From the sequence record AP017925.1: a DNA stretch of 64,000 nt, one strand, 5' to 3'. Under the pieces are notes generated by a model. The model was not told the DNA's origin. It saw only the letters and a program-made list of their open reading frames with translations, and made no database searches. Positions 1 to 64,000 of this stretch are shown here, one piece after another. A program made the translations under genes and the position numbers. Each line of letters opens with the position of its first letter. The first letter of the stretch is position 1.

Positions 1-2
1 AC

Positions 3-38
3 GAGAGAGGAGGCGAATGCCTCCTCTCTCTATGCCGC
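3..38. terminator. Hairpin with TATGCCGC flank
   Basis: GAGAGAGGAGGC-gaat-GCCTCCTCTCTC-TATGCCGC; Nudix stop codon lies in the flank. Confidence 0.7.
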
Positions 39-452
39 TATGGTAATGCGGCTGGGTACAAAACCCTTTTCCACCAGAGATTTCAACGGCGGAAAGAGAT
101 TCTCAGGCAACTTATCCCATTCGAACCAACGCCATTCCTCACACTTGTTGGGTTCGCACACCACTGGGTCACCTTTCAGGAAATAGGTCTCCACAAAGTG
201 CGTTCTCCAGAGTGTATTGGTTTCCTCGAAGAAATCCTCGGTAACTATTTGGACTTCTCGCACAATACCAGCTTCCATACTGGTTTCTTCCGTGAGTTCG
301 CGAGCGCCACACATCACGGTCGTTTCACCAGCTTCTGGTTTACCGCCAGGAAGTCCCCACGTACCTGCTCCGTGGGAACCCAGTCGTTTACCCAGCAAAA
401 CGCGATTGTTGCGCGTTACGAGTACGGCCACGCCATCTTTTACAGTAGTCAT
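30..452 (-). CDS. Nudix (MutT-like) hydrolase
   Basis: Nudix box GGKPEAGETTVMCGARELTEETSM, preceded by VAVLVTRNNRVLLGKR..GTWGLPGG. Confidence 0.93.
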   Translation of the reverse strand: MTTVKDGVAVLVTRNNRVLLGKRLGSHGAGTWGLPGGKPEAGETTVMCGARELTEETSMEAGIVREVQIVTEDFFEETNTLWRTHFVETYFLKGDPVVCEPNKCEEWRWFEWDKLPENLFPPLKSLVEKGFVPSRITIAA

Positions 453-500
453 GTTCTTCCTTCAGCACAAAGACGGGATTTCTCCCGCCTCTATGCCGCT

Positions 501-2687
501 TTAGTGGTAATCGCTCGCCAGTTCCGTGATCTTGTCATCCAGGCAGTAGTAGCCCAGCGTTTCGAGGATCAGGTAGAACACCGCGGTACAGTCAAGCACG
601 GTACGACGCAAGTCCATCGCCAGAACGATTTCAGATGGCACACCGTGAACAGCAAGACGCTGCTGCGGAAGCAGGAACGTCGAGATGGCCTTCTTGCCGG
701 ATTCTGCGAAGAATCCTTCCAGCTCGGTACGGATATGCTTGTCTTCGATCTTTTCCAGCCACGACCTGATCGCTCTCTGGTTCGGCAGATACACCGGCAC
801 CTTGAACACGGCATACGGAGGTTCGTCCATATGGCCGTACTTGTCGGCGAAGATGCGTTCCCAGAGCTTGTAATGCACGTACGGCGACTGATCTTCTTCC
901 TTGGTATAAGAACCCTTGGATTTGATCTGCTGCGAACGGAAGTACGTGGAATCACCAGCAATTGCAGCTGCGATGATATCACGTTCGATCTGAGCGACTT
1001 GTTCGAGTTTCTCGGCAATGGAGATTTGCTCACCACGAGCAGCGGCGTCCATGATGTCTTTCATCATCTGTTCCGCTTTCTTCATCACCAAGCCCGGCAC
1101 GTTGGAAGACTTCAGGTGAACACCCTTGATCTCCATATCGTACTCGATGAACAAGTTACCTTCCTGGCAGCCAATGTACGCATAGTAGTGCTTGCCTACC
1201 TGTGTCGGAACGAATACGTCAAACTTGAACTCGTTCTTCATGGCTACTTGGTGGATACGCTCAGTCTCGATACCGAAGTTTGCCGACATACGCGCTAGGA
1301 TGTGGGTAATCGCTTCTGCAGCCAAGAAAATCATCGTGGCAGCAACGCGGTTAGTCTCATCATCCACGAGCATCTTGCCGGTCTTCCATTCCACCCAGTC
1401 TTGCACGGTGAAAATGGTCGAGTCAGTATCAGACGTCAACGCAGCTCGGCGAATCGAGGTCGGGAAGAACGCTAGCGAAGCCGGAACGTTAGCTGTGACA
1501 AAGAAACACTCGATAAAGCTGCGATGCTCCAAGATCACCTTGTCGATGTTCTGACAAGTCGCGCCCAGATGGCTGAGCTTGATCCGGTCCGCTTCCTTGC
1601 GCTCCAGTTCTTTCTCAGGATCTTCCGCCTTCTCATCCAGTTTCGGATTCAGCTTCTTCCAGTCCACGCCCGCCATATGTTCCGGCAGCAGCTGAGTAGC
1701 TAGCGGTACGTATTCTTCACGCAGGCTCTTGATAACCTTGAGCGGATCTTCGAAGTCACCATAGCTCGGAGACGACAGACCTTCGATGAAGTTTCGCACC
1801 ACACTGTCGTTATACATGGCGATATGGAACAAGTCACCAATGTACACGAAAGCAGCCCGCTCGATCGGGGTCAGCTTTTCCAGCAGTTCACGAATGATCG
1901 CTTCCTGCTTCTTGCTCTTCCAATAGAAGCGAGTCGAAAACAACACACACTCCATCGCCTGTTCCGGCGTCGGGTAGTGCATCGAATACTCGGCCATCAC
2001 GGCTTCAAGCTTCTTCAGGTCAGTGCGGTTCGCGATCGAGATGATGTTGTTGATCACGATCGTCGGATGGTGATAGTGTCGGTTACCTGACAGCATCTTC
2101 TCGTTGTTCGCGTTACCGTAACCAGAAGTCGACCGGCAGTTCGACGTCAGCGTCGAGTGCGAAGTCTTGTTGTGCAGTGGGGTCGAGGTAGAGACGTGAC
2201 CGCCGGAGATAGCGTTGTTCGCGATCTTGGCATTCGACTGCTCGGAGTTCTTGAACAGTTCGAGGTCGATGTTACCTGCCATCTTTGCTGCAAACATGGC
2301 CTTCTTCGCTTTACCGCGAATAGCCACGTTCTCATCCACGAATTCCACGAGGATCGATTGCTTTTCCTTCGGGTTCGTGTACGTCGTAAGAGTTGGAGCA
2401 ATCAGCTCTTGGTTGCGAATGGAATCGGTCAGATACCCGAGGAGCGTGCCTTCTTTCTCGACACGGTCTTCGTAGTTCTCCCGCTCCAGATATTTGATCT
2501 TCGGGTCCTTGAATTCGAACACACCACCAGGCTTCAGGTTATCCTTCACGAAAGCGGTGCACTTTTCGATTGGATCACCAGTCATGGTGGACAGAAACTT
2601 GGCGACATCTTGCACGTAGTGCTGCAAAAAGTTAATGTCTCTTTGGTAGTCCGGCTTGTCAAGAACGAATGGATTGGCGACTGTCAT
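501..2687 (-). CDS. Family B DNA polymerase catalytic subunit, phiKZ gp50-like (split polymerase)
   Basis: 728 aa; SDTDSTIF catalytic motif, KIANNAISG region B, K-Y-YA and KGVHLKSS motifs; N-terminus NPF..DKPDYQRDIN typical of phiKZ-like polymerases. Confidence 0.9.
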   Translation of the reverse strand: MTVANPFVLDKPDYQRDINFLQHYVQDVAKFLSTMTGDPIEKCTAFVKDNLKPGGVFEFKDPKIKYLERENYEDRVEKEGTLLGYLTDSIRNQELIAPTLTTYTNPKEKQSILVEFVDENVAIRGKAKKAMFAAKMAGNIDLELFKNSEQSNAKIANNAISGGHVSTSTPLHNKTSHSTLTSNCRSTSGYGNANNEKMLSGNRHYHHPTIVINNIISIANRTDLKKLEAVMAEYSMHYPTPEQAMECVLFSTRFYWKSKKQEAIIRELLEKLTPIERAAFVYIGDLFHIAMYNDSVVRNFIEGLSSPSYGDFEDPLKVIKSLREEYVPLATQLLPEHMAGVDWKKLNPKLDEKAEDPEKELERKEADRIKLSHLGATCQNIDKVILEHRSFIECFFVTANVPASLAFFPTSIRRAALTSDTDSTIFTVQDWVEWKTGKMLVDDETNRVAATMIFLAAEAITHILARMSANFGIETERIHQVAMKNEFKFDVFVPTQVGKHYYAYIGCQEGNLFIEYDMEIKGVHLKSSNVPGLVMKKAEQMMKDIMDAAARGEQISIAEKLEQVAQIERDIIAAAIAGDSTYFRSQQIKSKGSYTKEEDQSPYVHYKLWERIFADKYGHMDEPPYAVFKVPVYLPNQRAIRSWLEKIEDKHIRTELEGFFAESGKKAISTFLLPQQRLAVHGVPSEIVLAMDLRRTVLDCTAVFYLILETLGYYCLDDKITELASDYH

Positions 2688-2788
2688 TTGTTCTCAGGCG
2701 ATGTTTGTGGAGTCAAATAGATGCGATGGGAAAATAAAAAAGGGATTGGAGGGTGGTAGGCGGCCGTAGCCGCCCACCGCGAGGAAGG

Positions 2789-3235
2789 TTATCCTTTCGG
2801 AAAGAACACACGCCATTGGTCTTTGAGGTAGACCAGCAAAGCGCGGAACTTTGCTTGGAAACGACCGTGACGGAAACGCTTACGGATATAACGCGGCTGT
2901 TCTCGCAGATTACCGTTAGCAATAAGGCTATCGATCACGTCAAGATCTGTTTTCGGGTCAGGCGATCCTCCACTATTGAACTTGACGCGCAAGCCGTAGA
3001 GAAGATCGTCACCGGCGCACGTGTAACGCACTTGAATCTCGGGTTCGCCTCGTCCAGTGTCGCATTCGATCACTGCGATATGCAGGAAGTCATTCCCTAC
3101 CGGCAAAATATAGAAGCGATCACTGATCACGTCGTAATCACCGAATTCCTTACGCAGATGGTGCAGAACGATGAAGTGAACGATGAGATAGAACCCTTTG
3201 TCCCTGAGGGTCTGACAGACTTCTTTGAAAGTCAT
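2789..3235 (-). CDS. Hypothetical protein
   Basis: 148 aa; NNC/CTG codon usage matches the genome; AGGA just upstream of ATG; preferred over the overlapping + frame. Confidence 0.7.
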   Translation of the reverse strand: MTFKEVCQTLRDKGFYLIVHFIVLHHLRKEFGDYDVISDRFYILPVGNDFLHIAVIECDTGRGEPEIQVRYTCAGDDLLYGLRVKFNSGGSPDPKTDLDVIDSLIANGNLREQPRYIRKRFRHGRFQAKFRALLVYLKDQWRVFFPKG

Positions 3236-3259
3236 GGCTTTGTCCTAAAAAATGAATAG

Positions 3260-3640
3260 CGGCATAAGACCGGGAGAGACCGGGTCACTCTCCCAGTCTC
3301 TCCACGGCCCCAGAGGCGCTCCACAACAACAGTAACAACCGCCTAGACAAATCTGGCATGGAGAGTGCGAGTCTCCACGGATCTATCTAACCACCACGGG
3401 TGTCCTCCCACGTTCTTCGCGCTCGTGAGAATCGATAGATTATCAGACAGTTGTCAGTCGCAGGCTTCACCACAAAGCCAAACGCTACGCCTTAAAGGAA
3501 AGAAACGACGTAACGCTAAACAGGTTCGACCAAGACCTGCTTTTCTGCATACCATGTACCACAAAATAAAAAATTACTAAATGTCACAATGACAACATAA
3601 AACCTACTAGATAGCAGACCTTACAGATCTGTTTCTCTAG
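3260..3640 (-). ncRNA. Candidate early non-coding RNA
   Basis: About 370 nt between a CATATTAC motif and a terminator, with no SD-led ORF and several stems. Confidence 0.3.
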
Positions 3641-3643
3641 TAG

Positions 3644-3651
3644 GTAATATG
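3644..3651 (-). promoter_or_regulatory. Early-type promoter motif CATATTAC
   Basis: One base from the phiKZ early consensus TATATTAC; TTTCA-N4 upstream. Confidence 0.6.
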
Positions 3652-3672
3652 GGCTTGAAACTTCTTTGAGAC

Positions 3673-5490
3673 TTACAGCGAGGCAATCGACTGATCGACG
3701 TACTTCATGATCGAGACGAATACTCGCCACTCACGCTGACAGATGGTGTCGTACAGCGAACCGCTGGTCGATTCATGCGCGTAAATCGCATTGATCGCCA
3801 TATGCTGTTCGTCATTCATCATGTCCCACAAATGGCGTACCGGACGATCGAATTCGAAGAAAGAGTCCTCATCGAGTGTTTGGTCATCCAGCGAACCTTT
3901 CAGCGACGGGTAGCCGCTTTCCATGGTGATGAATTCAAATGCAGCGGTGAGGATTTCCCGCAGCTGCTCGACACTCTGGGCCTTCGGCATAGCAACCGGC
4001 ACCGGATTGCTGTAGTCGATGTCGTAATAGACAATGCCGGTTTTACCATATGTCAGCTGCTTCATCTGTCCAGGATTGCCGCCGATCCAGCCATCATACT
4101 TGCTGGATTCTTCATGGAACGTATTCCATGCATTGGCAGCACGCGCACGTTGCGCGTTAGCCACCAGCGGCTTCATCGCTTCATCCAGCACTTCCTGCGG
4201 CAGATCACCTTGACGATCCATCGCAGCGACTACAGTCTTCTCGAAACGTTCGATCAGCGGCTTAACGATGCGAGCAAACTGTACTGCACTCTTGATCATG
4301 CGATCATTTACCGTCGTAGCTTCTTTCCACGTCTTGGAAAGTGCGCGAGCGATTTCATTCGGATTAGGGCTGTGTCCGTTGATCGAAAGGATCAAGCCGG
4401 CGTCAGTACCGAAGCTCTTGCCTGTCAGCTGGAAGGATTCCGGGGATTTCAAGAAGCTATTGCAGTGTGCTAGGGCGCGCTGCATGTCGAACTTGTACAG
4501 CGACTCATCGCTGCTTTGCCGGGGCTTCTTACCCTTGAAGATGTCGAAGAAACCTTCCGTGGCCGGTTGACGTGTCACCAGTCTCTTGTCGAACATGGCG
4601 ATGTACAAACCGCAAATGGTCGGCCCGATCGAATACGAAAGTCCTTGGGCGAGATCAGAAACCTCGTAACCACCTTGACCAGTAAACAGATTGTTGAAGA
4701 TTTCGTCACCGTACTTCAGCTCGTCATACTCGATGCCATCTGCAACCGCATCCCAATAAGCGATGTAGTTATCGGACGCGATCTTATCGGCTTCGGCAAT
4801 AATCGACATCAAATCACGAATGGCGTCTGCGAATTCCTTAGCATTGTGCTCGTCGGGCGCGATGATTTCACCGTCCGTTTCCACGCGAGGGAAAACGGTG
4901 AATTCTTCATGATTCAGGTTCTTGAAGTTGAACGGCCAAGTGTACTGGTTATCGTAACCCAGTGCCGGCAATGGCTTCTTACACTGCTGCTGAGTACGGC
5001 CAACGGCCGAACCAGCCAGCTGTTTGGCATGAGCTTCCCAGAACTTGTCGAGGGCAGCGTTGTCCTTGATCTCCTGGGCTTGTTTTGTCAGCTTACGACG
5101 CAGCTCGGTAAAGGGCTTCTCACGCGAAACGATAGCCTTAACGGCATCGAGCATGCCGCGAGCAGCATAAGCTATATCTCGCGGGCGAGTGAGTGCCTTG
5201 CCATTCACGTTGGCGTACTTGAGTACAGCCACCTTAATGGTGCCGGAACCATCGACGAGATTCTTCTTCACCCAGTCCGGATTATCGTAGGTACGACGCA
5301 GATCGTTCTCAAGGTCTTTCGACAAGAGTGAGGAGTTGTGGTATTTGCTGTTGTTCAGCATTTCCACACGCTCTTCCTCTGGCGTTTTCTTAACGAAGAT
5401 CTTCTTGATCGCGTCGATGAAACCTTCACAGGCCGGGCCGTACGAGCCAGCATCAATGTCGAATTGGCTAGGAATGCTCAGGATTTTCAT
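3673..5490 (-). CDS. Putative internal head (ejection) protein with two A-x-E/GF cleavage motifs
   Basis: Start at 5490 directly follows the upstream stop; PACE-GFIDAIK near the N-terminus and PATE-GFFDIFK mid-protein resemble S/A/G-x-E prohead protease sites. Confidence 0.65.
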   Translation of the reverse strand: MKILSIPSQFDIDAGSYGPACEGFIDAIKKIFVKKTPEEERVEMLNNSKYHNSSLLSKDLENDLRRTYDNPDWVKKNLVDGSGTIKVAVLKYANVNGKALTRPRDIAYAARGMLDAVKAIVSREKPFTELRRKLTKQAQEIKDNAALDKFWEAHAKQLAGSAVGRTQQQCKKPLPALGYDNQYTWPFNFKNLNHEEFTVFPRVETDGEIIAPDEHNAKEFADAIRDLMSIIAEADKIASDNYIAYWDAVADGIEYDELKYGDEIFNNLFTGQGGYEVSDLAQGLSYSIGPTICGLYIAMFDKRLVTRQPATEGFFDIFKGKKPRQSSDESLYKFDMQRALAHCNSFLKSPESFQLTGKSFGTDAGLILSINGHSPNPNEIARALSKTWKEATTVNDRMIKSAVQFARIVKPLIERFEKTVVAAMDRQGDLPQEVLDEAMKPLVANAQRARAANAWNTFHEESSKYDGWIGGNPGQMKQLTYGKTGIVYYDIDYSNPVPVAMPKAQSVEQLREILTAAFEFITMESGYPSLKGSLDDQTLDEDSFFEFDRPVRHLWDMMNDEQHMAINAIYAHESTSGSLYDTICQREWRVFVSIMKYVDQSIASL

Positions 5491-5491
5491 A

Positions 5492-5899
5492 TCAGTTGTT
5501 TCCAGCGATGGAAAGGGAGATCTTGTCATAACCGTTCTGACTCAGACAAGCGCGGATGCGTTCGAGGTCACCGCTACCGACGCCATCAATGACGACGTTG
5601 ATCTGGAGCGATTCAACCAACTCGATGGTTTCCTCGATGATCCAAGGAATACCGATAACGGTGGAATCCCCACCATCAGTGCGCAACAGCAGATAGTCGA
5701 AGTCCTGCGGACGATTCGGTGTGCCGGCTGGCAGACTAGGGAAAACGTTGATGTGGAGTGCAGCCAGATCCGCCAGACCGAGCGCAGTCTGGTAGTCGAG
5801 AATGGCTTGCACGGTAACATTCTTGAAGCCCGTGCCAAGGATGGCGCTCGGGTACACGTCGAAGGAGTAAACCTTACGAGTTTGGAAAGGGTAGGCCAT
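5492..5899 (-). CDS. Conserved phiKZ-like small protein, probable virion component
   Basis: 135 aa; VYSFDVYPSAILG..FKNV pattern recalled from phiKZ-like phages; abuts the head protein gene. Confidence 0.6.
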   Translation of the reverse strand: MAYPFQTRKVYSFDVYPSAILGTGFKNVTVQAILDYQTALGLADLAALHINVFPSLPAGTPNRPQDFDYLLLRTDGGDSTVIGIPWIIEETIELVESLQINVVIDGVGSGDLERIRACLSQNGYDKISLSIAGNN

Positions 5900-5969
5900 G
5901 GCGATTTGGAGTCCGTAATAAGAGACATAAAATTGCCACGAACTCCGCTACACGGCAAAAAAAAAAAGA

Positions 5970-6007
5970 CGGCATAAAACGAGAGGGATGCTGATGCATC
6001 CCTCTCG
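5970..6007 (-). terminator. Intrinsic terminator with TTTTATGCCG tail
   Basis: 12-bp stem immediately after the 6009 stop. Confidence 0.8.
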
Positions 6008-6008
6008 C

Positions 6009-6389
6009 TCACACGAACAGAACCGAATCATTTTTAATCAACATCTTTTTATACCCTTGCGCGTAGAAGTAATCGTAGATGTTGTAATCGATCAGTAGGA
6101 GGTTGAAATCCTGACAGAGATCGTTGAACACCTTGGCTACGTATGCGCGTGATACGGGGTCGTTGAGGTGCAGCTCGTCGAGAAGCTCTGCACTGGGAAA
6201 CACGTGGGACTCGTTGTCGAAGTACGCACATTGTCTCCAGTTCTCGAACATCTCTTCGAGCATTCGGTTAAAGTACAAGACACTGATCGGTTTGGGTAAA
6301 ATAATGCGCTCTATGGCCCGCTTGCACTTCAGGATAGGTGTACGCAGGCTGAGCGATAACGGCTGGTCGGATGGGTGGGAGATTTGCAT
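6009..6389 (-). CDS. Hypothetical protein (start 6389 or 6263)
   Basis: ORF ends directly at the 5970-6007 terminator; start uncertain because of overlap with the upstream gene. Confidence 0.6.
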   Translation of the reverse strand: MQISHPSDQPLSLSLRTPILKCKRAIERIILPKPISVLYFNRMLEEMFENWRQCAYFDNESHVFPSAELLDELHLNDPVSRAYVAKVFNDLCQDFNLLLIDYNIYDYFYAQGYKKMLIKNDSVLFV

Positions 6390-6882
6390 CTATAATGATC
6401 TTTGACAAAAACAAGTATCGACCACTAACTAATCGGTAGAACTCGTAGGGGAAAAGGTCAGCATTAAATTTCGCGACCATGTCAAATCTCGCCAAGAGAA
6501 AGTCACAAATGCACTTGATACCAGCTACCAGCGCATTCACTTCCGTCGAACCGGAATCAACCAGAACCTGGTCGAGCAGCTCCATGCGGAACGCTTCCAA
6601 GTTCAGCCCATAATTGCTACGCTTACTGATCAGTTCCAAAGCTTTCTGCACACACAATTCATGCGGAGCGGCAAACTCCTGCAAGTTGTTGGTATACATG
6701 GACAGATTGTTCAAGGGTTCTGCCAAATCCAAACTTACGACATTTGGCAACATCGGATCAGTAGAGAAGCCGCCTACGAGTTCATCGCTCGCGCTATACA
6801 TGGATTGCATGTCAAATGCCTCTTCTCTGTATTCATAGACACCGCAGAGAAATAACTCTGCCGTCAAAGGAGTGGTATTCAT
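6268..6882 (-). CDS. Hypothetical protein with FPYEF motif
   Basis: ORF in a same-strand cluster; shares a C-terminal motif with its neighbour. Confidence 0.65.
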   Translation of the reverse strand: MNTTPLTAELFLCGVYEYREEAFDMQSMYSASDELVGGFSTDPMLPNVVSLDLAEPLNNLSMYTNNLQEFAAPHELCVQKALELISKRSNYGLNLEAFRMELLDQVLVDSGSTEVNALVAGIKCICDFLLARFDMVAKFNADLFPYEFYRLVSGRYLFLSKIIIDANLPPIRPAVIAQPAYTYPEVQAGHRAHYFTQTDQCLVL

Positions 6883-7228
6883 AGGGAAACTTCCCATTCA
6901 CGTCATATCGACCTTGGGTGACCAAAGTCGTGTGTAGGTAATGCGCAACTCTGTCACTTGCCACAGCGACGTGATCCATAAACCGTGATTGGTACTTCTG
7001 GAAAAGTTCCGGATCGCCGTGAGAGATGCAATAGTCGAAGTACCCGTTGGTGTTCAGCAGGTCACCGATCATGTCGGTCAAGTCCTCTGAGAACTTGTCT
7101 TCGTACTGCAGAGTTGCAATTAGATCGCTCATGAAGAAACCCTCACGAGCCCCTACAGAATCTAAGATCTTAAGCAGCTTTTTCAATTCGGGAGCTGCTG
7201 GCCCGGCGTGGATAATGGCCAGACTCAT
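6833..7228 (-). CDS. Hypothetical protein with FPYEY motif
   Basis: 131 aa; GAGG upstream; same-strand cluster. Confidence 0.7.
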   Translation of the reverse strand: MSLAIIHAGPAAPELKKLLKILDSVGAREGFFMSDLIATLQYEDKFSEDLTDMIGDLLNTNGYFDYCISHGDPELFQKYQSRFMDHVAVASDRVAHYLHTTLVTQGRYDVNGKFPYEYHSFDGRVISLRCL

Positions 7229-7234
7229 TGCTGC

Positions 7235-7669
7235 TCACCTCAACAGAAAAGTACCGGAGTCAAACTGGTAGTTGGAGGAAAGGCGCTTCACTTGGGAAAA
7301 AGGGTAGTCCGCAAAATCCTGATTCTCCTTTTTCGGCACTAAGTGGATCAATGATGTCTTAGCGTATCGGTAAATGTCAAAGGTTCGCCGGAAGAACTCA
7401 CGACGATCTATCTGGTATTTCTCCAAATCGATGGTGTTTTCATCGAACAGGATCTGATAGTAGGAGTCGAAGATCTCCACACACTGATCGAAGTAATCCA
7501 CCAGATCGTGATCGAGAACGTGTTGGAGAGCGAGTTCGAAGATCTGGCTCGATCCGCCACTCAGCTCGTTGAACTTGCTGAAATACGCTCTCTGGTCAGG
7601 CAGCTCGTAACGACCGCTGCTGCCAATCTGATTCGGATAACCTACGACGATGGCGTTGTTAGCGGTCAT
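7235..7669 (-). CDS. Hypothetical protein
   Basis: GAGGA SD before ATG 7669; the ORF-track start at 7699 is the ATG inside the TATGCCG element. Confidence 0.7.
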   Translation of the reverse strand: MTANNAIVVGYPNQIGSSGRYELPDQRAYFSKFNELSGGSSQIFELALQHVLDHDLVDYFDQCVEIFDSYYQILFDENTIDLEKYQIDRREFFRRTFDIYRYAKTSLIHLVPKKENQDFADYPFSQVKRLSSNYQFDSGTFLLR

Positions 7670-7692
7670 TGGGAATTCCTCTGCATGTTTTA

Positions 7693-7756
7693 GCGGCATA
7701 AAAGCACCGTCAGGGTAAGAAAGCCCCCAACGGTGTCTAGAATGCCTTTTATGCCG
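7693..7756. terminator. Symmetric CGGCATAAAAG-hairpin-CTTTTATGCCG element
   Basis: 11-bp outer inverted repeat enclosing an inner stem. Confidence 0.7.
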
Positions 7757-8272
7757 TTATTGCTGTTGCACTGCTGCCTTGAGCCACGACGGCAGGAAGT
7801 CGTGGCAAGCGGTGATTACAGCTCGACCATCCAATGGTGCAAGCACCACCGGAGAGACCAGACCTTGAAGCACCGGAGTGTAGACCACCAGTTCGCGCGT
7901 TGCCGGGAAGAACTTGTAGAGACACTCGCTCGGCTTGTGGGTGTAATCCGGTGTCACCTGCAGCAGTGTGGTTGTGATGGTGTCATTCATCGCCCAGAAG
8001 ATCTCGCCCATGAGGTCAGCGCAGTCTGCCATCGTCTTGGCATCGAACGGCGCTTCATTAACCCCATACGGGAAGACAATGGTGCGATCTTCCATCGTGA
8101 AGTGCGGCTGATTGGTGGTGAGCGCTTCCCCGTAAAAGTAGTCGCCCAACATCACGCGCAGTGTTTCACCCACGTCTACAACAGCGGGCCCGCCGATGAA
8201 CTCCTGAAACATGGCGTCCATTTCGGAAAGACGAAGGCGTTTTTCGTGGTATTGCGGAACTGCGGTCGTCAT
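7757..8272 (-). CDS. Hypothetical protein
   Basis: 171 aa; start overlaps the upstream stop (ATGA coupling). Confidence 0.7.
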   Translation of the reverse strand: MTTAVPQYHEKRLRLSEMDAMFQEFIGGPAVVDVGETLRVMLGDYFYGEALTTNQPHFTMEDRTIVFPYGVNEAPFDAKTMADCADLMGEIFWAMNDTITTTLLQVTPDYTHKPSECLYKFFPATRELVVYTPVLQGLVSPVVLAPLDGRAVITACHDFLPSWLKAAVQQQ

Positions 8273-9216
8273 TGATTAATTTCCCAATGCAAAATTCGGT
8301 AATCGCCGAGACTACTCACCGATACCTGGTTGTCATTCAGAACGGTAGCACAAAACACGTCGTAACCATGTTGTGGCTGTACGGAACGCTCTGCCAACGG
8401 CCGTATGGCAGGAAACTGAGCATTGACAATGCGCGCCAGTTTTACCGTCAGCTCGTTCAAGACGTACTGGATCTGATGGCGATCCCAGAAGTCCTGTGTG
8501 ATGACGTTCTCGTAATGCGAGCCACTGACATCGTAGAGCTTGAGCGCATCTTCACGAGTCATGCCTTCGCGGAACACCTGATGACGGAATGACGATTGCT
8601 CCGAACCAATCTCGGTCTGCAGATGCAACAGCTCTTCCGCTAGCTCTGGCACTTTGACAGCAACCAGCTTTTCAAGGCTAAGATGGAACTGCAAGAAATG
8701 CTGTGTCGGCTTGGGGTGAAGCTTCGACCACAGCTGATCCTCATTGAGGTAGACATTCAAGAAGTCTGCCACCAACTGGAAGAACTGCGGGTTAGGCATG
8801 TAAAAGTAGTCGAAACTACCAGCAGCCCAAGCATGATTCAGATGTGCCGCCGTGTAGTGCAGCGCAGGGCGTTCCATGCAATGGACTTCACCAGGCGTAG
8901 TCAGTTCGACGAATGGGTTGAAGGGCTGAATGGCTCCTTCAACATTAGCGTAGTAGGTCCAGTCCTCACGGAAGACGATCTTCTGATCCATCGTAGCCAT
9001 TACCTCCAGCTGCGGCTTGAAGTCCAGTACGTCTTCAAGCATGTCGCTGATTGCGGTAGCGATGTTCCTCAACGTTGTCACGGCCATGACATTGTTGAAT
9101 TTATCCAGTTTTTCGTCTCGGGCCAATAATGACACAATGTCGACGTAACTCAACATTGGATTCAAAAGCGAGGTCCCCGGACCCGATGTAAGGGAAGAGT
9201 TTGTTTGATCCGACAT
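8269..9216 (-). CDS. Hypothetical protein (start uncertain, 9216/9156/9087)
   Basis: Long ORF with genome-like codon usage; 5' end overlaps the upstream gene. Confidence 0.65.
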   Translation of the reverse strand: MSDQTNSSLTSGPGTSLLNPMLSYVDIVSLLARDEKLDKFNNVMAVTTLRNIATAISDMLEDVLDFKPQLEVMATMDQKIVFREDWTYYANVEGAIQPFNPFVELTTPGEVHCMERPALHYTAAHLNHAWAAGSFDYFYMPNPQFFQLVADFLNVYLNEDQLWSKLHPKPTQHFLQFHLSLEKLVAVKVPELAEELLHLQTEIGSEQSSFRHQVFREGMTREDALKLYDVSGSHYENVITQDFWDRHQIQYVLNELTVKLARIVNAQFPAIRPLAERSVQPQHGYDVFCATVLNDNQVSVSSLGDYRILHWEINQ

Positions 9217-9472
9217 CTTCTTGTATGGTGAATGTGTCATCGCCATCGCTCCGACGGTAATTCGAGCGTACGATCGCTGCGATAGACTCCATTCCCACCT
9301 CATACTCGGGGGTTAGGTCGACCAGCAGCACATCTTCGACCGCTCGGGCTATGATGTATTTGTTCCAAACTTCTAAGGGGATAGTCTCAGTATCCACACC
9401 GAGCTTTATCAGTTCTCGATGGATCTGCTGAAAAATCTCCTTAGCAGTGAAGACAATCGTGTGTTCAGACAT
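9101..9472 (-). CDS. Hypothetical protein
   Basis: 123 aa; first gene after the PhuZ terminator; GGAG upstream. Confidence 0.6.
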   Translation of the reverse strand: MSEHTIVFTAKEIFQQIHRELIKLGVDTETIPLEVWNKYIIARAVEDVLLVDLTPEYEVGMESIAAIVRSNYRRSDGDDTFTIQEDVGSNKLFPYIGSGDLAFESNVELRRHCVIIGPRRKTG

Positions 9473-9531
9473 GGGATGCTCCCTCGTCTAAGGTACAAAG
9501 AATTGCTGCTAGCAATAAAAAAGAACGCGAA

Positions 9532-9586
9532 GGCATACAACCCCTACCCGGACCCAATCAAGGGCCTGGGTAGGGGTTTAAAGCCG
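9532..9586 (-). terminator. phuZ terminator
   Basis: ACCCCTACCC/GGGTAGGGGT stem, then TTGTATGCC on the minus strand. Confidence 0.7.
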
Positions 9587-9597
9587 TCTAAACGCTA

Positions 9598-10602
9598 TTA
9601 CAGCGCCAAGAAGCCACCGGCCAGTTCTTCCTTACCGGAGAGAACTTCGCTCTGGGTGGTGCGAGCCGCCGCCGCGCGTTCCATTTCGTCGAGATGACCG
9701 CGCAGGCGGGCAGCGATGCCGTTGAACGGGTAGGCCTTGGTGACCAGGTGAACCGGAGCTTGCTGGGAGATTTCGGCCGAGATTTCGGCCGGCAGTACGC
9801 CGTAGCAGGTGTAGGGGATCACGAAGTCGACGCCACTGTTGTCCTTGTCAGCGCGAGCCGAAGCCAGCGTGATGGTATCAGCATGATCGGTGGCGGTCAG
9901 CTTGCCGGCGTAGGTTTCCAGGCCGACTGCATGCGCCTTGTAGCTGGTCATGCGGTTGACGTTCAGGAAGTTGTACATGTCGCGGGTATCCAGGCCTTCG
10001 TTCTGGCGCGAGAACAGCACCGACACAGCGACGACCAGTTCGGTGATCTTGTCATCGACCTTGGACATCGGCGTTTCCTGGTTGTTCTCGAAGTACGCGA
10101 CGGCGATCGTCTTGTCGGTCGTCTGCACGATGCCTTCGAAGGTCTTCAGGGTGTCCAGGGTGTTCTTGATCTCGGCGCCAGAATCAGCCACGCCCACGGT
10201 GATAGCGATCACCAGTTGGTCGTTGTCGAGCAGTTCCTTGATCAGGGCAGCGGCCAGCACGCCGCCGGTGCCGCCCGAGGCGGACGACAGCACCACGTTC
10301 GCGTAGCCCGGACGATGCTTTTGCAGCATTTCCTTGGCACCCTTCATGATCGCGGCAGCGTTCTGACGGCGTTCCTTGCCCGAGCCGTCCACGTCCGGAA
10401 CCAGGTAGATCTTGTCGGCCGGCATGCTCGGCTTCAGGTTCGAGCGCGAGGTGTCGAAATAGACGACATCGACCTCCGCCATACCAGCTTCGATGTGGCC
10501 GCGGAAGCCTTCGAAGTTCGAGCCGATGTTGATACCAGCGCCACCGCAGGCGTACAGTTTGATGTTGCCGCGTTCGGCCACTTGTGCTTGGTTTTGTTCC
10601 AT
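9598..10602 (-). CDS. phuZ: Phage tubulin PhuZ
   Basis: T1 loop ACGGAGINIG; T4-like SASGGTGG; C-terminal tail ending ELAGGFLAL; AAGGA SD; strongly biased codons. Confidence 0.93.
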   Translation of the reverse strand: MEQNQAQVAERGNIKLYACGGAGINIGSNFEGFRGHIEAGMAEVDVVYFDTSRSNLKPSMPADKIYLVPDVDGSGKERRQNAAAIMKGAKEMLQKHRPGYANVVLSSASGGTGGVLAAALIKELLDNDQLVIAITVGVADSGAEIKNTLDTLKTFEGIVQTTDKTIAVAYFENNQETPMSKVDDKITELVVAVSVLFSRQNEGLDTRDMYNFLNVNRMTSYKAHAVGLETYAGKLTATDHADTITLASARADKDNSGVDFVIPYTCYGVLPAEISAEISQQAPVHLVTKAYPFNGIAARLRGHLDEMERAAAARTTQSEVLSGKEELAGGFLAL

Positions 10603-10690
10603 GATGCTTTCTTTCCTTTAAAGGGTTTGGTGAGGGAGAAACGGGAATGGCAGTAATTGCTTCCACACAAGAACTGCCGAACGGTAAAAC

Positions 10691-11170
10691 TTAAGCCTTG
10701 AAGGCAGTTCCGCCATACATCTGATCCATCGGATTCATCGCGTTCATGTCAGACGGAGGCGCGATGGTCTTGGCCGCGGGAACAAAGTCGGCATCTTCGA
10801 GGACGATGACGCCATCTTCACCGACAATCGGGGTATCGGTGGTCTTGACGCTGATGTCGGCAGCCATCAGGTGGTCTGCACCAACTGGTGCTTCTTCAGC
10901 GGCCAGTTTCTCACCGCGTGCACCAGCTTCCAAGAGCTTAGCTTGCGCGGCGCGTTGCTCTTTCATTTGCTGATTGCGCTTGTTCACTAGGTGGAAGTGG
11001 TTGTTGCGACGCTCTTGTTCGCGACGCACCTTTTCTTGGTTCTTCTTCAGACGACGCTGCACACCCTTGTTCATGAACTTGGCGTGGGTCACACCGGCGG
11101 CGAGAGCTTCATCGATCTGGCCTTTGGTGATCTTGGAGGTAGCGATGTTGACCTGACGAGTGTTGGACAC
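10691..11170 (-). CDS. Hypothetical protein (basic coiled N-half, acidic C-half) upstream of phuZ
   Basis: GTG start with AAAGGA SD; downstream of a CATATTAC motif. Confidence 0.75.
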   Translation of the reverse strand: MSNTRQVNIATSKITKGQIDEALAAGVTHAKFMNKGVQRRLKKNQEKVRREQERRNNHFHLVNKRNQQMKEQRAAQAKLLEAGARGEKLAAEEAPVGADHLMAADISVKTTDTPIVGEDGVIVLEDADFVPAAKTIAPPSDMNAMNPMDQMYGGTAFKA

Positions 11171-11263
11171 GACTATTCCTTTACTAAGTAACGTGGTGAG
11201 GAAACTAACAACCTACTTAAGATTGCGGCTATTCTGTAGAAAACCGCCATTGTTCACAGAGTA

Positions 11264-11271
11264 GTAATATG
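11264..11271 (-). promoter_or_regulatory. Early-type promoter motif CATATTAC upstream of the phuZ operon
   Basis: CACATATTACTAC, intergenic, about 95 nt from the GTG start. Confidence 0.65.
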
Positions 11272-11555
11272 TGAGCGACGACAACTTCATTTGAAGCTAT
11301 GGTTCTCAGGAGCGCCAGCGGGACGCCGCCTGGTAGGTTACCAAAGACTGATGCAACACTGCACCGATTGTTTGGTTTATGACAACTCACAACACCCTCT
11401 TCGCCTATGGCATGTTCGTTAGTGAGTGAACCGGTTATTTGAAAATGCGATCGCCGCCCGTGCCATATGCCGGAGCGGGATCAAAGATCTCCTTTTCCTT
11501 TTTGACCTGTTTGCTCACATGCGCCTGAGCACTACATCACGAAAAGAGATTTATC

Positions 11556-12359
11556 ATGAATGCCCTTCGTAAAGCGCTGGACGATATCAAATTCGTTATT
11601 CCTCGCGCTGTGCTGGAAACCGTATTCGTTAAACGCCACCAAAACTTTCGGGTGGCGTCCCCGAGTCTGGACGAGCAGATTCTGAATGAGGTGATTAGAC
11701 CTCGTGTTTATATCGACACCAATCTCGTAGGTGGTGCCGAGATCCTGGTTGACCTGAGCGGTCTCGAAGGCGATGAAGTGAACACCACTGACATGGTGTA
11801 TCGCATCCCGAAGAACCGGACGCAAAACCGCACGATCATGAGCGTGCTCAACGTGACCTACGTTGATGCGCAAGCGATGGCCGCGGCTGGTCAATACGCT
11901 TCCTGTGGTGTGTCGGCTGAACAATCAGCCGCGCAAGCACTGCTGGATGCCGTATCGCCCCTGCCGCTGATCTCCACGGGTCGCATCACCGTCATCGGTG
12001 AAAACGTCGTGTTGATCCGTGACTCGATTCGCATTCCATCCAACAGCTACCTGCGTTGCATTGTGGCGCACGATGAGGCGATGAGCCACATCCAGCCGCG
12101 TAGCTACAAGGCGTTCTGCAAGCTGGTGGAGTACGCGGTCAAGTCCTACATCTACAACGAGTACGTGGTAGAACTGGACATGGGCGAGCTGCGTGGCGGT
12201 CATAACCTCGGTAAGTTCAAGGACATCATCGAGGGCTACAACGACTCCGAGGAACTGTACGACACGTACCTCCGCGAGAAGTGGGCCAAGATTTCCTTCC
12301 AGAACGACAGAGAGAGCCACAACCGCTTCTTGAAGCTGTTGATCGGTGGTCCGCGCTAA
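11556..12359 (+). CDS. Conserved phiKZ-like virion structural protein
   Basis: 267 aa; AL..IK..IP..VL and RPRVYIDTNLVGG patterns recalled from phiKZ-like core genes; TATGCCG upstream. Confidence 0.65.
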   Translation: MNALRKALDDIKFVIPRAVLETVFVKRHQNFRVASPSLDEQILNEVIRPRVYIDTNLVGGAEILVDLSGLEGDEVNTTDMVYRIPKNRTQNRTIMSVLNVTYVDAQAMAAAGQYASCGVSAEQSAAQALLDAVSPLPLISTGRITVIGENVVLIRDSIRIPSNSYLRCIVAHDEAMSHIQPRSYKAFCKLVEYAVKSYIYNEYVVELDMGELRGGHNLGKFKDIIEGYNDSEELYDTYLREKWAKISFQNDRESHNRFLKLLIGGPR

Positions 12360-12371
12360 AAAATAAAAGCG

Positions 12372-12419
12372 CAACATAGAGGAGAGGAGGGCAGACGCCC
12401 TCCTCTCCTTTTATGCCGC
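12372..12419. terminator. Bidirectional terminator between convergent genes
   Basis: 12-bp stem plus TTTTATGCCGC. Confidence 0.8.
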
Positions 12420-12974
12420 CACAGCCTGTTCGACTTTTTCTTCGAACGAAAGGGCAATGAAACCATTGTCCATTACGATAACAACGGATACTTGTCGTTC
12501 GTCATCGTAGTATTCGTCCAGATGCTGTTCATTGATGAACGCCTGCACCTTACCACCCGAAGGACCACCGGCAATCCGCGAATCCGGGAAGGCCATGAAT
12601 GTGGCCATTTCCGTGACGTGGAAACAGAAGCGCGTCAACAGCCCGAGTAGGTCCTTCGTTCCTTGACAGTAAAGGACGTTCTCACTTTGCGTACGGAACT
12701 GGCTGTAGCGCAGATCCTCGATTTGTTCCGTACGGAATTCTGTCTTGGGTTCGGCAAAGCTCACCACCATAGCCGCGCCCTTCTCACTTTCGAAATGACG
12801 GAAACCGACGACACCTTCAGCAGTATCTTCAGCTGTCTTCTCAGTTGCAGCAATTCGCGTGAAGGGATAAAGCTTCTTCAGCAAATCTTCGGTGAGCAGC
12901 AGGGCTTCGCCATCCATTTGTGCCCGCAGAGGAGCGAGAGATTCGATGAGCTTTTGATGAACAGGACTGACCAT
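12411..12974 (-). CDS. Hypothetical protein
   Basis: GGAG SD before ATG 12974; stop codon lies within a GCGGCATAA element. Confidence 0.7.
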   Translation of the reverse strand: MVSPVHQKLIESLAPLRAQMDGEALLLTEDLLKKLYPFTRIAATEKTAEDTAEGVVGFRHFESEKGAAMVVSFAEPKTEFRTEQIEDLRYSQFRTQSENVLYCQGTKDLLGLLTRFCFHVTEMATFMAFPDSRIAGGPSGGKVQAFINEQHLDEYYDDERQVSVVIVMDNGFIALSFEEKVEQAVAA

Positions 12975-12976
12975 GT

Positions 12977-13543
12977 CTATTTTTCTCCGTTGTCGATTAC
13001 GAAATAGCAGGTGACGGTGCAATATGGATTTCCTTCAGGACCGAACTCATGCACCACACCGATGCGATAGGAAGTAGAGCCTTCGCACGTACAAGAGCTA
13101 TAGTGGTAGTTGATCTTGTCTGCCTTGATCCCACTCAGGGTGTCAAGCAACTGATGGAAGGTGATTTCACCATCTGCATCGAAATGCGCTTCACGGACAA
13201 GAGCTGGAATCTGCTTGAGGACTTCCTCTTTCTCGACGCAACGATGGGCGTGGAGGAATCGCAGGCACTCACGCTCATCATCCGGTTTCTTCGAGTACGC
13301 TACCAGTCGAGCAGAGCAGTACGTCACTTTCTTGGAAGAACTGCCTTTGAGATGGATGCGCTTTTCCTGATATTTCAGGAACGGCAGTGCAAACAAGCCA
13401 TGCGACACTGCAATGGCATCTTCAAGGGAAGAGGTCTGTTCGTACTTCTTGAACAGGTCGTTTAGCACGACAGCGATGGATGTCAACCCAATGTTCGCCA
13501 CCTCAGGGAATGCTGGGTCGATTTTAATGTTCATGGTCATCAT
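12977..13543 (-). CDS. Hypothetical protein
   Basis: ORF abutting the next gene; start 13543/13540/13534. Confidence 0.65.
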   Translation of the reverse strand: MMTMNIKIDPAFPEVANIGLTSIAVVLNDLFKKYEQTSSLEDAIAVSHGLFALPFLKYQEKRIHLKGSSSKKVTYCSARLVAYSKKPDDERECLRFLHAHRCVEKEEVLKQIPALVREAHFDADGEITFHQLLDTLSGIKADKINYHYSSCTCEGSTSYRIGVVHEFGPEGNPYCTVTCYFVIDNGEK

Positions 13544-13611
13544 GCCGAGCCAAAATAAAAGAAGGATCAACACGAGCCAGAGAGCGAATGCTCTCTGGCT
13601 CTATGTCGGGG

Positions 13612-14172
13612 TTATTTGAACAGGGTCTTGAGGGTGAGGCCATTCGACATTGCCATGGGCTTCACGAGATCGACATCATCAATCGTGATTTCCCAAGACA
13701 GGTGGTCGAAGCCATCGTCACCGACGAGTTTCACATAGATACCGAAGACATTGGTTCCAGTGAACTTGTTCTCGTAGATGCCGGCGTAGGTTTCAAGACG
13801 CTCGCCCCACTTCGCCAAGAAGTCGAGTATAGGACGCATGAAATCTTTGGTCGTGACTTGCACGTCACCGTTTGCCCAGGCCTTTCCGCCAACGAAGCTT
13901 TGACGAATCATGCGTTCTACAGCTGTGTGACGAATCGCGCGAAGCGGTTCTTTGTTCTTCAAGGCCTTACCCAATACCATATCAGACAGCGGTACGAAGT
14001 CTGCCAGATAGTTCTGGTAGCCGTTGATGGTGCGTGGGTTGATTTTCTTGGCATCGGCGTAGCCAAGTTCGAATTTGTGGTGTTCTTTGAAAAGCAACGA
14101 CGCCATATAAGCAACGTGCTGTGCTTCTTGACAGATTTTCTTGGCGGTGACGCGTGAGAGAACTTTTGCCAT
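13612..14172 (-). CDS. Hypothetical protein
   Basis: 186 aa; downstream of a CATATGAC early-like motif. Confidence 0.7.
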   Translation of the reverse strand: MAKVLSRVTAKKICQEAQHVAYMASLLFKEHHKFELGYADAKKINPRTINGYQNYLADFVPLSDMVLGKALKNKEPLRAIRHTAVERMIRQSFVGGKAWANGDVQVTTKDFMRPILDFLAKWGERLETYAGIYENKFTGTNVFGIYVKLVGDDGFDHLSWEITIDDVDLVKPMAMSNGLTLKTLFK

Positions 14173-14237
14173 GACTGATTAAACTTTCATTTAGAGTTAG
14201 AGTTTGTCTTGAGCTACCGCTAGTATAGCTCAGGTCT

Positions 14238-14245
14238 GTCATATG
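14238..14245 (-). promoter_or_regulatory. Early-type promoter variant CATATGAC
   Basis: TTTCA-ACCA-CATATGAC, same spacing as the other copies. Confidence 0.45.
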
Positions 14246-14484
14246 TGGTTGAAAATAAATTCATTCCATCATGACGATTTGTTGCTGCTCTACTACTCAT
14301 TCAGTCTATGGGACGACAAAATAAAAAAGAAGTTTCCCCTACCCCCAGCGCCTCGTAGGCGCCAGGAGTGGAGACGTACTGTGGCTTATAAAAGCCCGAG
14401 TTGATAGAAAAGGGCATAACCCCCGACACCGGCGCCTTTCCAAGCGCTAGTGCCGGAGGTCATTTCGTGTGCTACAGGAGGAGA

Positions 14485-15006
14485 TTACGCTTCTTCAGAG
14501 AACGTGAGAATGCAGGAAAACTTAATTCCCTGAAATTCATCTTCGATCGTGATCGCGCGTGTGCCGTCGACGCCCATGTAGTGGTAATACCGGGTGTACG
14601 GAGGCAGCGTGCCGGCAAAGTTGGCAATCTGACGCAAGCGCCAGGCGACGAGCGGGACTTGCTCGGAATTTGCCATCTGTTGCAGTTGCAGACCGGTGAT
14701 CTCGTTGATGGGGTTCGAGTCCGCTGCAAACCACGGGAAGTCAAGCAAGCCGACGGAGATGTCCAGTACCGATTGTCCGCGGTAGATGAACTTCTCGTGC
14801 ATGCCCTCTCCGTTGAAGGAGTCAGGCGCGTTGTTGAAAACGCGGTAGAAGATTTCCGGACTGTTCGTATCGATCAGACCCAACGCCATATCACGGTAGC
14901 GGGAGTACATAACGAACGAAGTCTCGGGATTCACGCGTGTGGAAAACTGGGCACGCGGGAACTGGTTGAGATGGAAAGTGCTAGGGATGGTGGTAGCGGT
15001 CAACAT
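14485..15006 (-). CDS. Hypothetical protein
   Basis: GAGGA SD before ATG 15006. Confidence 0.7.
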   Translation of the reverse strand: MLTATTIPSTFHLNQFPRAQFSTRVNPETSFVMYSRYRDMALGLIDTNSPEIFYRVFNNAPDSFNGEGMHEKFIYRGQSVLDISVGLLDFPWFAADSNPINEITGLQLQQMANSEQVPLVAWRLRQIANFAGTLPPYTRYYHYMGVDGTRAITIEDEFQGIKFSCILTFSEEA

Positions 15007-15195
15007 GGTTTCCTCACTTGTGTCGATAAGTCTAGTGAACAATGCCCCGTAAATCAGGACTAGCTCCGCGAACACGCGGTCGCATTTGCTCTGACAAATT
15101 TTCACTGCTAAAGAATCCGAATTTCCCGTACTTTATGCCAATGAACACTGTGCCCTCAGGCACGAGTGGGTTTGCTAGCCAAAGATGACTCAACC

Positions 15196-15449
15196 TTATT
15201 CAGGGAGTGTCCTCGGTCCTAACAAACGCAGCGCATTCACCGTCTTCGTCGCTTCTTTTATTGTCTGGGAAGGCAGTTCCCAGCCTAAAGCGTTGTAAAG
15301 AATAGTACATTACAAACTAAAGCTCGTACTTCACGACCCCGGAGGTTTAAATCCTCCAGTGGACACGATTGACCGGTCCAAGCTTCAGTGTATGGGATAT
15401 CAGGGTGTTTTGGTCCAATTGGTTTGTCTTTTTAGTTAGTATTGGTCAT
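15196..15449 (-). pseudogene. Possible disrupted small gene
   Basis: AAAGGAG SD and ATG, TAA at codon 6, then 48 open in-frame codons and a protein-like continuation in another frame. Confidence 0.3.
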
Positions 15450-15555
15450 CGTAGATTGCTCCTTTAGGAATCTACTGCTCTGTGTATTTTTGTTTCTCCG
15501 TCTAGAAGCTTATCACATGGCGTATAGTCCTTATTTAAATAAGTTGGAAATTTTT

Positions 15556-15684
15556 GGCATAAGCGAGGAAAAAGTGCGGTAACCAAGAACACGTGACGTC
15601 GCCGGGGCTGGGACTAGGTTAATGGTTACCGCTTAAGGCCTGTTGTCTTACTCAACATCGCAAAGCTTCAGCACCCTCGCTCTT
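15556..15684 (-). ncRNA. Candidate structured RNA (nested three-stem fold)
   Basis: GCGAGG/CCTCGC outer stem, 10-bp GCGGTAACCA/TGGTTACCGC stem and TGTTG/CAACA stem; ends in TTATGCC. Confidence 0.35.
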
Positions 15685-15734
15685 ACTTCGCATCGAATAG
15701 GGTCACGTAGTAAAAAACGACTATTCGTCGTAAC

Positions 15735-16352
15735 TTAAACGATAACCCAGTCAATGCGAGTGTAGTACGAGAGCACACCCGGAGAAACCAGAGCCAGGGT
15801 AATGATAATCCCTTGCTCACTATGCGTTACCTCGCAGGTATCCACACAGCACGTGTTCTTGACGGTTTTCAAGAACGCGATAATCTCCAGTAGAACCGGC
15901 AAGGCCTCCTGCCCGTTCTTCATCTTGGCATTTTCCCACTTGTGGCCTTCGTTCTCCAGAGAGTCCTCCAGATACAACACCACATTCTGCACCGGCGTAC
16001 CGCGATTGCCTTCACCGTCCTGATAGGACTGGGTGAACAGCTTGCGTTCATCTGCCGTAGTGGGCTGAATCGCAATGCTCAGCCCTTGCAGGTCTTCCTT
16101 GTCACGCAGCGATTCCTGAATCACGTAGCGGCTATTCGCCTTTTTGGTCCAGTGCATCATCTGGTATTCGAACATGCCCGCAGGACACATCCGCGTAATC
16201 TTCGCACACAGCTTGTGCAGCTGCTTAGCCAGCTCTCCCATGGCTTTGGGATAGAAGCGACGACCATAGCGTTCTACAAACGCCACATCCGAGTCGCCCA
16301 TCACGCCACCATACGGTTTGAACCACAGGTGCAAGGTATCATTCTCAGTCAT
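15735..16352 (-). CDS. Hypothetical protein
   Basis: 205 aa ORF with genome-like codon usage. Confidence 0.7.
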   Translation of the reverse strand: MTENDTLHLWFKPYGGVMGDSDVAFVERYGRRFYPKAMGELAKQLHKLCAKITRMCPAGMFEYQMMHWTKKANSRYVIQESLRDKEDLQGLSIAIQPTTADERKLFTQSYQDGEGNRGTPVQNVVLYLEDSLENEGHKWENAKMKNGQEALPVLLEIIAFLKTVKNTCCVDTCEVTHSEQGIIITLALVSPGVLSYYTRIDWVIV

Positions 16353-16384
16353 GATGTACTCTTAAAAAGAAGTTGGTTTGAATT

Positions 16385-16933
16385 GCTTGCAAGCAAAACC
16401 TCTTGCAAGCATGACATAGTCATAAGCCCTCATAACGCTTACCAAGGGCTTCTGCCTCATAGTAGAGGTCACAGCGGCATAGAGAGTAGAGGGACAACCC
16501 TCTACTCTCCTAAAAAGAATTTTTTGTCTATGGAGTGCTCTTACAGGCACTCCTAGCACCCATGATCAATTATTTACCTATTCTTATTGATCTTGTGTAC
16601 GCTTAGAAACCGGTCATAAAGCTAGTAGGGCCTTCGGCCCCTACTAGCTCCTTAAGCGAGGCTATGTCGTTCATCTGAAGATGAAGGAAAACCTTAATTC
16701 CTCATCACTCACGGTCAGACGCACGTTGGCGTCTGTCCGGGGATAGTTAGTCATCTACCACACTAAGTTATTTCACTCACCCAGCTTGGCTGCTCCTTCT
16801 ACCTCCCCAATCAGTGCGTTCACTCCTGACCACACTGATCAAACTATAAGGGGAGAGAATGTAAAAAGATGATTAACCTTAGGAAGTGAGAACACTTCCT
16901 TATGAGACGAGATACCGTCCTTATAAAGGACGA
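16385..16933. repeat. Tandem array of about 12 unrelated inverted repeats
   Basis: Successive stems read directly from the sequence in a divergent intergenic region. Confidence 0.75.
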
Positions 16934-16967
16934 TGTTCCAGTATAACCAACTTGTGGTGAGATCAAC

Positions 16968-17585
16968 ATGAAAAGCTTTATGTCTGCTGCTCTGCAGGAA
17001 ACTGAACCGACGAAGAGTAACAAGCCCGCTGCAGGTACTGAGTGCAGCGACTGCAATGGTAAGGCAGTCACAACGACTGGTGGGATGGAGTCAGCTGAAG
17101 CTGCTGCACCTGCTGAAAACAAACAAGATCCCAAAGCTCAGGAGAACGCTGTCGTGGTCATGCAAGGTCCCTTGGGCTCGGTCATTACCGAAGCCCTGAA
17201 CAAATCGCTGAACAAGAAGAACCTGGCTAACCCGGTGCAAGTGCCCAACGTCGGTACGGAAGATCTGACCACCGAGTACGTGCAAGCCAATGGCCAGATC
17301 AACAACCCGCCGGAACTGTTCTCCCGGATCAGCAAGGCTGTCGGTCTGGTGCCCTGCACCGACGATGCACCGACCGTGATCAACACCATGCTCGATGCTG
17401 CCTCCAGGGTGGATGACATCGACTTCTTGATGGTGCGCTCGGTGGACATCGATCCGTCCGTGTCCCAAGTGCCGCAAAAGTGTGTGGTGCAGGTGATGGG
17501 TATCGACGGCAACCCTGGCCTGGAAGAAGTGGCCATCGAATCCGTACAAGTGGTCGTCAAGTACGGCAAGATTCGCAAGGGATAG
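16968..17585 (+). CDS. Putative head protein with G/A-x-E motifs
   Basis: 205 aa; GGMES, VGTE and VAIES motifs; MQGPLGSVITEALNK core; first gene of the + structural pair. Confidence 0.55.
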   Translation: MKSFMSAALQETEPTKSNKPAAGTECSDCNGKAVTTTGGMESAEAAAPAENKQDPKAQENAVVVMQGPLGSVITEALNKSLNKKNLANPVQVPNVGTEDLTTEYVQANGQINNPPELFSRISKAVGLVPCTDDAPTVINTMLDAASRVDDIDFLMVRSVDIDPSVSQVPQKCVVQVMGIDGNPGLEEVAIESVQVVVKYGKIRKG

Positions 17586-17713
17586 GCCTTGTGGGGCGTT
17601 TAGAAGCCCGCCACGCGCTTCTAGGAGGGTTGGAGCAACCAATTCCCATCTTTGTCCTTAGAATCGCTTAAACGGGCTTCTAGAGCCATTTTAATCTACA
17701 AGGAAAATCATCC

Positions 17714-18979
17714 ATGTACCGTATTGTCAAAGAGGTCTTTGAAGGCGAAGCCAAAGATCTGGAGTTCGACAAGCGTCTTGCCGAGGCAATCCATCGCTAC
17801 AAGCAGAACTTCATCAACCGTAACCGAGAACACGCTTCGTTCTTCGGCGGTAACCTGCTCGGGGTAAACGTCGTCCGCTTCGTGGACTCGGATAAGGACA
17901 ACTGGTTCGATAACATCATCCAGGCTGATGAAGAGCTGTTGCGTGAACGCCTGCATGCTTTGCCGGGTATCAATCCGGAATGGCACGTGTCGTCCAACGT
18001 GATGAACCTCTCGTGCGCATACCTTGTCCACAAGTTCTTCCACTCGGCCCTACCTGCAGCACAAAAGCGTCAGGCTATGTTCGACGTGTTCCTGATCCTG
18101 CAATTCAAGTACATTTCCTCGATCCTGTACCGGTTCTTCCCGTATCCGGCTGACCGGGCTGTAGCCGAGGCTACCTACGCTGCCCTGAACATGAAGTTCA
18201 TCCTGAAGGAAAAGGGTTCTTGGCTGGGTCTGCTCTCGCACCGTTGTGAAGAGATCCTGTCGCGTAGCTCTCCGCATTACAACGCTATCTCGTCCATGAA
18301 CTCAGACAAGGAAGTGGTTGATATGTTGAATGCTATTCACGGCGCCCTGAAGGGTTACGTGAAGAACATGAGAGAAGTGATGGAACGCGTTCGACTGACC
18401 GGTGGTAAAGTTGCTTCGGTATCTTCGGTCGCTGGCGTGAATGGCGAGGAAATCCTCAAGGATAAGACTCGCGGTCCGATCGTGTTCACCAACTACCTGA
18501 AGTCGATCCTCTCGGACAAGAACTCGTTCATTCGAGAAGAACTGCTGCTCGTGATCACCAAGATCATGCCGTCGGCTAACTACCGACACCTCCGCTCCGC
18601 ATTGGAGCACTTGTCGCAAAACTACTTCCGCGCGGATCACCAGAAGATCGAACGAATCGTGAACCTGTCGATGGTACATGCATTCGCTTATCTGTCCGAT
18701 AACCGGATCTCGTTGCGCTCCAACGTAGACCTTCCGGCTATGCTCGTGCGTCTGAAAGGCGCATACACTTCTTCGCGCTCGACAGATCCGGATCTGTTGG
18801 AACTGCGCGATCTGGTGGAAACTGTGATTCGCCCTGCAGTGGATTCCAAGACTGAAGCAGTGGTGGCTTCGGTACGGACTGGCGTACTGCTGTATCTCGT
18901 GTCCCGTGCATACACGATGCAATACTACTCCAGCGTACACGGCATTTCTGACGGTAACAGCAAAGTGCTTCGGCGATAG
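17714..18979 (+). CDS. Conserved phiKZ-like virion structural protein
   Basis: 421 aa; N.EH..FFGGNLLGV motif recalled from phiKZ-like core proteins; convergent with terL; AAGGA SD. Confidence 0.7.
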   Translation: MYRIVKEVFEGEAKDLEFDKRLAEAIHRYKQNFINRNREHASFFGGNLLGVNVVRFVDSDKDNWFDNIIQADEELLRERLHALPGINPEWHVSSNVMNLSCAYLVHKFFHSALPAAQKRQAMFDVFLILQFKYISSILYRFFPYPADRAVAEATYAALNMKFILKEKGSWLGLLSHRCEEILSRSSPHYNAISSMNSDKEVVDMLNAIHGALKGYVKNMREVMERVRLTGGKVASVSSVAGVNGEEILKDKTRGPIVFTNYLKSILSDKNSFIREELLLVITKIMPSANYRHLRSALEHLSQNYFRADHQKIERIVNLSMVHAFAYLSDNRISLRSNVDLPAMLVRLKGAYTSSRSTDPDLLELRDLVETVIRPAVDSKTEAVVASVRTGVLLYLVSRAYTMQYYSSVHGISDGNSKVLRR

Positions 18980-19026
18980 CCAGCATAAAAGGCCAGGAGG
19001 GGAAACCCTCCTGGCTCTTATGCTGG
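18980..19026. terminator. Bidirectional terminator between the 17714 gene and terL
   Basis: CCAGCATAAAA-stem(GAAA)-CTTATGCTGG. Confidence 0.8.
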
Positions 19027-19034
19027 CGAATTAC

Positions 19035-21248
19035 TTAGGAGCCAAAACCACGCCGACCACTAAGCTCAGTGTAGCCGTTCCACGAACCAACTGCATTACG
19101 TCGTGTCCAGTTACTGCCTGTGTTGCTGGCTGCGCGATCAGTGCGTTTCCGCTCCTTCGCCTCACGGATCAGGTTATCGACGTTGAACACCTCATTCTCT
19201 TCCACAACCACACGGTTGGAGAGGGCGCGCATTTCCTGCTCCAGACGAACGATCACGAACAAGTCCTTGGCTTGTGCGATCTTGTCAGCCAGAGCATTGA
19301 TGCGCTCACGGATTACACGTTGTTCACGTTTTTCATCCGCTTGTTGCGGGTCCATACCGTCGCCGGAGTCGTTGAGCAGACTACCGACCAAGGAAGGATC
19401 GATGCCGTAGTAGCGCAGGTTCTTTGCCTTCGTGATCATCCAGTGAGCCAACAGCCAAGCGATACACATGTCATCATGTTCGCCAGGCGGATGATCCACT
19501 CGACCGTTCTTGGTAATCAGCCCGTTGATCTGGTCAGCCAATACCTTGTCATAAACACGATCGCAAGAACGTTTAGCTGCCAACTGCAGTGTCTCCGAAT
19601 AGAGAGCACTACGCGAAGTCGTACCACCGCCCGAAGTCGTGAAGCCAAACGTCTTCTTGAAGCGGGCGTACTGGTCGTGGTTATTGCGCGATACCAAGCG
19701 CTGCATTTCCTCGTATTGTACTTCGTTGACTTGCTTGTCCTGCACCACGGTGTTGTAGATGCGTTTGAATGGATTGATCCCTACTGCCGACAATTCAATC
19801 AACAAGTAGTCAATGATGCTCTGACCCGAGGAGCGGTTCTCAGGAATGAACGTCACTGTTGGGTACTTGATCAGGAACGCAGCAATCCATTTCGACAGAT
19901 GGATCAAGTTGGTTTCATTGATGTTGGCCACGCACACCGTTTCCAGCGTTTGCGTATCCATCACGTAGAAAGCACAATCGTCACCACCGGATGCATTGGA
20001 CGAGTCGCAACCCATCACGTATGTCGAATCGAACATCCGCTTGCTGATCTGGTCTTCCGGCAGATACCAGCGCGTGGTGTAGGAACCAATGCGCGAGATG
20101 TCGGTATGATCCGAACCACGAACGGAGTTGCGAATGGCGTTGAGGATCGTAGTCGACAACGGCGAAGTCTGGCTACCCGACGTCCACATGTTAAAGTAGT
20201 CGCGGTTAGCATCATCACCGGTCTGCACCGATTCTTCCAGTTTCTCCATCAGCCACTGGTCAGTCTTGCCAAGCTGTCGATGGTTCAGCGTGATGTTCAC
20301 ACGCAGCTTACCTTTCGGGCTGGCTTTACGGATGATCTCGTAGAGCGCCGCCTCGTTCGTGGCATCGAAGAACTTCTCGCTCCAGACAGCAGACTGGCTG
20401 ACCATTTTGTAAATGAATGCGCCGTCCTTGTCGTCCTTCTTACCAGCGGTGGTAGTCAGGATAGTGCCGTAGTAAGCACCGGCCTTCTTAGCGCGGTCAA
20501 CCGCAGCGCCGGTAGCGGCTAGCGCAGCCGGCAGAGCAATAGCGATGTTCGGCTGGAAGGGACCCTCGTCAATGTGGAAGATACCAGAGGTCAGACCACG
20601 ACCCAGGTTCAGTGCACGCTTCGGAGACATCTGCGGAACGTGGGTCTTGTAACGGTTCTTCAGACGAACACGAGTGATTTCCTCAGTGTTCGATGCATCG
20701 TCACGCGACTGTTGATTCAGGTACGACGGCAGTTCAGCCGCAATATCCTTCAAGCGGTTGATGTTACCGCGGCGCAGGTTGTCGTCCTTCGTGAGCAGGT
20801 TGATTTCCGTATCGCGGCACCCGATGTTCATCAGGTAAGTCATCAACGAGTCAGTCGAGAAGGATTTACCTGTCTGACGAATCTGGATGAGGAAAGTCAT
20901 CACGTGGTTGAAGAACAACCAATACAGCGCAATGTTCCCTCGGTTGGCTTCCTGCATCACAGCGTCGCCGCCACCGATTGCAGGAGCCTTGGCCACTTCT
21001 CGGAAGTAGTACCATGGGTTGATCGCGCATTCAAGCGCAATCATGGCCTTCTGAGTTTCAGATAGGCTTAAGGAATGGGGATCAACGCCGCGCAATGCAG
21101 GGTTGACCAATGCTAGTAGGAAGGCATGGTTCTTCACGCCCAATGATCGGTACAGGACAGCAAGACGTAGATAGCTCTTGTTTTTTGTCTCTGTATCTAC
21201 AATGGCGCTGGGGTAGCGCTTCCAATCATCCATGAACAGAATTGCCAT
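19035..21248 (-). CDS. terL: Large terminase subunit (phiKZ gp25-like)
   Basis: Walker A IRQTGKS, Walker B HIDEG, nuclease MGCDSS..DDC and HDDMCIAW motifs. Confidence 0.93.
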   Translation of the reverse strand: MAILFMDDWKRYPSAIVDTETKNKSYLRLAVLYRSLGVKNHAFLLALVNPALRGVDPHSLSLSETQKAMIALECAINPWYYFREVAKAPAIGGGDAVMQEANRGNIALYWLFFNHVMTFLIQIRQTGKSFSTDSLMTYLMNIGCRDTEINLLTKDDNLRRGNINRLKDIAAELPSYLNQQSRDDASNTEEITRVRLKNRYKTHVPQMSPKRALNLGRGLTSGIFHIDEGPFQPNIAIALPAALAATGAAVDRAKKAGAYYGTILTTTAGKKDDKDGAFIYKMVSQSAVWSEKFFDATNEAALYEIIRKASPKGKLRVNITLNHRQLGKTDQWLMEKLEESVQTGDDANRDYFNMWTSGSQTSPLSTTILNAIRNSVRGSDHTDISRIGSYTTRWYLPEDQISKRMFDSTYVMGCDSSNASGGDDCAFYVMDTQTLETVCVANINETNLIHLSKWIAAFLIKYPTVTFIPENRSSGQSIIDYLLIELSAVGINPFKRIYNTVVQDKQVNEVQYEEMQRLVSRNNHDQYARFKKTFGFTTSGGGTTSRSALYSETLQLAAKRSCDRVYDKVLADQINGLITKNGRVDHPPGEHDDMCIAWLLAHWMITKAKNLRYYGIDPSLVGSLLNDSGDGMDPQQADEKREQRVIRERINALADKIAQAKDLFVIVRLEQEMRALSNRVVVEENEVFNVDNLIREAKERKRTDRAASNTGSNWTRRNAVGSWNGYTELSGRRGFGS

Positions 21249-21348
21249 GATTGACTCCAAAAATGTAGATAAAAGTATTCTCTCCGCTTCGTGCACCGGC
21301 TATTCCAGCGCAGGAAAAACTCAGCGAAGAGGCTCTCCACATTAATTA

Positions 21349-21391
21349 CAGCATAAAAAGCGAGAGGGTTTCCCCTCTCGCTCTTATGTCG
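21349..21391. terminator. Hairpin element between gp26-like and terL
   Basis: CAGCATAAAA-stem-CTTATGTCG. Confidence 0.7.
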
Positions 21392-21399
21392 CTGAGTTG

Positions 21400-23109
21400 T
21401 TAGCTCAGAGGAACCCCACCATCGTCGTACAGAATCATACCCGAAGTGCCCAGCTCCAGGTCGTTCTCCGGCGTCTTGCGAATCCACTCGATGTAAACGT
21501 TGCCGTTCACGCTGAGGCCGTTGAGCATCTGGAAGATCTGGTTGAACTGGTCGACCGAATGTTCCTGAACCTCGCTGGTCGTACGGATACGGAAGTGCGT
21601 CGGCAACGGCGCCACAACTTCTTTGAGCGGGTCGAAGATCGGCCGCATTGGCAGGTAGAGTTTGGCGAGCCATTCGTCCACCGTCTTGCAGCCAGCATCG
21701 ACTTTGAGCTTGTAGTAGTTGTAGTTGATGAACTCCAGCACGCCATTGGTGCCGTTCACACCGTAAGCCGGGTCTTGACCTTGTTCGAACACGATAGACC
21801 AGTTGGTTTCGCGTTCCGTACCATCGCGCCACAGTACGACTTGAACCGTCTGGGCATGACGGAAGTCTTCGTACAGCGGATTGATGTCTTTCAGGTTTAC
21901 CGACACGTTCAGCATCTGGTTCACGCCATACAGCTTCGGCTGGAAAGCCGGCGAATTGACCGAGAACTGAACGAACTGGGTAACATCGTAACGCGCATTG
22001 CGCTCGGACGAGTACAGGAACCAGCGCAGGCTGTACCCGTTGACTGGACCCACCCATTCCGGGAAGCAATACAGCCGGACGTTGTAAGCACCCTTGGCCT
22101 CGATCGTCTTGATGTCGTATTTCTGCGTAACGAAAACTTGCTCGCCGCGCGTTGCACCGTACACCACGTCATCCGGCAGCGGAGTGTAGCGCAGCACCAC
22201 CGGGATCTTCTGGTTGACCATCGATGCCAGATAGCTTTCCATTCCCAGCAGAGCGAAGCGCGTACCATCCACCGGATATTCCTTGGATGAGCCATCCGAG
22301 TAGTTCACCCGGGCCTTCAGATACAGACCTTGTAGCGGTACATTCACTGGCAGGTTGATCAGCTTCGGATCGGTTTCGCTCATGAACGGCGACAGCAGTT
22401 GGATGCCAGTCACGTAACGCTCGTTGCTGTTGCGATGACGGATGAACGAGGTGTTCTGTACCGTCAGCTGAGTGATCGATGCCGGATGACCTTCCGAGGT
22501 ATAGGCGATGAGAGTTACCACCTCGCCGTCCGGCAGGTCTTCCATGGTGTAACACACCGGCACGCAGTATTCGCTGCGGTTGGTGTTGGCATCCACACCC
22601 ACCAGTTCCAGGGTGATATCATTACCGATCAGGTTGCCTTGGTTGTCGTAGAAAGCCGACACAGCTTTCAGATCCGTCGGACCCGTCACTTGTTTGAAGA
22701 TCCGGGCATAACGCGATACCGTGCCTTTGAATGACAGACGATTTTCCACGGCCAGTACGTACGGTGTTACCGACTTGTCGAGGTAGGCGCGATAAGTGCT
22801 GTTGTGGGTCAGACGACCAGGACCAGTCAGGACGTCGCTAGACGAAATGGTCGAGGTGCTAATGTTGCCCCACGGTTCCAGCGTCGGGATCAGATCCACG
22901 TCGAGAGCCTTGACGATCCACCAGGGGCTGGTGGTCTTGCCTTGTCGGTCGTAAGCGAGGTCACCGACGTTGGGGACGAAACGCTTCTCTCCGACCGTTC
23001 CATCCCACAGCTCATCGAGAGCGTAGGTAGCGGACTTGCCTTCCGGGTTATAGATGGGTACTTTGCCATCCGTCCCGGCTACCGCGGTAAGATTCAGAGT
23101 AGTTGTCAT
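21400..23109 (-). CDS. Virion structural protein, gp26-like (baseplate/tail)
   Basis: About 570 aa, beta-rich; syntenic in the terL-gp26-gp27-gp28-sheath-tube block. Confidence 0.7.
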   Translation of the reverse strand: MTTTLNLTAVAGTDGKVPIYNPEGKSATYALDELWDGTVGEKRFVPNVGDLAYDRQGKTTSPWWIVKALDVDLIPTLEPWGNISTSTISSSDVLTGPGRLTHNSTYRAYLDKSVTPYVLAVENRLSFKGTVSRYARIFKQVTGPTDLKAVSAFYDNQGNLIGNDITLELVGVDANTNRSEYCVPVCYTMEDLPDGEVVTLIAYTSEGHPASITQLTVQNTSFIRHRNSNERYVTGIQLLSPFMSETDPKLINLPVNVPLQGLYLKARVNYSDGSSKEYPVDGTRFALLGMESYLASMVNQKIPVVLRYTPLPDDVVYGATRGEQVFVTQKYDIKTIEAKGAYNVRLYCFPEWVGPVNGYSLRWFLYSSERNARYDVTQFVQFSVNSPAFQPKLYGVNQMLNVSVNLKDINPLYEDFRHAQTVQVVLWRDGTERETNWSIVFEQGQDPAYGVNGTNGVLEFINYNYYKLKVDAGCKTVDEWLAKLYLPMRPIFDPLKEVVAPLPTHFRIRTTSEVQEHSVDQFNQIFQMLNGLSVNGNVYIEWIRKTPENDLELGTSGMILYDDGGVPLS

Positions 23110-23172
23110 GGGTGTTAAGCCCTTCAAGAAAATCTGTTGATGCGGCTGGGGCTTTCACCCCAGCCTTGCCTT

Positions 23173-25761
23173 TTAGAACTTCTGCACTTGGACAGTGGAT
23201 GGTAGATCCACGTTCGGAGCATAGATCGCTGCTGCCCGTTGCAATACGCGCCAACGGTACATGTCAAGCGTCACATAGGTCGGATAGGGGTGCGGATGCA
23301 CCACTACGTACCGATCATCGACGCCAAATTGGATCGGATCGAACGACAGGTACTTGTTGTACGCAGCCAAACGTGTCCGCAGCCAGTCATCGCCGAATTG
23401 CTCGTAGAACTTGTCGTCCCACAGCACACCCGTTTGCAGATCATCGATAATTCGAGACAGGAACGGACTGTACACCGTGTAACGATTGGTGATCGCATTA
23501 GGTGCACCTACTTGTTGCTGAGGTAAGAAGCGCGACATGTAATCGCTAATCTCGCCATCGATGGCGATCGATGCATCGCGGAAATCGTACGTCATGTCCG
23601 CCACGCTCGGGTTACCCACGAGGTAGTTGTTCATAGGAACAACAATGTCTCGAATCGCATACGGCGCGCCGTTCAGTGCATCAGTGATGTTGACACTGAC
23701 GCCGTCTTCTGCGAACTTCAAATCTTCCCGCAGCCGCACTTCACCGCCACAAACAATCCGCAACACTTTGTCGTCGCGAATGTCGAAACGACTGTTAGCC
23801 GACAACACGCCTTGGAACACGAAGCCGACATCCGGAGCCGCAGTCCGTGTCATGTCCTTATTGCAGAAGCCCTTGTAGCGAACCGTGAAGAGCTGCTGAT
23901 CAAGTGTCGTGTCGAAATACTTCTTAGTCGTCACGACAACTCGCGAACCTTTCACCACGAAGTCGAGACCTTCAATCAACGAGTAACCATTGAAGAAGAT
24001 ATCGAGTTCACCAAGAGGCATATCCAGTTTCTGGTACGTACCGTCCTTGTAGAACGTGATGTCGAATTCAAACACCCCAGCGATCGGTGCCATTTGGAAG
24101 CTGTACGCCAAATGCCGTTTGTTGGAGAGCACTCGGTGAATCGGCGCAGCGCTCACCACCCACTGGTACGTGTTGTTCTGTACCAGATAAACAGGATCGC
24201 CGGTCCGGTCTTGCCAATCCCCATTCTTCACCCCGGCGTTGTCTGGAGCGGTGTAGAATCGGTAGTTGAACAAGTAATCGATCGGACCAGAAGCTGCATT
24301 GTCAGTTACATCTAGCGAAGTTCCACCAAGACCAAAGATGATCTCAGCAAAAGCCGCATCAGCGGACTGACAGGTGTAGGTGTCGTCCACGGTATTCGGA
24401 GCGTAGAACAACAGGCGGCCATTTGAGTCATACTCGTAGACAGTGCAGCAACCACGCAACGCCGGCGGAATCACGATCACCTTCTGACCACTGAAGAGCG
24501 TAACCTTAGTAGGCGTATCACCCAGCAGTTTGGACATGGCGTTGTAGCCGTAGGCTTCCTGCACCATCTGGCGAGTCACGCCACCTTGCGGTTGACGCAT
24601 GATCTCAGTGTAGGCGCTCGCTTCCAATGCAGCAGCTTTCCATACCGAGACGTTAGCGTCCATGCCGACCATGGACTCCAGCACGCGATCGTCAGGCAAC
24701 TTGTACAGCTCGAACAATCGGCTGTTCTCCTGAACCAACGGACGCTGGTAGCCGGAGTGCCGGACAGTCAAACGCAGTTCCAGATCAGCTTGTGCCAAGA
24801 ACAGATTAGCTGCTTGTGCGCCATTGATTCGGATCACGGGCACCGAGTAATCGCGATGCGTAACCATCCGCATCGTTCGCGAATCGTTCTTGTGCAGGTA
24901 TACGCCATGCCAGCGATTGGTATTCCAGGTTTCACCAAGATACAGATCGACATCGTCCTGGTAGTCGATCATGTCGTTCGGACCAGCGTAATGCAACAGG
25001 TACTTGTGAATACCGTCCAGTGTGCTTTCAAACTCCTGCAGATTGCGCACCTTAAACACGACTTCGCGCTTGACCGAGGCATCGAACACGTATTCGAGAT
25101 AATCACCTGGTTGAGCCGAAACCAGATCGATCTTGTCGACACGTCGACCGTTGACAAAGAAGAACGTGCCGCCGTAAGTCGGCAGTCCAGCGATCTCGGC
25201 CTGGAAGTCATTGAGCATGTTGACGTTGTCAGCACGGATCGAATTGACTTTGATGCACCCATCAGGAACTTGAGCGCGTACGCTCTGGAAGTAAGCGTTT
25301 TCGTAAATGCGAACGAAAACAGGATCGCTCTCCAGATCGACATCGACAACCTTGGGTCGCTCGCTCGGCTTACGCACTGCTACGAGCATATTGTTATCCC
25401 CAGTGACAATATACCAGCACAGGCTGCGCGGGATCATCACGCCCTTGGACGTATAGATATCGATGATGGCGCATTCCTGCATCATCGCATCTTTGGCAGA
25501 AATCCAAACACCGGGTTTGTCCAGCAACCCAATGATAGCTGGATGAACTTGGCCGATCTGGTAAATATGGAAACGCGCAGTCGTTCCCGAGATCGGCATT
25601 TGAATCTTGCGCCACTGGTATGTGAAGTAAGTCCAGATACCATTCGGCGGCGTGATCTTTGCAGGCTGGATGATAGCCTGCTTATCCTGCTCCGGAGTGC
25701 ACCACACGTTGCGATAGGCGTGGTCGAGCAGAAAATCTTCCGAGACTTGATAGCCGCTCAT
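23173..25761 (-). CDS. Virion structural protein, gp27-like (baseplate)
   Basis: N-terminal FLLDHAYRNVWCTPEQD motif; size and synteny. Confidence 0.75.
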   Translation of the reverse strand: MSGYQVSEDFLLDHAYRNVWCTPEQDKQAIIQPAKITPPNGIWTYFTYQWRKIQMPISGTTARFHIYQIGQVHPAIIGLLDKPGVWISAKDAMMQECAIIDIYTSKGVMIPRSLCWYIVTGDNNMLVAVRKPSERPKVVDVDLESDPVFVRIYENAYFQSVRAQVPDGCIKVNSIRADNVNMLNDFQAEIAGLPTYGGTFFFVNGRRVDKIDLVSAQPGDYLEYVFDASVKREVVFKVRNLQEFESTLDGIHKYLLHYAGPNDMIDYQDDVDLYLGETWNTNRWHGVYLHKNDSRTMRMVTHRDYSVPVIRINGAQAANLFLAQADLELRLTVRHSGYQRPLVQENSRLFELYKLPDDRVLESMVGMDANVSVWKAAALEASAYTEIMRQPQGGVTRQMVQEAYGYNAMSKLLGDTPTKVTLFSGQKVIVIPPALRGCCTVYEYDSNGRLLFYAPNTVDDTYTCQSADAAFAEIIFGLGGTSLDVTDNAASGPIDYLFNYRFYTAPDNAGVKNGDWQDRTGDPVYLVQNNTYQWVVSAAPIHRVLSNKRHLAYSFQMAPIAGVFEFDITFYKDGTYQKLDMPLGELDIFFNGYSLIEGLDFVVKGSRVVVTTKKYFDTTLDQQLFTVRYKGFCNKDMTRTAAPDVGFVFQGVLSANSRFDIRDDKVLRIVCGGEVRLREDLKFAEDGVSVNITDALNGAPYAIRDIVVPMNNYLVGNPSVADMTYDFRDASIAIDGEISDYMSRFLPQQQVGAPNAITNRYTVYSPFLSRIIDDLQTGVLWDDKFYEQFGDDWLRTRLAAYNKYLSFDPIQFGVDDRYVVVHPHPYPTYVTLDMYRWRVLQRAAAIYAPNVDLPSTVQVQKF

Positions 25762-25845
25762 ATGAGCCCTTTTGATTAATCGTGAATAAAAAGCGCTACC
25801 CACTACTAGAGTGAGTAGCGCTTTTAGAAGGGACTGTCGAGTCGA

Positions 25846-26769
25846 TTACCAGCCAGCACCACCGTCGTCTTGGACCTGACCCAGATAGGCCATGGAACGA
25901 ACGAATCCTTCGTGATACTTGCGGTAGGTATTGCGCTCGATGATCTGCGTGAGACCCGCCTTCTTGAAGCCGCGGTTGCTGATCGCTTGGAACAGCAGGG
26001 TGAGCCACACCGGAGGATACTCCAGCGCCACAGTCACCAGTTCGCGACCAGCGTTACCATACCAGGAACCACCCACCACGCCGTACAGCGTTGCCGGGTT
26101 GAAGTCTTCGAGGCGTACGCTTTGCGTGAATGCCTTGATTACGTCGCACAGTTCCTGCACGTCACGGATGATCGGATGGGTTTCTACGATGTCTACCACG
26201 TCAGAGTGGCGATAGCTGCAGGTACGGGTAATCGCAGACAGCAGATAAGCGGTATCTTCCGAGCTGGCTTCGGTTTTGTCCCAGAAGCAGTTCAGATAGA
26301 AGATCGCGGCAAACACCGAGACTTGGAGTTGCTGTCGCGCATCCAGCGCAAAGCGCTTGGCCACAGTCTCGCCCATCCAGTGAGCGTACAGCATCAGCGG
26401 CAGCGGGGAGATGTCACGGATGCGACCCTGATAGCCTTGGTGCCAATCCAACGCAAGCTGGGCTTGGATCGTACGGGCTTGTACTTCGACGGCGTCGCGA
26501 ACGCGCGCAGAACCGCTGGCATCAACACCAACGTAAGCACGTGCATCGAAGAAGGCAACGTCACCATCCTTGAATTTGCAGACGAAGGGGAAGTTGAAAG
26601 CAGGCACGCCTGCGACGCCACCATTCAGGCCTTCGCGCACCATGTGCACGTTTTCCCGCATTTGTTGTGTGGCGTTGTGATAAAAGGCTTGCTCCAGAGC
26701 CTGCTCCAGTTTGGAGAGGGAGTAGCCTGCGGTTGCAGTCGTTGCGTATGCAGAATTGAAAATGGTCAT
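25846..26769 (-). CDS. Virion structural protein, gp28-like
   Basis: MTIFNSAYATT start; about 307 aa; divergent from the sheath gene. Confidence 0.7.
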   Translation of the reverse strand: MTIFNSAYATTATAGYSLSKLEQALEQAFYHNATQQMRENVHMVREGLNGGVAGVPAFNFPFVCKFKDGDVAFFDARAYVGVDASGSARVRDAVEVQARTIQAQLALDWHQGYQGRIRDISPLPLMLYAHWMGETVAKRFALDARQQLQVSVFAAIFYLNCFWDKTEASSEDTAYLLSAITRTCSYRHSDVVDIVETHPIIRDVQELCDVIKAFTQSVRLEDFNPATLYGVVGGSWYGNAGRELVTVALEYPPVWLTLLFQAISNRGFKKAGLTQIIERNTYRKYHEGFVRSMAYLGQVQDDGGAGW

Positions 26770-27224
26770 GGTGCTTTCACTCGGTAAGAAAATACCTATT
26801 GATCTATGGCCGCGCAAGCATCATTTATTATGAGCGCGAGCCATTCCGTTATTGGCTTGCTTTTTATTTCATCGGGAGTTAGTAAGTAAATACTTGCTAA
26901 CTCCATGTTGTTTCCGTAAAACACGATGAAATGAACCTGAGGTTTCTCAAGGCTGTCATAAAACTACTGTGCTCTCACGGCTGTGCTCGCGCAGCGTCAC
27001 ATATGAAAATGGAGCAAAGTCCTCACCAAGGCTTTGGCGTGTGATTCGAGAGCATGTGCAACACTACATGTTCAACATCGGCTGACGGTGTTCTCGTCGG
27101 CTGGTAAATGATCGACGGGTCATTCGAGCGTGCAGGGAACTATTTAACGGACAGACAGTTCGCAGCAAATCCATAAGCTGCTTCTCGATGTTCTTCGTCT
27201 CATTTCAAATCGGAAAACTCAACC

Positions 27225-29315
27225 ATGGTGACTATCGTTTCGGGTACTCCGCGCATCTACCAGACCGGCATCAAGGACAAGAGTCGCAAGACGGTCCAGG
27301 CTGAGCGCGAAGCAATCCCCACCTTCCTGGCGAAGGTGTTCGGCTATGCCAAATCCGGCCCCCTCGACCCGCAGCTGGTCGTGGGCAACAGCCGTACTCT
27401 TTTGTACGGCGTCGAGTCCTTTGACGAGCGCGGCAAGTACGCGACGCACGCAACCGTGCTGTCGAATACGCTGAACGCCAAAGGCAACATCCAGATGTTC
27501 CAGCGCGTGTTCCCGAAGGACGGTGGTCCGAAGTCCACGCTGCGCGTCTCGCTCGATCTGCTGGCCACGCAAGTGCCAGTGTATCAGCGCAACTCCGATG
27601 GTTCCATTGTCCGTGGCGACGATGGTCTGCCGGTTCCGGTAGTTCCGGCCGCAACCGTTCCGGGCTACAAGGCTCGCTGGGTTGTGCGTCAGATTCCGGA
27701 TGGTCAAATCGGCCAAGCGCAAGAAGCGCCGGGCGGTATGACTGACGGTTCCAACCAGTCCGTACTGTATCCGTTCCACGATCTGGAAGTGCCGTACTTC
27801 GGTGGCGATGGCAACAACGTCGGTCTGCGCATGTGGGCGCAGACCGTGACCGGACTGACTCCGTTCGATGAGCGCCTGCTCAGCGAAATGAAGGTCTACC
27901 CGTTCCGCATGGCCTGCCTGAAGCGCGATGACGAGTTGTCGACCGGCGTGGTGGTTCGCACGCAAACCGACGAGACCTCGGTACAGGTGACTTGGAAGCA
28001 AGGTCTGATCGACCGCAACACCGACGCCGAACTGTATGTGGGCGATGTGTTCATCCAGGCCTTCGACCAAGTCGATGACCCGAACCTGCCGCCGATTCAT
28101 GGTCCGTTCGGTACGCTGGCCACCTACGACGCCGAGATCGCCAAGGTCCTGGGTCTGGTGTACGCGGCTGAAGCCCCGCTGGTGGACGAGTTTTCGGACA
28201 TCACCGGTACGGACCCGGTCGGCGAACTGTACATGATGAACCTGATCGGTGGCTTCTCCTCGAAGAACGTGCCGTACCATTCGTTCATCCTGGACACCAC
28301 CGGCACCGACACCGTTCGCATGTCGGAGAACTCCGTGTTCTACGCTCGCGGCGGCTCCGATGGCACCATGAACGAAGCCGAGTTCGCAAAACTGGTTTCC
28401 GAGCAAGCCAAGCAGTACAGCGATCCGACCAGCGAGCTGATGAACAGTGTCGTGAACTGCGAGTCGATCATCATCGACTCCGGCTTCCCGCTGGAAACCA
28501 AGTACGACCTGATCGACATCATCTCCATCCGTAAGGACACGGCGGTGCTTCTGTCGACTCACGACGTGTTGGGCGAAACCCTCACCCCGTCGGAAGAGTC
28601 GTCCATCGCGGTGGCTCTGCGCACCCGTCTGCAGCTGTTCCCGGAATCGGAAGTGCATGGCACTGCTGTGGTTCGCGGTATGGTGGTGGGTCATTCCGGT
28701 GAATTCCTGGACAGCAAGTACAGCAAGCGCCTGCCGCTGACGCTGGAAATCGCCAAGAAGGCTGCCGACTACATGGGTGCGGCCGACGGTCGCTGGAAGG
28801 CCGGCCTGTCGTTCGACAGCGCGCCGCTGTCGGAAGTAACCAGCTTCAAGAACGTCAACGCCACGTTCAAGCCGGACTCCGTCCGCAACCTGGACTGGAA
28901 GAACTGCCTCGTGTGGGTTCAGTCGTTCAAGCGTCGCTCGGTGTTCTTCCCGGCACTGAAGACCTGCTACGACGACGACACCTCCGTGCTGAACAGCTTC
29001 TTCACCATGATGGCCTGCGTGGAACTGGAAAAGGTCGGCTACCGCGCGTGGCTGAACTTCACCGGTTCGGATAAGCGGACCAACCCGGTCCTGAAGAAGG
29101 ACGTGGAGAAGTTCATCAACGACGACGTGAAGGATCGTTTCGACGGTCGCTTCGTGATCATTCCGGAGGTGTTCTTCACTCAGGCTGACACTGACCGCGG
29201 CTACAGCTGGTCGACCCGCATCAAGCTGGGCGCGGCCAACATGAAGACGGTCAACACGTTCGAGCTGGAAGCCTACCGCATGGACGACCTGGTCCAGGCA
29301 CAAACCGGCGCCTAA
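27225..29315 (+). CDS. Tail sheath protein (gp29-like)
   Basis: 696 aa; GGSDGT, DSGFPLETK and VFFPALKT motifs; strongly biased codons; followed by the tube gene. Confidence 0.9.
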   Translation: MVTIVSGTPRIYQTGIKDKSRKTVQAEREAIPTFLAKVFGYAKSGPLDPQLVVGNSRTLLYGVESFDERGKYATHATVLSNTLNAKGNIQMFQRVFPKDGGPKSTLRVSLDLLATQVPVYQRNSDGSIVRGDDGLPVPVVPAATVPGYKARWVVRQIPDGQIGQAQEAPGGMTDGSNQSVLYPFHDLEVPYFGGDGNNVGLRMWAQTVTGLTPFDERLLSEMKVYPFRMACLKRDDELSTGVVVRTQTDETSVQVTWKQGLIDRNTDAELYVGDVFIQAFDQVDDPNLPPIHGPFGTLATYDAEIAKVLGLVYAAEAPLVDEFSDITGTDPVGELYMMNLIGGFSSKNVPYHSFILDTTGTDTVRMSENSVFYARGGSDGTMNEAEFAKLVSEQAKQYSDPTSELMNSVVNCESIIIDSGFPLETKYDLIDIISIRKDTAVLLSTHDVLGETLTPSEESSIAVALRTRLQLFPESEVHGTAVVRGMVVGHSGEFLDSKYSKRLPLTLEIAKKAADYMGAADGRWKAGLSFDSAPLSEVTSFKNVNATFKPDSVRNLDWKNCLVWVQSFKRRSVFFPALKTCYDDDTSVLNSFFTMMACVELEKVGYRAWLNFTGSDKRTNPVLKKDVEKFINDDVKDRFDGRFVIIPEVFFTQADTDRGYSWSTRIKLGAANMKTVNTFELEAYRMDDLVQAQTGA

Positions 29316-29390
29316 CAGGCACAGGGCGGCACTCAGGAGCTAGGCGCTCCTGAGTGCTCCTACTCCCGTCACTGAAAAGAGAACTTAACG

Positions 29391-30311
29391 ATGACTCAAC
29401 GCCTTACCGAAGCGATCTTGGGCAAGGACATCGCCTATGCCCAGGGCCGCCAGAACACGATGCTGGATCTGCGCTACGGCGGCCAGATGGGCTACGCTCC
29501 GCAGCTCAACCAGATCATCTCCAACCAACCCTATATCAGCCGTCCGCTGATCCCTCTGCTGATCGAAGCGCCACTGGGCTTCAACGATCTGCCGAACTCC
29601 AACTACTGGATCGAATCGCTCCGCTCGCTCGTCGAGCTGCGCGCGATCAAAGTGACTGGTCTCGAATCGACGATGGAAGTCGCCGTCGAAGACACGGCAC
29701 CGGTGGGTGGCGCTGGTGAAATGCACCAGGACTTCACGAACGTGACTCGTGCGCGTTCGAACCCGCAGTTCAGCTGGGTCGAGGTCTACGGCCTGGCTGT
29801 GAAGTCGTTCCTGGAAGGTTGGGTATCCAACCTGATGATGGATGCCAACTCCAAGGTGGCCAACGTTGCAACGCTGCTGGATGCCAATGCGCGTCCGAAC
29901 GCGATGCTCGCGGACTACTACGGTATGTCGGTGGCCTTCATCGAACCGGACCCGACCCACACCAAGGTGGTGCGTGCATGGCTGTGCACGAACATGTTCC
30001 CGTCCGGCCGTATCGCTCAGTCGGAAGGTCAGCGCGACCTGACCCAAGCCGGTCAGCACGTGCAGTACGACGTGACCTTCACTGCGATCACGCAGGTCGG
30101 CATGGGTGTGGACTACTACTGCCAGCAGCTGCTCGACAACATCAACATCCTCGGTGCCAACCCGCTGGCTCGTAAGGCGTTTACGCAATACGACACCAAC
30201 AACGGTGGCCTGGGCGAAGGTCAGCTCGTCGAGCCGCGCCTGCAAGATGTTGGTTTCGGTTACAAGGATCTCACCGAGAGCCTGCCGAACAACAACGTCC
30301 AGTTGGGCTAA
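29391..30311 (+). CDS. Tail tube protein (gp30-like)
   Basis: LDLRYGGQMGYAP..NQPYI and FIEPDPTH..VVRAWLCTNMFP motifs; downstream of sheath. Confidence 0.85.
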   Translation: MTQRLTEAILGKDIAYAQGRQNTMLDLRYGGQMGYAPQLNQIISNQPYISRPLIPLLIEAPLGFNDLPNSNYWIESLRSLVELRAIKVTGLESTMEVAVEDTAPVGGAGEMHQDFTNVTRARSNPQFSWVEVYGLAVKSFLEGWVSNLMMDANSKVANVATLLDANARPNAMLADYYGMSVAFIEPDPTHTKVVRAWLCTNMFPSGRIAQSEGQRDLTQAGQHVQYDVTFTAITQVGMGVDYYCQQLLDNINILGANPLARKAFTQYDTNNGGLGEGQLVEPRLQDVGFGYKDLTESLPNNNVQLG

Positions 30312-30331
30312 TTCGCACACGCGAAACATGG

Positions 30332-30432
30332 AAAGCTGGGGCCTTTGGGCTCCAGCTTTTTTATGCCGCAACAAAAAAAAATAAGGGCATAAAGAGCAGA
30401 GCGAGCCATGTGGCTCGCTCTGCTCTATGACG
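30332..30432. terminator. Two back-to-back terminators (tube gene and DUF1281 gene)
   Basis: Stem plus TTTTTTATGCCGC on +; GGGCATAAAG-stem-CTATGACG for -. Confidence 0.8.
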
Positions 30433-30433
30433 A

Positions 30434-31177
30434 CTAACCGCCTTTGAAGCCCATATAGGGCTGTTCCCAATGGTTGTAAGGTTGACCAGCCGCCCACGGA
30501 AATACTGGAGGCGCTTCGTTTTTCTTCAGAGCCATTTCGACATCATGCTCTTTCCCCATGGGTACGTACTCTTCCGGATATTCCGTCGCATCTTCTTCCG
30601 GAACATATACACAACCACCCATCATAGCCATCCCTCGTTCGTACCATTCGAAATAGAAGGTGAATGTCGGGAAGCGTTTATGCATGGCTTCCAGAACAGG
30701 CCACGGCGGACCCCATGGCGTGTCAAAGTACAAGGTGTCATGCACATCGACCCAAGCTACGCTAGAGGCATTCCACTTCGTGCCCCAGTTTGCAACGCAC
30801 CACTCATAGCCGCCGCTATTGTAGCCGTCAGACGTATAACCTCTAGCGTCCTTCCCATATTTCTCCGCCATCTCTGCTTGGGTCAGACTTGCGCTGTCGT
30901 TATCCCGTTCGCGGAAATTTTCCGGGTAAGGTAGGAAGTTCTCGAAATCAAACAGCTTGCGTGTCTTGTCCGTGCGGAAATAATCGACAGAGAAAGAAAT
31001 GCCCTTCTCTTTCTCCCTAGCTGCCTTACTGGCGACTTCCAGCGCTTTCATCCGTTCAGCATAACGCGTGATGGATTCACGAAGAGCATCGAGAAACTCT
31101 TCTTTTTCAGCTTCTGGATAAAGCCAGTTGCCCGGACTCACCTTTAATTCATTACGGCACCAGTTTGGCATAATCAC
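30434..31177 (-). CDS. DUF1281/YubB (Api92-like) ferredoxin-fold protein
   Basis: MPNWC.N.L start; WCVANWGTKWN and FDTPWGPP motifs. Confidence 0.75.
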   Translation of the reverse strand: MIMPNWCRNELKVSPGNWLYPEAEKEEFLDALRESITRYAERMKALEVASKAAREKEKGISFSVDYFRTDKTRKLFDFENFLPYPENFRERDNDSASLTQAEMAEKYGKDARGYTSDGYNSGGYEWCVANWGTKWNASSVAWVDVHDTLYFDTPWGPPWPVLEAMHKRFPTFTFYFEWYERGMAMMGGCVYVPEEDATEYPEEYVPMGKEHDVEMALKKNEAPPVFPWAAGQPYNHWEQPYMGFKGG

Positions 31178-31470
31178 CGTTCCTTTTCAGATAGGCCTAA
31201 GTATTCCAATACAAAGGCGTGATTCTCGCGGGTGTGGTGGTCGTCGAATTCCTTTCTGCCGAGGTAGGCTTCAACCTGTCCGATGGTCGGAGTGTCGTTG
31301 TAATAGCCAGAAACCAAAGTGTTGAACCGAGCATGCCGACAATAGGAACACTTCAGAACATCTTGAGGAGTGTGTCCGCTGATGCAACTGTTTCGAATCT
31401 TACGCCGCTCGACAGGCGTAACATTTTCCGTTTCATTGAAACGCTGTCTGATGTGGTCCGGGATATTCAT
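31174..31470 (-). CDS. Hypothetical protein
   Basis: 98 aa; stop overlaps the next start. Confidence 0.6.
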   Translation of the reverse strand: MNIPDHIRQRFNETENVTPVERRKIRNSCISGHTPQDVLKCSYCRHARFNTLVSGYYNDTPTIGQVEAYLGRKEFDDHHTRENHAFVLEYLGLSEKER

Positions 31471-31705
31471 TTTCTTTTACCAAAAAAATAAATCGGCATA
31501 AGAAGCGAGGACTCTTTCGAGTCCTCGCTCTTAGGAATTGTGACGTGGGAACCGAAGTTCCCACGAGTCCTTGACCTGATGTGGTTTCTGATGAGGGGAG
31601 TTGTTTATGGGCGAACCCAAGCAGGTCCCTTTTCCTGCACCACGTGCGGTCTTCGCAGTCTTTCGACCACAGGCAGGACCACTTGCCTTCTTCCAGCAGG
31701 AAGCC

Positions 31706-32209
31706 TTACAGATCGGCTGCTTCGGCCAGGGCCTTCATGTTGTTCTTGATGGCTGCCCACTCGGTCTGGGTGCGGGTGGACACCACGTTGATGCGGCCAA
31801 CGCCGATCGAGCCTACGTAGTTCGACACTTCGCCGGTCTTGACGTTGCGGCTGGTGCCGGTACGTTTGAACACGCCTTCGTAGCTGTCCTTCTTGAACAC
31901 CGGGGCGTTCAGGGTTGCGGATTGCAGATCCTTGTTGCCCTTGAAGGCTTCGACAGCGACTTCCGAGCCGGCCTTGGTGGCGGCGTTGCTGAACAGGTCG
32001 GTGTACTCGCGATCGCGCTTGTAGGAAGCTTCGGTCAGGCCTTCGGGAGCATGCTCGAAGAAGGCACCGGCCGGCAGAGTCATCACGCCGGTGGCGTTGT
32101 CGATGGTGATCTGGCCTTTCAGCTTGTCAGCCAGCTGGACCAGGTCTTCCTTGAACTTGATTTCGACGTTGGCTTCGGCGGCGACTGCGGCGTTGTTGGC
32201 TTCGGACAT
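31706..32209 (-). CDS. Probably highly expressed hypothetical protein
   Basis: GAGGA SD; extreme codon bias comparable to phuZ and sheath. Confidence 0.8.
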   Translation of the reverse strand: MSEANNAAVAAEANVEIKFKEDLVQLADKLKGQITIDNATGVMTLPAGAFFEHAPEGLTEASYKRDREYTDLFSNAATKAGSEVAVEAFKGNKDLQSATLNAPVFKKDSYEGVFKRTGTSRNVKTGEVSNYVGSIGVGRINVVSTRTQTEWAAIKNNMKALAEAADL

Positions 32210-32296
32210 GATGGTATTCCTCTTTACAAATGGGTCAGTTGAAAAATGTGAGATGGCTCAGTTAGAGTCCCGAGCCAAGACTGTCGGGAAACTTGC

Positions 32297-32491
32297 TTAC
32301 TTCTTGAACTTCTCGACCAGCTTGTCGAGCTGACCGGGAGACGGTGCATGGCGAACGGGCACGCCTTTGGGAGGCTTGCCGTCGGCTTCTTTCGTTTCGA
32401 CCTTGTTGACGAACACGGTCGAGTTGTCGACCGGATCACTGAAAGCGAGACCGGCGGTGCCGTGTGCTTTCACTGCAGTTGCTTTTGTCAT
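32297..32491 (-). CDS. Small Lys-rich hypothetical protein
   Basis: 64 aa with biased codons. Confidence 0.6.
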   Translation of the reverse strand: MTKATAVKAHGTAGLAFSDPVDNSTVFVNKVETKEADGKPPKGVPVRHAPSPGQLDKLVEKFKK

Positions 32492-32556
32492 TGAGGATAG
32501 GTACTCTCAGAAACGCGAGGGTTTATCTCGCATGAAATACACTGCTCGCTGTAAAA

Positions 32557-33330
32557 TTACTCCACAGCGGCAGTTACGTAACCGTCAATCTCGACGTGGT
32601 AGATGAAACCTTCGGGAGTCTGGTAGAAGCGATTAGTACCGAGATTCGCAACACCGCCCATGATCGAGTAGCGTTGTTCGGCGCGCATGTGCTTCAAGAC
32701 GCACGGAATGGCGATCTCAGGATCGAAGCTTTCATCCTTCTCGCCAGCAGTGATACCAGTCACCTTGGTGCAGAGGTTATCCAGAGTACCGGAGTCCTCT
32801 TCTGCCTTCAACTCAGCGAGATCGCCAGGCCGAAGCTTATTAAGGCTTTCCAGCGCATCTTCAACCAGCTGGTTCTTCTTCATCAGCCGTGTGAACTCAC
32901 GGCACACGCCAGTGACGAAGCTCACGAGCACGAAGCCTTTATGGTCAGGCGGAATGCCTTCCTTGAAGAGGCGTTCGTTGAACTGCGGCAGCGTCGGGAT
33001 GCGTACTTGAACACGGCAGAGGAATTCGCCGCGTTCCACAGAGCTACGAGTCACGCTTGCGACATCGTAGTTGGAATTCTCGACGATCTCCATCAGGCGA
33101 TCGAAAGCACCGTGTTGCGGCGGCAGATCGTAGTAGATGCTGCGGCCGCGGAGGAACAAACCACCTTGACTGCGCAGCGTGGTAGTCACTTGATCGCGGA
33201 ATACCTTGCTGAAGTTGCTGATCTGATTTTGGTAGGTCTCTTCCGGTGAGACCGGGACAGCATGCAGCGCCATCAACTTGCCGTGCCTTGGGTCTCGACC
33301 CACATAGCGAAATTGTTCCAGTTGCTCCAT
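32557..33330 (-). CDS. Hypothetical protein, probably early
   Basis: GGAGA SD; downstream of CATATTAC at 33443-33450. Confidence 0.75.
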   Translation of the reverse strand: MEQLEQFRYVGRDPRHGKLMALHAVPVSPEETYQNQISNFSKVFRDQVTTTLRSQGGLFLRGRSIYYDLPPQHGAFDRLMEIVENSNYDVASVTRSSVERGEFLCRVQVRIPTLPQFNERLFKEGIPPDHKGFVLVSFVTGVCREFTRLMKKNQLVEDALESLNKLRPGDLAELKAEEDSGTLDNLCTKVTGITAGEKDESFDPEIAIPCVLKHMRAEQRYSIMGGVANLGTNRFYQTPEGFIYHVEIDGYVTAAVE

Positions 33331-33442
33331 GAACGTCTCCTGTAGAGTGCAATGTGAAGAAAGCCTCCATGCCGGAGTTCTTCATGAAAGAATAGGGTAG
33401 AAGTTAAATCATGCTGGCGTACAGCACGAATATCTCACATTG

Positions 33443-33450
33443 GTAATATG
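33443..33450 (-). promoter_or_regulatory. Early-type promoter motif CATATTAC
   Basis: TTTCA-GAGA-CATATTAC, intergenic. Confidence 0.65.
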
Positions 33451-33486
33451 TCTCTGAAAAGTTTTTGAATCCAATGTCACGAAAAT

Positions 33487-33543
33487 GCGGCATAAAAGGC
33501 CCACCAGAGGCCCATAGAAGGCCTCCAGTGGGTTTTTACTGCC
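33487..33543 (-). terminator. Protease gene terminator
   Basis: Bulged stem followed by TTTTATGCCGC on the minus strand. Confidence 0.7.
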
Positions 33544-33560
33544 TTGGGTAGACCAACCCC

Positions 33561-34334
33561 TTACCAGTTAGACCAAACGGCCTGCTGACGGTTCTTTGCG
33601 GCGGCAGGAAGCTCCCAGCCGAAAGCATTCATCAGCTCGTGTACGTTGAGCTGAACGCTTTCGTTGCCTACACCGCTGGCTTCGATGAGTTGGGTAGAAC
33701 CCGCCTCGACTTGACCGCGAGTGAAGGTGACGTCTTCCAAACCTTCCAGAGCCGGTGAGTTGAATTTCTCGGCGACAGCCATCCCCGGTTCGTTCACGTA
33801 GTCGAACGTGACGATCGTCTTGATGTAGCGATTGATGACGCCTCGCTCCATCCGGTCATCGGTGAACGAGCGAATCGAGAAGCACACGTTCTCGGCCGGG
33901 TTCTGGAGTTGCTTTTCCAGTACATAGCCGAGCGGACCGTTCGGCGCCACCTCAGCGAGGATGGCAACGATTGGACGACCTTGGTCGTCTTTGTAGTTCT
34001 CGAAATCCAACCAGACAGAGGCAAAGTGAACACAAACCTTGTCTTCGTGGATTTGCAACAGGCGTGCGTAGAACGCCTGCATCGACATCGCGGGATCGCG
34101 ACGGGGGTGACCATATTCGCCGCGCAGTGCGCCGCGCTTGACGCGACGCATGAACGAGCTGGATTCCTCGAAGAACTGTTTCGCGGCATCAGCGCGGTAG
34201 TACATCCCGGCGCTGTTGAACATGTTCAACGCACCAATGACCATCACGTAGTAGCCGCGCTCATTCTTCTTCAAGTCACCCACCTTGTTCGTACCGTTCA
34301 GGCGGGTACAGGTGAATGTGACGTTGTTGAACAT
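33561..34334 (-). CDS. Prohead maturation protease (gp175-like)
   Basis: LRGEYGHP (His), FSIRS (Ser) and TFDYVNEPG motifs; C-terminal ALE-G candidate autocleavage site. Confidence 0.9.
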   Translation of the reverse strand: MFNNVTFTCTRLNGTNKVGDLKKNERGYYVMVIGALNMFNSAGMYYRADAAKQFFEESSSFMRRVKRGALRGEYGHPRRDPAMSMQAFYARLLQIHEDKVCVHFASVWLDFENYKDDQGRPIVAILAEVAPNGPLGYVLEKQLQNPAENVCFSIRSFTDDRMERGVINRYIKTIVTFDYVNEPGMAVAEKFNSPALEGLEDVTFTRGQVEAGSTQLIEASGVGNESVQLNVHELMNAFGWELPAAAKNRQQAVWSNW

Positions 34335-34340
34335 GATTCC

Positions 34341-35063
34341 TTAGCTAAAGAGAATCTCCTCCAAGCGTTCCGTACGCTCAGACGGAGAGTTGATTGCCGA
34401 GACCGTACCGTTACGGAAGTAGCCGCCGCCGAGCTTATGCACAGCGTTGGTGGCGGACAGTGTTACATCCTTGAGAGATGCGTAATACGGCGGTGCACTG
34501 ACGATATCGTCAACGGACTCGATCACCTGACGGTAATACTGCACACGGTTCTTGGGGTTCCGTGCGCTAATCGAAACCAGCAACTCCGTCACTTCCTTGT
34601 TGGAGCCAATGTTGGCGCCGGCATGGTAGCGAGCGGTGTCGAAGATCTTGGCCAGGTCGAAATAATTCAAGTACCAAGGCACACGGGCCTTGGCAATGAT
34701 CTCGTCGTAGATTTTGTACGTGAGCGTGTCGGTCTTGGCCAGTTTCAGGTTCGGAATCACGACACTACCCGGATAGAAGACGAATTCGAGATATTCATCC
34801 TCACCCACCATCACCCGGTTGATCTCAGCCGGATCAAGACGCAACATAGCGTTGACCATCATGATACCGTACTGATCACCCACCACGATCGCGCAGATCC
34901 CGATGATGTACGTTTCTGCCCCCAACGAAGCCAGACCTCGCTCTGCAAAACGGGACGGCACGTAGATCTTGCAACCTTTTTCAGTCACAAGCGTGTCGTC
35001 CGGCATGTCGTGCAGGGTAGCGAGGACACTCTTCGGGTTGCGTACCAACTGTCGAATGTCCAT
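34341..35063 (-). CDS. Fifth virion RNAP subunit, gp176-like (SPN3US gp244-like)
   Basis: Synteny between protease and gp177-like gene; 240 aa; terminal ERTERLEEIL. Confidence 0.65.
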   Translation of the reverse strand: MDIRQLVRNPKSVLATLHDMPDDTLVTEKGCKIYVPSRFAERGLASLGAETYIIGICAIVVGDQYGIMMVNAMLRLDPAEINRVMVGEDEYLEFVFYPGSVVIPNLKLAKTDTLTYKIYDEIIAKARVPWYLNYFDLAKIFDTARYHAGANIGSNKEVTELLVSISARNPKNRVQYYRQVIESVDDIVSAPPYYASLKDVTLSATNAVHKLGGGYFRNGTVSAINSPSERTERLEEILFS

Positions 35064-35073
35064 CGCTTATCCC

Positions 35074-36552
35074 TTAAGCCAGCAGTGCGTCCTTGGCGGT
35101 AAACACCTGAACCTGATTGGCAGCAACCGGGTCCATAGCCTTACCGATCCAACGGCACACGTACTCGGTAACCGAGATATTTGCAGCTTCGGTGGCGTTC
35201 AGGCCGGGGTTGTTTTCACGCGCACGTTGCATGCCAGAGAGGATCTCGTAGGCGTCGGTCTCGTAGAACCGAGCTTCGCAGGCCAGACGCAGCGCCAGCG
35301 AGCTGAGATCATCGAAGTCCTTCGGCTGCAGGGTATGCGAGATCTTGAGGATCATCGCACGCGACGAAGCACGTTTCTGCACCGGGAAGTCTTCCGGCGT
35401 GTAATCACGCGCCAAGTATTCCCACTCGCACACCAGAGCTTCACGCATCTTCAGCAAACGCTTCTGATCGTAGAAGGCACGGTTGTAGGCGTAGTGGCGG
35501 CTCCAGGTCGATTCCAGCAGGTCCTTGTTGGCCAGCAGGCGATCCAGACGGACTTCCTTCTGCGGTTGCAGCAGGTTGCCCAGCAGGACTTCGTTCGTGC
35601 CACCCTGGGTAAGGAAGTCACGATAGACAGCAGCGTTGACGATCAGCTTGACCGAACCACCCGGCGAGGTCTCAGTGCCGATGACTAGGATGCCGGATTG
35701 GCTATCGCGGTCGAGGCGTTCGAGTTCGTGGCACAGACGCAGGCCCGACTGAGTACGGTAACGCACCATGGCGTCTTCGTACGCAGCGGAGGACATGTTC
35801 GCACCGTCCAGCGGCGCATTCCAGATGCGGCGGGTAACGAGGAACACCATCAGAGCAGTGTCGACGTTTTCACGGCCACTGATGAAAGCATCCAGCCCGG
35901 TGCTCGGCACCGGGTCAGTAAAGCGCCGGCAGAAGATCTCTTTCCAGCGCGCAGCCAGCCAGCCTTCTTCCTTCTTGGCGAAGTGTTCAGCAATGGCGGC
36001 ATCCACCGAAGCGGCGCCAGTCATCATGAACGTACGGATCTGGTTGTCATCCAGTTCGGGCATGCCGCTGAGCAGTTCTTCACGGGTGAAGACGGCATCG
36101 CGGTTCAGCTGGATCGAGCTGATCAGCGACGGCTCCGACAGCGGACCGGGCTGGGTGTGCATCACGACTTCCACGCCGTTGTCCGGGTTGCCGCCGATCA
36201 GTTCCATAGCCTGGGTCAAACGACCGGCATAGGCATCAACGAATGGCGCTACCACGGTACGGGCGTAGAACAGGTGCTTCTGCAGCTTCTCAGCCAGGAA
36301 GTCCGAGGTTTCTTCCATCCGGGCGGTATGCTCGGAATAGCCGGTAGCGTTGCTGGCCTGATCAGTCAGAGCACACATCGCTCCCAGATCGTGGTGATAT
36401 TCCCCGCCCTGCTGCGCCGGGTCGAAGTTGATGTAGGTTGCAGCAACCAAAGTGGCAAGCAAACTGCCAGGCTTTGCAACAAGCGCGATGTTTTTTTCAT
36501 CGAGGGCCTTGGTGGTGATGTAGGTGCTTTCAGCAGCTTGGAGAGTCAGCAT
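35074..36552 (-). CDS. Head protein, gp177-like
   Basis: 492 aa; synteny in the gp175-gp182 block. Confidence 0.65.
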   Translation of the reverse strand: MLTLQAAESTYITTKALDEKNIALVAKPGSLLATLVAATYINFDPAQQGGEYHHDLGAMCALTDQASNATGYSEHTARMEETSDFLAEKLQKHLFYARTVVAPFVDAYAGRLTQAMELIGGNPDNGVEVVMHTQPGPLSEPSLISSIQLNRDAVFTREELLSGMPELDDNQIRTFMMTGAASVDAAIAEHFAKKEEGWLAARWKEIFCRRFTDPVPSTGLDAFISGRENVDTALMVFLVTRRIWNAPLDGANMSSAAYEDAMVRYRTQSGLRLCHELERLDRDSQSGILVIGTETSPGGSVKLIVNAAVYRDFLTQGGTNEVLLGNLLQPQKEVRLDRLLANKDLLESTWSRHYAYNRAFYDQKRLLKMREALVCEWEYLARDYTPEDFPVQKRASSRAMILKISHTLQPKDFDDLSSLALRLACEARFYETDAYEILSGMQRARENNPGLNATEAANISVTEYVCRWIGKAMDPVAANQVQVFTAKDALLA

Positions 36553-36555
36553 TTC

Positions 36556-36750
36556 TTAGCCTCCGGTGCGCTTGGCGATTTCTTGCTGGAAGATCACCTG
36601 TGCAGTGTTGTAGGTAGTCTGACGCGACAGCTCGGTGCCTTGCAGCGTACGAGAGATCGCATCAGTGTTGAGCTTTTCGATGACCCGAGCAGCGAGTTCG
36701 GCTCCATTGGCCAGAACCGCCGCAGTCATGACAGATTGCTTGTTTTTCAT
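36556..36750 (-). CDS. Small helical protein between vRNAP beta and gp177-like genes
   Basis: 64 aa; tight spacing to the next gene. Confidence 0.6.
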   Translation of the reverse strand: MKNKQSVMTAAVLANGAELAARVIEKLNTDAISRTLQGTELSRQTTYNTAQVIFQQEIAKRTGG

Positions 36751-36810
36751 GAGACTGTTGGTCCGCTGATGTTGGTAAGAAAAATCCGCGTGTGGCGTGA
36801 CACATGAAAG

Positions 36811-36847
36811 AGGCTACGTGGCGTGAACCACGTAGCCTTTTATGCCA
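36811..36847. terminator. Hairpin after the vRNAP beta gene
   Basis: AGGCTACGTGG/CCACGTAGCCT stem plus TTTATGCCAC on +. Confidence 0.7.
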
Positions 36848-36848
36848 C

Positions 36849-39800
36849 TTAACCGCCGCGGTAAGCCTTGATTACCCGTTTCGCTGCTACCATCAGCAGC
36901 GTCGTGGTGGTTCCAATGAGGTACGGCGAGGTCACGATACGATCCGCCACCGATTTAGCACCGAAGATAGCGTCAATCTCGACACCTGACTCCGAACGAA
37001 CGTTGTCGTTGAATACCCGTCCGAAAACGGTCTTCATCTGGTTACCGAAGACGCCTTTGTCACCCACACCGGCAGACACCTTCGCACTCATGTAAACACG
37101 AATGCAAGCAGTATCCATCAACAGGGGGTCAGTGCCGATACGGAACTCATCAGACACTTGGCCAGAGTAGGCCTTACGTCCAATGGAGGTGTTCCGGGCA
37201 GCGATCTTTTTATCCGAGAACATTGCGAGGGCGCGCAGAGACGGACTCATGTCTTCGAGATCGCCGTTGTAGTAGACCTCGATGCGCTCGATCTTGCCCT
37301 TGATTTTGGCCTGGGGAGTTTGGGCACCCAGAACACGCAAGGTGTCCAGAGTTTCCTCGTCCAGGAATTGGTTTCGGGCCGAAAGCGCATCTTCAATGAT
37401 GCATAACATACTTTCGGGCTCTACCGCTTCCCCTTCCTTAACCATGCGATGAATCTCCTGGTCGAAGTTCACCACAATGTCCTTGATCTTGACCTGTTCC
37501 GTGATCAATTTCTTGGTCAGCTTCACAGAGATCGCAGACGAGTCCTCAAGAGTATCCGGCGATTCCATCAACGCCACTTTTGCCAGCGTTGCGGACTTCC
37601 AGATGATCTGCTTCGGATTGAGCATATCGCGCTCAAAGAACCCAGTGTTGTAGGCAATCGGTTCACCTACTTCAAAGGCTTGACCTACCACCATATCGGT
37701 AGCGATGGTGTGCGGAATCGTGAGACCCGCGGCATTACCGTAGCGACGCCCCAGCACCACGCCTAGCTTCTCACCGTCAGCAAACTCGACAATGATACCG
37801 TCAGGCTTGACCGAGAGCACCTTACCAGGTTTCTTGGCCGTAACTGCGAACATGTCACCAACACGGTGTGGAATCACCTGCTCGTAGCCAGTCCGTACCA
37901 TCGCTTGGGTGTAACCATCGCAGGCCACCACGTGACGGTTCTGAATACCGATAAAGTTCACCCGTTTCGGGTCGTCCTTGGTGGAACCAGGCGATACCAG
38001 TGCCGAGGTCGACAGCAGCGAAGTCGCGCCACCCGTTGCCGGGTCATACGGCTTGCTCGTACCGCGCAGCGAGTTGAACTGCGGATCAGCCGACGTAAAC
38101 ACGTTGATAGCCACATCAGACGAGTCCACCGTCGACTCAGAGATCACTCCCATATCGTTGCGGTGGTAGATACGCGTAGACTTCACCATCGAGCGCGAAC
38201 CACGACCACCCGTACCCGAGTAGGTCACTGCTTCGTTTTCTTTCAGGTTCTGGATCGGGTTGATTTCCGATACTTGATCCTTGGCCGGGTCTTGCTGGAT
38301 CGCAATCCACACAGCGTACGGATTGACTTCCAGACCGTAACGATGTTTGCCCGGACGACCGTTGTGGATACGAACGGCACGCACCAGTTCCGAATACACA
38401 GCGCCAGCAAAGCGCTCGTAGCCCTTGATCCGCATGTAGCGGGTATCTTGGCTATCCGGGTGTTTGTCGTCGGTGAGCATCTCGCTAGCCCGCACCAACA
38501 GTTTGGTAAAGACCGTCGGTTCACCCATCTCGATCAGCAGATCGCGAGTAATTGGATCGACAAACATCTGTTCCAGTTGATCCAGCTCACGCAAGTAACG
38601 CACACCCAACTTCTTCTCTTCGAAGAGGTTAAAGTACACGTCCTTCTTGTTAAACTCCTCGCTCGGGAAGCGAGAAGTCGTTTCGCTGAAATCACGCCAG
38701 CCGCCTAACACCATCGTTGCCAGCTTGTCACGACGCGAGAAGACGTACGTTTTGTCGTCGAAGTTAATCGACCACTCATCGTCCACCAGCCCAGCGCGCT
38801 TACCCACCGGCACGATTCGCATCGACGGCGGATTCAGCATGTGCAGTACGGCATCCCAGCCCAGCAGATAACCCAGCACCACACCCACCGGCACCAACTT
38901 ACTGAACACCTTCAGCTCAGCAAACTCCACTGGCGCCTTACGGGCATCCAGACCGAGGATAGTCTCGATCGACGGAGCGGCGCGCATCTCACCCTTGTAC
39001 TCGTGGATGTAGAGGTTCTCGTCCCAGCCTACCAACAGCTCAGTCTTCGTTTCCTCATGCACGCCCATTACCACCATTGCTGGTTTCATGCGCAGCGTGA
39101 TCATCTTCGACATGTCGAAGTTACACTTGAATGGCTTGCCTTCCACCATCAGCGTGAATTCACGGAAGCCCATGGCAATCGCGCTGTAGGTACGCGGCGC
39201 GTAGACTTCCTTCTCGAAAGCCGAGCCCGGGATCATGTTGGTCACGATAGTGTCCGACACGTTCAGGCCGTGAGCCATGATCGCATTGCGAATCCACTTG
39301 CCCCAGTCGTTCACACGACGTTGGCTGCGCTCAGTGAACACCTTACCGTAGTAACTGGTGAGAGCCACTTGGTCAGGCGCGATCTTACGGATTGGCATGT
39401 CACCACGCTGCATCCGCATACGGTAGTTTACACCGTTGATCTTGAAATTGCCTTCATCGTCAACCTTCGGGATCTTCATCGGGATCGTCGAAGCAGCGCC
39501 CTCGATCGGTTTAACCCGGATGCTGTACTCGTAATGGGAGCCGGTGATGTCTTCCACCTCTTCCATTTCGTAGTTGTCAATCATCACGCCGGCTGATTGC
39601 AGTTGCGACACCATCGACGAGATGTCGCGTTGCATCACTTCGCGAGAGTAGCGCTTGTTCCAATCCAAGAGCGAACTCTTGAGCATGGTTTTGTCCACGA
39701 TGGTCTGTTGATCAGGAATCGCTGGCGACTCTTCGATCTTCAGCTTCTCAGGTGGAACCTTGACGAACTCAGCCATCGTGCCTTCATGACCAAGCGGAGC

Positions 39801-41297
39801 CGGTGACTCATTGAAGCGTTGGCTAGCTTCCTGCATGCGGCGGTATTCAGCCGCAGTGATAGCACCAGTGTCAGCCGAACGAGCCAGCAGAGCCTGGAAG
39901 GCTTCGTTGTGTTCCGTCGGAAAGAACTTCGGAGCCTTGTGTGGTTGCATGTGCTCCGGAACATCGCCGTGTCCTTGTACCTGACCATGGGCTACTTGAG
40001 CCTCGTGGTGCTCCGGTTGTCCGTGCGCTACCGCTACCGGATGTGCAGAAGCATGGACTTCAGCCTGCTGAACCGGACTGTCGTCGATACCGGAGTCAGC
40101 TTCTTCCGTTTCATCCGGAATCTCGGGCAACGGGGCATTTTCATCACCCTGACCCGTGATTTCCAGAGCTTCCAGATCCTTGTCGATCTCAGCCAGGAGA
40201 TTCAGACGATCGGTTTCCTCGTCATAGCCGGCGTAAGCTTGCGCTTCGGTCAACTCTCCGTCTTGCGTCGACGACACCCGCGGAGAACCGCTGGCTTGAT
40301 CCGGAACTTCATCCGGCTGAGCATCATTCTGCGCGGCTTGATCATCCAACACCTGGGTGCTGCCCTGAGTGAGATCATCGTCGAGGCTTTCCGGCAGATC
40401 CTTGTTACGGACTTCGGTAATAGCCATCAGCATGCGCAGGAATACCTTTTGCAGCTGAGACGGCGCCCAGTTGCCTTCCTTAATAGGAGGCAGTTCCGGA
40501 TTCTCTTCCAGACGAGCAGCGTACTCGGCTTCCTCGTGACGCGACGGCTTGCGCCATTCTTCGAACAGCGCCAGATCCAGAATAGTAAAGCGCTCACCTT
40601 CACGCAGGATCAGCTTCACATTCGTGATATCCGGAATGTACTTGTGGATCAGACCAGTGTGACGATCTTCACCCATCCAGATCCAGAGATGATGCAGGAA
40701 GATCAGCTCGTAGCTGTTGAACACGCGCATGTTCCGCGTATTCCATCCCATCACCGAACGATCCAGCACCGAACGAGCCGGTAGCTGCTGCGGCAATTGC
40801 AGCTCGATGTACTGATGGTAACCGGTCTTAGTGTTCTCGCCGATCGTGTGGAACATCGTCGCGAAGACGTTGTGCCAGCGATTGTGGAACGTGAACAAGT
40901 TGCGCTGGTACTTAAAGCGAGTCAGCAGCAGACCGTAGTTGTGCGTCACGATAGCGCGCGGATCGCGCTTCATCGTTTCGACATCCATCGATGCACGGAA
41001 CCGTGGGTTCTTCTGACGGAACACACGGATCTTGGCATTGACATCACCCGGGATCGGACGCGGGTTACCGCGATTCTCCACCAGAGTGGTGTGGTGAGTG
41101 ATGCGCAGCGGTTTGGTGTTCCGCTGATAGAACAGCATGTCTTCACTCGGCCACGGGTTGGTTGCCGACGGGCTGATGTAGTGAACCATCGCCAGATTCG
41201 GCAACTCGAACCGTGTCACCAACGGGATCGGCGGCTGAGTGAATTGCGCTGTTTTACGCAACACGAAGTTGCGGTAAAAAGTTTGGTATTGAATCAT
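36849..41297 (-). CDS. Virion RNA polymerase beta subunit (gp178-like)
   Basis: 1482 aa; YSGTGGRGSRSM, DDPKRVNFIGIQ and VGDKGVFGNQMK RpoB-type motifs. Confidence 0.92.
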   Translation of the reverse strand: MIQYQTFYRNFVLRKTAQFTQPPIPLVTRFELPNLAMVHYISPSATNPWPSEDMLFYQRNTKPLRITHHTTLVENRGNPRPIPGDVNAKIRVFRQKNPRFRASMDVETMKRDPRAIVTHNYGLLLTRFKYQRNLFTFHNRWHNVFATMFHTIGENTKTGYHQYIELQLPQQLPARSVLDRSVMGWNTRNMRVFNSYELIFLHHLWIWMGEDRHTGLIHKYIPDITNVKLILREGERFTILDLALFEEWRKPSRHEEAEYAARLEENPELPPIKEGNWAPSQLQKVFLRMLMAITEVRNKDLPESLDDDLTQGSTQVLDDQAAQNDAQPDEVPDQASGSPRVSSTQDGELTEAQAYAGYDEETDRLNLLAEIDKDLEALEITGQGDENAPLPEIPDETEEADSGIDDSPVQQAEVHASAHPVAVAHGQPEHHEAQVAHGQVQGHGDVPEHMQPHKAPKFFPTEHNEAFQALLARSADTGAITAAEYRRMQEASQRFNESPAPLGHEGTMAEFVKVPPEKLKIEESPAIPDQQTIVDKTMLKSSLLDWNKRYSREVMQRDISSMVSQLQSAGVMIDNYEMEEVEDITGSHYEYSIRVKPIEGAASTIPMKIPKVDDEGNFKINGVNYRMRMQRGDMPIRKIAPDQVALTSYYGKVFTERSQRRVNDWGKWIRNAIMAHGLNVSDTIVTNMIPGSAFEKEVYAPRTYSAIAMGFREFTLMVEGKPFKCNFDMSKMITLRMKPAMVVMGVHEETKTELLVGWDENLYIHEYKGEMRAAPSIETILGLDARKAPVEFAELKVFSKLVPVGVVLGYLLGWDAVLHMLNPPSMRIVPVGKRAGLVDDEWSINFDDKTYVFSRRDKLATMVLGGWRDFSETTSRFPSEEFNKKDVYFNLFEEKKLGVRYLRELDQLEQMFVDPITRDLLIEMGEPTVFTKLLVRASEMLTDDKHPDSQDTRYMRIKGYERFAGAVYSELVRAVRIHNGRPGKHRYGLEVNPYAVWIAIQQDPAKDQVSEINPIQNLKENEAVTYSGTGGRGSRSMVKSTRIYHRNDMGVISESTVDSSDVAINVFTSADPQFNSLRGTSKPYDPATGGATSLLSTSALVSPGSTKDDPKRVNFIGIQNRHVVACDGYTQAMVRTGYEQVIPHRVGDMFAVTAKKPGKVLSVKPDGIIVEFADGEKLGVVLGRRYGNAAGLTIPHTIATDMVVGQAFEVGEPIAYNTGFFERDMLNPKQIIWKSATLAKVALMESPDTLEDSSAISVKLTKKLITEQVKIKDIVVNFDQEIHRMVKEGEAVEPESMLCIIEDALSARNQFLDEETLDTLRVLGAQTPQAKIKGKIERIEVYYNGDLEDMSPSLRALAMFSDKKIAARNTSIGRKAYSGQVSDEFRIGTDPLLMDTACIRVYMSAKVSAGVGDKGVFGNQMKTVFGRVFNDNVRSESGVEIDAIFGAKSVADRIVTSPYLIGTTTTLLMVAAKRVIKAYRGG

Positions 41298-41299
41298 GG

Positions 41300-43294
41300 T
41301 TAATCCAGACGAGCGATGTCAAGCGTGTCCTGATCGATGAACTTGATCTGAACTTCCTTAACACCTTGGTCGTAAAGCTTGCGCAAACGATGGTTACCGT
41401 CGAGGACGTAGATCTTGCCTTTCTCACGAATGGCGATCAACGGGAACTGGGTATCAGCGTTCTTCACGCGTTCTGCATCCAGATCCTTAGCATCCTTGAC
41501 ATTCCACTCGACGTCCGACATCTTCACCGTTTCCGGTTTGATGTGTTCGGCAACATCGAGAACGTCATTCAGATCATACTTCACGCCCCAGTGGGAGAAT
41601 GAGCCACCTTCCTCTTCCTGATAGCCTTCCAGCGCATTTACCAGCGAGAAACTCTCGACAGCAGGCTTGGCTGGTTCACCGGTGAGACTATGCAGCACCA
41701 GCTCCACGGTATCCACCGCGCAGCTATAGAGCAGCTTGCCATCAGTACCGATATAGGCTTTCTTAGTCTGGAAGAACTTCTCGGCTTCAGCAATAGCCTC
41801 ATCCGAGTAAGCGATGTTGCCAGAGGCCGTGTCGCCATCGAAGTCAGCGCCCAGACGCTTCAGGTGGCTGGAATGCGGGATCAGAGAGTTCACAAAAGCA
41901 GAACCCTGAACAGGGAACTCGTAGGCAACATAATCGTCACCTGCATCGATCCAGCTTTCATCCAGCATACGGCGTTCTTCGTAACCAACCGTCACCCGCA
42001 GGTGCGTCTTGCTCGGATAGATCGAGCCGATACCCGTTACCGGATAGCGAGTCACGAAGAGTGGGTATTTACTAAACTTGCGATACACGGACAAATAAAA
42101 CAAGTCCGTGAGCGTCAGCGGTCGCACATGTTCGCGCAGACGAGTCGGGGGGAGCTGGTTGATGTCATTGAACACCTTGAACGTACCATCCGGCCCCAGA
42201 TACAGCAGACCCAAATAGTAACCGTCAATCACCAGCGGGGTATTACGGATGTCCTCTTCCTTGAAAGAAGAGATGATCTTTTCGATCCCTTCCGTCGTGG
42301 CCCACTTGTCGTAGTAGCGCACGTGCAGGAAGACATCGCGCGGCCGCAGGGTTTTCGGGTCAACCAAAATGGCGGGCGAATTGACGTCCGGGAACATCGG
42401 TGCGAGGAACTCACGCACAGCGGCAACCGACACCGGCAACGAGGCCTGGAGATATTGGTATAGACCGATGATCGTGGAGTTGAAGCCCGGGGTGCCTTTT
42501 TTGCCCAGAACCGGCACTGCCGTGTTCATGGCGGTGATCACGTTTCGTGTGCCGTTGAAGATACGACGGGAAGCAACTTTACCGAGGAAGAGTTTCTTCT
42601 TCCCCTTGATCAGCGCCTCGATCATGTCGTACAGCGCCACGAAGTTCAGCTGCATGTCAAAACGCGGCTTGTCAATCACTTCAGCGTTGGTGTCGATAGA
42701 CGACTCAACGATCACGTTCGAGAGTGCGATGAACTTGCGGTACAGAACGTTGACTTCGTCTTCGCTCTTGCGGTTGAATTCATCGATTTCCAGATCGCGC
42801 AAGCCCGCCGGCATCACGACGATGTAGCGGGTAAGTCCCGTCTCTTTATGCGCTTCGACGAGCTTGATGTACTCGCTACGCAGGTTGGAGTTACCTTCCT
42901 CGTAAACGATGTCCTTCCAGTGCTCCAAGAAGAACGCATAGCCCGTGCGAGCCCCTTCAGAGGGCTTGGCCTTTACGAAGTCCTTCTTGCTGTCGTCCCA
43001 GAGCGCCCACACTTTGCCAGCCATGATGTCGCCATACATGCGCTTGAGCTTGGTGATCGCCATGAAAATGAGCGGGTGGAAAATGGGCGCCTTGACGTCG
43101 ATATAACCAAACAACAGGTTTCGTCGTTCGTCACCGACCCGGCCAAAGATTTCGGTCGAGAAGAGGCCTTCAGGGTGAAAGTTGGTAGTCGCGCCATCCA
43201 AGATGTCGAGCGCTTTCACCTGCTTGACGCTCTTCAACTTTTCAGGTGTGAGATGGAGCAGCCCGATGTTAAAGGGCACAGACATTTTTTGCAT
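41300..43294 (-). CDS. Virion RNA polymerase beta-prime catalytic subunit (gp180-like) with C-terminal ParB-like extension
   Basis: GADFDGD catalytic triad; FHPEGLFSTEIFG, RYPV and RRIFNGTRNVIT motifs; last ~95 aa contain PLIAIR..YVLDGNHRL. Confidence 0.92.
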   Translation of the reverse strand: MQKMSVPFNIGLLHLTPEKLKSVKQVKALDILDGATTNFHPEGLFSTEIFGRVGDERRNLLFGYIDVKAPIFHPLIFMAITKLKRMYGDIMAGKVWALWDDSKKDFVKAKPSEGARTGYAFFLEHWKDIVYEEGNSNLRSEYIKLVEAHKETGLTRYIVVMPAGLRDLEIDEFNRKSEDEVNVLYRKFIALSNVIVESSIDTNAEVIDKPRFDMQLNFVALYDMIEALIKGKKKLFLGKVASRRIFNGTRNVITAMNTAVPVLGKKGTPGFNSTIIGLYQYLQASLPVSVAAVREFLAPMFPDVNSPAILVDPKTLRPRDVFLHVRYYDKWATTEGIEKIISSFKEEDIRNTPLVIDGYYLGLLYLGPDGTFKVFNDINQLPPTRLREHVRPLTLTDLFYLSVYRKFSKYPLFVTRYPVTGIGSIYPSKTHLRVTVGYEERRMLDESWIDAGDDYVAYEFPVQGSAFVNSLIPHSSHLKRLGADFDGDTASGNIAYSDEAIAEAEKFFQTKKAYIGTDGKLLYSCAVDTVELVLHSLTGEPAKPAVESFSLVNALEGYQEEEGGSFSHWGVKYDLNDVLDVAEHIKPETVKMSDVEWNVKDAKDLDAERVKNADTQFPLIAIREKGKIYVLDGNHRLRKLYDQGVKEVQIKFIDQDTLDIARLD

Positions 43295-43411
43295 CGTAAT
43301 CTCGTTTGGAATGTTATGCAGTAAGCGTTGACTGCTGCATAAATCGCGCAGACGCTGCATCACCAGATAGGTGGTGCTGGCGGCTGCATGGATTAAAGGA
43401 GCTTTTTGAAA

Positions 43412-46400
43412 ATGGCTACGATTGGTTTTAAGGCCAGTGACCAGAAGCTGATGGACGATTTTGATAATTTCAATTTCGACGACTTCAACTTCGATGTCCC
43501 GGAGCCAAAAGACGACCGTCATCCGATTGTCAAGGCACTGGCGCCTATCGGCCGTGGGGCCAAGAACTACATCACCGATGCATCGAGCATCGAGAAGTTC
43601 GTTAAGGCCGCTATGCCGCGCGGCTATGGCCAAGCTTACGACCTCGCTCAAGAGGCGCGTAGTGAGGTGAAGCAGCTATACAATAGCGTCGGGGAGGAGA
43701 TCAAGCCGGTTAAGGAATCGGCCAAGACTCTGATGCGCAAAGCGCTGCCCGCATTGGATGGCAAGATCCCTAAGGGTCTGAAGGAAAAGCTGGAAGCCTT
43801 CTCGAAAGAAGAACAGCAATGGCAAGCCCGTCAGGGTGATCGTCGTGAAGAGCAACTGGGTGATTTGCTGAAGAGCATCTTCGAGCAGAAAGCCACGGAT
43901 CAGGTTGCACAGCGTAACGAATTGAATGAGCGCGAGAAAGTCCGTCAGGGCTTCGAGCAGATTCGTCACCGCGACCAAATCAGTCAGCTGGATGCTATCC
44001 GACTGGCAGTCGAGTCGCAAGCTCAATACCAGAACAAGATCGGTTACAGCGTCCAGAAGAAACAACTGGAACTGTCCTATCGTACGTTCTGGGCAATGGC
44101 TGATCTGAATAAGGAACAGAAGCGGAGTAACGCTGAGTTCCTGTCCGAGCTGAAGGCAGTTACTCGTAACACCAGTCTGCCCGACATGGCCAAGATCAGT
44201 CTGATGAAAGACTACAAGTCGATCATCCGCAATAAGTTCTTGGAGAACGCCCGTGAAGGGATGTTCGGTGGCGCGCAGGACTATTTCCGTAAGTTCTCGC
44301 GCAACATCAAGGACCAGGTCGTAGGACGTGTCCGTGATTATGCCGGTATGGCTGGTACGATGAGTGCTGGTGCAGAAGGCATGGCCGGGATGATGGAAAG
44401 CATGGGTGACATGCCTGGCTTCAATGCACGCGATGAAATGATCGCTGGCTTGATGCATTTCCCGATGGACTGGCTGGCAGAAAAAGCAGGCCGCAAGGCT
44501 AACGCTATTCTGGCCAAGAACAAGAAGCTGCGTCGCGGCGGTAGCCGCGCGTCGTACATGGTCAATACGGTCGGTGATCGTATCCATGAACAGCTGACCG
44601 ATCCGACCAAGGGTTGGGGTAGTCTGGAAGGCCTGCGCGAGCTACTCGCTAGCGCAGCACCGTCGAGTGTGCCGGATTCGAAAATGGAGGTCGATTCGCT
44701 CGACCGCGCCCATGAGCCGCGCCCGTTCTCTCGTGGTAATGCCAAGAGTCTGGATGAAGTAATCCCGGGCCTGCTGGCGCGTATCCATCGCGAGATCAAG
44801 ATTCTGCGTACAGGTGACGAAAGCACTCCGCTGATCACTTACGACTTCGCGAAGAACAAGTTTAGCACCGAGAAGCAGATGGGTTCGGATCTGCGTAAGC
44901 GGATTGCTGGTGGCAACACCGACCGTGCCAATCACTTCGCCAACAACATCATCAACCGTATCGATCGCGGCAAGAAGCTGACGCCTGAACAGCGTGAGCG
45001 TGCTCGGCAGCACTTGATCGAGCGGGCAGTGATGGGTGAGTCGATTGACATCACCAAATCGCACCTCGGCAGTCATTGGGGTGGTGGCCAGGATGGTCAG
45101 GCAATCGCTGATTCGTTCAGCCGCTATCTGCGTTCCACTGATGGCAAACTGGGCAACAATGATCAGGCGTACAAGCGTCAGATCGAACTGATGCAGCAAC
45201 ATCGCGGTATCGTCGGCGGTATTGGCGACCCGCGGGTTCTGTTGCAACAGATGGTAAACTCCGGCCAGCTGGAAACCCTCAAGAACATCGGCATTATCGA
45301 TGAGAACAACAACCTCGACCGCAAGGCCTACTCCCAGTGGCTGATGCATGCAGAAGAGGCTGATCTGTCATCCCCTGCTTCCACTACCTCTGGTGGTGGT
45401 AAGTCGTTCCGTCGTACTCCGGGTTCACGGCGCCGTGCTGCGCCTAGCGCTGGTATGAGTGACTTCATTCCGCGTACGTCGAGTAAGGGCGCAATGGGTG
45501 GTGGCGCGGCTCACGAATTGCGTAGTCTGAACGAGTCGCTTTCCAACAGTACGGTTGAAAAGAATGTCCAGACGATCACGGATCTTCTGGCAAGCTTGGA
45601 TTCCAAGTACACCCATGCGGCTGAGGTTAACTACCTCACGCTGCAATCGATGTTGGACCAACTGATCGCCATTGCTTCTTCGAATGGCGGGATGGGTAGC
45701 GGCCAAGGCGGTGTCGATCTTCTCACCAAGGGTAAACGCGCTTATACCTCGTTGTGGGAGCACGTCAAAGGTTCGAGCCGCGAGGCAGTTGATCGGATCA
45801 AGACACATGGCAAGGCAATGGCTGCGCGTGGTTTGCAGTTGTGGGACAAATACTCTCCTGGCGCTAAGCGTCGTGTGGGTGAAATCCTTGGCGCGGGCCG
45901 TGACAAGCTGAAGGACATGCATGGTCGTCTGCGTGACTATTACGGCGACGTAGTGGTCAGTGGGGAAAGCTTCCCGCGTCTGCGCGCTAACCTGCTCAAA
46001 GCAGGCGAGTATCGCGACCGCCTGACGGGCCGAGTGCTCACTTCGTTGGAAGACATCACGGGTGACGTGGTTGATTCCTCGGGTAACTTGGTGATCACGC
46101 TGGACGAGTTCTACAACTCCTACGTGACGGGCACGATCAACAAACGAGTGCGTGAGCTGTTCACCAACGTAACCTCGAAGCTGGCCGATTGGAAGTCTCG
46201 GTTGCAGGTCTTCATCCCGAGCACCATCCGGGATCTGAAGTCTAGGGCATTGGGTGCGTTGAACCGCGTGAAGGAAATGCTGCCACCTTACGATGTGTAC
46301 GTGAAGAACGACATGTCGAAGCCGTTGCTGTTCGCCAACATGTTCCGCTACGAGATGTACACATCTGCGAAGACGGGCAACACCCTCAAGCATCCTCGCG

Positions 46401-49400
46401 ATATTGATGGTCCGGTGCTTGACGACAAAGGCAACATGGTACTGACTGAAGATCACATCAAGGTTGGTCTGTGTGACGTAGTGGGTGATCCGATCACTTC
46501 TGCTCGGATTCCGATTAAGATCATGCGCAAGGCCAAGGCGGCCTGGGAGATGATGCGTGATGCTGCTGTGGGTATCTTCGGTGCACTGAAAGGTGGGCTG
46601 GGGAATGTGAATGAGTATTTCAAGAACTTCTTCACGCCTTTTGCAGACATCATCACCAACTCCAAGAAGACGGTGACGTTGCTCGAAGCCATCCGGGATA
46701 TCTTGGATGATCGACTGCCGAAACGTAAGAAAGTGCGCGGTGACGTCGATGGCGATGGTATCCGTGAGGGTTCTATTGAAGACATCCATCGCAAGCGGGA
46801 CCAAGCGCTGGCACTGACGCATGACAAGGCAGCGGGTCGTGACCCGAATGCTGACATCAAGGCTGGTCAGGGCATGATCGGTAAGCTATTGGGGGCTCTC
46901 TTCGGTAAGAAGAAAGCCGAGGAGGATGAAGAAGGTCACCATCACGGCGGTTCGCTGCTGGACGATGTAGCCGATGTTGCCGATATCTACGATGACCTTA
47001 AAGGTGGTCGTGGGGCTCGTGGCACTGCCGAACGTCGCGCAGCAGCTAAGGCACGACTGAAGCGTATGCGTGGCGCTAAACCCGGTTTCCTGCGACGCGG
47101 CGTGGGTGCATTGGGTAAGTTGGGTGGCAAGCTGGGTAAAGGTGCGCTCGGCCGTCTCGGTAAGTGGGGTCTGTTCAACACGGATCTGGTTCGCGGAGTA
47201 GGTAAGGTAGCTGGCGGTATCGGCAGCCCTCTGTTGCGCGGTGCTGGTAAAGTGGCTGGCGGCCTTGGTAGCTTGGCCGTGGGTGCTGGTCGTGGTCTGA
47301 TGGGTCAGAGCAAGCTTGCTCGTCTGGCTCGTTGGGGCATGTTCAATACTGACTTGGTACGTGGCGGGGCTAAAGGCCTTGGTTGGGCTGCTAAGGGCTT
47401 GGGTGCGGCTGCGAAGCTTGCGCCTCGTGCTCTGGGTCTGGCTGGTACGGCTTACAGCGCTTACAGTGCTTACGATAACATCAAGCAAGGCAATTACGGT
47501 GCTGCAGCACTGGATGCCGGTTTGGGTCTTGGTGGTATGGCACTGACTGGCGGCGGTTTGGCTGGTCTTGCCAGTATGGGTGGTGCGGCGATGGGTGGCT
47601 TGGGCGCAGTTCTGGCCTCGCCATTCCTGTTACCTGCTCTGGGTGTAGCTGCTGTAGGTGCGGCTGGTTATGCGCTGTACAAGTATTCCCAGAAGACCAA
47701 ACCAACTAACCTGTCGAAGCTGCGTCTGGCTCAGTACGGTATCGCTGAAGACGACACTGATGCTCGTGACAAGATCTTCCAGTTGGAGCAAATGCTGGAA
47801 GATCACATGACCATCCGTGAAGACGGCAACATGATGCTCGATGAGAAAGGCGTCAAGCTCGAAGAGATCGCAGACCTGTTCGATATCCATCGTGAGAAGG
47901 ACATGCAGTTGTTCAACATGTGGTACAAGCGGCGCTTCGTGCCGGTGTATCGCAAGTGGCTCACGGAAATGCGTAAGTTCGATAAGGGTGCGAAAATCGC
48001 CAAGATCGAAAGCGTGATTCCGGGTAAGAGCAAGCTGAGTGTCGCTTCGAGCGCTGTGTCTAGCTGTATGGATGCTTACTCGCACATGGTCGGTTGGAGC
48101 AATGCACGTCCGGAGCTGGCAGTTGATGCTAACGGCGTGCAAGCTGTTCTGGATTCGATGCGTGTGGATCTCGCTAAAGATGCTGAAAAGGACGGAGGGC
48201 CGAAAGCAACAGCAGTAGCTAAAGATGGTGTATCGTCGACTACCGAGGCTAGTGCGTTGGCTGCGAAAGCACTGACGGACAAAGCGCATTACCAAGTGAA
48301 GGATCAAAAAGGAAATGTGCTGGATGCGGCATCCATGAACGTGGGTGAGTTGACGGAGAAGATCAAGAAAGGTTCATTGACTGTTAGTGTGGCTGTGACG
48401 CTTCCAGCGTCGCTGGTTCACAATGACAAGACCCATCTGGATGCTCTGGCAAGTATCCGTTACAAAGCCTACGGTTTGACCCACTTGTCGGCGGACAAAG
48501 TTCGCATGCTGGGTGCAATGGAACTCTTCATCGGTGACCACATCACGGATGATCCGGATTCGCCTAAACTCAACATCTCGACGGAAGTCGTGATGAAGGC
48601 GGCTGGTGAAGTCTTTGGTGTGCCTAACATGACGGGTGAACATGCAACGCGCTGGAAGACCTGGTTCAATGGTCGTTTCCTTCCAGTGTTCTTGATGTGG
48701 GCTGGTACGATTCGTAAGAAGACGGGCAAGACCAAACTTCAAGAAGCCAGCGATGCCTTCTCGATCGAAGACCAACTCTCGTTGGCGCGCGCAATCATTG
48801 GCGCGACTGGCGTGAACGCCGACGGTTCAAAAGTGCCGGTTTGGCAGATCCTTACCAATCCTTGGCAAGATGACTACGAGCTGAACAGCGACCCGGACTC
48901 GACTGCCGGTAACTTGGAAGCAATTCGTCTGTTGGCTGACAAGGTGAAGTTGGGACAGGTCTCGGCCTCCCAGCTGCCGAACAAGCGCAAAGAACCGGTG
49001 GTTTGGTACAAGCCATGGACGTGGGGAAATGCTATCAATGAAAAAGTTGGTGGCAAGAGTCCGAACGGTAAGCAAGGTGCAGGTGTTAACGCTACAGGTG
49101 ATTCCATCACTGGTGCGACCGGTAGTAAGGGCGCTGCTGCATTGTCAGGGATGGGTGATCCGGTCTCCTTCTCTGGCGGCGGCGGTGGTAACTACACTGA
49201 GCTGCCGGCTTCGAGTGGTAATGGCTGGTCTGCAAACCGTGCGCTGATTCTGGCGGCGGCTAAGATGGCAGGTGTCGATCCTAAGGCCCTGATTGCAACC
49301 ATCGCGATCGAATCGGGCTTTAACCCGAATGCTGCACCGAAGAATCCGAATCTGCCGTCCTCTGCAAAGGGGTTTGGTCAGCATCTGGATTCGAGTTGGC

Positions 49401-50920
49401 TGGAAGACTTGCAACGGGATGGTCGGAAGTTTGGTATCCCGAACGGTACGAGTCAGTTTGATCCGCGTGCAAGTGCGCTGATGACCGCAATGCGGCTGAA
49501 GTACAATGCTCAGGCTTTGCAAAAGGCTCTGGGTCGTCAGCCGACGGTGACCGATCTGTATCTGGCGCACCTGATGGGTACTGGTGGTGCTACGAAGTTC
49601 TTGAAAGCGCCGCAAGACGCAATCGGAGCTGAAGAGGCACCGACCGCAGCTAAGCAACACCCGACCTACTTCTACGAAGGTTCGCGTGCACTGACTGTGA
49701 AGGAAGTGTATGCGAAGTTTGCTGCGAAGGTAGCCAAACGCCCTGCTGAATTTGGGGTGACGGATACTGATATGAAGTCTGTTGGCTCCGTGGGTTCTGG
49801 TGCGACTCCTCCGCCGGCTTCTGGCGGTGGTGCTCCGCCTCCTGCTGCTCCTGCAAAAGCAGGTGCTGCTTCTGCTGGTCCCGCTCCTCGCGGTTCTGGC
49901 GGCGCCCCGGGGAAGGCAACATCAGCAAACACACCTTCGGCTGGCTCGCCGCGTCTGAACGCGCCGGTGACGATGGATAAGGGTCACGCTGCAACGATGG
50001 GTACTGGTCCTGCTATCGTGAAGTCGAAAGATGCCAAGTACGAACTGATCCTCCAACGGGAAGAATCCGAGGATGATGGTACGTACGGTACACTGCGACT
50101 GCCCGATGGCACCACGCTCAATACGTTGGAGCTGCCGTGGCGAAACAACGAATCCAAAATCTCATGCATCCCGCCGGGTTCCTACCCGTGTAAAAAGCGT
50201 CCGTCCGCGGCCTTCGGGAGAGAAATGTACGAGGTTGGACAAGTTCAGGGTCGTAGCGGTGTCTTGATTCACGCGGGTAATGCTGCTGGATCGGCAGACA
50301 AGGGTATGAAGGCGGATAGCCAAGGTTGTATCCTCTTGGGTATGGACCGGGGCCGTCAGGGTAATCAAAAGGTTATCACTGCGTCCAAAGCCGCTATGCA
50401 GCTTTTCAATGAGAAAATGCAAGACATGCCCTTTACGCTGATCATCCGTCCTGGTAAGGGTGGTCTTGGTACTGGTGATTCGAAGGCTAACGTAAGCTTC
50501 GATCCGGTTCGTGGTCCTGCTAACACAGGCGCACAGCCGGGCGCCGGTAACGGAATGCCTGCAGTACGTAAGCAGTCTTCTGCCGCTGGTGGTGGCTATG
50601 CAGATTCGGTAGCTACCGGTTCCGATCTGCCGCGTTATAACACAACGTCGACAGGTCTGAATACTGGCGGCCCAACCCGGGCTGACATGAGGGGTCGTGA
50701 TGCAGCCATGTCGGATACGATTGGTCCTAAGCTGGATAACGTGGCTAACACGTTGTCGAAGATTGCGGACTCGTCGGATCAGGGCGTGGGAGTTTTGCGT
50801 CAGATCCTTGCAGTCATGAAGGGCAAGGGTGATGGTGATAAGCCGCCTTCGGTATCGGCAAACAAAGTGCGTCCGGAAACGGACACATCCGTTCCGGTTC
50901 CGCAGCGTCGCAACTTCTAA
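43412..50920 (+). CDS. Tape-measure / cell-puncturing tail protein (gp181-like) with SLT and DUF5675 domains
   Basis: About 2500 aa; AAAGGAG SD; Gly-rich hydrophobic segment; AIESGF..GFGQ..YLAH lytic transglycosylase motifs; LELPWRNN..CIP.G.Y and IHAGN..SQGCIL motifs. Confidence 0.88.
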   Translation: MATIGFKASDQKLMDDFDNFNFDDFNFDVPEPKDDRHPIVKALAPIGRGAKNYITDASSIEKFVKAAMPRGYGQAYDLAQEARSEVKQLYNSVGEEIKPVKESAKTLMRKALPALDGKIPKGLKEKLEAFSKEEQQWQARQGDRREEQLGDLLKSIFEQKATDQVAQRNELNEREKVRQGFEQIRHRDQISQLDAIRLAVESQAQYQNKIGYSVQKKQLELSYRTFWAMADLNKEQKRSNAEFLSELKAVTRNTSLPDMAKISLMKDYKSIIRNKFLENAREGMFGGAQDYFRKFSRNIKDQVVGRVRDYAGMAGTMSAGAEGMAGMMESMGDMPGFNARDEMIAGLMHFPMDWLAEKAGRKANAILAKNKKLRRGGSRASYMVNTVGDRIHEQLTDPTKGWGSLEGLRELLASAAPSSVPDSKMEVDSLDRAHEPRPFSRGNAKSLDEVIPGLLARIHREIKILRTGDESTPLITYDFAKNKFSTEKQMGSDLRKRIAGGNTDRANHFANNIINRIDRGKKLTPEQRERARQHLIERAVMGESIDITKSHLGSHWGGGQDGQAIADSFSRYLRSTDGKLGNNDQAYKRQIELMQQHRGIVGGIGDPRVLLQQMVNSGQLETLKNIGIIDENNNLDRKAYSQWLMHAEEADLSSPASTTSGGGKSFRRTPGSRRRAAPSAGMSDFIPRTSSKGAMGGGAAHELRSLNESLSNSTVEKNVQTITDLLASLDSKYTHAAEVNYLTLQSMLDQLIAIASSNGGMGSGQGGVDLLTKGKRAYTSLWEHVKGSSREAVDRIKTHGKAMAARGLQLWDKYSPGAKRRVGEILGAGRDKLKDMHGRLRDYYGDVVVSGESFPRLRANLLKAGEYRDRLTGRVLTSLEDITGDVVDSSGNLVITLDEFYNSYVTGTINKRVRELFTNVTSKLADWKSRLQVFIPSTIRDLKSRALGALNRVKEMLPPYDVYVKNDMSKPLLFANMFRYEMYTSAKTGNTLKHPRDIDGPVLDDKGNMVLTEDHIKVGLCDVVGDPITSARIPIKIMRKAKAAWEMMRDAAVGIFGALKGGLGNVNEYFKNFFTPFADIITNSKKTVTLLEAIRDILDDRLPKRKKVRGDVDGDGIREGSIEDIHRKRDQALALTHDKAAGRDPNADIKAGQGMIGKLLGALFGKKKAEEDEEGHHHGGSLLDDVADVADIYDDLKGGRGARGTAERRAAAKARLKRMRGAKPGFLRRGVGALGKLGGKLGKGALGRLGKWGLFNTDLVRGVGKVAGGIGSPLLRGAGKVAGGLGSLAVGAGRGLMGQSKLARLARWGMFNTDLVRGGAKGLGWAAKGLGAAAKLAPRALGLAGTAYSAYSAYDNIKQGNYGAAALDAGLGLGGMALTGGGLAGLASMGGAAMGGLGAVLASPFLLPALGVAAVGAAGYALYKYSQKTKPTNLSKLRLAQYGIAEDDTDARDKIFQLEQMLEDHMTIREDGNMMLDEKGVKLEEIADLFDIHREKDMQLFNMWYKRRFVPVYRKWLTEMRKFDKGAKIAKIESVIPGKSKLSVASSAVSSCMDAYSHMVGWSNARPELAVDANGVQAVLDSMRVDLAKDAEKDGGPKATAVAKDGVSSTTEASALAAKALTDKAHYQVKDQKGNVLDAASMNVGELTEKIKKGSLTVSVAVTLPASLVHNDKTHLDALASIRYKAYGLTHLSADKVRMLGAMELFIGDHITDDPDSPKLNISTEVVMKAAGEVFGVPNMTGEHATRWKTWFNGRFLPVFLMWAGTIRKKTGKTKLQEASDAFSIEDQLSLARAIIGATGVNADGSKVPVWQILTNPWQDDYELNSDPDSTAGNLEAIRLLADKVKLGQVSASQLPNKRKEPVVWYKPWTWGNAINEKVGGKSPNGKQGAGVNATGDSITGATGSKGAAALSGMGDPVSFSGGGGGNYTELPASSGNGWSANRALILAAAKMAGVDPKALIATIAIESGFNPNAAPKNPNLPSSAKGFGQHLDSSWLEDLQRDGRKFGIPNGTSQFDPRASALMTAMRLKYNAQALQKALGRQPTVTDLYLAHLMGTGGATKFLKAPQDAIGAEEAPTAAKQHPTYFYEGSRALTVKEVYAKFAAKVAKRPAEFGVTDTDMKSVGSVGSGATPPPASGGGAPPPAAPAKAGAASAGPAPRGSGGAPGKATSANTPSAGSPRLNAPVTMDKGHAATMGTGPAIVKSKDAKYELILQREESEDDGTYGTLRLPDGTTLNTLELPWRNNESKISCIPPGSYPCKKRPSAAFGREMYEVGQVQGRSGVLIHAGNAAGSADKGMKADSQGCILLGMDRGRQGNQKVITASKAAMQLFNEKMQDMPFTLIIRPGKGGLGTGDSKANVSFDPVRGPANTGAQPGAGNGMPAVRKQSSAAGGGYADSVATGSDLPRYNTTSTGLNTGGPTRADMRGRDAAMSDTIGPKLDNVANTLSKIADSSDQGVGVLRQILAVMKGKGDGDKPPSVSANKVRPETDTSVPVPQRRNF

Positions 50921-50928
50921 CCAGCTAA

Positions 50929-50970
50929 CGGCATAAGAGACGACGGGGGTAACCTCGTCGTCTCTCTATG
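50929..50970. terminator. Hairpin element after the tape measure gene
   Basis: CGGCATAAGAGACGAC..GTCGTCTCTCTATG. Confidence 0.7.
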
Positions 50971-50998
50971 TTTTGAGTCTTTTTAACAGATCACGGCT

Positions 50999-53113
50999 AT
51001 GGCAGAACGTCAAAAAGTAACCTTCCAGCGTCTTACGGATCACGACTGGTTGCGCCAGTCGTTTATGATCACGCATGGGACGCAGACTTCGTCGAGTGGC
51101 GACCCCACTACCGATGACGTCAAGATCCGGACGCGGTTCTTTTCCACCGCGGAATTCAAATTCGCCGACACTCGCCTAGGCGGGAACGTCGTCATCAACC
51201 CAGCTCCCCAGTTCACCCGTCTGGCCGATCCCCGCATTCGCGGTCTGTATCGGAATAGCAATGGCATGGGGCGCTACTATTCTGAAGTCATCGACGATAA
51301 CAAACGCATCATCACGATGACGTTTGGAGTGCCGCAGTTCAACTCACTGTCCACCTTCTATCGTGGCTTCTACGACCATAACGCCGCTACCGTAGCACGT
51401 ACGGGTCGTGCTCCATCGGTTTTTTATACCGCGGGTCAAGCAATCGGCTTTGTGGCCGGCCTCCTCTCGCCGTGGCTGGTGCTGTACTCGCTCGGCTCCG
51501 CGTTCATTAAAGTAGCAATGAACCAGCCATCGTCGAAGTATTACTTCTTCAAACCGTCGATGGCCAGCTACTGGAACGCCGTGTCTGGTGTTGCCAACGA
51601 CTTGGCGGTGAAGACGCAACTGATCTCCCGTAAGCTCGGTGATCCGTGGCGCTCGCCTGGTGATACCCGTAGTTCACAGCTCTCTGATCAGGATCTGTCG
51701 GATATCAACCGCTTCCTCTACGACGTGATTGACAGTTACGACGAAGAGACCGGTCAGGGTAATGGTATCAATGTCTACGCTGTGGCTACGCGCTACACGC
51801 GTATTCAGCGCGCCGCCTTCCGTACACTGGAAAGCTACTACAAGTCACGCAGTGCTCCTGACCAATTCGCCACCACGGTGGATGAAGAAGGCAAGAACAT
51901 GTTGCAACAGGTATCTGATGCCATTAACCGGCCTGAACTGCGTCGTCCGAAGACAACCTTCAAGGACTACATGGATCGCTGGACGGCTTCGGGTTCTCCT
52001 GGTGCCATGGAAGGTGCAGGTTCTGACAAGCTGTCAGTTTCGCTGGACAACGGCGGAAACAATAGCAATACGAACTCCTCGACGCCACCGGCGTCTGGCG
52101 ATGCAGCAGCGCCGCAGGGTACGACTGATCTGTTGACCGAAAAGTCGATCTCTTCAGCCAGCGAGTCCGATCAAACGCATTGGTATGACTTCCTGATCGC
52201 AGAGCAGGATGACGGTGCGCAGTATGTGTCCTTCCGTGTGGAGAACACAGGAGAACAGCAGGAATCGTTCTCTAACCAAGCAGGTGAGTCGGAGATCTCT
52301 TCGAAGATCAACTCGATTTCTGGCGCAGCACGTTCCACTCGCTTCTCAGCGGCTGATGGTAACATCGGCGGCGGTATTGCAGGTCAGTTCGTTCAAGGCG
52401 TGATTTCTAGCGCTAAGGACGTAGCAATGGGTGCGGCGAACTCGCTGGGTATCGATGGCATTGCAGCACTGGGTGGTAACGCGTTTGCAGACATTCCAAA
52501 ATACTGGATGAACTCCACGACATCAATGCCGCGTATGAACTATCGGATCAAGCTGATCTCGCCGTATGGCAATCGCTATTCCCGGTTCGTGAATATGTGG
52601 CTTCCATTGTCGATGCTGCTGGCTGGTTCTCTGCCTCTGTCCGCTGGTCCGCACTCCTACACGGCTCCGTTCTTGTGTCAGCTGTATGACCGCGGCCGCG
52701 CACAAACGCGTCTTGGCATGATTGACCAGCTCTCGGTGACTCGCGGCGGCGGTAACTTGGGCTTTAACAAGATCGGCGAACCGATGTCTATCGAAGTATC
52801 GTTCTCGGTAGTGGAGTTGGGTAACATCTTGCACATGCCGATCGCTAAGTCGTTCAACCCGATCCAAGGTCCTGGCAAGTTGATTTCCACGATCTTCGAT
52901 AACGAATCGCTCTACAATGACTACATTGCGACTCTGTCGTCGTTGTCGCTGGCTGAGCAGATTTATGTGGGTGAGCGTCTGAAGATTGGCGTGACGAAGT
53001 ACCTCAAGGATGCCGATAGCTGGTTCAGCGTGCCTCACGCTATGAACTGGTTTGGTGACCTCGCGCCGGTACGCGCCTTCAGTGCGTTCTTCAACGGTGT
53101 TGCGAACCGCTAA
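50999..53113 (+). CDS. Tail tip / baseplate hub protein (gp182-like)
   Basis: 704 aa; TSLGGN-like TRLGGNVVINPAPQFT..ADP, GMGRYYSE and GMIDQLSVTRG motifs; follows the tape measure gene. Confidence 0.75.
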   Translation: MAERQKVTFQRLTDHDWLRQSFMITHGTQTSSSGDPTTDDVKIRTRFFSTAEFKFADTRLGGNVVINPAPQFTRLADPRIRGLYRNSNGMGRYYSEVIDDNKRIITMTFGVPQFNSLSTFYRGFYDHNAATVARTGRAPSVFYTAGQAIGFVAGLLSPWLVLYSLGSAFIKVAMNQPSSKYYFFKPSMASYWNAVSGVANDLAVKTQLISRKLGDPWRSPGDTRSSQLSDQDLSDINRFLYDVIDSYDEETGQGNGINVYAVATRYTRIQRAAFRTLESYYKSRSAPDQFATTVDEEGKNMLQQVSDAINRPELRRPKTTFKDYMDRWTASGSPGAMEGAGSDKLSVSLDNGGNNSNTNSSTPPASGDAAAPQGTTDLLTEKSISSASESDQTHWYDFLIAEQDDGAQYVSFRVENTGEQQESFSNQAGESEISSKINSISGAARSTRFSAADGNIGGGIAGQFVQGVISSAKDVAMGAANSLGIDGIAALGGNAFADIPKYWMNSTTSMPRMNYRIKLISPYGNRYSRFVNMWLPLSMLLAGSLPLSAGPHSYTAPFLCQLYDRGRAQTRLGMIDQLSVTRGGGNLGFNKIGEPMSIEVSFSVVELGNILHMPIAKSFNPIQGPGKLISTIFDNESLYNDYIATLSSLSLAEQIYVGERLKIGVTKYLKDADSWFSVPHAMNWFGDLAPVRAFSAFFNGVANR

Positions 53114-53148
53114 CCATTTTTCAACCATCAACAAAAAGAAACACCATC

Positions 53149-53499
53149 ATGAACAAAGAAGACATTGCTCGTGTCTGTCACGAGACCAACCGCGCCTACT
53201 GCGAATCGCAAGGCGATCACTCTCTGGTTGCTTGGGAAGATTCCGCCGACTGGCAGAAGAAATCCATGCGCCTGGGTGTGGAATTCCATCTGAGCGGCGA
53301 TCACGGCCCCGAAGCCAGCCACGTCAACTGGATGAAACAGAAGGAGCAGGATGGCTGGACCTACGGTCCCGTCAAGGATGAAATCAAGAAGGAACACCCG
53401 TGCATGGTGCCCTTCAACCAGCTGCCGGTGTCTCAGCAGGCCAAGGATTTCATCGTCCGCAGTGTCGTTCATTCGCTGAAGCCGTATCTGACGGAATAA
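53149..53499 (+). CDS. Stand-alone RyR domain protein
   Basis: H..WM..K...GW.YGPVKD..KKEHPCMVPFNQLP..Q.AKD is the RyR repeat signature. Confidence 0.88.
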   Translation: MNKEDIARVCHETNRAYCESQGDHSLVAWEDSADWQKKSMRLGVEFHLSGDHGPEASHVNWMKQKEQDGWTYGPVKDEIKKEHPCMVPFNQLPVSQQAKDFIVRSVVHSLKPYLTE

Positions 53500-53506
53500 T
53501 GTCATA

Positions 53507-53557
53507 GCGGCATAAAAGAGAAGGGGCCTCGCGGTCCCTTCTCTTTCTTTTATGCTG
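53507..53557. terminator. Bidirectional terminator after the RyR gene
   Basis: GCGGCATAAAAG-stem-CTTTTATGCTG. Confidence 0.8.
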
Positions 53558-54787
53558 TTAAAGCCCCAGCAGTGCTGCGATTGAGCCTTTGATAAGGCGA
53601 GCATCGACCACGTTCTGATTTGAAGCATTGCGCATACCGGCCGGGTTACCACCTTGCTTGGGCAACTTGTCATTGTATTGACTGAGCAGCGCCACGTTAG
53701 GGAAGTCCCGCTTGATCGCATCACCTACCGTCACTTCACGATAGACGGAAGCCAGGCCATGCACAGGCTGTACACGCACTGGCGACGGACGACCTTGAGC
53801 TTGTTCCGCCGACCAATACTTCACCCCCGTCATCAGCAGGTTCGAGAAATCTCGTGAACCACCGACCAGAGCCAGCAGGTTCACTGCAGTGTTACCAGGG
53901 TCACCGCGGGACATCGAATCCCACATGCTATCCACATTTTCGAAAGAGTGGAAGATGTCCTCAAAGCTGTTAAGCGTGTGACCGCGATCACCACGATAAA
54001 CGAACGCCTTGGAGAAGTTCTGCGTGAAGCCAGGGTCGAATACGTTGATCAACTTACCGGCTGTCGATGAGGATAAGTCACGCAACATCTTGGTATCGCT
54101 ATTGCGCAACGCAATTGGCAATACTGCACGCGTTACTCGGCCCAAGATGCCGTTATCGTTCACCGTGTCAGTGATCGCTTTGAAGGCACCCGGAATCCCG
54201 AGGTCGCTGGCGGTGGTAATCACCGAACCCAGTAGACCAGAGATAGCCCCGCTGTCTTGACCGGAGAAGATGTTTGACTTCGTGTACTTGTTGATAAAGC
54301 TGCCAAGCGCACGAACATCTTTGATATTCGCCGAATCCACCATTGACTTGGTATCGTTGATCGTGCACTGCAGTTTGGCGGCTTTCTGCTGCGCGTATGT
54401 CTTGAGCATCGCGCCTTGCTTGAGCTTGTCGTTCAGGCCATTGTACATGTCCCTGAATTCGCTGTTGGTGCCAAGTAGTCGTTCAGTCAGAACGTTCTTA
54501 TCGAACATCAGACCTTCTTTGGTCTTCGAAAGAAAGTCTGCTGCCTCACCAGCTTTCAACTTGAGGCCGAACAGGGAGTCTTGGACTCCGAGTTCCAGTT
54601 GTTGAATCGAAGTGATGGCACTAGCTTCAGCACCATCTACCGCACTCATTAAGCTGTAGACGTCTGCAGTTGCGACGTCGTCTTTAGGCCCGCTCTCGAA
54701 CGTGCTGCTCGCCAGTCCCGGAATGGACGGCTTCGAGATAGACGAGAGGTCGGGGACCTGTACAGCAGGGATCGAGGGTAGCTGCAT
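53558..54787 (-). CDS. Conserved phiKZ-like virion structural protein
   Basis: TFESGPKDDVATADVY N-terminal motif recalled from phiKZ-like structural proteins; about 410 aa. Confidence 0.6.
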   Translation of the reverse strand: MQLPSIPAVQVPDLSSISKPSIPGLASSTFESGPKDDVATADVYSLMSAVDGAEASAITSIQQLELGVQDSLFGLKLKAGEAADFLSKTKEGLMFDKNVLTERLLGTNSEFRDMYNGLNDKLKQGAMLKTYAQQKAAKLQCTINDTKSMVDSANIKDVRALGSFINKYTKSNIFSGQDSGAISGLLGSVITTASDLGIPGAFKAITDTVNDNGILGRVTRAVLPIALRNSDTKMLRDLSSSTAGKLINVFDPGFTQNFSKAFVYRGDRGHTLNSFEDIFHSFENVDSMWDSMSRGDPGNTAVNLLALVGGSRDFSNLLMTGVKYWSAEQAQGRPSPVRVQPVHGLASVYREVTVGDAIKRDFPNVALLSQYNDKLPKQGGNPAGMRNASNQNVVDARLIKGSIAALLGL

Positions 54788-54871
54788 GATCGTCCTTAAA
54801 CAAAAAAGAAATAGGGGCATAACCACAGCCCGCCTCCCGAAGGAAGCGAGCTGTGGCGTGGGCGGATGGGC

Positions 54872-55420
54872 TTATTTCTTCAAGTAACGCTTCTCAGCAT
54901 CCAGCCAGACTGAAGGGACGACGCCCTCTTGCAGTGCCAGTCGGATGTCTTCAAAGCCCTTCACCAACCAGTCGGTTGATTGAGGGGTTACGTGAACAAC
55001 AGTGGGGCCGAACGTGTAGTAATGATCGAAAGGTAGTTCGGACTCGATCATCAGCTCGCGAATCCGATCATGCTGGATGATCTTTTGGTAGTTCGCGGCA
55101 ATGATATCTTCTTTAAAGTCCTTGTACCAGTGATAATCTAACGTCTTCCCCACTTGCTTCGCCCGGAAGCCGCTCAAATAGCGCAGCTTGTCTTCTTTGA
55201 AGCCAGAGCGCGCCCAATACCAGAAACCTTCCATAGAATAGAAAGGCCCGAAGTACGGATGCACGAATGGCGTGTGGGCGAAGTGCGACAGAGCTTGACC
55301 GAGTTCCGTTTTCCCCATCGAATGGATGTTGATGTGGTCAACACCATCCGTTTCGGTAGAGAAACCCATGGCGCTCTTGGTTCCCGAGGTGTACTTAGAT
55401 ACTGCAGCTTTACGAGTCAT
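54872..55420 (-). CDS. NADAR-family protein (T4 gp30.3-like)
   Basis: INIHS..ALSHFAHTPFV..FYSMEGF..LSGFRAKQVGK parallels the NADAR pattern LSNF..PF..F..EG/EH. Confidence 0.72.
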   Translation of the reverse strand: MTRKAAVSKYTSGTKSAMGFSTETDGVDHINIHSMGKTELGQALSHFAHTPFVHPYFGPFYSMEGFWYWARSGFKEDKLRYLSGFRAKQVGKTLDYHWYKDFKEDIIAANYQKIIQHDRIRELMIESELPFDHYYTFGPTVVHVTPQSTDWLVKGFEDIRLALQEGVVPSVWLDAEKRYLKK

Positions 55421-55444
55421 GGTAATGTGTCTCTTTCGATGAGG

Positions 55445-56290
55445 TTACTTGCGCTGCGCGAAGTTGATGCTGGTCTCGCACTCGGAAATGGTGTTATCCT
55501 TCCGATACGCTGTAATGTGAATCGTGAAGCCGGCTACTTCGAGAAACCGTAGGCCTTTGCAGAACACTTTCCACGTCATCTTGGGAAGACGAAACTCCTT
55601 ATTCAGATTACCCCGGATACTCTGTCGTTTATCCACCGTCAGTTGGCGATGCCCCTCCGTCCTTTCGATGAATGCGTCGAGCATGTCGCTCCATTGGTTT
55701 TGTGAGAAACCTTTCCCTTCAGTGACGCTCAGACTGATGAGATTAAAGAGCTTGGCCAGCACACCACTCGCCCCATTCGCATAGGTACGGTGGAAGGGCC
55801 TGCGGCCTTTGGTGTCATTACGTTGCACGGCGGGCGGGCATGGAAGTTCCTTGGGGAACAGGTGCTCAAACTTGCTGTTGGGCACAAAGCTAATGCTCGT
55901 GTAGGCATTGAACTCACGACCATCCACCAAATCACCGTACACTGAAACAGTGAATGCTTCGAACTGAAGAAACTTCATGCCTTTCAGCGTAAAGACGTTC
56001 CACGTCATGCTGGGCCGGCGAAGCTCTTTGTTCACATTTCCGCGGATGCTGGAGCGATCCAGCGTTGCATTGCTCTCGATTACTCCGCGGATATAATCGA
56101 TCATCAGTTTATTCCACTGGATAGGGGAAATACCACGACCTCCAGTGACATCTAAACAGATGATATTGAACAGGCGAGTCAACACCCCTTCAATACCGCC
56201 AGAGATTCGGAATCCCTGTGTTATTTGCTTGTCGCTCAAAGGCATGCCGGGCGCTATGACCGGCCGCTTATCGCGTTGCTTAGTTTCCAT
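55445..56290 (-). CDS. Hypothetical protein with a tandem duplicated domain
   Basis: GVL.RLFN.I..QW..SIRGN.NKE...MTW.VF..KG..FL occurs twice. Confidence 0.8.
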   Translation of the reverse strand: METKQRDKRPVIAPGMPLSDKQITQGFRISGGIEGVLTRLFNIICLDVTGGRGISPIQWNKLMIDYIRGVIESNATLDRSSIRGNVNKELRRPSMTWNVFTLKGMKFLQFEAFTVSVYGDLVDGREFNAYTSISFVPNSKFEHLFPKELPCPPAVQRNDTKGRRPFHRTYANGASGVLAKLFNLISLSVTEGKGFSQNQWSDMLDAFIERTEGHRQLTVDKRQSIRGNLNKEFRLPKMTWKVFCKGLRFLEVAGFTIHITAYRKDNTISECETSINFAQRK

Positions 56291-56361
56291 AGCTCTATCC
56301 TTTTATCTGGAAAAGCATGTGATTATTAGGATACGGTCTACTCTCCGTATCTAGTCTGAAG

Positions 56362-56865
56362 TTAACGACTGGCTTCCTCCACTGCTCGGCACACGTTGTG
56401 GATACTGGTGAAGCACTTATTCATCAGGCGAACGGAATACTCCACATTCCGATCCTTCCTTTCCAGCCCACGCTCAATGACAGCGAACAGTCGTTGACAG
56501 CTGTGCAGGAAAATATCAAACTCCGAAAGCGGGATGTACATGCCTTCAGTATCGGTGAAGAACTGATCCAGCGTTACGGTCTTGACTTCCGCGAAACAAT
56601 CCTTCGGAGTCAGGCCGTCTTGCAGTTCCAGTCGTTCTGCATATAGGTTGATACGCTCGGTCAGTGATGACACGTCCGCATTCACACTTTGCAGAAACAC
56701 ACCCGAAGCACGGATCGGATTGAAAGGACGACTGCCAGCTTCCCGTGCAGCGATCTTTTCCACGTACAGACGGGCCTGTTCGTGCTTGGGTAGATTGCTT
56801 ACACTGTCCTGTTCGTCGTTTGTGCTAGCTTTTGCCATAAAGCCGCTAAGGAGTTTTCTAAGCAC
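56362..56865 (-). CDS. Hypothetical protein
   Basis: 167 aa ORF. Confidence 0.7.
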   Translation of the reverse strand: MLRKLLSGFMAKASTNDEQDSVSNLPKHEQARLYVEKIAAREAGSRPFNPIRASGVFLQSVNADVSSLTERINLYAERLELQDGLTPKDCFAEVKTVTLDQFFTDTEGMYIPLSEFDIFLHSCQRLFAVIERGLERKDRNVEYSVRLMNKCFTSIHNVCRAVEEASR

Positions 56866-56961
56866 GGGTTAGTCCTTATTGTTGAGAGAGAATGAGAGAT
56901 GGGTCTGATGCATCTAGCGCCAGCTATATGCAAAAGATAACAGGGGTTGGGTAAATTTCAG

Positions 56962-57369
56962 CTAGTGCATTTTGTCCGAAGGTGAAAGTGGGATATGAGC
57001 GGTGTTGAACGTCGTGTAACCGTCATCCGTGTGGTTCATTGCTAGACCACCATAGTAGGTTACACTTTCCTCCATGGTGTTCTTCTCTTGATTTTCTGCG
57101 GCGATCAATTTACCTTCGGCGTCAAGGTGCGCAAAGCCGACATTGAAGTGATGGTTGATCAACAGCCGCATCTTCTCCGGATTATCCGGTTCGTATGCTT
57201 CGTTGGTCTTTGCTGTTGCTTCCTTGATCAGTTGCTTGAACGCTGCTGAAGGCACCATGAAGTTGTACATGGGAAACAGGACAACAGACTGGATAGCCTC
57301 GCCGTTGTCCTGCGGAACGACCCTCACGAACTCTCGCAAGTTCGCTGGGAGTTGATCAGCGTTTGACAT
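56962..57369 (-). CDS. Hypothetical protein, probably early
   Basis: AAAGGA SD; downstream of CATATTAC at 57431-57438. Confidence 0.75.
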   Translation of the reverse strand: MSNADQLPANLREFVRVVPQDNGEAIQSVVLFPMYNFMVPSAAFKQLIKEATAKTNEAYEPDNPEKMRLLINHHFNVGFAHLDAEGKLIAAENQEKNTMEESVTYYGGLAMNHTDDGYTTFNTAHIPLSPSDKMH

Positions 57370-57430
57370 TGTTGTTTGATATCCTTTGAAAGATACTCTC
57401 CTTAAGACAGAACAATCTGTCTTCCGAGTA

Positions 57431-57438
57431 GTAATATG
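57431..57438 (-). promoter_or_regulatory. Early-type promoter motif CATATTAC
   Basis: CACATATTACTAC, identical 13-mer to the 11264 copy. Confidence 0.65.
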
Positions 57439-57471
57439 TGCTTAACCGTTTTTTGAAATAGAGGTGACGCT

Positions 57472-57990
57472 ATGAGCGAAGTAACTCATGTGCCCGAAGC
57501 GGCACAATCGGGGGGAATGCCCCCGATGTCCGATGATGATGTATTGGCCTTTACGCGGGGCGTCCGCGTGAAGGTCGTCAAACAACTGGTGACCGAAGTC
57601 GGTTGCAGCTCCGACAACTCTGACCGCAACCTGCTGGTCAACATGCTGAACGGTCTGGACAACCAAGCAATCAACAGCAAGAAGATTGCCGCCGACCAGA
57701 AAAACAACGACAACATGGCTGCAGTCGTGGCGGAAATGCTGCGCACTGTCAACAAGCAGACGGCTTTCACCATTCCTACGAACGGCGAAGTCATCGACGT
57801 CGATGTGTCGACACGTGTCGTTGGTCACGAAGTCGCCGACATTCCGGCACTGCCTGGCGAGATGGACGTATCCCCTCCCCAGTTGGACTATGCTACCTTC
57901 GTGCGCTCGCAAGGTAAGGACATTGACCAACTCGGGAAGAACGTCAAGCACGACGAGGCAGTCGTAGATCCCGACGACGATTTGCCTTAA
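57472..57990 (+). CDS. Hypothetical protein (lone + strand gene)
   Basis: GAGGTG SD; helical N-half and acidic C-half; stop overlaps a convergent gene. Confidence 0.75.
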   Translation: MSEVTHVPEAAQSGGMPPMSDDDVLAFTRGVRVKVVKQLVTEVGCSSDNSDRNLLVNMLNGLDNQAINSKKIAADQKNNDNMAAVVAEMLRTVNKQTAFTIPTNGEVIDVDVSTRVVGHEVADIPALPGEMDVSPPQLDYATFVRSQGKDIDQLGKNVKHDEAVVDPDDDLP

Positions 57991-58958
57991 AGCAGTTCAA
58001 ACGCTTCAGTAAGATCCACATCAGGCAAGGGAGTTTCTCGGATACGTTCTGCCTTCGGGTAGTTCGTATCCAGAAACTCTTCTATGTCGTTTTGCGTTAC
58101 AGCGACACGACTAGCCACTTCGGCAGCGTTCTCTTTCCTGATGGCCTCGTGGATCGAGAACAGCGAAACCGGCATGTGCTTCAGACGGAACAACCGAGCA
58201 CAGATTGCCTCAGTCATCTTGAACGGACTCTGCTTCTTCAGATCCAATCTATCGATGTCATCCATCGTCGGCACCGAATCGTAGAAGATCTCCGGTACTA
58301 CGATGGTCATGCCAGGAATACCATTCTCTTCGAAGAACGCCTTGTGCTTATCGCACCAGTCGATCCAGTTGTACCGGATCATGATCTGGAAGTTCTTGTT
58401 GCAGAACTCAGGCGTCAGGTCCTCGTTAGGAATCGACACGATGCGCACACTGGAGGTCGAGTAGGTATGGAAACGGATGCAACCAATCAGCATCTCTACC
58501 AGCTCAGCGTCTTTGAAGTCATACGGCCACACGTTCACCGTGAAGCACATCTTCTCCACTTTCTGCTGCACCACCGCTTGCAACAGACTGTCCTTGATCA
58601 GACGGCGTAAGAAATACACCAAATTGGTCAGTACAGACTGCTTCAGTGTATCGATGTTCCGCTTGGCGTAAGCCTCACGAAACACCTGCTTAGGAACATC
58701 GTCAAACTCGTCGATCATCCGCTTATGATAGCGGCCGGAGTTGAGCGCTGACACGGCATGTTCCGTACCCATTTGGGCTAGTGTGCCCAGACGGGTGTCC
58801 AGAATGGTGTCAAGATCGAAATAGATGTTCTCGGTATCAGCGGGATGGTCACCAGCCTCACCGAGAATCATGCTAGTCATGCCGGTCGTGTTGCCGTCAG
58901 CTGCTTCAGCCGTGGGCTGCGGCGTTGACTCGACGATTGAATGCGCGGAGTTCGTCAT
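57987..58958 (-). CDS. HAD-like protein (start 58958 or 58880)
   Basis: YFDLDTILDT resembles HAD motif I. Confidence 0.55.
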   Translation of the reverse strand: MTNSAHSIVESTPQPTAEAADGNTTGMTSMILGEAGDHPADTENIYFDLDTILDTRLGTLAQMGTEHAVSALNSGRYHKRMIDEFDDVPKQVFREAYAKRNIDTLKQSVLTNLVYFLRRLIKDSLLQAVVQQKVEKMCFTVNVWPYDFKDAELVEMLIGCIRFHTYSTSSVRIVSIPNEDLTPEFCNKNFQIMIRYNWIDWCDKHKAFFEENGIPGMTIVVPEIFYDSVPTMDDIDRLDLKKQSPFKMTEAICARLFRLKHMPVSLFSIHEAIRKENAAEVASRVAVTQNDIEEFLDTNYPKAERIRETPLPDVDLTEAFELL

Positions 58959-59556
58959 AGGTGTAAGTCCTACCCCACAGGGCGATAAAGATGAACATGA
59001 TGAGCCAGTTGTTTGCCAGCAACAGATCTCTCATGTTTTCTGGCGTGAACATACGTTCAGTAAGTTCGGTCGGCACCAGACACAGGTCCTTCTTGACATC
59101 CTTGCCACCAGTTACAGTACAGGTCAAGGATTCAGCGATGTTGCTGATCAGCTCCGTCCAGAAAGCCTGGAACTCACCAAACTGAGAGAAGAACTGCACT
59201 TGCAACGTGAACAGAAACTCGCGCAACACAGCGTCCTGGTTATAGAACACCATGTTCGTAACGTAGTCGATGCCTTGCTGCGTACCGAGCGATTCCATCG
59301 CTACATTGCACACCTGCTTGAGCATGATGTCGACCGCAGCATACGTGTCGCGATAGACCCACACCGTGCGATTCAGTGCATGGACAAAGATCTGTTCAGC
59401 TGCCAAAGCGAAGTTCTGCTTGTTGGAGAACGCGACTTGCATCCCTCTCGGCATCTCAGGCTTCAGCAGCGAAGTCAAGCCGGGAGTGTGCAGGGGATTT
59501 TTCTTTTCTTCCGGCATAACGGGAGCTGCGCCGGGAGTAGTTTGTTGTTCGCTCAT
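58906..59556 (-). CDS. Hypothetical protein, probably two C-terminal hydrophobic segments
   Basis: 216 aa; abuts the gp149-like gene. Confidence 0.7.
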   Translation of the reverse strand: MSEQQTTPGAAPVMPEEKKNPLHTPGLTSLLKPEMPRGMQVAFSNKQNFALAAEQIFVHALNRTVWVYRDTYAAVDIMLKQVCNVAMESLGTQQGIDYVTNMVFYNQDAVLREFLFTLQVQFFSQFGEFQAFWTELISNIAESLTCTVTGGKDVKKDLCLVPTELTERMFTPENMRDLLLANNWLIMFIFIALWGRTYTYDELRAFNRRVNAAAHG

Positions 59557-59557
59557 C

Positions 59558-60232
59558 TTAGATACCCGTGTTCGAAATGTGCATAGCTGTCAGCAACGTC
59601 GAGAGCGACTGGACAGCCTTGACCTTCGTACCGAGAGCACCCACTGCGTTAAGTGAGACACCGCCGGTATTAGCGATCATGTTGTTCATGGCGTTGAACC
59701 CTTGCAGGTCACCACCGCGGAATTTGAAGAACTCAGCGATCGTTTCATCGAAACCACCCAGCGCCGCCAGAATCTGCAGCTCGGGCCAAGAGATCTTCGA
59801 ACCCTTCGACTTACCAGTCGGCTGACCAGTAAAGGTATCAATGGAACGGTTGTCTTCAGGAATCGAGATCTTCTTGATCAGGAACTGCGCTTGACGCTTG
59901 AGCGGCAGATCCACGATCAGGTACTTGTCGTTGGACAGGTAAGCCGGAGAACCGTTCTGCGGGTCCATCCAGATGGATTCGAAGAAGTTGTGTCCCCACT
60001 TCTCAGCCACATCGAGGTTGCGTTCTACGTCCAGCGTAATGGAACCCAGTTCCGGAACGATCAGCGCCAGCTGTCGCGTGCCGGATTCCAGATCCAAGAT
60101 CCATTGGTCAAACTCTTTGTCAGGCATCCCTTTGAAGATGTCCTGATAAATCTTGGTGTTTTCACTCCCGGGGAGAATGGCCTCGATGCAATTGATCAGT
60201 TCATTCTCCGCGGCTTTACGGTTGCCGTGCAT
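59558..60232 (-). CDS. Virion RNAP beta C-terminal subunit (gp149-like)
   Basis: TGQPTGKSKGSKISWPELQILAALG..EFFKFRGGD parallels the RpoB C-terminal QPLGGKAQFGGQRFGEME..KSDD region. Confidence 0.85.
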   Translation of the reverse strand: MHGNRKAAENELINCIEAILPGSENTKIYQDIFKGMPDKEFDQWILDLESGTRQLALIVPELGSITLDVERNLDVAEKWGHNFFESIWMDPQNGSPAYLSNDKYLIVDLPLKRQAQFLIKKISIPEDNRSIDTFTGQPTGKSKGSKISWPELQILAALGGFDETIAEFFKFRGGDLQGFNAMNNMIANTGGVSLNAVGALGTKVKAVQSLSTLLTAMHISNTGI

Positions 60233-60250
60233 GTCTTTTCCCTAATCGAA

Positions 60251-60703
60251 CTATTGACGAGCCGCGAATTTCTTCTCGCGCTTTCGGCGCTGATAATCGA
60301 TCCACCACTCGTCTGGTTTAACTGACACAAGAAAGACGTTGTTAATGCCCATCTTTATTGTGTTGTCGATCATCTCCTTGGTGCCTTTGGATTCTCCATC
60401 CCAAAACACCAACAAGTGCGTGAGAGCGGTACGCATCTCAGCGTTGCGGATGTGACCGGCAGCTTTACCAAGTTCATCCCACTTAGCCGGGAACTTGAAG
60501 CATGGCTCACCGTTCTCTTCCGCCCAATCGACGATCATACGATCGGGGCCTCTCCAAGCATCGCCAGAAATAAAGGCATAAGGTTTATCTCGACCGGCCC
60601 AAGCAATGTAAGCCCGCACAGCAAGGTCGAACACTATTGGGTCGTGCCAAGACCTGCTCCCAGCGACACAGATGCGAACCGGATAGTCAGAAAGTTCTTT
60701 CAT
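60251..60703 (-). CDS. YspA/DUF2493 SLOG-family protein
   Basis: RICVAGSR, ISGDAWRGPD, WDELGKAAGHIRNAEM and FWDGESKGT motifs; start 60703 or 60760. Confidence 0.85.
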   Translation of the reverse strand: MKELSDYPVRICVAGSRSWHDPIVFDLAVRAYIAWAGRDKPYAFISGDAWRGPDRMIVDWAEENGEPCFKFPAKWDELGKAAGHIRNAEMRTALTHLLVFWDGESKGTKEMIDNTIKMGINNVFLVSVKPDEWWIDYQRRKREKKFAARQ

Positions 60704-60754
60704 GATGTTGTCAGGTCCAATTTTTACATATAAAAGACCAGTACGGTAATTTCC

Positions 60755-60803
60755 CGACATAAGAGAGAGTAGAGGCCCAAAGGCCTCTACTCTCGCTATG
60801 CCG
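60755..60803. terminator. Symmetric hairpin element after phoH
   Basis: CGACATAAG-stem-CTATGCCG. Confidence 0.75.
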
Positions 60804-60811
60804 TAACTTGA

Positions 60812-61585
60812 TTAAGCAGCTTTCGCGTACTTGCGACGATAGGCCTTGACGACCTCGCGCACCAGCGGATCACGGGTGATTTCGCTTTCGTCGAACTCGT
60901 GGAATGACGCAACATGCGAGTTTCGGAAAAGCTCTACTGCCTCATCGAGCCCGTTCTCCTTGTGTTTGGGCAGGTCAGATTGATCCGCGTCACCGTTAAT
61001 GATCAGACGACTGCCCTGACCAGCCCGAGTCAGGAACATCTTCATCTGACCAGGCGTGGTGTTCTGCGCTTCATCCAAGATGACGATAGCGTTGCGGAAA
61101 GTCGAGCCACGCATTCTCATCAGCGGCTTGGCAACGATCAAACCACGCTCACGGTACGATTTGACCTTTTGCTTGCCAAGTTTGCCCTCCAGTACCTCGA
61201 TGAACGGAGAGATCCAAGCTTCAAACTTCTCCTCCTCGGTGCCGGGCAAGAACCCCATATCTTCATCACAGCCAACCATCGGTCGGGTGATAATGATGCG
61301 TTCGATTTCTCCCTTGAGCAACTGCTCAGCTGCGTAACTGGTCGGCACAAAGGTTTTGCCAGTGCCGGCAGGGCCAATCAAGAACAGCAGACGAATGGCT
61401 TCATTGTCCAGATTGTCAATGATGCGCTGCTGTTTGGGATTTCGTGCAGTTAGCGGACCAAAAATCGGTTTGTTCGAACGATATTCTTCTCGCGCCTCAG
61501 CATCCAGCTGTGCGTCGTGCAGAAATCGTTGATCAGCGGCTTGGCGAGCACGCTTGGATTTGGTCTTAACGTTGGTATCACGCAT
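60812..61585 (-). CDS. phoH: PhoH-like ATPase
   Basis: GPAGTGKT, IIITRP, LGFLPG-like MGFLPG, MRGSTF, ILDEAQN and GDADQSD motifs. Confidence 0.95.
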   Translation of the reverse strand: MRDTNVKTKSKRARQAADQRFLHDAQLDAEAREEYRSNKPIFGPLTARNPKQQRIIDNLDNEAIRLLFLIGPAGTGKTFVPTSYAAEQLLKGEIERIIITRPMVGCDEDMGFLPGTEEEKFEAWISPFIEVLEGKLGKQKVKSYRERGLIVAKPLMRMRGSTFRNAIVILDEAQNTTPGQMKMFLTRAGQGSRLIINGDADQSDLPKHKENGLDEAVELFRNSHVASFHEFDESEITRDPLVREVVKAYRRKYAKAA

Positions 61586-61662
61586 GAGAGAACCCGCTTC
61601 TTAGAAGTTAGAAGAAAGTGGCTACTGCCGAGTTGGAATTATTCCTTACTCACAAGATGATT

Positions 61663-61694
61663 GCGGCATAAAAGCGAGGGGTTTCCCCCTCGCT
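61663..61694 (-). terminator. Terminator with TTTTATGCCGC tail upstream of phoH
   Basis: AGCGAGGGG/CCCCTCGCT stem with a GAAA loop on the minus strand. Confidence 0.75.
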
Positions 61695-61713
61695 AATATC
61701 CTATTAAAAAGGA

Positions 61714-61899
61714 TTAATCCGACGAGCCAGAAGAAGGCTTCCCATACAGGAGATCCATCCTTGCCGTCCATCGCTCGCGCATCTCGGGACTCGCATAGTC
61801 GGGATGAAGTTGTCGAGGAAGAGCATTGATCCTAAGACTAGATTGCTCATCCACGAGAACTACGCCGCCTGTCGGTAAAACCTCCTCCCGCAAAGCCAT
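61714..61899 (-). CDS. Small hypothetical protein, translationally coupled
   Basis: TAATG stop-start overlap with the upstream gene; ends before a terminator. Confidence 0.5.
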   Translation of the reverse strand: MALREEVLPTGGVVLVDEQSSLRINALPRQLHPDYASPEMRERWTARMDLLYGKPSSGSSD

Positions 61900-62786
61900 T
61901 AGGCTTCCGGTTCGGTCGAAGAAGGGCGCGCGTCCTGCTCTTCTTCATCGCGACTTTCGAGGTGAGGAGCAGGCTCGAAGATCTCCGGAACTTCAGGAAT
62001 CTGACCCCAGGTAGCCGGTTTCCCGCCGGCCGGCAGCGGCGAACCTTCCGGCAGCACTGCGACTTCATCGGACGGAACGAAACCCGGAACCGGAGCATCC
62101 GGCGGCAGTTCGTCCCACGGCGGAGTCCCGCTGGTAGCGTCGCTGAACAGCGCAGTCAGCGGCAGCAGGTAGTGCACACTCGGCTCGTTGGCGAAGCGCC
62201 ACTCGATACAGCTGGCGCCGTTACGATGCACTTTGCAGAAGACCAGATCGCCGAGAGCGAGTTCCGCGTTGGAATTCGGATCGTCTCTGAAAGTACGTAC
62301 GACAGCTTTCTCTTCTTCCGATAAGCTCAAGGTGCCGTCGTATTCCTTGATCGCGGGCGCTTCGACACGCCTGCCTTTCTTGTCGAACTGGTTCATCAGC
62401 CAAGGCACCACACCTTGGTCAACCAGCGCAGTCCACTGAATGCTGGTGATGCCGTCAGCCAGCAACATGCGCGGCGAGATGTTTTCGCGATCTGGCACTT
62501 CAGCCAGATACAGGCGCAGAGCACGGTTGGCGAAGAAGATGCGGTCCTTCTCGTTGTCAGCCGTTTCGGCGCGCGGGTCGATGCCCTTGTACCAAGCGGT
62601 CGGGTTGGGGTAGCCGGCGTTGTGCAGCGCGTTGGTCAGGTAGTCAACCGGGTTGAAAGTGGGTGCTGCTGCTTCTTCAGCAACCGGTGCAGCAGCTTCG
62701 GCGCTTTCAGCCGGAGCTGCCTCGTTCATTTCGGCCTGGATAGCGGCGAGTTCTTCGGGGGAGTGGAAATTGTTCGGATCTTGCAT
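61899..62786 (-). CDS. Acidic Ala/Pro-rich hypothetical protein
   Basis: 295 aa; biased codons; low-complexity ends around a central domain. Confidence 0.75.
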   Translation of the reverse strand: MQDPNNFHSPEELAAIQAEMNEAAPAESAEAAAPVAEEAAAPTFNPVDYLTNALHNAGYPNPTAWYKGIDPRAETADNEKDRIFFANRALRLYLAEVPDRENISPRMLLADGITSIQWTALVDQGVVPWLMNQFDKKGRRVEAPAIKEYDGTLSLSEEEKAVVRTFRDDPNSNAELALGDLVFCKVHRNGASCIEWRFANEPSVHYLLPLTALFSDATSGTPPWDELPPDAPVPGFVPSDEVAVLPEGSPLPAGGKPATWGQIPEVPEIFEPAPHLESRDEEEQDARPSSTEPEA

Positions 62787-62855
62787 GATGGTATTTGAGT
62801 CGATGGTTGGTTGAGAGAGACGAGAGAGCCTAAGCCCTCCCGCTGCGATTACTTC

Positions 62856-64000
62856 TTACACCTTGGTCGGAGGCTTCGGCTGAGCCTTCGACAAGTCGAT
62901 CTTGGCCTTCTGTTCAGCGGTGAACCAGTACGGAATGTACTCGCCAGTGCGCATGCGCATGAAGTCGAAGGTCGACAGGAAAGGAATGTCCTCGTGAATG
63001 CCCTCAGGAGCCCACCAGCCGCGAGTTTCGAGCAGCACCTTCCAGTCGTACCCCATGGCGATCAGATCGTCGTAGAGTTCCTTAGGAGTGCACAGATACT
63101 CGGGAGAGATGTCGTGCCACAGATAGGTGATCTGCAACATTTCGGCTGCGAGGTTCAAGCCGCGCTGCAGTTCAGGGTGTGCGTCGATCTTGCGACGTAC
63201 TGCGGTACGCGAAAGAGCGATGTCCGGACAGAACTCCAGATAGTAGTTCTGTACGTTGCCACCCAGGCCCCAGCGCTTTTCTTCTTTGATGAAGTGGAAC
63301 TCGCTCAACGACGGCAGCACGCCTTCTTGCTGCGATACGATCAGGCGCACAGCCATACCGGATGGGCCGGACTTACTGCGCAGCTGACGCACCGTCACTT
63401 CGTTCAGGTCGGTGTCGCCAGTGAGGTCGTCGTCCTTGTCGCGCGGGTATTCCGGCGCCTTGGTGGTCTGGTTGCGCAGCGGTGCAGCGTTATAGCAGTG
63501 CCAGCAGTTGTTCATCACGAACGTGAACTTCTCGGGTACGCCTTTGAGTTTCACGCCACCCTGCAAGTGTTGCAGCTTCTTCGGCGGCGGATTACGCGGG
63601 TCCATCGAGAATTCGTTACCGATGTGCGCGGTCATCATCACGTAAGTGTAGGAGCCACCGGACAAAGCCGGTACTTCCATCAGGAAGCGGTTCTTTTGCA
63701 GACCCTGCCGCATGGAAACGGTGTTAGCACCGGATTCACCGAGAGAGTTCTCGTCCTGCATCTTGATCACGTCTTGCGTGACGAATTCCGACATCGAGTC
63801 GACTTCGATCAGAGTCGGCTGGATGATCTTCAGCGGATTGCCGTTGCGATCAAGGAACGGAGACTGGATGGAATATTTGCTCTTGTCCTTGATCTTCATG
63901 TTCATGAAGTCTTTAACGGTGTCGTACCACTGGTCGCCGTGATACACCGTTTTATCAGTGATCTGCCAGCGACCGGATTCGATCACGTCCTCACCCTTGA
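62856..64000 (-). CDS. uvsX: RecA/UvsX-like recombinase (gp152-like), 5' end outside the window
   Basis: Walker B LIEVDSMSEF, MMTAHIG, KGVPEKF and RSKSGPSG motifs; frame is open to the window edge. Confidence 0.8.
   Translation of the reverse strand, partial: KGEDVIESGRWQITDKTVYHGDQWYDTVKDFMNMKIKDKSKYSIQSPFLDRNGNPLKIIQPTLIEVDSMSEFVTQDVIKMQDENSLGESGANTVSMRQGLQKNRFLMEVPALSGGSYTYVMMTAHIGNEFSMDPRNPPPKKLQHLQGGVKLKGVPEKFTFVMNNCWHCYNAAPLRNQTTKAPEYPRDKDDDLTGDTDLNEVTVRQLRSKSGPSGMAVRLIVSQQEGVLPSLSEFHFIKEEKRWGLGGNVQNYYLEFCPDIALSRTAVRRKIDAHPELQRGLNLAAEMLQITYLWHDISPEYLCTPKELYDDLIAMGYDWKVLLETRGWWAPEGIHEDIPFLSTFDFMRMRTGEYIPYWFTAEQKAKIDLSKAQPKPPTKV

Follow-up and report, generated by a model that had tools for sequence, protein, structure and literature searches.

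Hairpin-linked TATGYYG boxes of Ralstonia phage RP31 probably represent intrinsic terminators of the phiKZ type

The sequence analysed here comprises bases 1-64000 of Ralstonia phage RP31 (AP017925.1), a phiKZ-like jumbo phage, and this stretch of 64,000 nucleotides is referred to as the window. About 24 elements in the window consist of a hairpin joined to a short box such as TATGCCG. Several of them lie at convergent junctions. The first (3..37, + strand; hairpin 3-30 with CTCTATGCCG; -25.3 kcal/mol, z -5.7) separates the last + gene, which ends at 276945 of the circular record, from ORF001 (-). Bidirectional copies are found between ORF015 (+) and ORF016 (-) (12372..12418; CAACATAG-hairpin 12378-12411-TTTTATGCCG), between ORF022 (+) and the terminase gene ORF023 (-) (18981..19025; TATGCTG on both strands, the whole element being flipped in RP12), and between ORF042 (+) and ORF043 (-) (53508..53557; TTTTATGCCG on the - strand, TTTTATGCTG on the + strand). 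The junction of ORF028 (+) and ORF029 (-) carries two hairpins: 30331-30360 with TTTTATGCCG (30331..30368, +) comes after ORF028 and faces ORF029, and 30393-30426 has boxes on both strands (30385..30432; CTTTATGCCC on -, CTCTATGACG on +).

Boxes on both strands also occur at 7694..7756 (CGGCATAAAAG ... CTTTTATGCCG around hairpin 7703-7738, with boxes at 7700-7694 (-) and 7750-7756 (+)), 21349..21391 (hairpin 21356-21385; TTTTATGCTG on -, the sense strand, and TCTTATGTCG on +), 60755..60803 (hairpin 60762-60797; TCTTATGTCG on -, again sense, and CGCTATGCCG on +) and, in the gap between ORF040 and ORF041 (+), 50929..50973 (hairpin 50936-50965; sense flank CTCTATGTTT, antisense flank TCTTATGCCG). 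Many elements are two-sided in the form xxGCATAAA-stem-loop-stem-TTTATGCxx, a point that the first-pass annotation had not stressed.

On the - strand, hairpin 3267-3310 with TCTTATGCCG (3260..3310) lies upstream of ORF003, hairpin 3602-3645 with TTTTATGTTG (3593..3645) comes immediately after an early-promoter-like CATATTACC (3650), and hairpin 5977-6010 with TTTTATGCCG (5970..6010) begins at the ORF006 stop. Two others, 16475..16509 (hairpin 16482-16509, CTCTATGCCG) and 16612..16649 (hairpin 16620-16649, CTTTATGACC), share a non-coding stretch of 615 bp with no credible ORF. The remaining - strand copies are 9531..9578 (hairpin 9539-9578, TTGTATGCCT), 14412..14460 (14419-14460, GGTTATGCCC), 31494..31530 (31503-31530, TCTTATGCCG), 33488..33532 (33500-33532, TTTTATGCCG; after ORF034), 54815..54857 (54822-54857, GGTTATGCCC) and 61664..61694 (61673-61694, TTTTATGCCG; after ORF054). 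Three + strand boxes stand on the antisense flank: TATGCCG at 471..498 (hairpin 471-491, between the ORF002 stop and the ORF001 start), where the sense (-) flank is the degenerate TTTGTGCTG; CTCTATGTCG at 13574..13608 (hairpin 13574-13601), in a codirectional (-) junction; and TTTTATGCCA at 36809..36847 (hairpin 36809-36840), past the ORF038 stop. About 25 hairpins with a conserved flank had been claimed from a first reading of the sequence, and every listed copy turned out to be real except 15556, where only a weak fold (-5.7 kcal/mol) exists; the real sites and variants include 3592, 9532-9586, 13574-13608, 14411-14461, 16611, 18980, 21349, 36811-36847 and 54814-54856.

The motif is much more frequent than expected. 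The window has 22 copies of TATGCCG, compared with 5.62 +/- 2.34 expected, and none of 100 shuffles reached 22. Among these copies, 15 are directly 3' of a GC-rich stem-loop and 6, about the chance number, are inside genes, while the copy at 11466 is the single intergenic one in the window without a hairpin. In the motif-enrichment test for the whole genome, intergenic TATGYYG was found 106 times versus 10.1 +/- 3.1 in dinucleotide shuffles, and YYG follows intergenic TATG in 84 of 128 hairpin-adjacent cases versus 32 of 217 others (Fisher p = 6e-22). Of the 117 intergenic RP31 hairpins with 8 bp or more, 92 have no 9-mer in common with another stem, which bears out the earlier statement that stems differ while the flank is kept. 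The hairpin plus TTATGCCG signals in RP31 are real.

The logo of 109 RP31 hairpin flanks reads yTT-TATG-C-C-G-y-T, with C or T at both Y positions of YYG, and 62 of 102 cases have the G of TATG 6-7 nt past the final G:C pair. Eight representative elements fold with -19.8 to -33.7 kcal/mol (z -4.2 to -7.9), and AUGCCG is single-stranded in all 8; for element 12370-12422, UUAU pairs with the opposite flank in the fold. The possibility that the box is kept merely for pairing with the 5' flank, as an extended stem, was rejected: in 26 codirectional elements the box stands on the sense side alone, with a 5' flank that is not complementary to it. A scan of 1-20000 for the consensus of a hairpin plus U-tract showed no enrichment (20 versus 18.5 expected), and 18992-19015 is the only element of that region passing the U-tract test (at least 5 T in 8). 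Rfam gave no family match within the window.

The hairpin generally starts just after a gene, at a median of 14 nt from the stop codon (IQR 7-30), and the next start codon is at a median of 79 nt. Convergent junctions carry the box most often (35 of 42 flanks), codirectional ones carry it on 43 of 90 sense and 29 of 90 antisense flanks, and at divergent ones it is rare (2 of 12 flanks); this trend repeats in FLC4-3B, phiKZ and RSL2. About a third of codirectional hairpins have an antisense-flank box, and 12 have the box only there. Half of the strong intergenic hairpins have no sense-side box, so the box is not obligatory. For units behind early promoters, five cases suggested an association with antisense-only boxes, which was not significant (p = 0.78 and 0.41).

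The same box stands beside hairpins in RP12, FLC4-3B and phiKZ; in RSL2 it does so less frequently. In FLC4-3B, 26 orthologous junctions retain hairpin and box with unrelated stems. RP31 and RP12 differ by about 0.8% in box and stem as well as in the remaining intergenic DNA, so this pair gives no power to show purifying selection on the box; hairpin loops are inverted between the two. For phiKZ, 61 termination sites mapped by ONT-cappable-seq gave the motif BCCYCCCCHWWDGGGRRGGBYTTATKYYGT (Putzeys et al. 2024, Microlife, PMC10914365), and the phiKZ major-head terminator has the form ACATA-GGCCCTCCC-ttcg-GGGAGGGC-TTTATGTTGT. The terminator motif A of 201phi2-1 is described as similar to the phiKZ motif, and eight 201phi2-1 terminators were active in a reporter assay, where read-through was stopped in uninfected cells (PMC11512511).

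On the basis of this homology and of position, the elements are probably (at a probability of about 0.8) the RP31 copies of the phiKZ-type intrinsic terminator, made up of a GC-rich hairpin and, at a fixed distance past it, yTTATG(C/T)(C/T)G(y)T. The proposal of the first-pass annotation that the hairpins end upstream transcription agrees with this, as architecture and box match the mapped phiKZ motif and the sites are just past stop codons. In such a terminator, the box would take the place of a long U-tract and would be read by the transcribing enzyme as sequence, not as pairing. The RNA:DNA hybrid formed by the short UUUAU would be weak, the G of TATG, being 6-7 nt past the final G:C pair, would lie near the usual point of hairpin-driven release, and the GC-rich YYG just downstream may impede forward translocation; together, weak hybrid, register and YYG could detain the polymerase for the time that the hairpin needs to act. 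Copies with a box on each side would serve as bidirectional terminators, in which the upstream CATAAA could pair with UUUAUG and lengthen the stem. Boxes on antisense flanks fit termination only if antisense transcription needs stopping.

The first-pass annotation had further suggested that each element, besides terminating upstream transcription, acts as a late promoter through its TATG(CCG), where the non-virion RNA polymerase (nvRNAP) would start with help from the adjacent hairpin. The box indeed holds the exact core of the phiKZ late promoter, TATG with G = +1, which is read by a pocket in the beta-lobe of nvRNAP gp123 (Yakunina 2015, PMC4666361; IUCrJ 2026, PMC12809450). As a phiKZ-like phage with virion and non-virion multisubunit RNA polymerases, RP31 has several annotated RNAP beta/beta' fragments and a gp123 homologue (E = 4e-69) whose TATG pocket is partly conserved, with 8 of its 14 contacts identical or conservatively replaced; the G is retained in 80 of 86 RP31 flanks, stricter than 48 of 81 in phiKZ; 67 hairpin-linked TATGs between codirectional genes aim at the next start; and phiKZ promoter strength depends on sequence downstream of TATG. 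However, the logo of phiKZ late promoters has nothing conserved past TATG and these promoters, the model promoter P119L included, have no upstream hairpin, whereas the RP31 box keeps YYG beside a hairpin, follows stop codons and is often antisense. TATGYYG without a hairpin, 11466 included, occurs at chance level, so that the CCG extension belongs to the terminator and not to a promoter; a standalone promoter at 11466 was rejected as a chance occurrence. The best conservation at convergent junctions also counts against a promoter, because initiation there would give only antisense RNA. About half of the hairpin-linked TATGs (74 of 150) are aimed antisense into a gene's 3' end, and for the others the distance to the next start is broad (median about 80 nt, IQR 41-145). 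Many upstream regions of RP31 late genes contain no TATG at all, T replaces the essential G in 33 of 81 phiKZ boxes, and in phiKZ no more than 4 antisense RNAs had a start site defined by ONT-cappable-seq. The premise that nvRNAP needs opened DNA in vitro does not hold, since P119L is active on linear duplex DNA, with robust run-off transcription from linear PCR duplexes, and mismatch bubbles were needed only for ordering DNA in nvRNAP cryo-EM. A cruciform would not help either, as the flank stays paired or duplex in it and the start site would not be exposed. The doubling as late promoters is therefore not supported and appears improbable, although occasional initiation at RP31 boxes may occur. 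The TATG in GGTAATATGT sites was separately considered as a late promoter and rejected, being the complement of a strand-specific ACATATTACC motif.

Two other readings concern RNA or DNA signals. RNase E-type cuts usually lie in AU-rich sequence beside a stable stem, and the single-stranded UUAUGYYG, which is AU-rich, adjoins a stable stem and is unpaired in folds of one-sided elements, might be an endonuclease cut site or a site for a protecting RNA-binding protein, in which case mapped 3' ends would arise after transcription. But the fixed 6-7 nt register between stem and box fits termination equally well, and 201phi2-1 terminators block read-through in the reporter in uninfected cells, which makes such a site quite improbable. 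It seems very improbable indeed that the palindrome CGGCATAAA...TTTATGCCG works as DNA, as a protein-binding site or a cruciform for replication, recombination or packaging. Many copies are two-sided, and the loop inversion between RP31 and RP12 implies that the arms sometimes interact as DNA, but such inversion is expected of any inverted repeat, most copies are one-sided, box orientation tracks gene 3' ends, and the spacing between paired boxes varies with stem length from about 20 to 45 bp, which is ill-suited to a dimeric binder.

Returning to the terminator reading, we also considered that the TATG of the box is read by the same gp123 beta-lobe pocket, on the non-template strand, as that of late promoters. 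Elongating nvRNAP would then be caught in the promoter register 6-7 nt past the hairpin, pause, be released and might sometimes restart. We regard this as rather unlikely; if true, one recognition module would mark both starts and stops of transcription in phiKZ-like phages. A stop signal holding the start letters TATG also bears on how nvRNAP gains specificity from a 4-bp promoter. For RP31, RP12 and FLC4-3B, the elements provide a putative map of terminators, with about 100 in each genome; this map would delimit transcription units and flag unannotated short RNAs. The box of Pseudomonas phages is retained in a Ralstonia lineage that is distant and GC-rich, where it is even sharper; this argues that conserved phage transcription machinery reads it.

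Canonical bacterial intrinsic terminators, bidirectional ones with A-tract and U-tract included, resemble the RP31 elements in having a hairpin and a U-containing 3' flank after genes, and in the bidirectional ones the upstream A-rich arm pairs with the 3' flank as in two-sided RP31 copies; in RP31, unlike these, the U-tract is reduced to UUU(A)U and a sequence-specific box is present instead. NusG-dependent intrinsic terminators of Bacillus subtilis involve a contact with the non-template strand, and no such factor is known for jumbo phages. In the B. subtilis case (eLife 2021, PMC8060035), the reader is NusG and the motif is T-rich, unlike in RP31. The closest likeness is with phiKZ and 201phi2-1, in which a GC-rich stem-loop is directly followed by YTTATKYYGT after genes, bidirectional copies lie between convergent genes, and the phages have their own multisubunit RNA polymerases. 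Compared with phiKZ, the RP31/RP12/FLC4-3B box more often has G after TTAT (93% versus 59% of flanks) and the final G (77% versus 40%), CC is preferred over TT, and the 5' arm of the RP31 stem is purine-rich whereas that of phiKZ is CCYCCCC. The 3' ends of phiKZ are mapped to the box, while the likeness of RP31 is one of sequence and position; it supports the view that the RP31 elements belong to the type of stop signal already mapped in phiKZ and 201phi2-1.

The hairpins of Ralstonia phage RP31 that carry a TATG(C/T)(C/T)G box beside the stem are, judging from sequence, probably terminators of the phiKZ type with a sharpened box in Ripduovirus (probability about 0.8). RP31 is a phiKZ-related jumbo phage of this genus, its annotation holds several split RNA polymerase beta/beta' genes, and the paper describing RP12 and RP31 mentions neither promoters nor terminators. 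The window corresponds to bases 1-64000 of AP017925.1 (276,958 bp) at 100% identity, and window and record coordinates coincide. We compared the whole RP31 genome with RP12 (97% identical), FLC4-3B (~78% in conserved genes), RSL2 and phiKZ, and genes were called with a codon model and checked against the annotation.

The repeated hairpin + TATGCCG pattern noticed in the first-pass annotation is real, and TATGCCG has 22 copies in the window against 5.6 expected, with no shuffle attaining 22. Fifteen of these follow a GC-rich stem-loop, six are intragenic, which is about the chance number, and one (11466) is intergenic and has no hairpin. The copies and variants which that annotation listed are all genuine except 15556, where there is no convincing stem, and the window contains 24 hairpin + box elements. 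Across the genome, 106 intergenic copies of TATGYYG compare with 10.1 +/- 3.1 in dinucleotide shuffles, and YYG follows intergenic TATG at 84 of 128 hairpin-adjacent sites vs 32 of 217 other sites (p = 6e-22). The logo of 109 RP31 hairpin flanks reads yTT-TATG-C-C-G-y-T, and a two-sided build, with a box on both strands (xxGCATAAA-stem-loop-stem-TTTATGCxx), is common. Folding energies range from -19.8 to -33.7 kcal/mol in eight example elements (z from -4.2 to -7.9), and AUGCCG is left unpaired. The stems do vary from copy to copy as described, since for 92 of the 117 no other stem contains a matching 9-mer. A scan of 1-20000 for canonical hairpins with a U-tract picks up one element only and is not enriched there.

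Hairpin and box form a composite signal with a fixed register, bound to the 3' ends of genes and conserved as sequence. The distance from the last G:C pair to the G of TATG is 6-7 nt in 62 of 102 RP31 cases (5-6 nt in phiKZ). At codirectional junctions the hairpin starts a median of 14 nt past the upstream stop codon (IQR 7-30) and ends a median of 79 nt ahead of the next start (IQR 34-141). Convergent junctions have the box in 35 of 42 flanks and divergent ones in 2 of 12, while codirectional junctions have it in 43 of 90 flanks on the sense side, the direction of the neighbouring genes, and 29 of 90 on the antisense side. Convergent junctions are the richest in other phages too (FLC4-3B, 30/34; phiKZ, 38/42; RSL2, 23/32). 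The antisense boxes at codirectional junctions, 12 of which are antisense-only, are the least well explained feature, and bidirectional termination is the simplest account of them. FLC4-3B has a C-terminally aligned counterpart for 171 RP31 genes. In RP31, hairpin + box comes after 42 of them, and at 26 of these 42 junctions FLC4-3B has the combination as well. The stems at the 26 junctions are unrelated in sequence, indicating that the stem keeps its structure and the box its sequence.

The first-pass annotation had also proposed that the TATG in the box doubles as a late-promoter start site. It is true that TATG, the core of the phiKZ late promoter with G as +1, lies within the box. RP31 also has a homologue (27% overall identity) of gp123, the phiKZ non-virion polymerase subunit whose beta-lobe pocket reads this TATG; of the 14 contacts in the pocket, 5 are identical in RP31 and 3 are conservative substitutions. 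Nevertheless, we consider a double role very improbable, and both the distribution of the box and the phiKZ evidence argue against promoter use as the cause of its conservation. The box is commonest at convergent junctions, where initiation would give antisense RNA only; 74 of 150 hairpin-linked TATGs aim into the 3' end of a gene, and the remaining ones have no fixed leader length. TATGYYG without a hairpin occurs 12-19 times against about 10 expected, so the copy at 11466 is unremarkable, and many upstream regions of RP31 late genes lack TATG, that of the major head operon included.

In phiKZ, the late-promoter logo has no conserved position past TATG, and no hairpin lies upstream of the model late promoter P119L; 33 of 81 phiKZ boxes carry T in place of the G that initiation requires. 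Only four phiKZ antisense RNAs with a defined start site were detected by ONT-cappable-seq (PMC10914365). The premise that the non-virion polymerase needs opened DNA is wrong, because linear PCR duplexes are transcribed robustly and mismatch bubbles were required only for cryo-EM. Occasional initiation at some boxes may occur.

For termination, the short UUUAU would form a weak hybrid, the polymerase would pause near the usual release point, and the GC-rich YYG just downstream would impede translocation. Recapture of TATG in the beta-lobe pocket of the elongating non-virion polymerase is rather unlikely, and it is speculative since the pocket is incomplete in the transcribing complex according to its published description. 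Bacillus NusG-dependent terminators, where contacts with the non-template strand reportedly aid termination, offer a precedent for it by analogy only.

Between RP31 and RP12, coding DNA has diverged by 1.45% and intergenic DNA by 0.8% genome-wide, so the intergenic DNA is more conserved. In hairpin loops 6.8% of positions are different, eight-fold more than the 0.8% of other intergenic DNA (p = 9e-23), and six loops are exactly inverted, a hallmark of template switching or of recombination of one arm with the other. Examples of diverged or inverted loops lie at 18992-19015 in the window and at 107535, 140493, 249820, 266176 and 273413; at 18992-19015 the flanking bases are swapped too, indicating that the whole element was flipped. 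The convergent junction with terminators at 30362 and 30391 holds a large additional segment, a few kb long, in RP12; it lies exactly between the two terminators and has another hairpin + TTTATGCCG at one edge, and terminators may mark cassette insertion points.

Other signals were also found. ATATTAC, with the consensus tCAAAAA-N10-ACATATTACC, has 20 copies in the genome, all of them on the - strand, and four are in the window (3644-3650, 11264-11270, 33443-33449 and 57431-57437). Eighteen of the 20 lie between genes, mostly 44-170 nt ahead of the start of a - strand gene. The motif resembles TATATTAC, presumably the early-promoter word of phiKZ, where copies divide 33 vs 9 by strand, and these strand-specific sites probably serve the virion RNA polymerase as early promoters. 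The + strand GGTAATATGT 'TATG's were discarded as the mere complement of this motif. On the - strand at 3593-3650, a terminator hairpin + TTTTATGTTG comes directly after an early-promoter-like CATATTACC; the outcome would be a very short transcript or attenuation ahead of ORF003. TTTTTAC(TAC)-N11-13-TATG sites at 111872, 160446, 165882, 120364 and 201813 in the genome and 60727 (- strand) in the window resemble the middle promoters of phiKZ, in which the element AAanTTACc is centred near -24 and TATG marks the start site. Besides, divergent genes flank a 615-bp stretch (16353-16967) that contains no credible ORF and matches nothing in Rfam; it carries - strand terminator elements at 16482-16509 and 16620-16649 and is a candidate source of small non-coding RNAs.

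The terminator half of the earlier reading is upheld by the position of the elements closely 3' of stop codons and by comparison with phiKZ, where 61 terminators mapped by ONT-cappable-seq yield a conserved motif of a stem-loop and then a TTAT region, BCCYCCCCHWWDGGGRRGGBYTTATKYYGT (PMC10914365), whose YTTATKYYG(T) the RP31 box fits. The commonest terminator motif of 201phi2-1 strongly resembles that of phiKZ, and eight 201phi2-1 terminators proved functional when assayed with a reporter in the host (PMC11512511). When GC-rich hairpins of 9 bp or more were scored for TTAT[G/T] in their flanks, it was present in 86 of 327 flanks in RP31, 87 of 310 in RP12, 64 of 222 in FLC4-3B, 81 of 170 in phiKZ and 24 of 226 in RSL2. 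The 3' end of the phiKZ major-head gene, ACATA-GGCCCTCCC-ttcg-GGGAGGGC-TTTATGTTGT, has the same two-sided build as in RP31. The Ralstonia box is sharper than that of phiKZ: 93% of flanks have G following TTAT, CC is favoured, and 77% have the final G.

Follow-up and report, generated by a model that had tools for sequence, protein, structure and literature searches.

Why does the catalytic subunit of a head-packaged RNA polymerase (RNAP) carry an additional domain beyond the end of its polymerase core? The question is raised by ORF039 of the giant Ralstonia phage RP31; the window analyzed here is a stretch of 64,000 nt from sequence record AP017925.1. A preliminary description of this window proposed that a ParB-like module is fused to the virion RNAP (vRNAP), uses it to enter the capsid, is clipped off during maturation, and is ejected with the DNA. 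We examined whether the fusion is real, what the added domain is, whether it is cleaved, and what it might do.

The ORF039 locus and the distribution of the fusion

ORF039 (41300..43294, minus strand; 664 aa, computed mass 75.2 kDa, BAW19302.1) encodes the N-terminal half of the virion RNAP beta-prime subunit followed by a C-terminal ParB/Srx-like domain. The phrog_2986 RNAP profile covers residues 1–538 (E 7e-211), and the protein is listed as the orthologue of phiKZ gp180 in a published orthology table (PMC5468394). A longer, 783-aa version of the ORF with a TTG start was rejected since it overruns the start of the divergent ORF040 and the RNAP profile begins at the ATG at 43294, which on sequence grounds is the true start. 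The RNAP core, delimited by where homologue matches end, spans residues 1–541 (41672..43294, minus strand) and finishes at LTGEP. It holds the catalytic ADFDGD loop (about residues 483–489), so the subunit that bears the added domain is indeed the catalytic one, as the preliminary description had it. Matches to homologues in ~290 phage records end at ORF039 residues 538–546; for example, exon 2 of phiKZ gp180 ends a few residues past TGEP, and in FLC9 the beta-prime N-half runs to the equivalent LTG motif (LTGYDS). In RP31, the end of the core (VELVLHSLTGEP) is followed by the added domain in an unbroken reading frame. Translation stops at a TAA (41302–41300), followed by a spacer of 2 nt (CC), rather than the 3 nt reported earlier, and then by the ATG at 41297 of ORF038, the virion RNAP beta subunit (36849..41297, minus strand; phrog_3148, E 0). 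Three genes from ORF039 lies ORF034 (33561..34334, minus strand), which matches the head maturation (prohead) protease profile over its full length (phrog_3014, E 1.4e-94) and would be responsible for any cutting at A-x-E. The suggestion that phiKZ has an HNH gene in the same slot was right about the nature of gp179 but not about its place: phiKZ gp180 is interrupted at DFDGD by a group I intron, and gp179 lies within that intron, not past the end of gp180.

The same in-frame fusion is present in the independently sequenced phage RP12 (98.5% identity to RP31), in FLC1-1B and FLC4-3B (58% identity within the domain), and in metagenomic proteins or contigs (P0003, P0001, L007, and L008). A soil-metagenome contig is colinear over the junction of core and domain with zero indels; the read-level check of the junction covered such relatives in metagenomes. 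Because four isolates and metagenomes share the fusion, a sequencing artefact was ruled out. A survey of the C-termini of gp180 homologues showed that the ~290 records end near LTGEP and that the polymerase fusion occurs in RP12/RP31, FLC1-1B/FLC4-3B, and a few metagenomic phages. By comparison of beta-prime N-half homologues, the domain is absent from ~290 other phiKZ-like phages, among them close relatives with a core identity of 42–52%. FLC9, RSL2, and RSF1 are close relatives without the domain. Since these relatives manage without it, the domain is dispensable for polymerase function. The fusion has been retained in lineages that share just 47% core identity. Y, P, D, G, H, and R, the residues that never vary in the family, are all kept in the fusions of RP31, RP12, the FLC phages, and metagenomes, whose identity is 33–68%, which indicates purifying selection.

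Fold, conserved motif and family of the added domain

The added domain comprises residues 558–664 (41303..41623, minus strand), matches phrog_17560 (E 6e-19), and was characterized by profile and fold searches. It starts at the invariant Tyr of GYQEE and is ~107 residues long; a domain is thus present where the preliminary description placed one, but its conserved extent is greater than the ~95 aa given there. PHROG 17560 has no Pfam model. Single-sequence scans of the domain against Pfam and NCBIfam gave sub-threshold matches only, and Pfam ParBc_2 scored 20.7 bits on the RP31 domain and 20.7–21.2 bits when the scan of the family is included, under its cutoff of 23.6. The one significant match came from searching the family profile against the PDB, where SbnI was found with E 4.8e-7 (ParB, E 0.077). 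An AlphaFold2 (AF2) model of the domain had a pLDDT of 86.6 and displays the core fold of the ParB/Srx superfamily (alpha+beta, four strands, conserved helices). All top-50 Foldseek matches of this model in the PDB belong to the superfamily (Srx, SbnI, ParB, Noc, and SerK; probability ~1), VIA alignments to ParB/Srx structures gave Z scores of 5–6.9, and neighbors in AFDB and BFVD carry the names ParB/Sulfiredoxin (TM 0.65–0.79). The family profile and the predicted structure thus identify the added domain as a ParB/Srx-superfamily module, in line with the preliminary assignment, which had been made from the letters alone.

The superfamily phosphate-binding motif is present as DGNHR at residues 632–636 (41387..41401, minus strand). 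In an alignment of 79 homologues, D81, G82, H84, and R85 are invariant, and the stretches aligned to the motif are DGVHR in SbnI and GERR in ParB; the conserved Gly and basic residues of the nucleotide pocket (DGxHR/GxxR) are therefore in place. By sequence profile, the nearest solved relatives are the free serine kinases SbnI and SerK (PDB 5UJE, 6NR6, and 5X0B), whose structures bind nucleotides (ADP and AMP complexes) and share with the RP31 domain a P-hydrophobic strand and the DGxHR motif. The catalytic Asp of SbnI (D58) is kept as the D of DGxHR. However, the RP31 domain does not have the C-terminal domain of these kinases, the column of SbnI Glu20 is variable in the family (D/K/Q/A), and the NCBIfam SbnI model scored 12 bits against a cutoff of 350. 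Membership of the SerK/SbnI-type kinases was ruled out on the catalytic Glu column. The domain is likewise not a sulfiredoxin: the Cys of the GGCHR motif is absent, the x position being N/L/F/A/T/V/Y/E/M/S/W, and in no case Cys, among the aligned homologues listed.

With the CTP-dependent DNA clamps ParB, Noc, and KorB, the RP31 domain shares the fold of the N-terminal domain (Z about 6) and a G-x-[HR]-R motif that aligns with GERR. Unlike these proteins, it has no ParA partner, helix-turn-helix (HTH) domain, or dimerization domain, the latter two being missing because residues 558–664 are the last of the polypeptide. Structural alignments stop at B. subtilis ParB residue ~106, and ORF039 ends 2 residues later. 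ParB box III (ENLQRE-type), which lies after residue ~106 and completes the CTP pocket, is apparently absent, as judged from the alignment ranges and this position. Given the missing HTH and dimerization domains and the apparent lack of box III, a ParB CTP clamp was rejected, and the CTP-sensing or DNA-clamping arm envisaged in the preliminary description is unlikely. Since the equivalents of SbnI Glu20, the sulfiredoxin Cys, and ParB box III are not conserved, the chemistry of the nearest characterized relatives cannot be transferred to this domain.

A word-indexed homology search with the domain returned 2 proteins only. An exhaustive search yielded about 600 representative clusters at E <= 0.001, some of them spurious: 34 of the 151 best matches lacked a full-length domain and were excluded, leaving 117 genuine representatives. 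Thirty-two of the excluded matches are long multi-stretch proteins, and the three that were checked (P0006, P0010, and P0013) contain NHL beta-propeller repeats that mimic the stretch G-K-I-Y-V-L-D-G-N-H-R. Among the genuine representatives, 79 are solo proteins (<=170 aa) and 38 are longer. The solo form is encoded by ~110-aa genes in arrays of small, early-looking genes of jumbo phages, far from RNAP genes; the closest solo homologue (58% identical) sits within an array of ~100-aa genes on a 243-kb contig, and EL gp75 is another solo homologue. In the longer proteins, the domain is joined to a portal and an InPase (pyrophosphatase), ART-PolyVal, a chitinase with ParB_N, M48, GNAT, SUKH, NUDIX, and lysozyme, and in two or three cases to MuF. 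The domain recurs in combinatorial fusions with MuF, portal, ART, peptidase, lysozyme, and similar modules, and the partner set corresponds to the repertoire of head-packaged polyvalent proteins (PMC5512222). Two proteins carry the domain at their C-terminus: PA5oct gp140, which is structural by mass spectrometry, and Xoo-sp14 gp126, a conserved phiKZ-type (core) virion protein. The latter had no Pfam match and is a candidate portal, its homologue being annotated as such in one phage. The Pfam model of the DdrB-like ParB domain (PF18763) matched none of 79 scanned family members at E <= 0.01 and did not match the RP31 domain at E <= 1. Many phages have the same small domain on other proteins that are packaged in the head and injected, so its delivery into the host together with the DNA, for action in the first minutes of infection, is probable.

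Linker motifs and ORF039 in the virion

Core and domain are joined by a linker of 16 residues (AKPAVESFSLVNALEG; residues 542–557, 41624..41671, minus strand), part of which is predicted with low confidence: pLDDT fell below 50 in its modeled portion (model residues 1–6) and at the start of the domain (model residues 7–11). Two motifs of the form S/A/G-x-E, which prohead-protease substrates have in accessible regions, lie in the linker. AVE-547 (residues 545–547; 41654..41662, minus strand) is followed by Ser, and ALE-556 (residues 554–556; 41627..41635, minus strand) directly precedes GYQEE, this end of the linker lying in the low-confidence stretch; on sequence and conservation in relatives, both are candidate sites for the prohead protease. 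We recovered AVE at 41662–41654 and ALE at 41635–41627, where they had been placed before, and DGNHR at 41401–41387. At the AVE position, relatives have AIE (RP12), AME (FLC phages), or ALE (P0003). At the ALE position, they have AVE (FLC1-1B, FLC4-3B, and P0003), ATE (P0001), or STE (P0042), while KLE in L007 does not fit. At the level of the whole protein, the motifs exceed chance: RP31 has two A-x-E motifs in a 21-residue linker versus one across the remaining 643 residues (Fisher p = 0.003), and FLC1-1B has three in 31 residues versus one in 640 (p = 0.0004); after correction for the A/E-rich composition of the linker, the enrichment is roughly p = 0.02–0.08 per lineage. Furthermore, the RP31 capsid protein has the motif PALE-S at residue 130, a predicted maturation site that resembles PAVE-S of the linker. 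Given this enrichment and likeness, some or all copies of ORF039 could be cleaved.

In purified RP31 virions, the protein (listed as ORF39) was detected by 26 unique peptides with 41% coverage, reported for the protein as a whole, and at 74 kDa observed versus 75.2 kDa theoretical, i.e. at full length (Table S3, PMC5468394). A cleaved core would have a computed mass of 61.8–62.8 kDa. The same table also lists the RP31 capsid protein at 75 kDa, although cleavage at its ALE-130 site predicts 63.9 kDa, hence these masses are a weak test of processing. Within that limit, clipping of the domain during maturation, as proposed in the preliminary description, finds no support in the observed mass. The other half of that proposal, capsid entry on the polymerase and ejection with the DNA, fits the presence of ORF039 in virions, the occurrence of the domain on portal, MuF, and virion proteins, and the behavior of an engineered phiKZ gp180 with a C-terminal sfCherry2, which is packaged and co-injected (bioRxiv 10.1101/2024.03.24.586471).

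A possible cargo role and its alternatives

We propose that the extra domain of ORF039 is cargo that the virion RNAP subunit delivers and that acts at genome entry, a reading to which we assign a probability of about 50%. ORF039 is the catalytic beta-prime N-half of a head-packaged multisubunit virion RNAP that, in RP12/RP31, FLC1-1B/FLC4-3B, and a few uncultured relatives, has gained a flexible linker and a self-contained 107-residue ParB/Srx domain at its C-terminus. In this model, the polymerase subunit would be built into the prohead and leave it together with the DNA, so the module would be on hand when the genome enters the cell, probably still tethered to the polymerase in most copies. 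There its invariant DGxHR pocket may support a nucleotide-dependent reaction, most likely phosphotransfer or the binding or hydrolysis of NTPs and less likely the nicking of DNA, and the purpose might be host takeover or counter-defense.

It is possible, though we consider it doubtful, that the polymerase subunit is instead a mere capsid-targeting carrier, and that ORF034 cuts at AVE-547 and/or ALE-556 as the head matures, to leave a free ParB/Srx effector of 12.5–13.4 kDa that remains in the head until it is ejected. The linkers of every Ralstonia-clade lineage contain A-x-E motifs (two in RP31, three in FLC1-1B, two in P0003, and one in P0001) despite their differing lengths and sequences, the protease gene is close at hand, and the PALE-S motif that PAVE-S resembles lies at the position of a mapped capsid cleavage site in SPN3US (ATE-130). 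A cut after ALE would leave GYQEE, the N-terminus of solo homologues; at the fourth position ahead of the invariant Tyr, the fusions have Ala or Ser but the solo proteins a hydrophobic residue; and one vRNAP subunit is processed in 201phi2-1. However, ORF039 was found in virions at 74 kDa, not at the mass of a cleaved core, and was not among the proteins listed for the 62-kDa virion band that was analyzed. Of the 14 cleavages mapped in SPN3US, 13 take off a propeptide at the N-terminus, the protease itself is the only protein cut at the C-terminal side, and none of the vRNAP subunits is processed. Moreover, correction for composition leaves the motif count only marginally significant, ALE contributes its Glu to the conserved E-x-Y motif of the domain itself, and L007 has KLE.

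Covalent attachment, as indicated by the gel mass, would also suit a domain that serves the virion RNAP itself rather than acting as an independent effector, whether by sensing or binding NTPs, by anchoring the polymerase at the genome end so that both are ejected together, or by aiding prohead entry. The carrier of the domain is the catalytic subunit, ParB/Srx domains are nucleotide binders and in some cases DNA binders, and a five-subunit vRNAP must assemble before packaging and rearrange for ejection. This role is nevertheless unlikely: the ~290 phiKZ-like phages surveyed, close relatives included, have the polymerase without the domain, the same domain is also encoded on its own at a distance from RNAP genes and is borne by unrelated carriers (portal, MuF, ART, lysozyme, and NUDIX), and it has neither an HTH nor a dimerization domain for clamping DNA. 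The patchy distribution could also reflect a small mobile jumbo-phage gene that inserted between the genes for the beta-prime N-half and the beta subunit, became fused by loss of a stop codon, and is tolerated with no role here, or is a propeptide discarded after assembly. Mobile elements are known to settle at this locus, as group I introns and HNH genes have done in phiKZ and L008, and the gp180 C-terminus tolerates foreign cargo such as sfCherry2. Yet all family-invariant residues are kept in the divergent fusions, and the fusion persists across lineages with distantly related cores; we therefore regard a neutral or selfish origin of this kind as very unlikely.

The proposed delivery of cargo has parallels in known systems. 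Polyvalent proteins join effector-type domains to head-packaged, injected proteins (Iyer, Burroughs, Anand, de Souza, Aravind 2017, PMC5512222), as in RP31, and include N4-type virion RNAPs with fused effector domains and DdrB-like ParB modules, ParB/Srx modules being a recognized component (PMC5512222). Their partners, like those of the PHROG 17560 family, are MuF, portal, ART-PolyVal, InPase, lysozyme, GNAT, NUDIX, and SUKH. By contrast, the RP31 carrier is a subunit of a split multisubunit (beta/beta-prime type) vRNAP rather than a single-subunit N4 RNAP or MuF, and its domain represents a distinct, smaller ParB/Srx family with no match to the DdrB-like ParB model. In T4, the internal proteins IPI–III and Alt also enter the head on a targeting moiety as early-acting proteins with protease motifs at the junction; the T4 targeting peptide, however, is a small tag at the N-terminus that the prohead protease cuts off, whereas the putative RP31 carrier is a functional 62-kDa enzyme subunit on the N-terminal side, and its cleavage from the domain is putative. 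The phiKZ gp180-sfCherry2 fusion places a C-terminal appendage on the same subunit, an artificial reporter in that case and a natural, conserved, enzyme-like domain in RP31. The RP31 fusion would be a variant of this known theme, with the split multisubunit vRNAP as carrier. A bolder version of delivery, which we regard as rather improbable, holds that the multisubunit vRNAP doubles as a capsid-targeting vehicle, that a cut by the prohead protease in the A-x-E linker frees a 12.5-kDa ParB/Srx mini-enzyme in the head, and that, once ejected, it performs a new nucleotide-dependent counter-defense or takeover reaction in the early-infection vesicle. If true, this would give a function to a large uncharacterized family of phage ParB/Srx proteins.

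The set of injected proteins is central to how phiKZ-like jumbo phages protect and start their genome in the first minutes, before the protein nucleus forms, and the RP31 locus is a natural case of an enzyme-like module attached to an injected polymerase subunit. The mini ParB/Srx family is widespread and repeatedly placed for time zero, either as small genes in early-like arrays or in head-packaged fusions. RP31 is also tractable, being a sequenced phage with a published virion proteome and natural relatives with and without the domain. The system allows testing of the function of the family and of whether polymerase subunits act as cargo carriers, which would be relevant to the engineering of protein-delivering phages.

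The C-terminal addition to the RP31 virion RNAP subunit

Ralstonia phage RP31 (AP017925.1), whose first 64 kb make up the window, is a phiKZ-related jumbo phage. Its ORF039 (41300-43294, minus strand; 664 aa, 75.2 kDa) corresponds to phiKZ gp180, which forms the N-terminal half of the virion RNAP (vRNAP) beta-prime; Matsui et al. 2017 (PMC5468394) list the two as orthologues. Residues 1-538 match PHROG 2986 (RNAP subunit) from the first to the last profile position (E 7e-211) and contain the catalytic ADFDGD loop. A 783-aa TTG ORF in the mechanical list was rejected, as it extends too far, into the promoter region of the divergent ORF040. The stop codon (TAA, 41302-41300, minus strand) is followed by a 2-nt spacer and by the beta-subunit ATG at 41297. 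Re-reading the sequence placed the motifs exactly where the preliminary description had them: AVE at 41662-41654, ALE at 41635-41627 and DGNHR at 41401-41387.

A survey of gp180-homologue C-termini showed that in about 290 phage records the match ends at RP31 residues 538-546; residue 542 and everything after it in ORF039 have therefore been added, as a linker of 16 residues followed by a domain of 107. These records include close relatives such as FLC9 (52% core identity), whose protein ends three residues past LTG, and RSF1 and RSL2 (42%); the true phiKZ C-terminus lies five residues past TGEP. The fusion is not a sequencing artefact, a concern raised earlier: it recurs in frame in RP12, FLC1-1B and FLC4-3B, in metagenomic proteins P0003 and P0001, and in metagenomic contigs L007 and L008 (the L008 core is only 47% identical to that of RP31), and the core/domain junction is colinear, free of indels, in a contig from a soil metagenome.

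On L007 (2-120) and L008 (2084-2468; Rfam RF00028, 57.6 bits, E 5e-13), a group I intron interrupts the vRNAP beta-prime N-half gene within its catalytic DFDGD motif. The second exon comprises FDGDT...LTGDP plus the ParB/Srx domain, and gene callers report it as separate 147-148-aa proteins (P0042, P0102). In phiKZ (L015:8473-10101, i.e. NC_004629.1 about 186158-187786), a group I intron core (Rfam 92.2 bits, E 7e-24) follows gp179; the RefSeq gp180 CDS ends in ...LGAD and a stop, and an unannotated exon 2, FDGDTVSF...RYMTGEPKQRD and a stop, occupies the 500-nt gap ahead of gp178. The preliminary description was right that gp179 is an HNH protein (HNH_3), but the gene's position differs from that of the RP31 domain, since it lies inside the intron that splits gp180 at DFDGD. 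Matches from Goslar, OMKO1, RTH11 and PDCC-1 likewise end at RP31 residue 484, which suggests the same insertion site as in phiKZ. Introns of this kind were predicted long ago (Mesyanzhinov 2002, as cited in a later paper), but no splicing of the phiKZ gp180 intron was seen in a long-read transcriptome study of 2023.

A distinct mini ParB/Srx family

The added domain matches PHROG 17560 (unknown function, 119 positions; E 6e-19). Against the PDB, the family profile retrieved the serine kinase SbnI (E 4.8e-7) and ParB (0.077). An AF2 model of the domain (pLDDT 86.6) had Foldseek PDB matches exclusively within the ParB/Srx superfamily (Srx, SbnI, SerK, ParB, Noc, KorB, PadC and Osa; probability ~1, TM 0.45-0.5), with VIA-align Z of 5-6.9. 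AFDB and BFVD yielded small predicted proteins named ParB/Sulfiredoxin (TM 0.65-0.79), phage EL gp75 among them, and an ESM-Atlas feature search agreed. Because these lines concur, superfamily membership, as first proposed, is solid despite single-sequence Pfam scores that remain below threshold.

We could rule out the sulfiredoxin subfamily (the DGxHR motif has no Cys), SbnI (the Glu20-equivalent column is variable), DdrB-like ParB (no match to the Pfam model) and a ParB clamp (no HTH or dimerisation domain). The DNA-clamping arm envisaged in the preliminary description was thus not borne out; the chain also appears to stop ahead of ParB box III.

An exhaustive HMMER search returned 615 representative clusters at E <= 0.001. 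Among the best 151, the whole domain was present in 117; 34 lacked it and were excluded, 32 of them long multi-stretch proteins. Pfam shows that the three checked, P0006, P0010 and P0013, are propellers built of NHL repeats, which resemble the GKIYVLDGNHR stretch; together with 29 similar proteins they gave repeated strong but false matches (E down to 1e-20). Searches that rely on a motif or on a single sequence can be misled by this resemblance.

In a 79-homologue alignment, the Tyr of an N-terminal E-x-Y-Q-E-E, one Pro and the D, G, H and R of DGxHR are invariant. The invariant Tyr and a nearly invariant Glu (90% or more) are family-specific residues of the N-terminal tail, which AF2 models at low confidence. 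From the invariant DGxHR pocket, the predicted chemistry is nucleotide binding or phosphoryl transfer, while a ParB-like clamp is disfavoured by the lack of a DNA-binding domain.

Solo proteins (170 aa or less) account for 79 of the 117 genuine representatives from the best 151. The closest, 58% identical, lies within a long array of ~100-aa genes on a 243-kb contig; Erwinia phage Parshik gp10 is at the genome start among tRNAs and small genes, and EL gp75 is a small stand-alone gene with small ORFs around it. These neighbourhoods are far from polymerase genes and look like early-gene territory. The other 38 combine the domain with further modules: portal and inorganic pyrophosphatase (P0149), MuF (P0110, P0043), ART-PolyVal (P0035), chitinase/lysozyme and ParB_N (P0024), M48 peptidase (P0052), GNAT and SUKH (P0044, P0134, P0125) or NUDIX (P0141, P0073). 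This repertoire is that of polyvalent proteins, which are packaged in heads and injected; N4-like virion RNAPs also carry effector domains (Iyer et al. 2017, PMC5512222). In two further jumbo phages, virion proteins carry the domain as their C-terminal module: PA5oct gp140, structural by MS, and Xoo-sp14 gp126 (L006:2184-5318). The latter is a core phiKZ-type virion protein (phrog_3004), and one phage, Serratia phage Yaphecito, has a homologue annotated as portal; in gp126 the domain follows a ~70-residue poly-acidic linker and has DGMKR in place of DGxHR. A second match lies elsewhere in the Xoo-sp14 genome. The metagenomic protein P0004 (481 aa) has two copies of the domain in tandem, at residues 13-115 and 124-235, and then a phrog_29772 domain.

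Probable delivery and possible cleavage of the domain

Purified RP31 virions contain ORF39 (Matsui et al. 2017, PMC5468394). When phiKZ gp180 bears a C-terminal sfCherry2, the fusion enters the capsid and is injected together with the DNA (bioRxiv 10.1101/2024.03.24.586471). Cargo on the C-terminus of this subunit can therefore travel through the entire cycle, and by analogy the RP31 domain is probably delivered into the host. The best-supported reading, to which we assign a probability of about 0.5, is cargo delivery: the polymerase subunit would carry an autonomous, nucleotide-dependent module that would remain mostly attached to it. An accessory arm working for the polymerase itself is improbable, and a neutral or selfish fusion still more so.

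The stronger competitor, though itself unlikely, is that the domain is clipped off at the linker and released. A-x-E motifs concentrate there in RP31 (2 of 3, Fisher p = 0.003), FLC1-1B (3 of 4, p = 0.0004) and P0003 (2 of 3, p = 0.006), and are kept while linkers diverge in length and sequence; the linkers are A/E-rich, however, and the composition-corrected estimate is only p ~ 0.02-0.08. The linker PAVE-S resembles PALE-S in the RP31 major capsid protein ORF090 (L014, RP31 102057-104216; APALE-S at residues 126-131), where residue 130 equals the mapped SPN3US capsid site ATE-130. A cut after ALE would yield a GYQEE... N-terminus, the same beginning as in solo proteins, but the Glu of ALE is also that of the domain's own E-x-Y motif. 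RP31 encodes a head maturation protease, ORF034 (33561-34334, minus strand; phrog_3014, E 1.4e-94), labelled merely 'putative virion structural protein'; it lies near the vRNAP beta gene, in synteny with phiKZ gp175. In 201phi2-1 the vRNAP beta subunit undergoes processing, whereas of the 14 cleavages mapped in SPN3US 13 take off N-terminal propeptides, and vRNAP subunits are uncut.

Table S3 of Matsui et al. (PMC5468394) also speaks against cleavage: ORF39 was observed at 74 kDa (75.2 theoretical) with 26 unique peptides and 41% coverage, ranking second in peptide count despite being a low-copy protein, and it is not listed in the analysed 62-kDa band, where the cleaved core (61.8-62.8 kDa) would be expected. 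Yet the very abundant capsid protein is entered there at 75 kDa, despite a predicted mature mass of 63.9 kDa; the table is therefore insensitive as a test of processing, and the capsid coverage of only 25% suggests that a minor uncleaved fraction was scored. We consider cleavage of most ORF39 copies at the linker doubtful, at odds of roughly one in three. The 643 residues of ORF039 beyond the linker hold just one A-x-E, with about 2.9 expected for the whole protein, and the orthologues in FLC1-1B and P0003 are similarly depleted; a head-packaged enzyme may be avoiding sites for the protease.

UniProt already flags the ParB/Srx fold of relatives automatically, and both the polyvalent-protein theme and N4 virion RNAPs that bear effectors have been published. 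New are the finding that the carrier is a subunit of a split, multisubunit phiKZ-type virion RNAP, the identification of PHROG 17560 as a mini ParB/Srx family in its own right with ties to injected proteins, and a core/domain junction rich in candidate A-x-E protease sites. One theme recurs: phages see to it that the mini ParB/Srx module is already there when infection begins.
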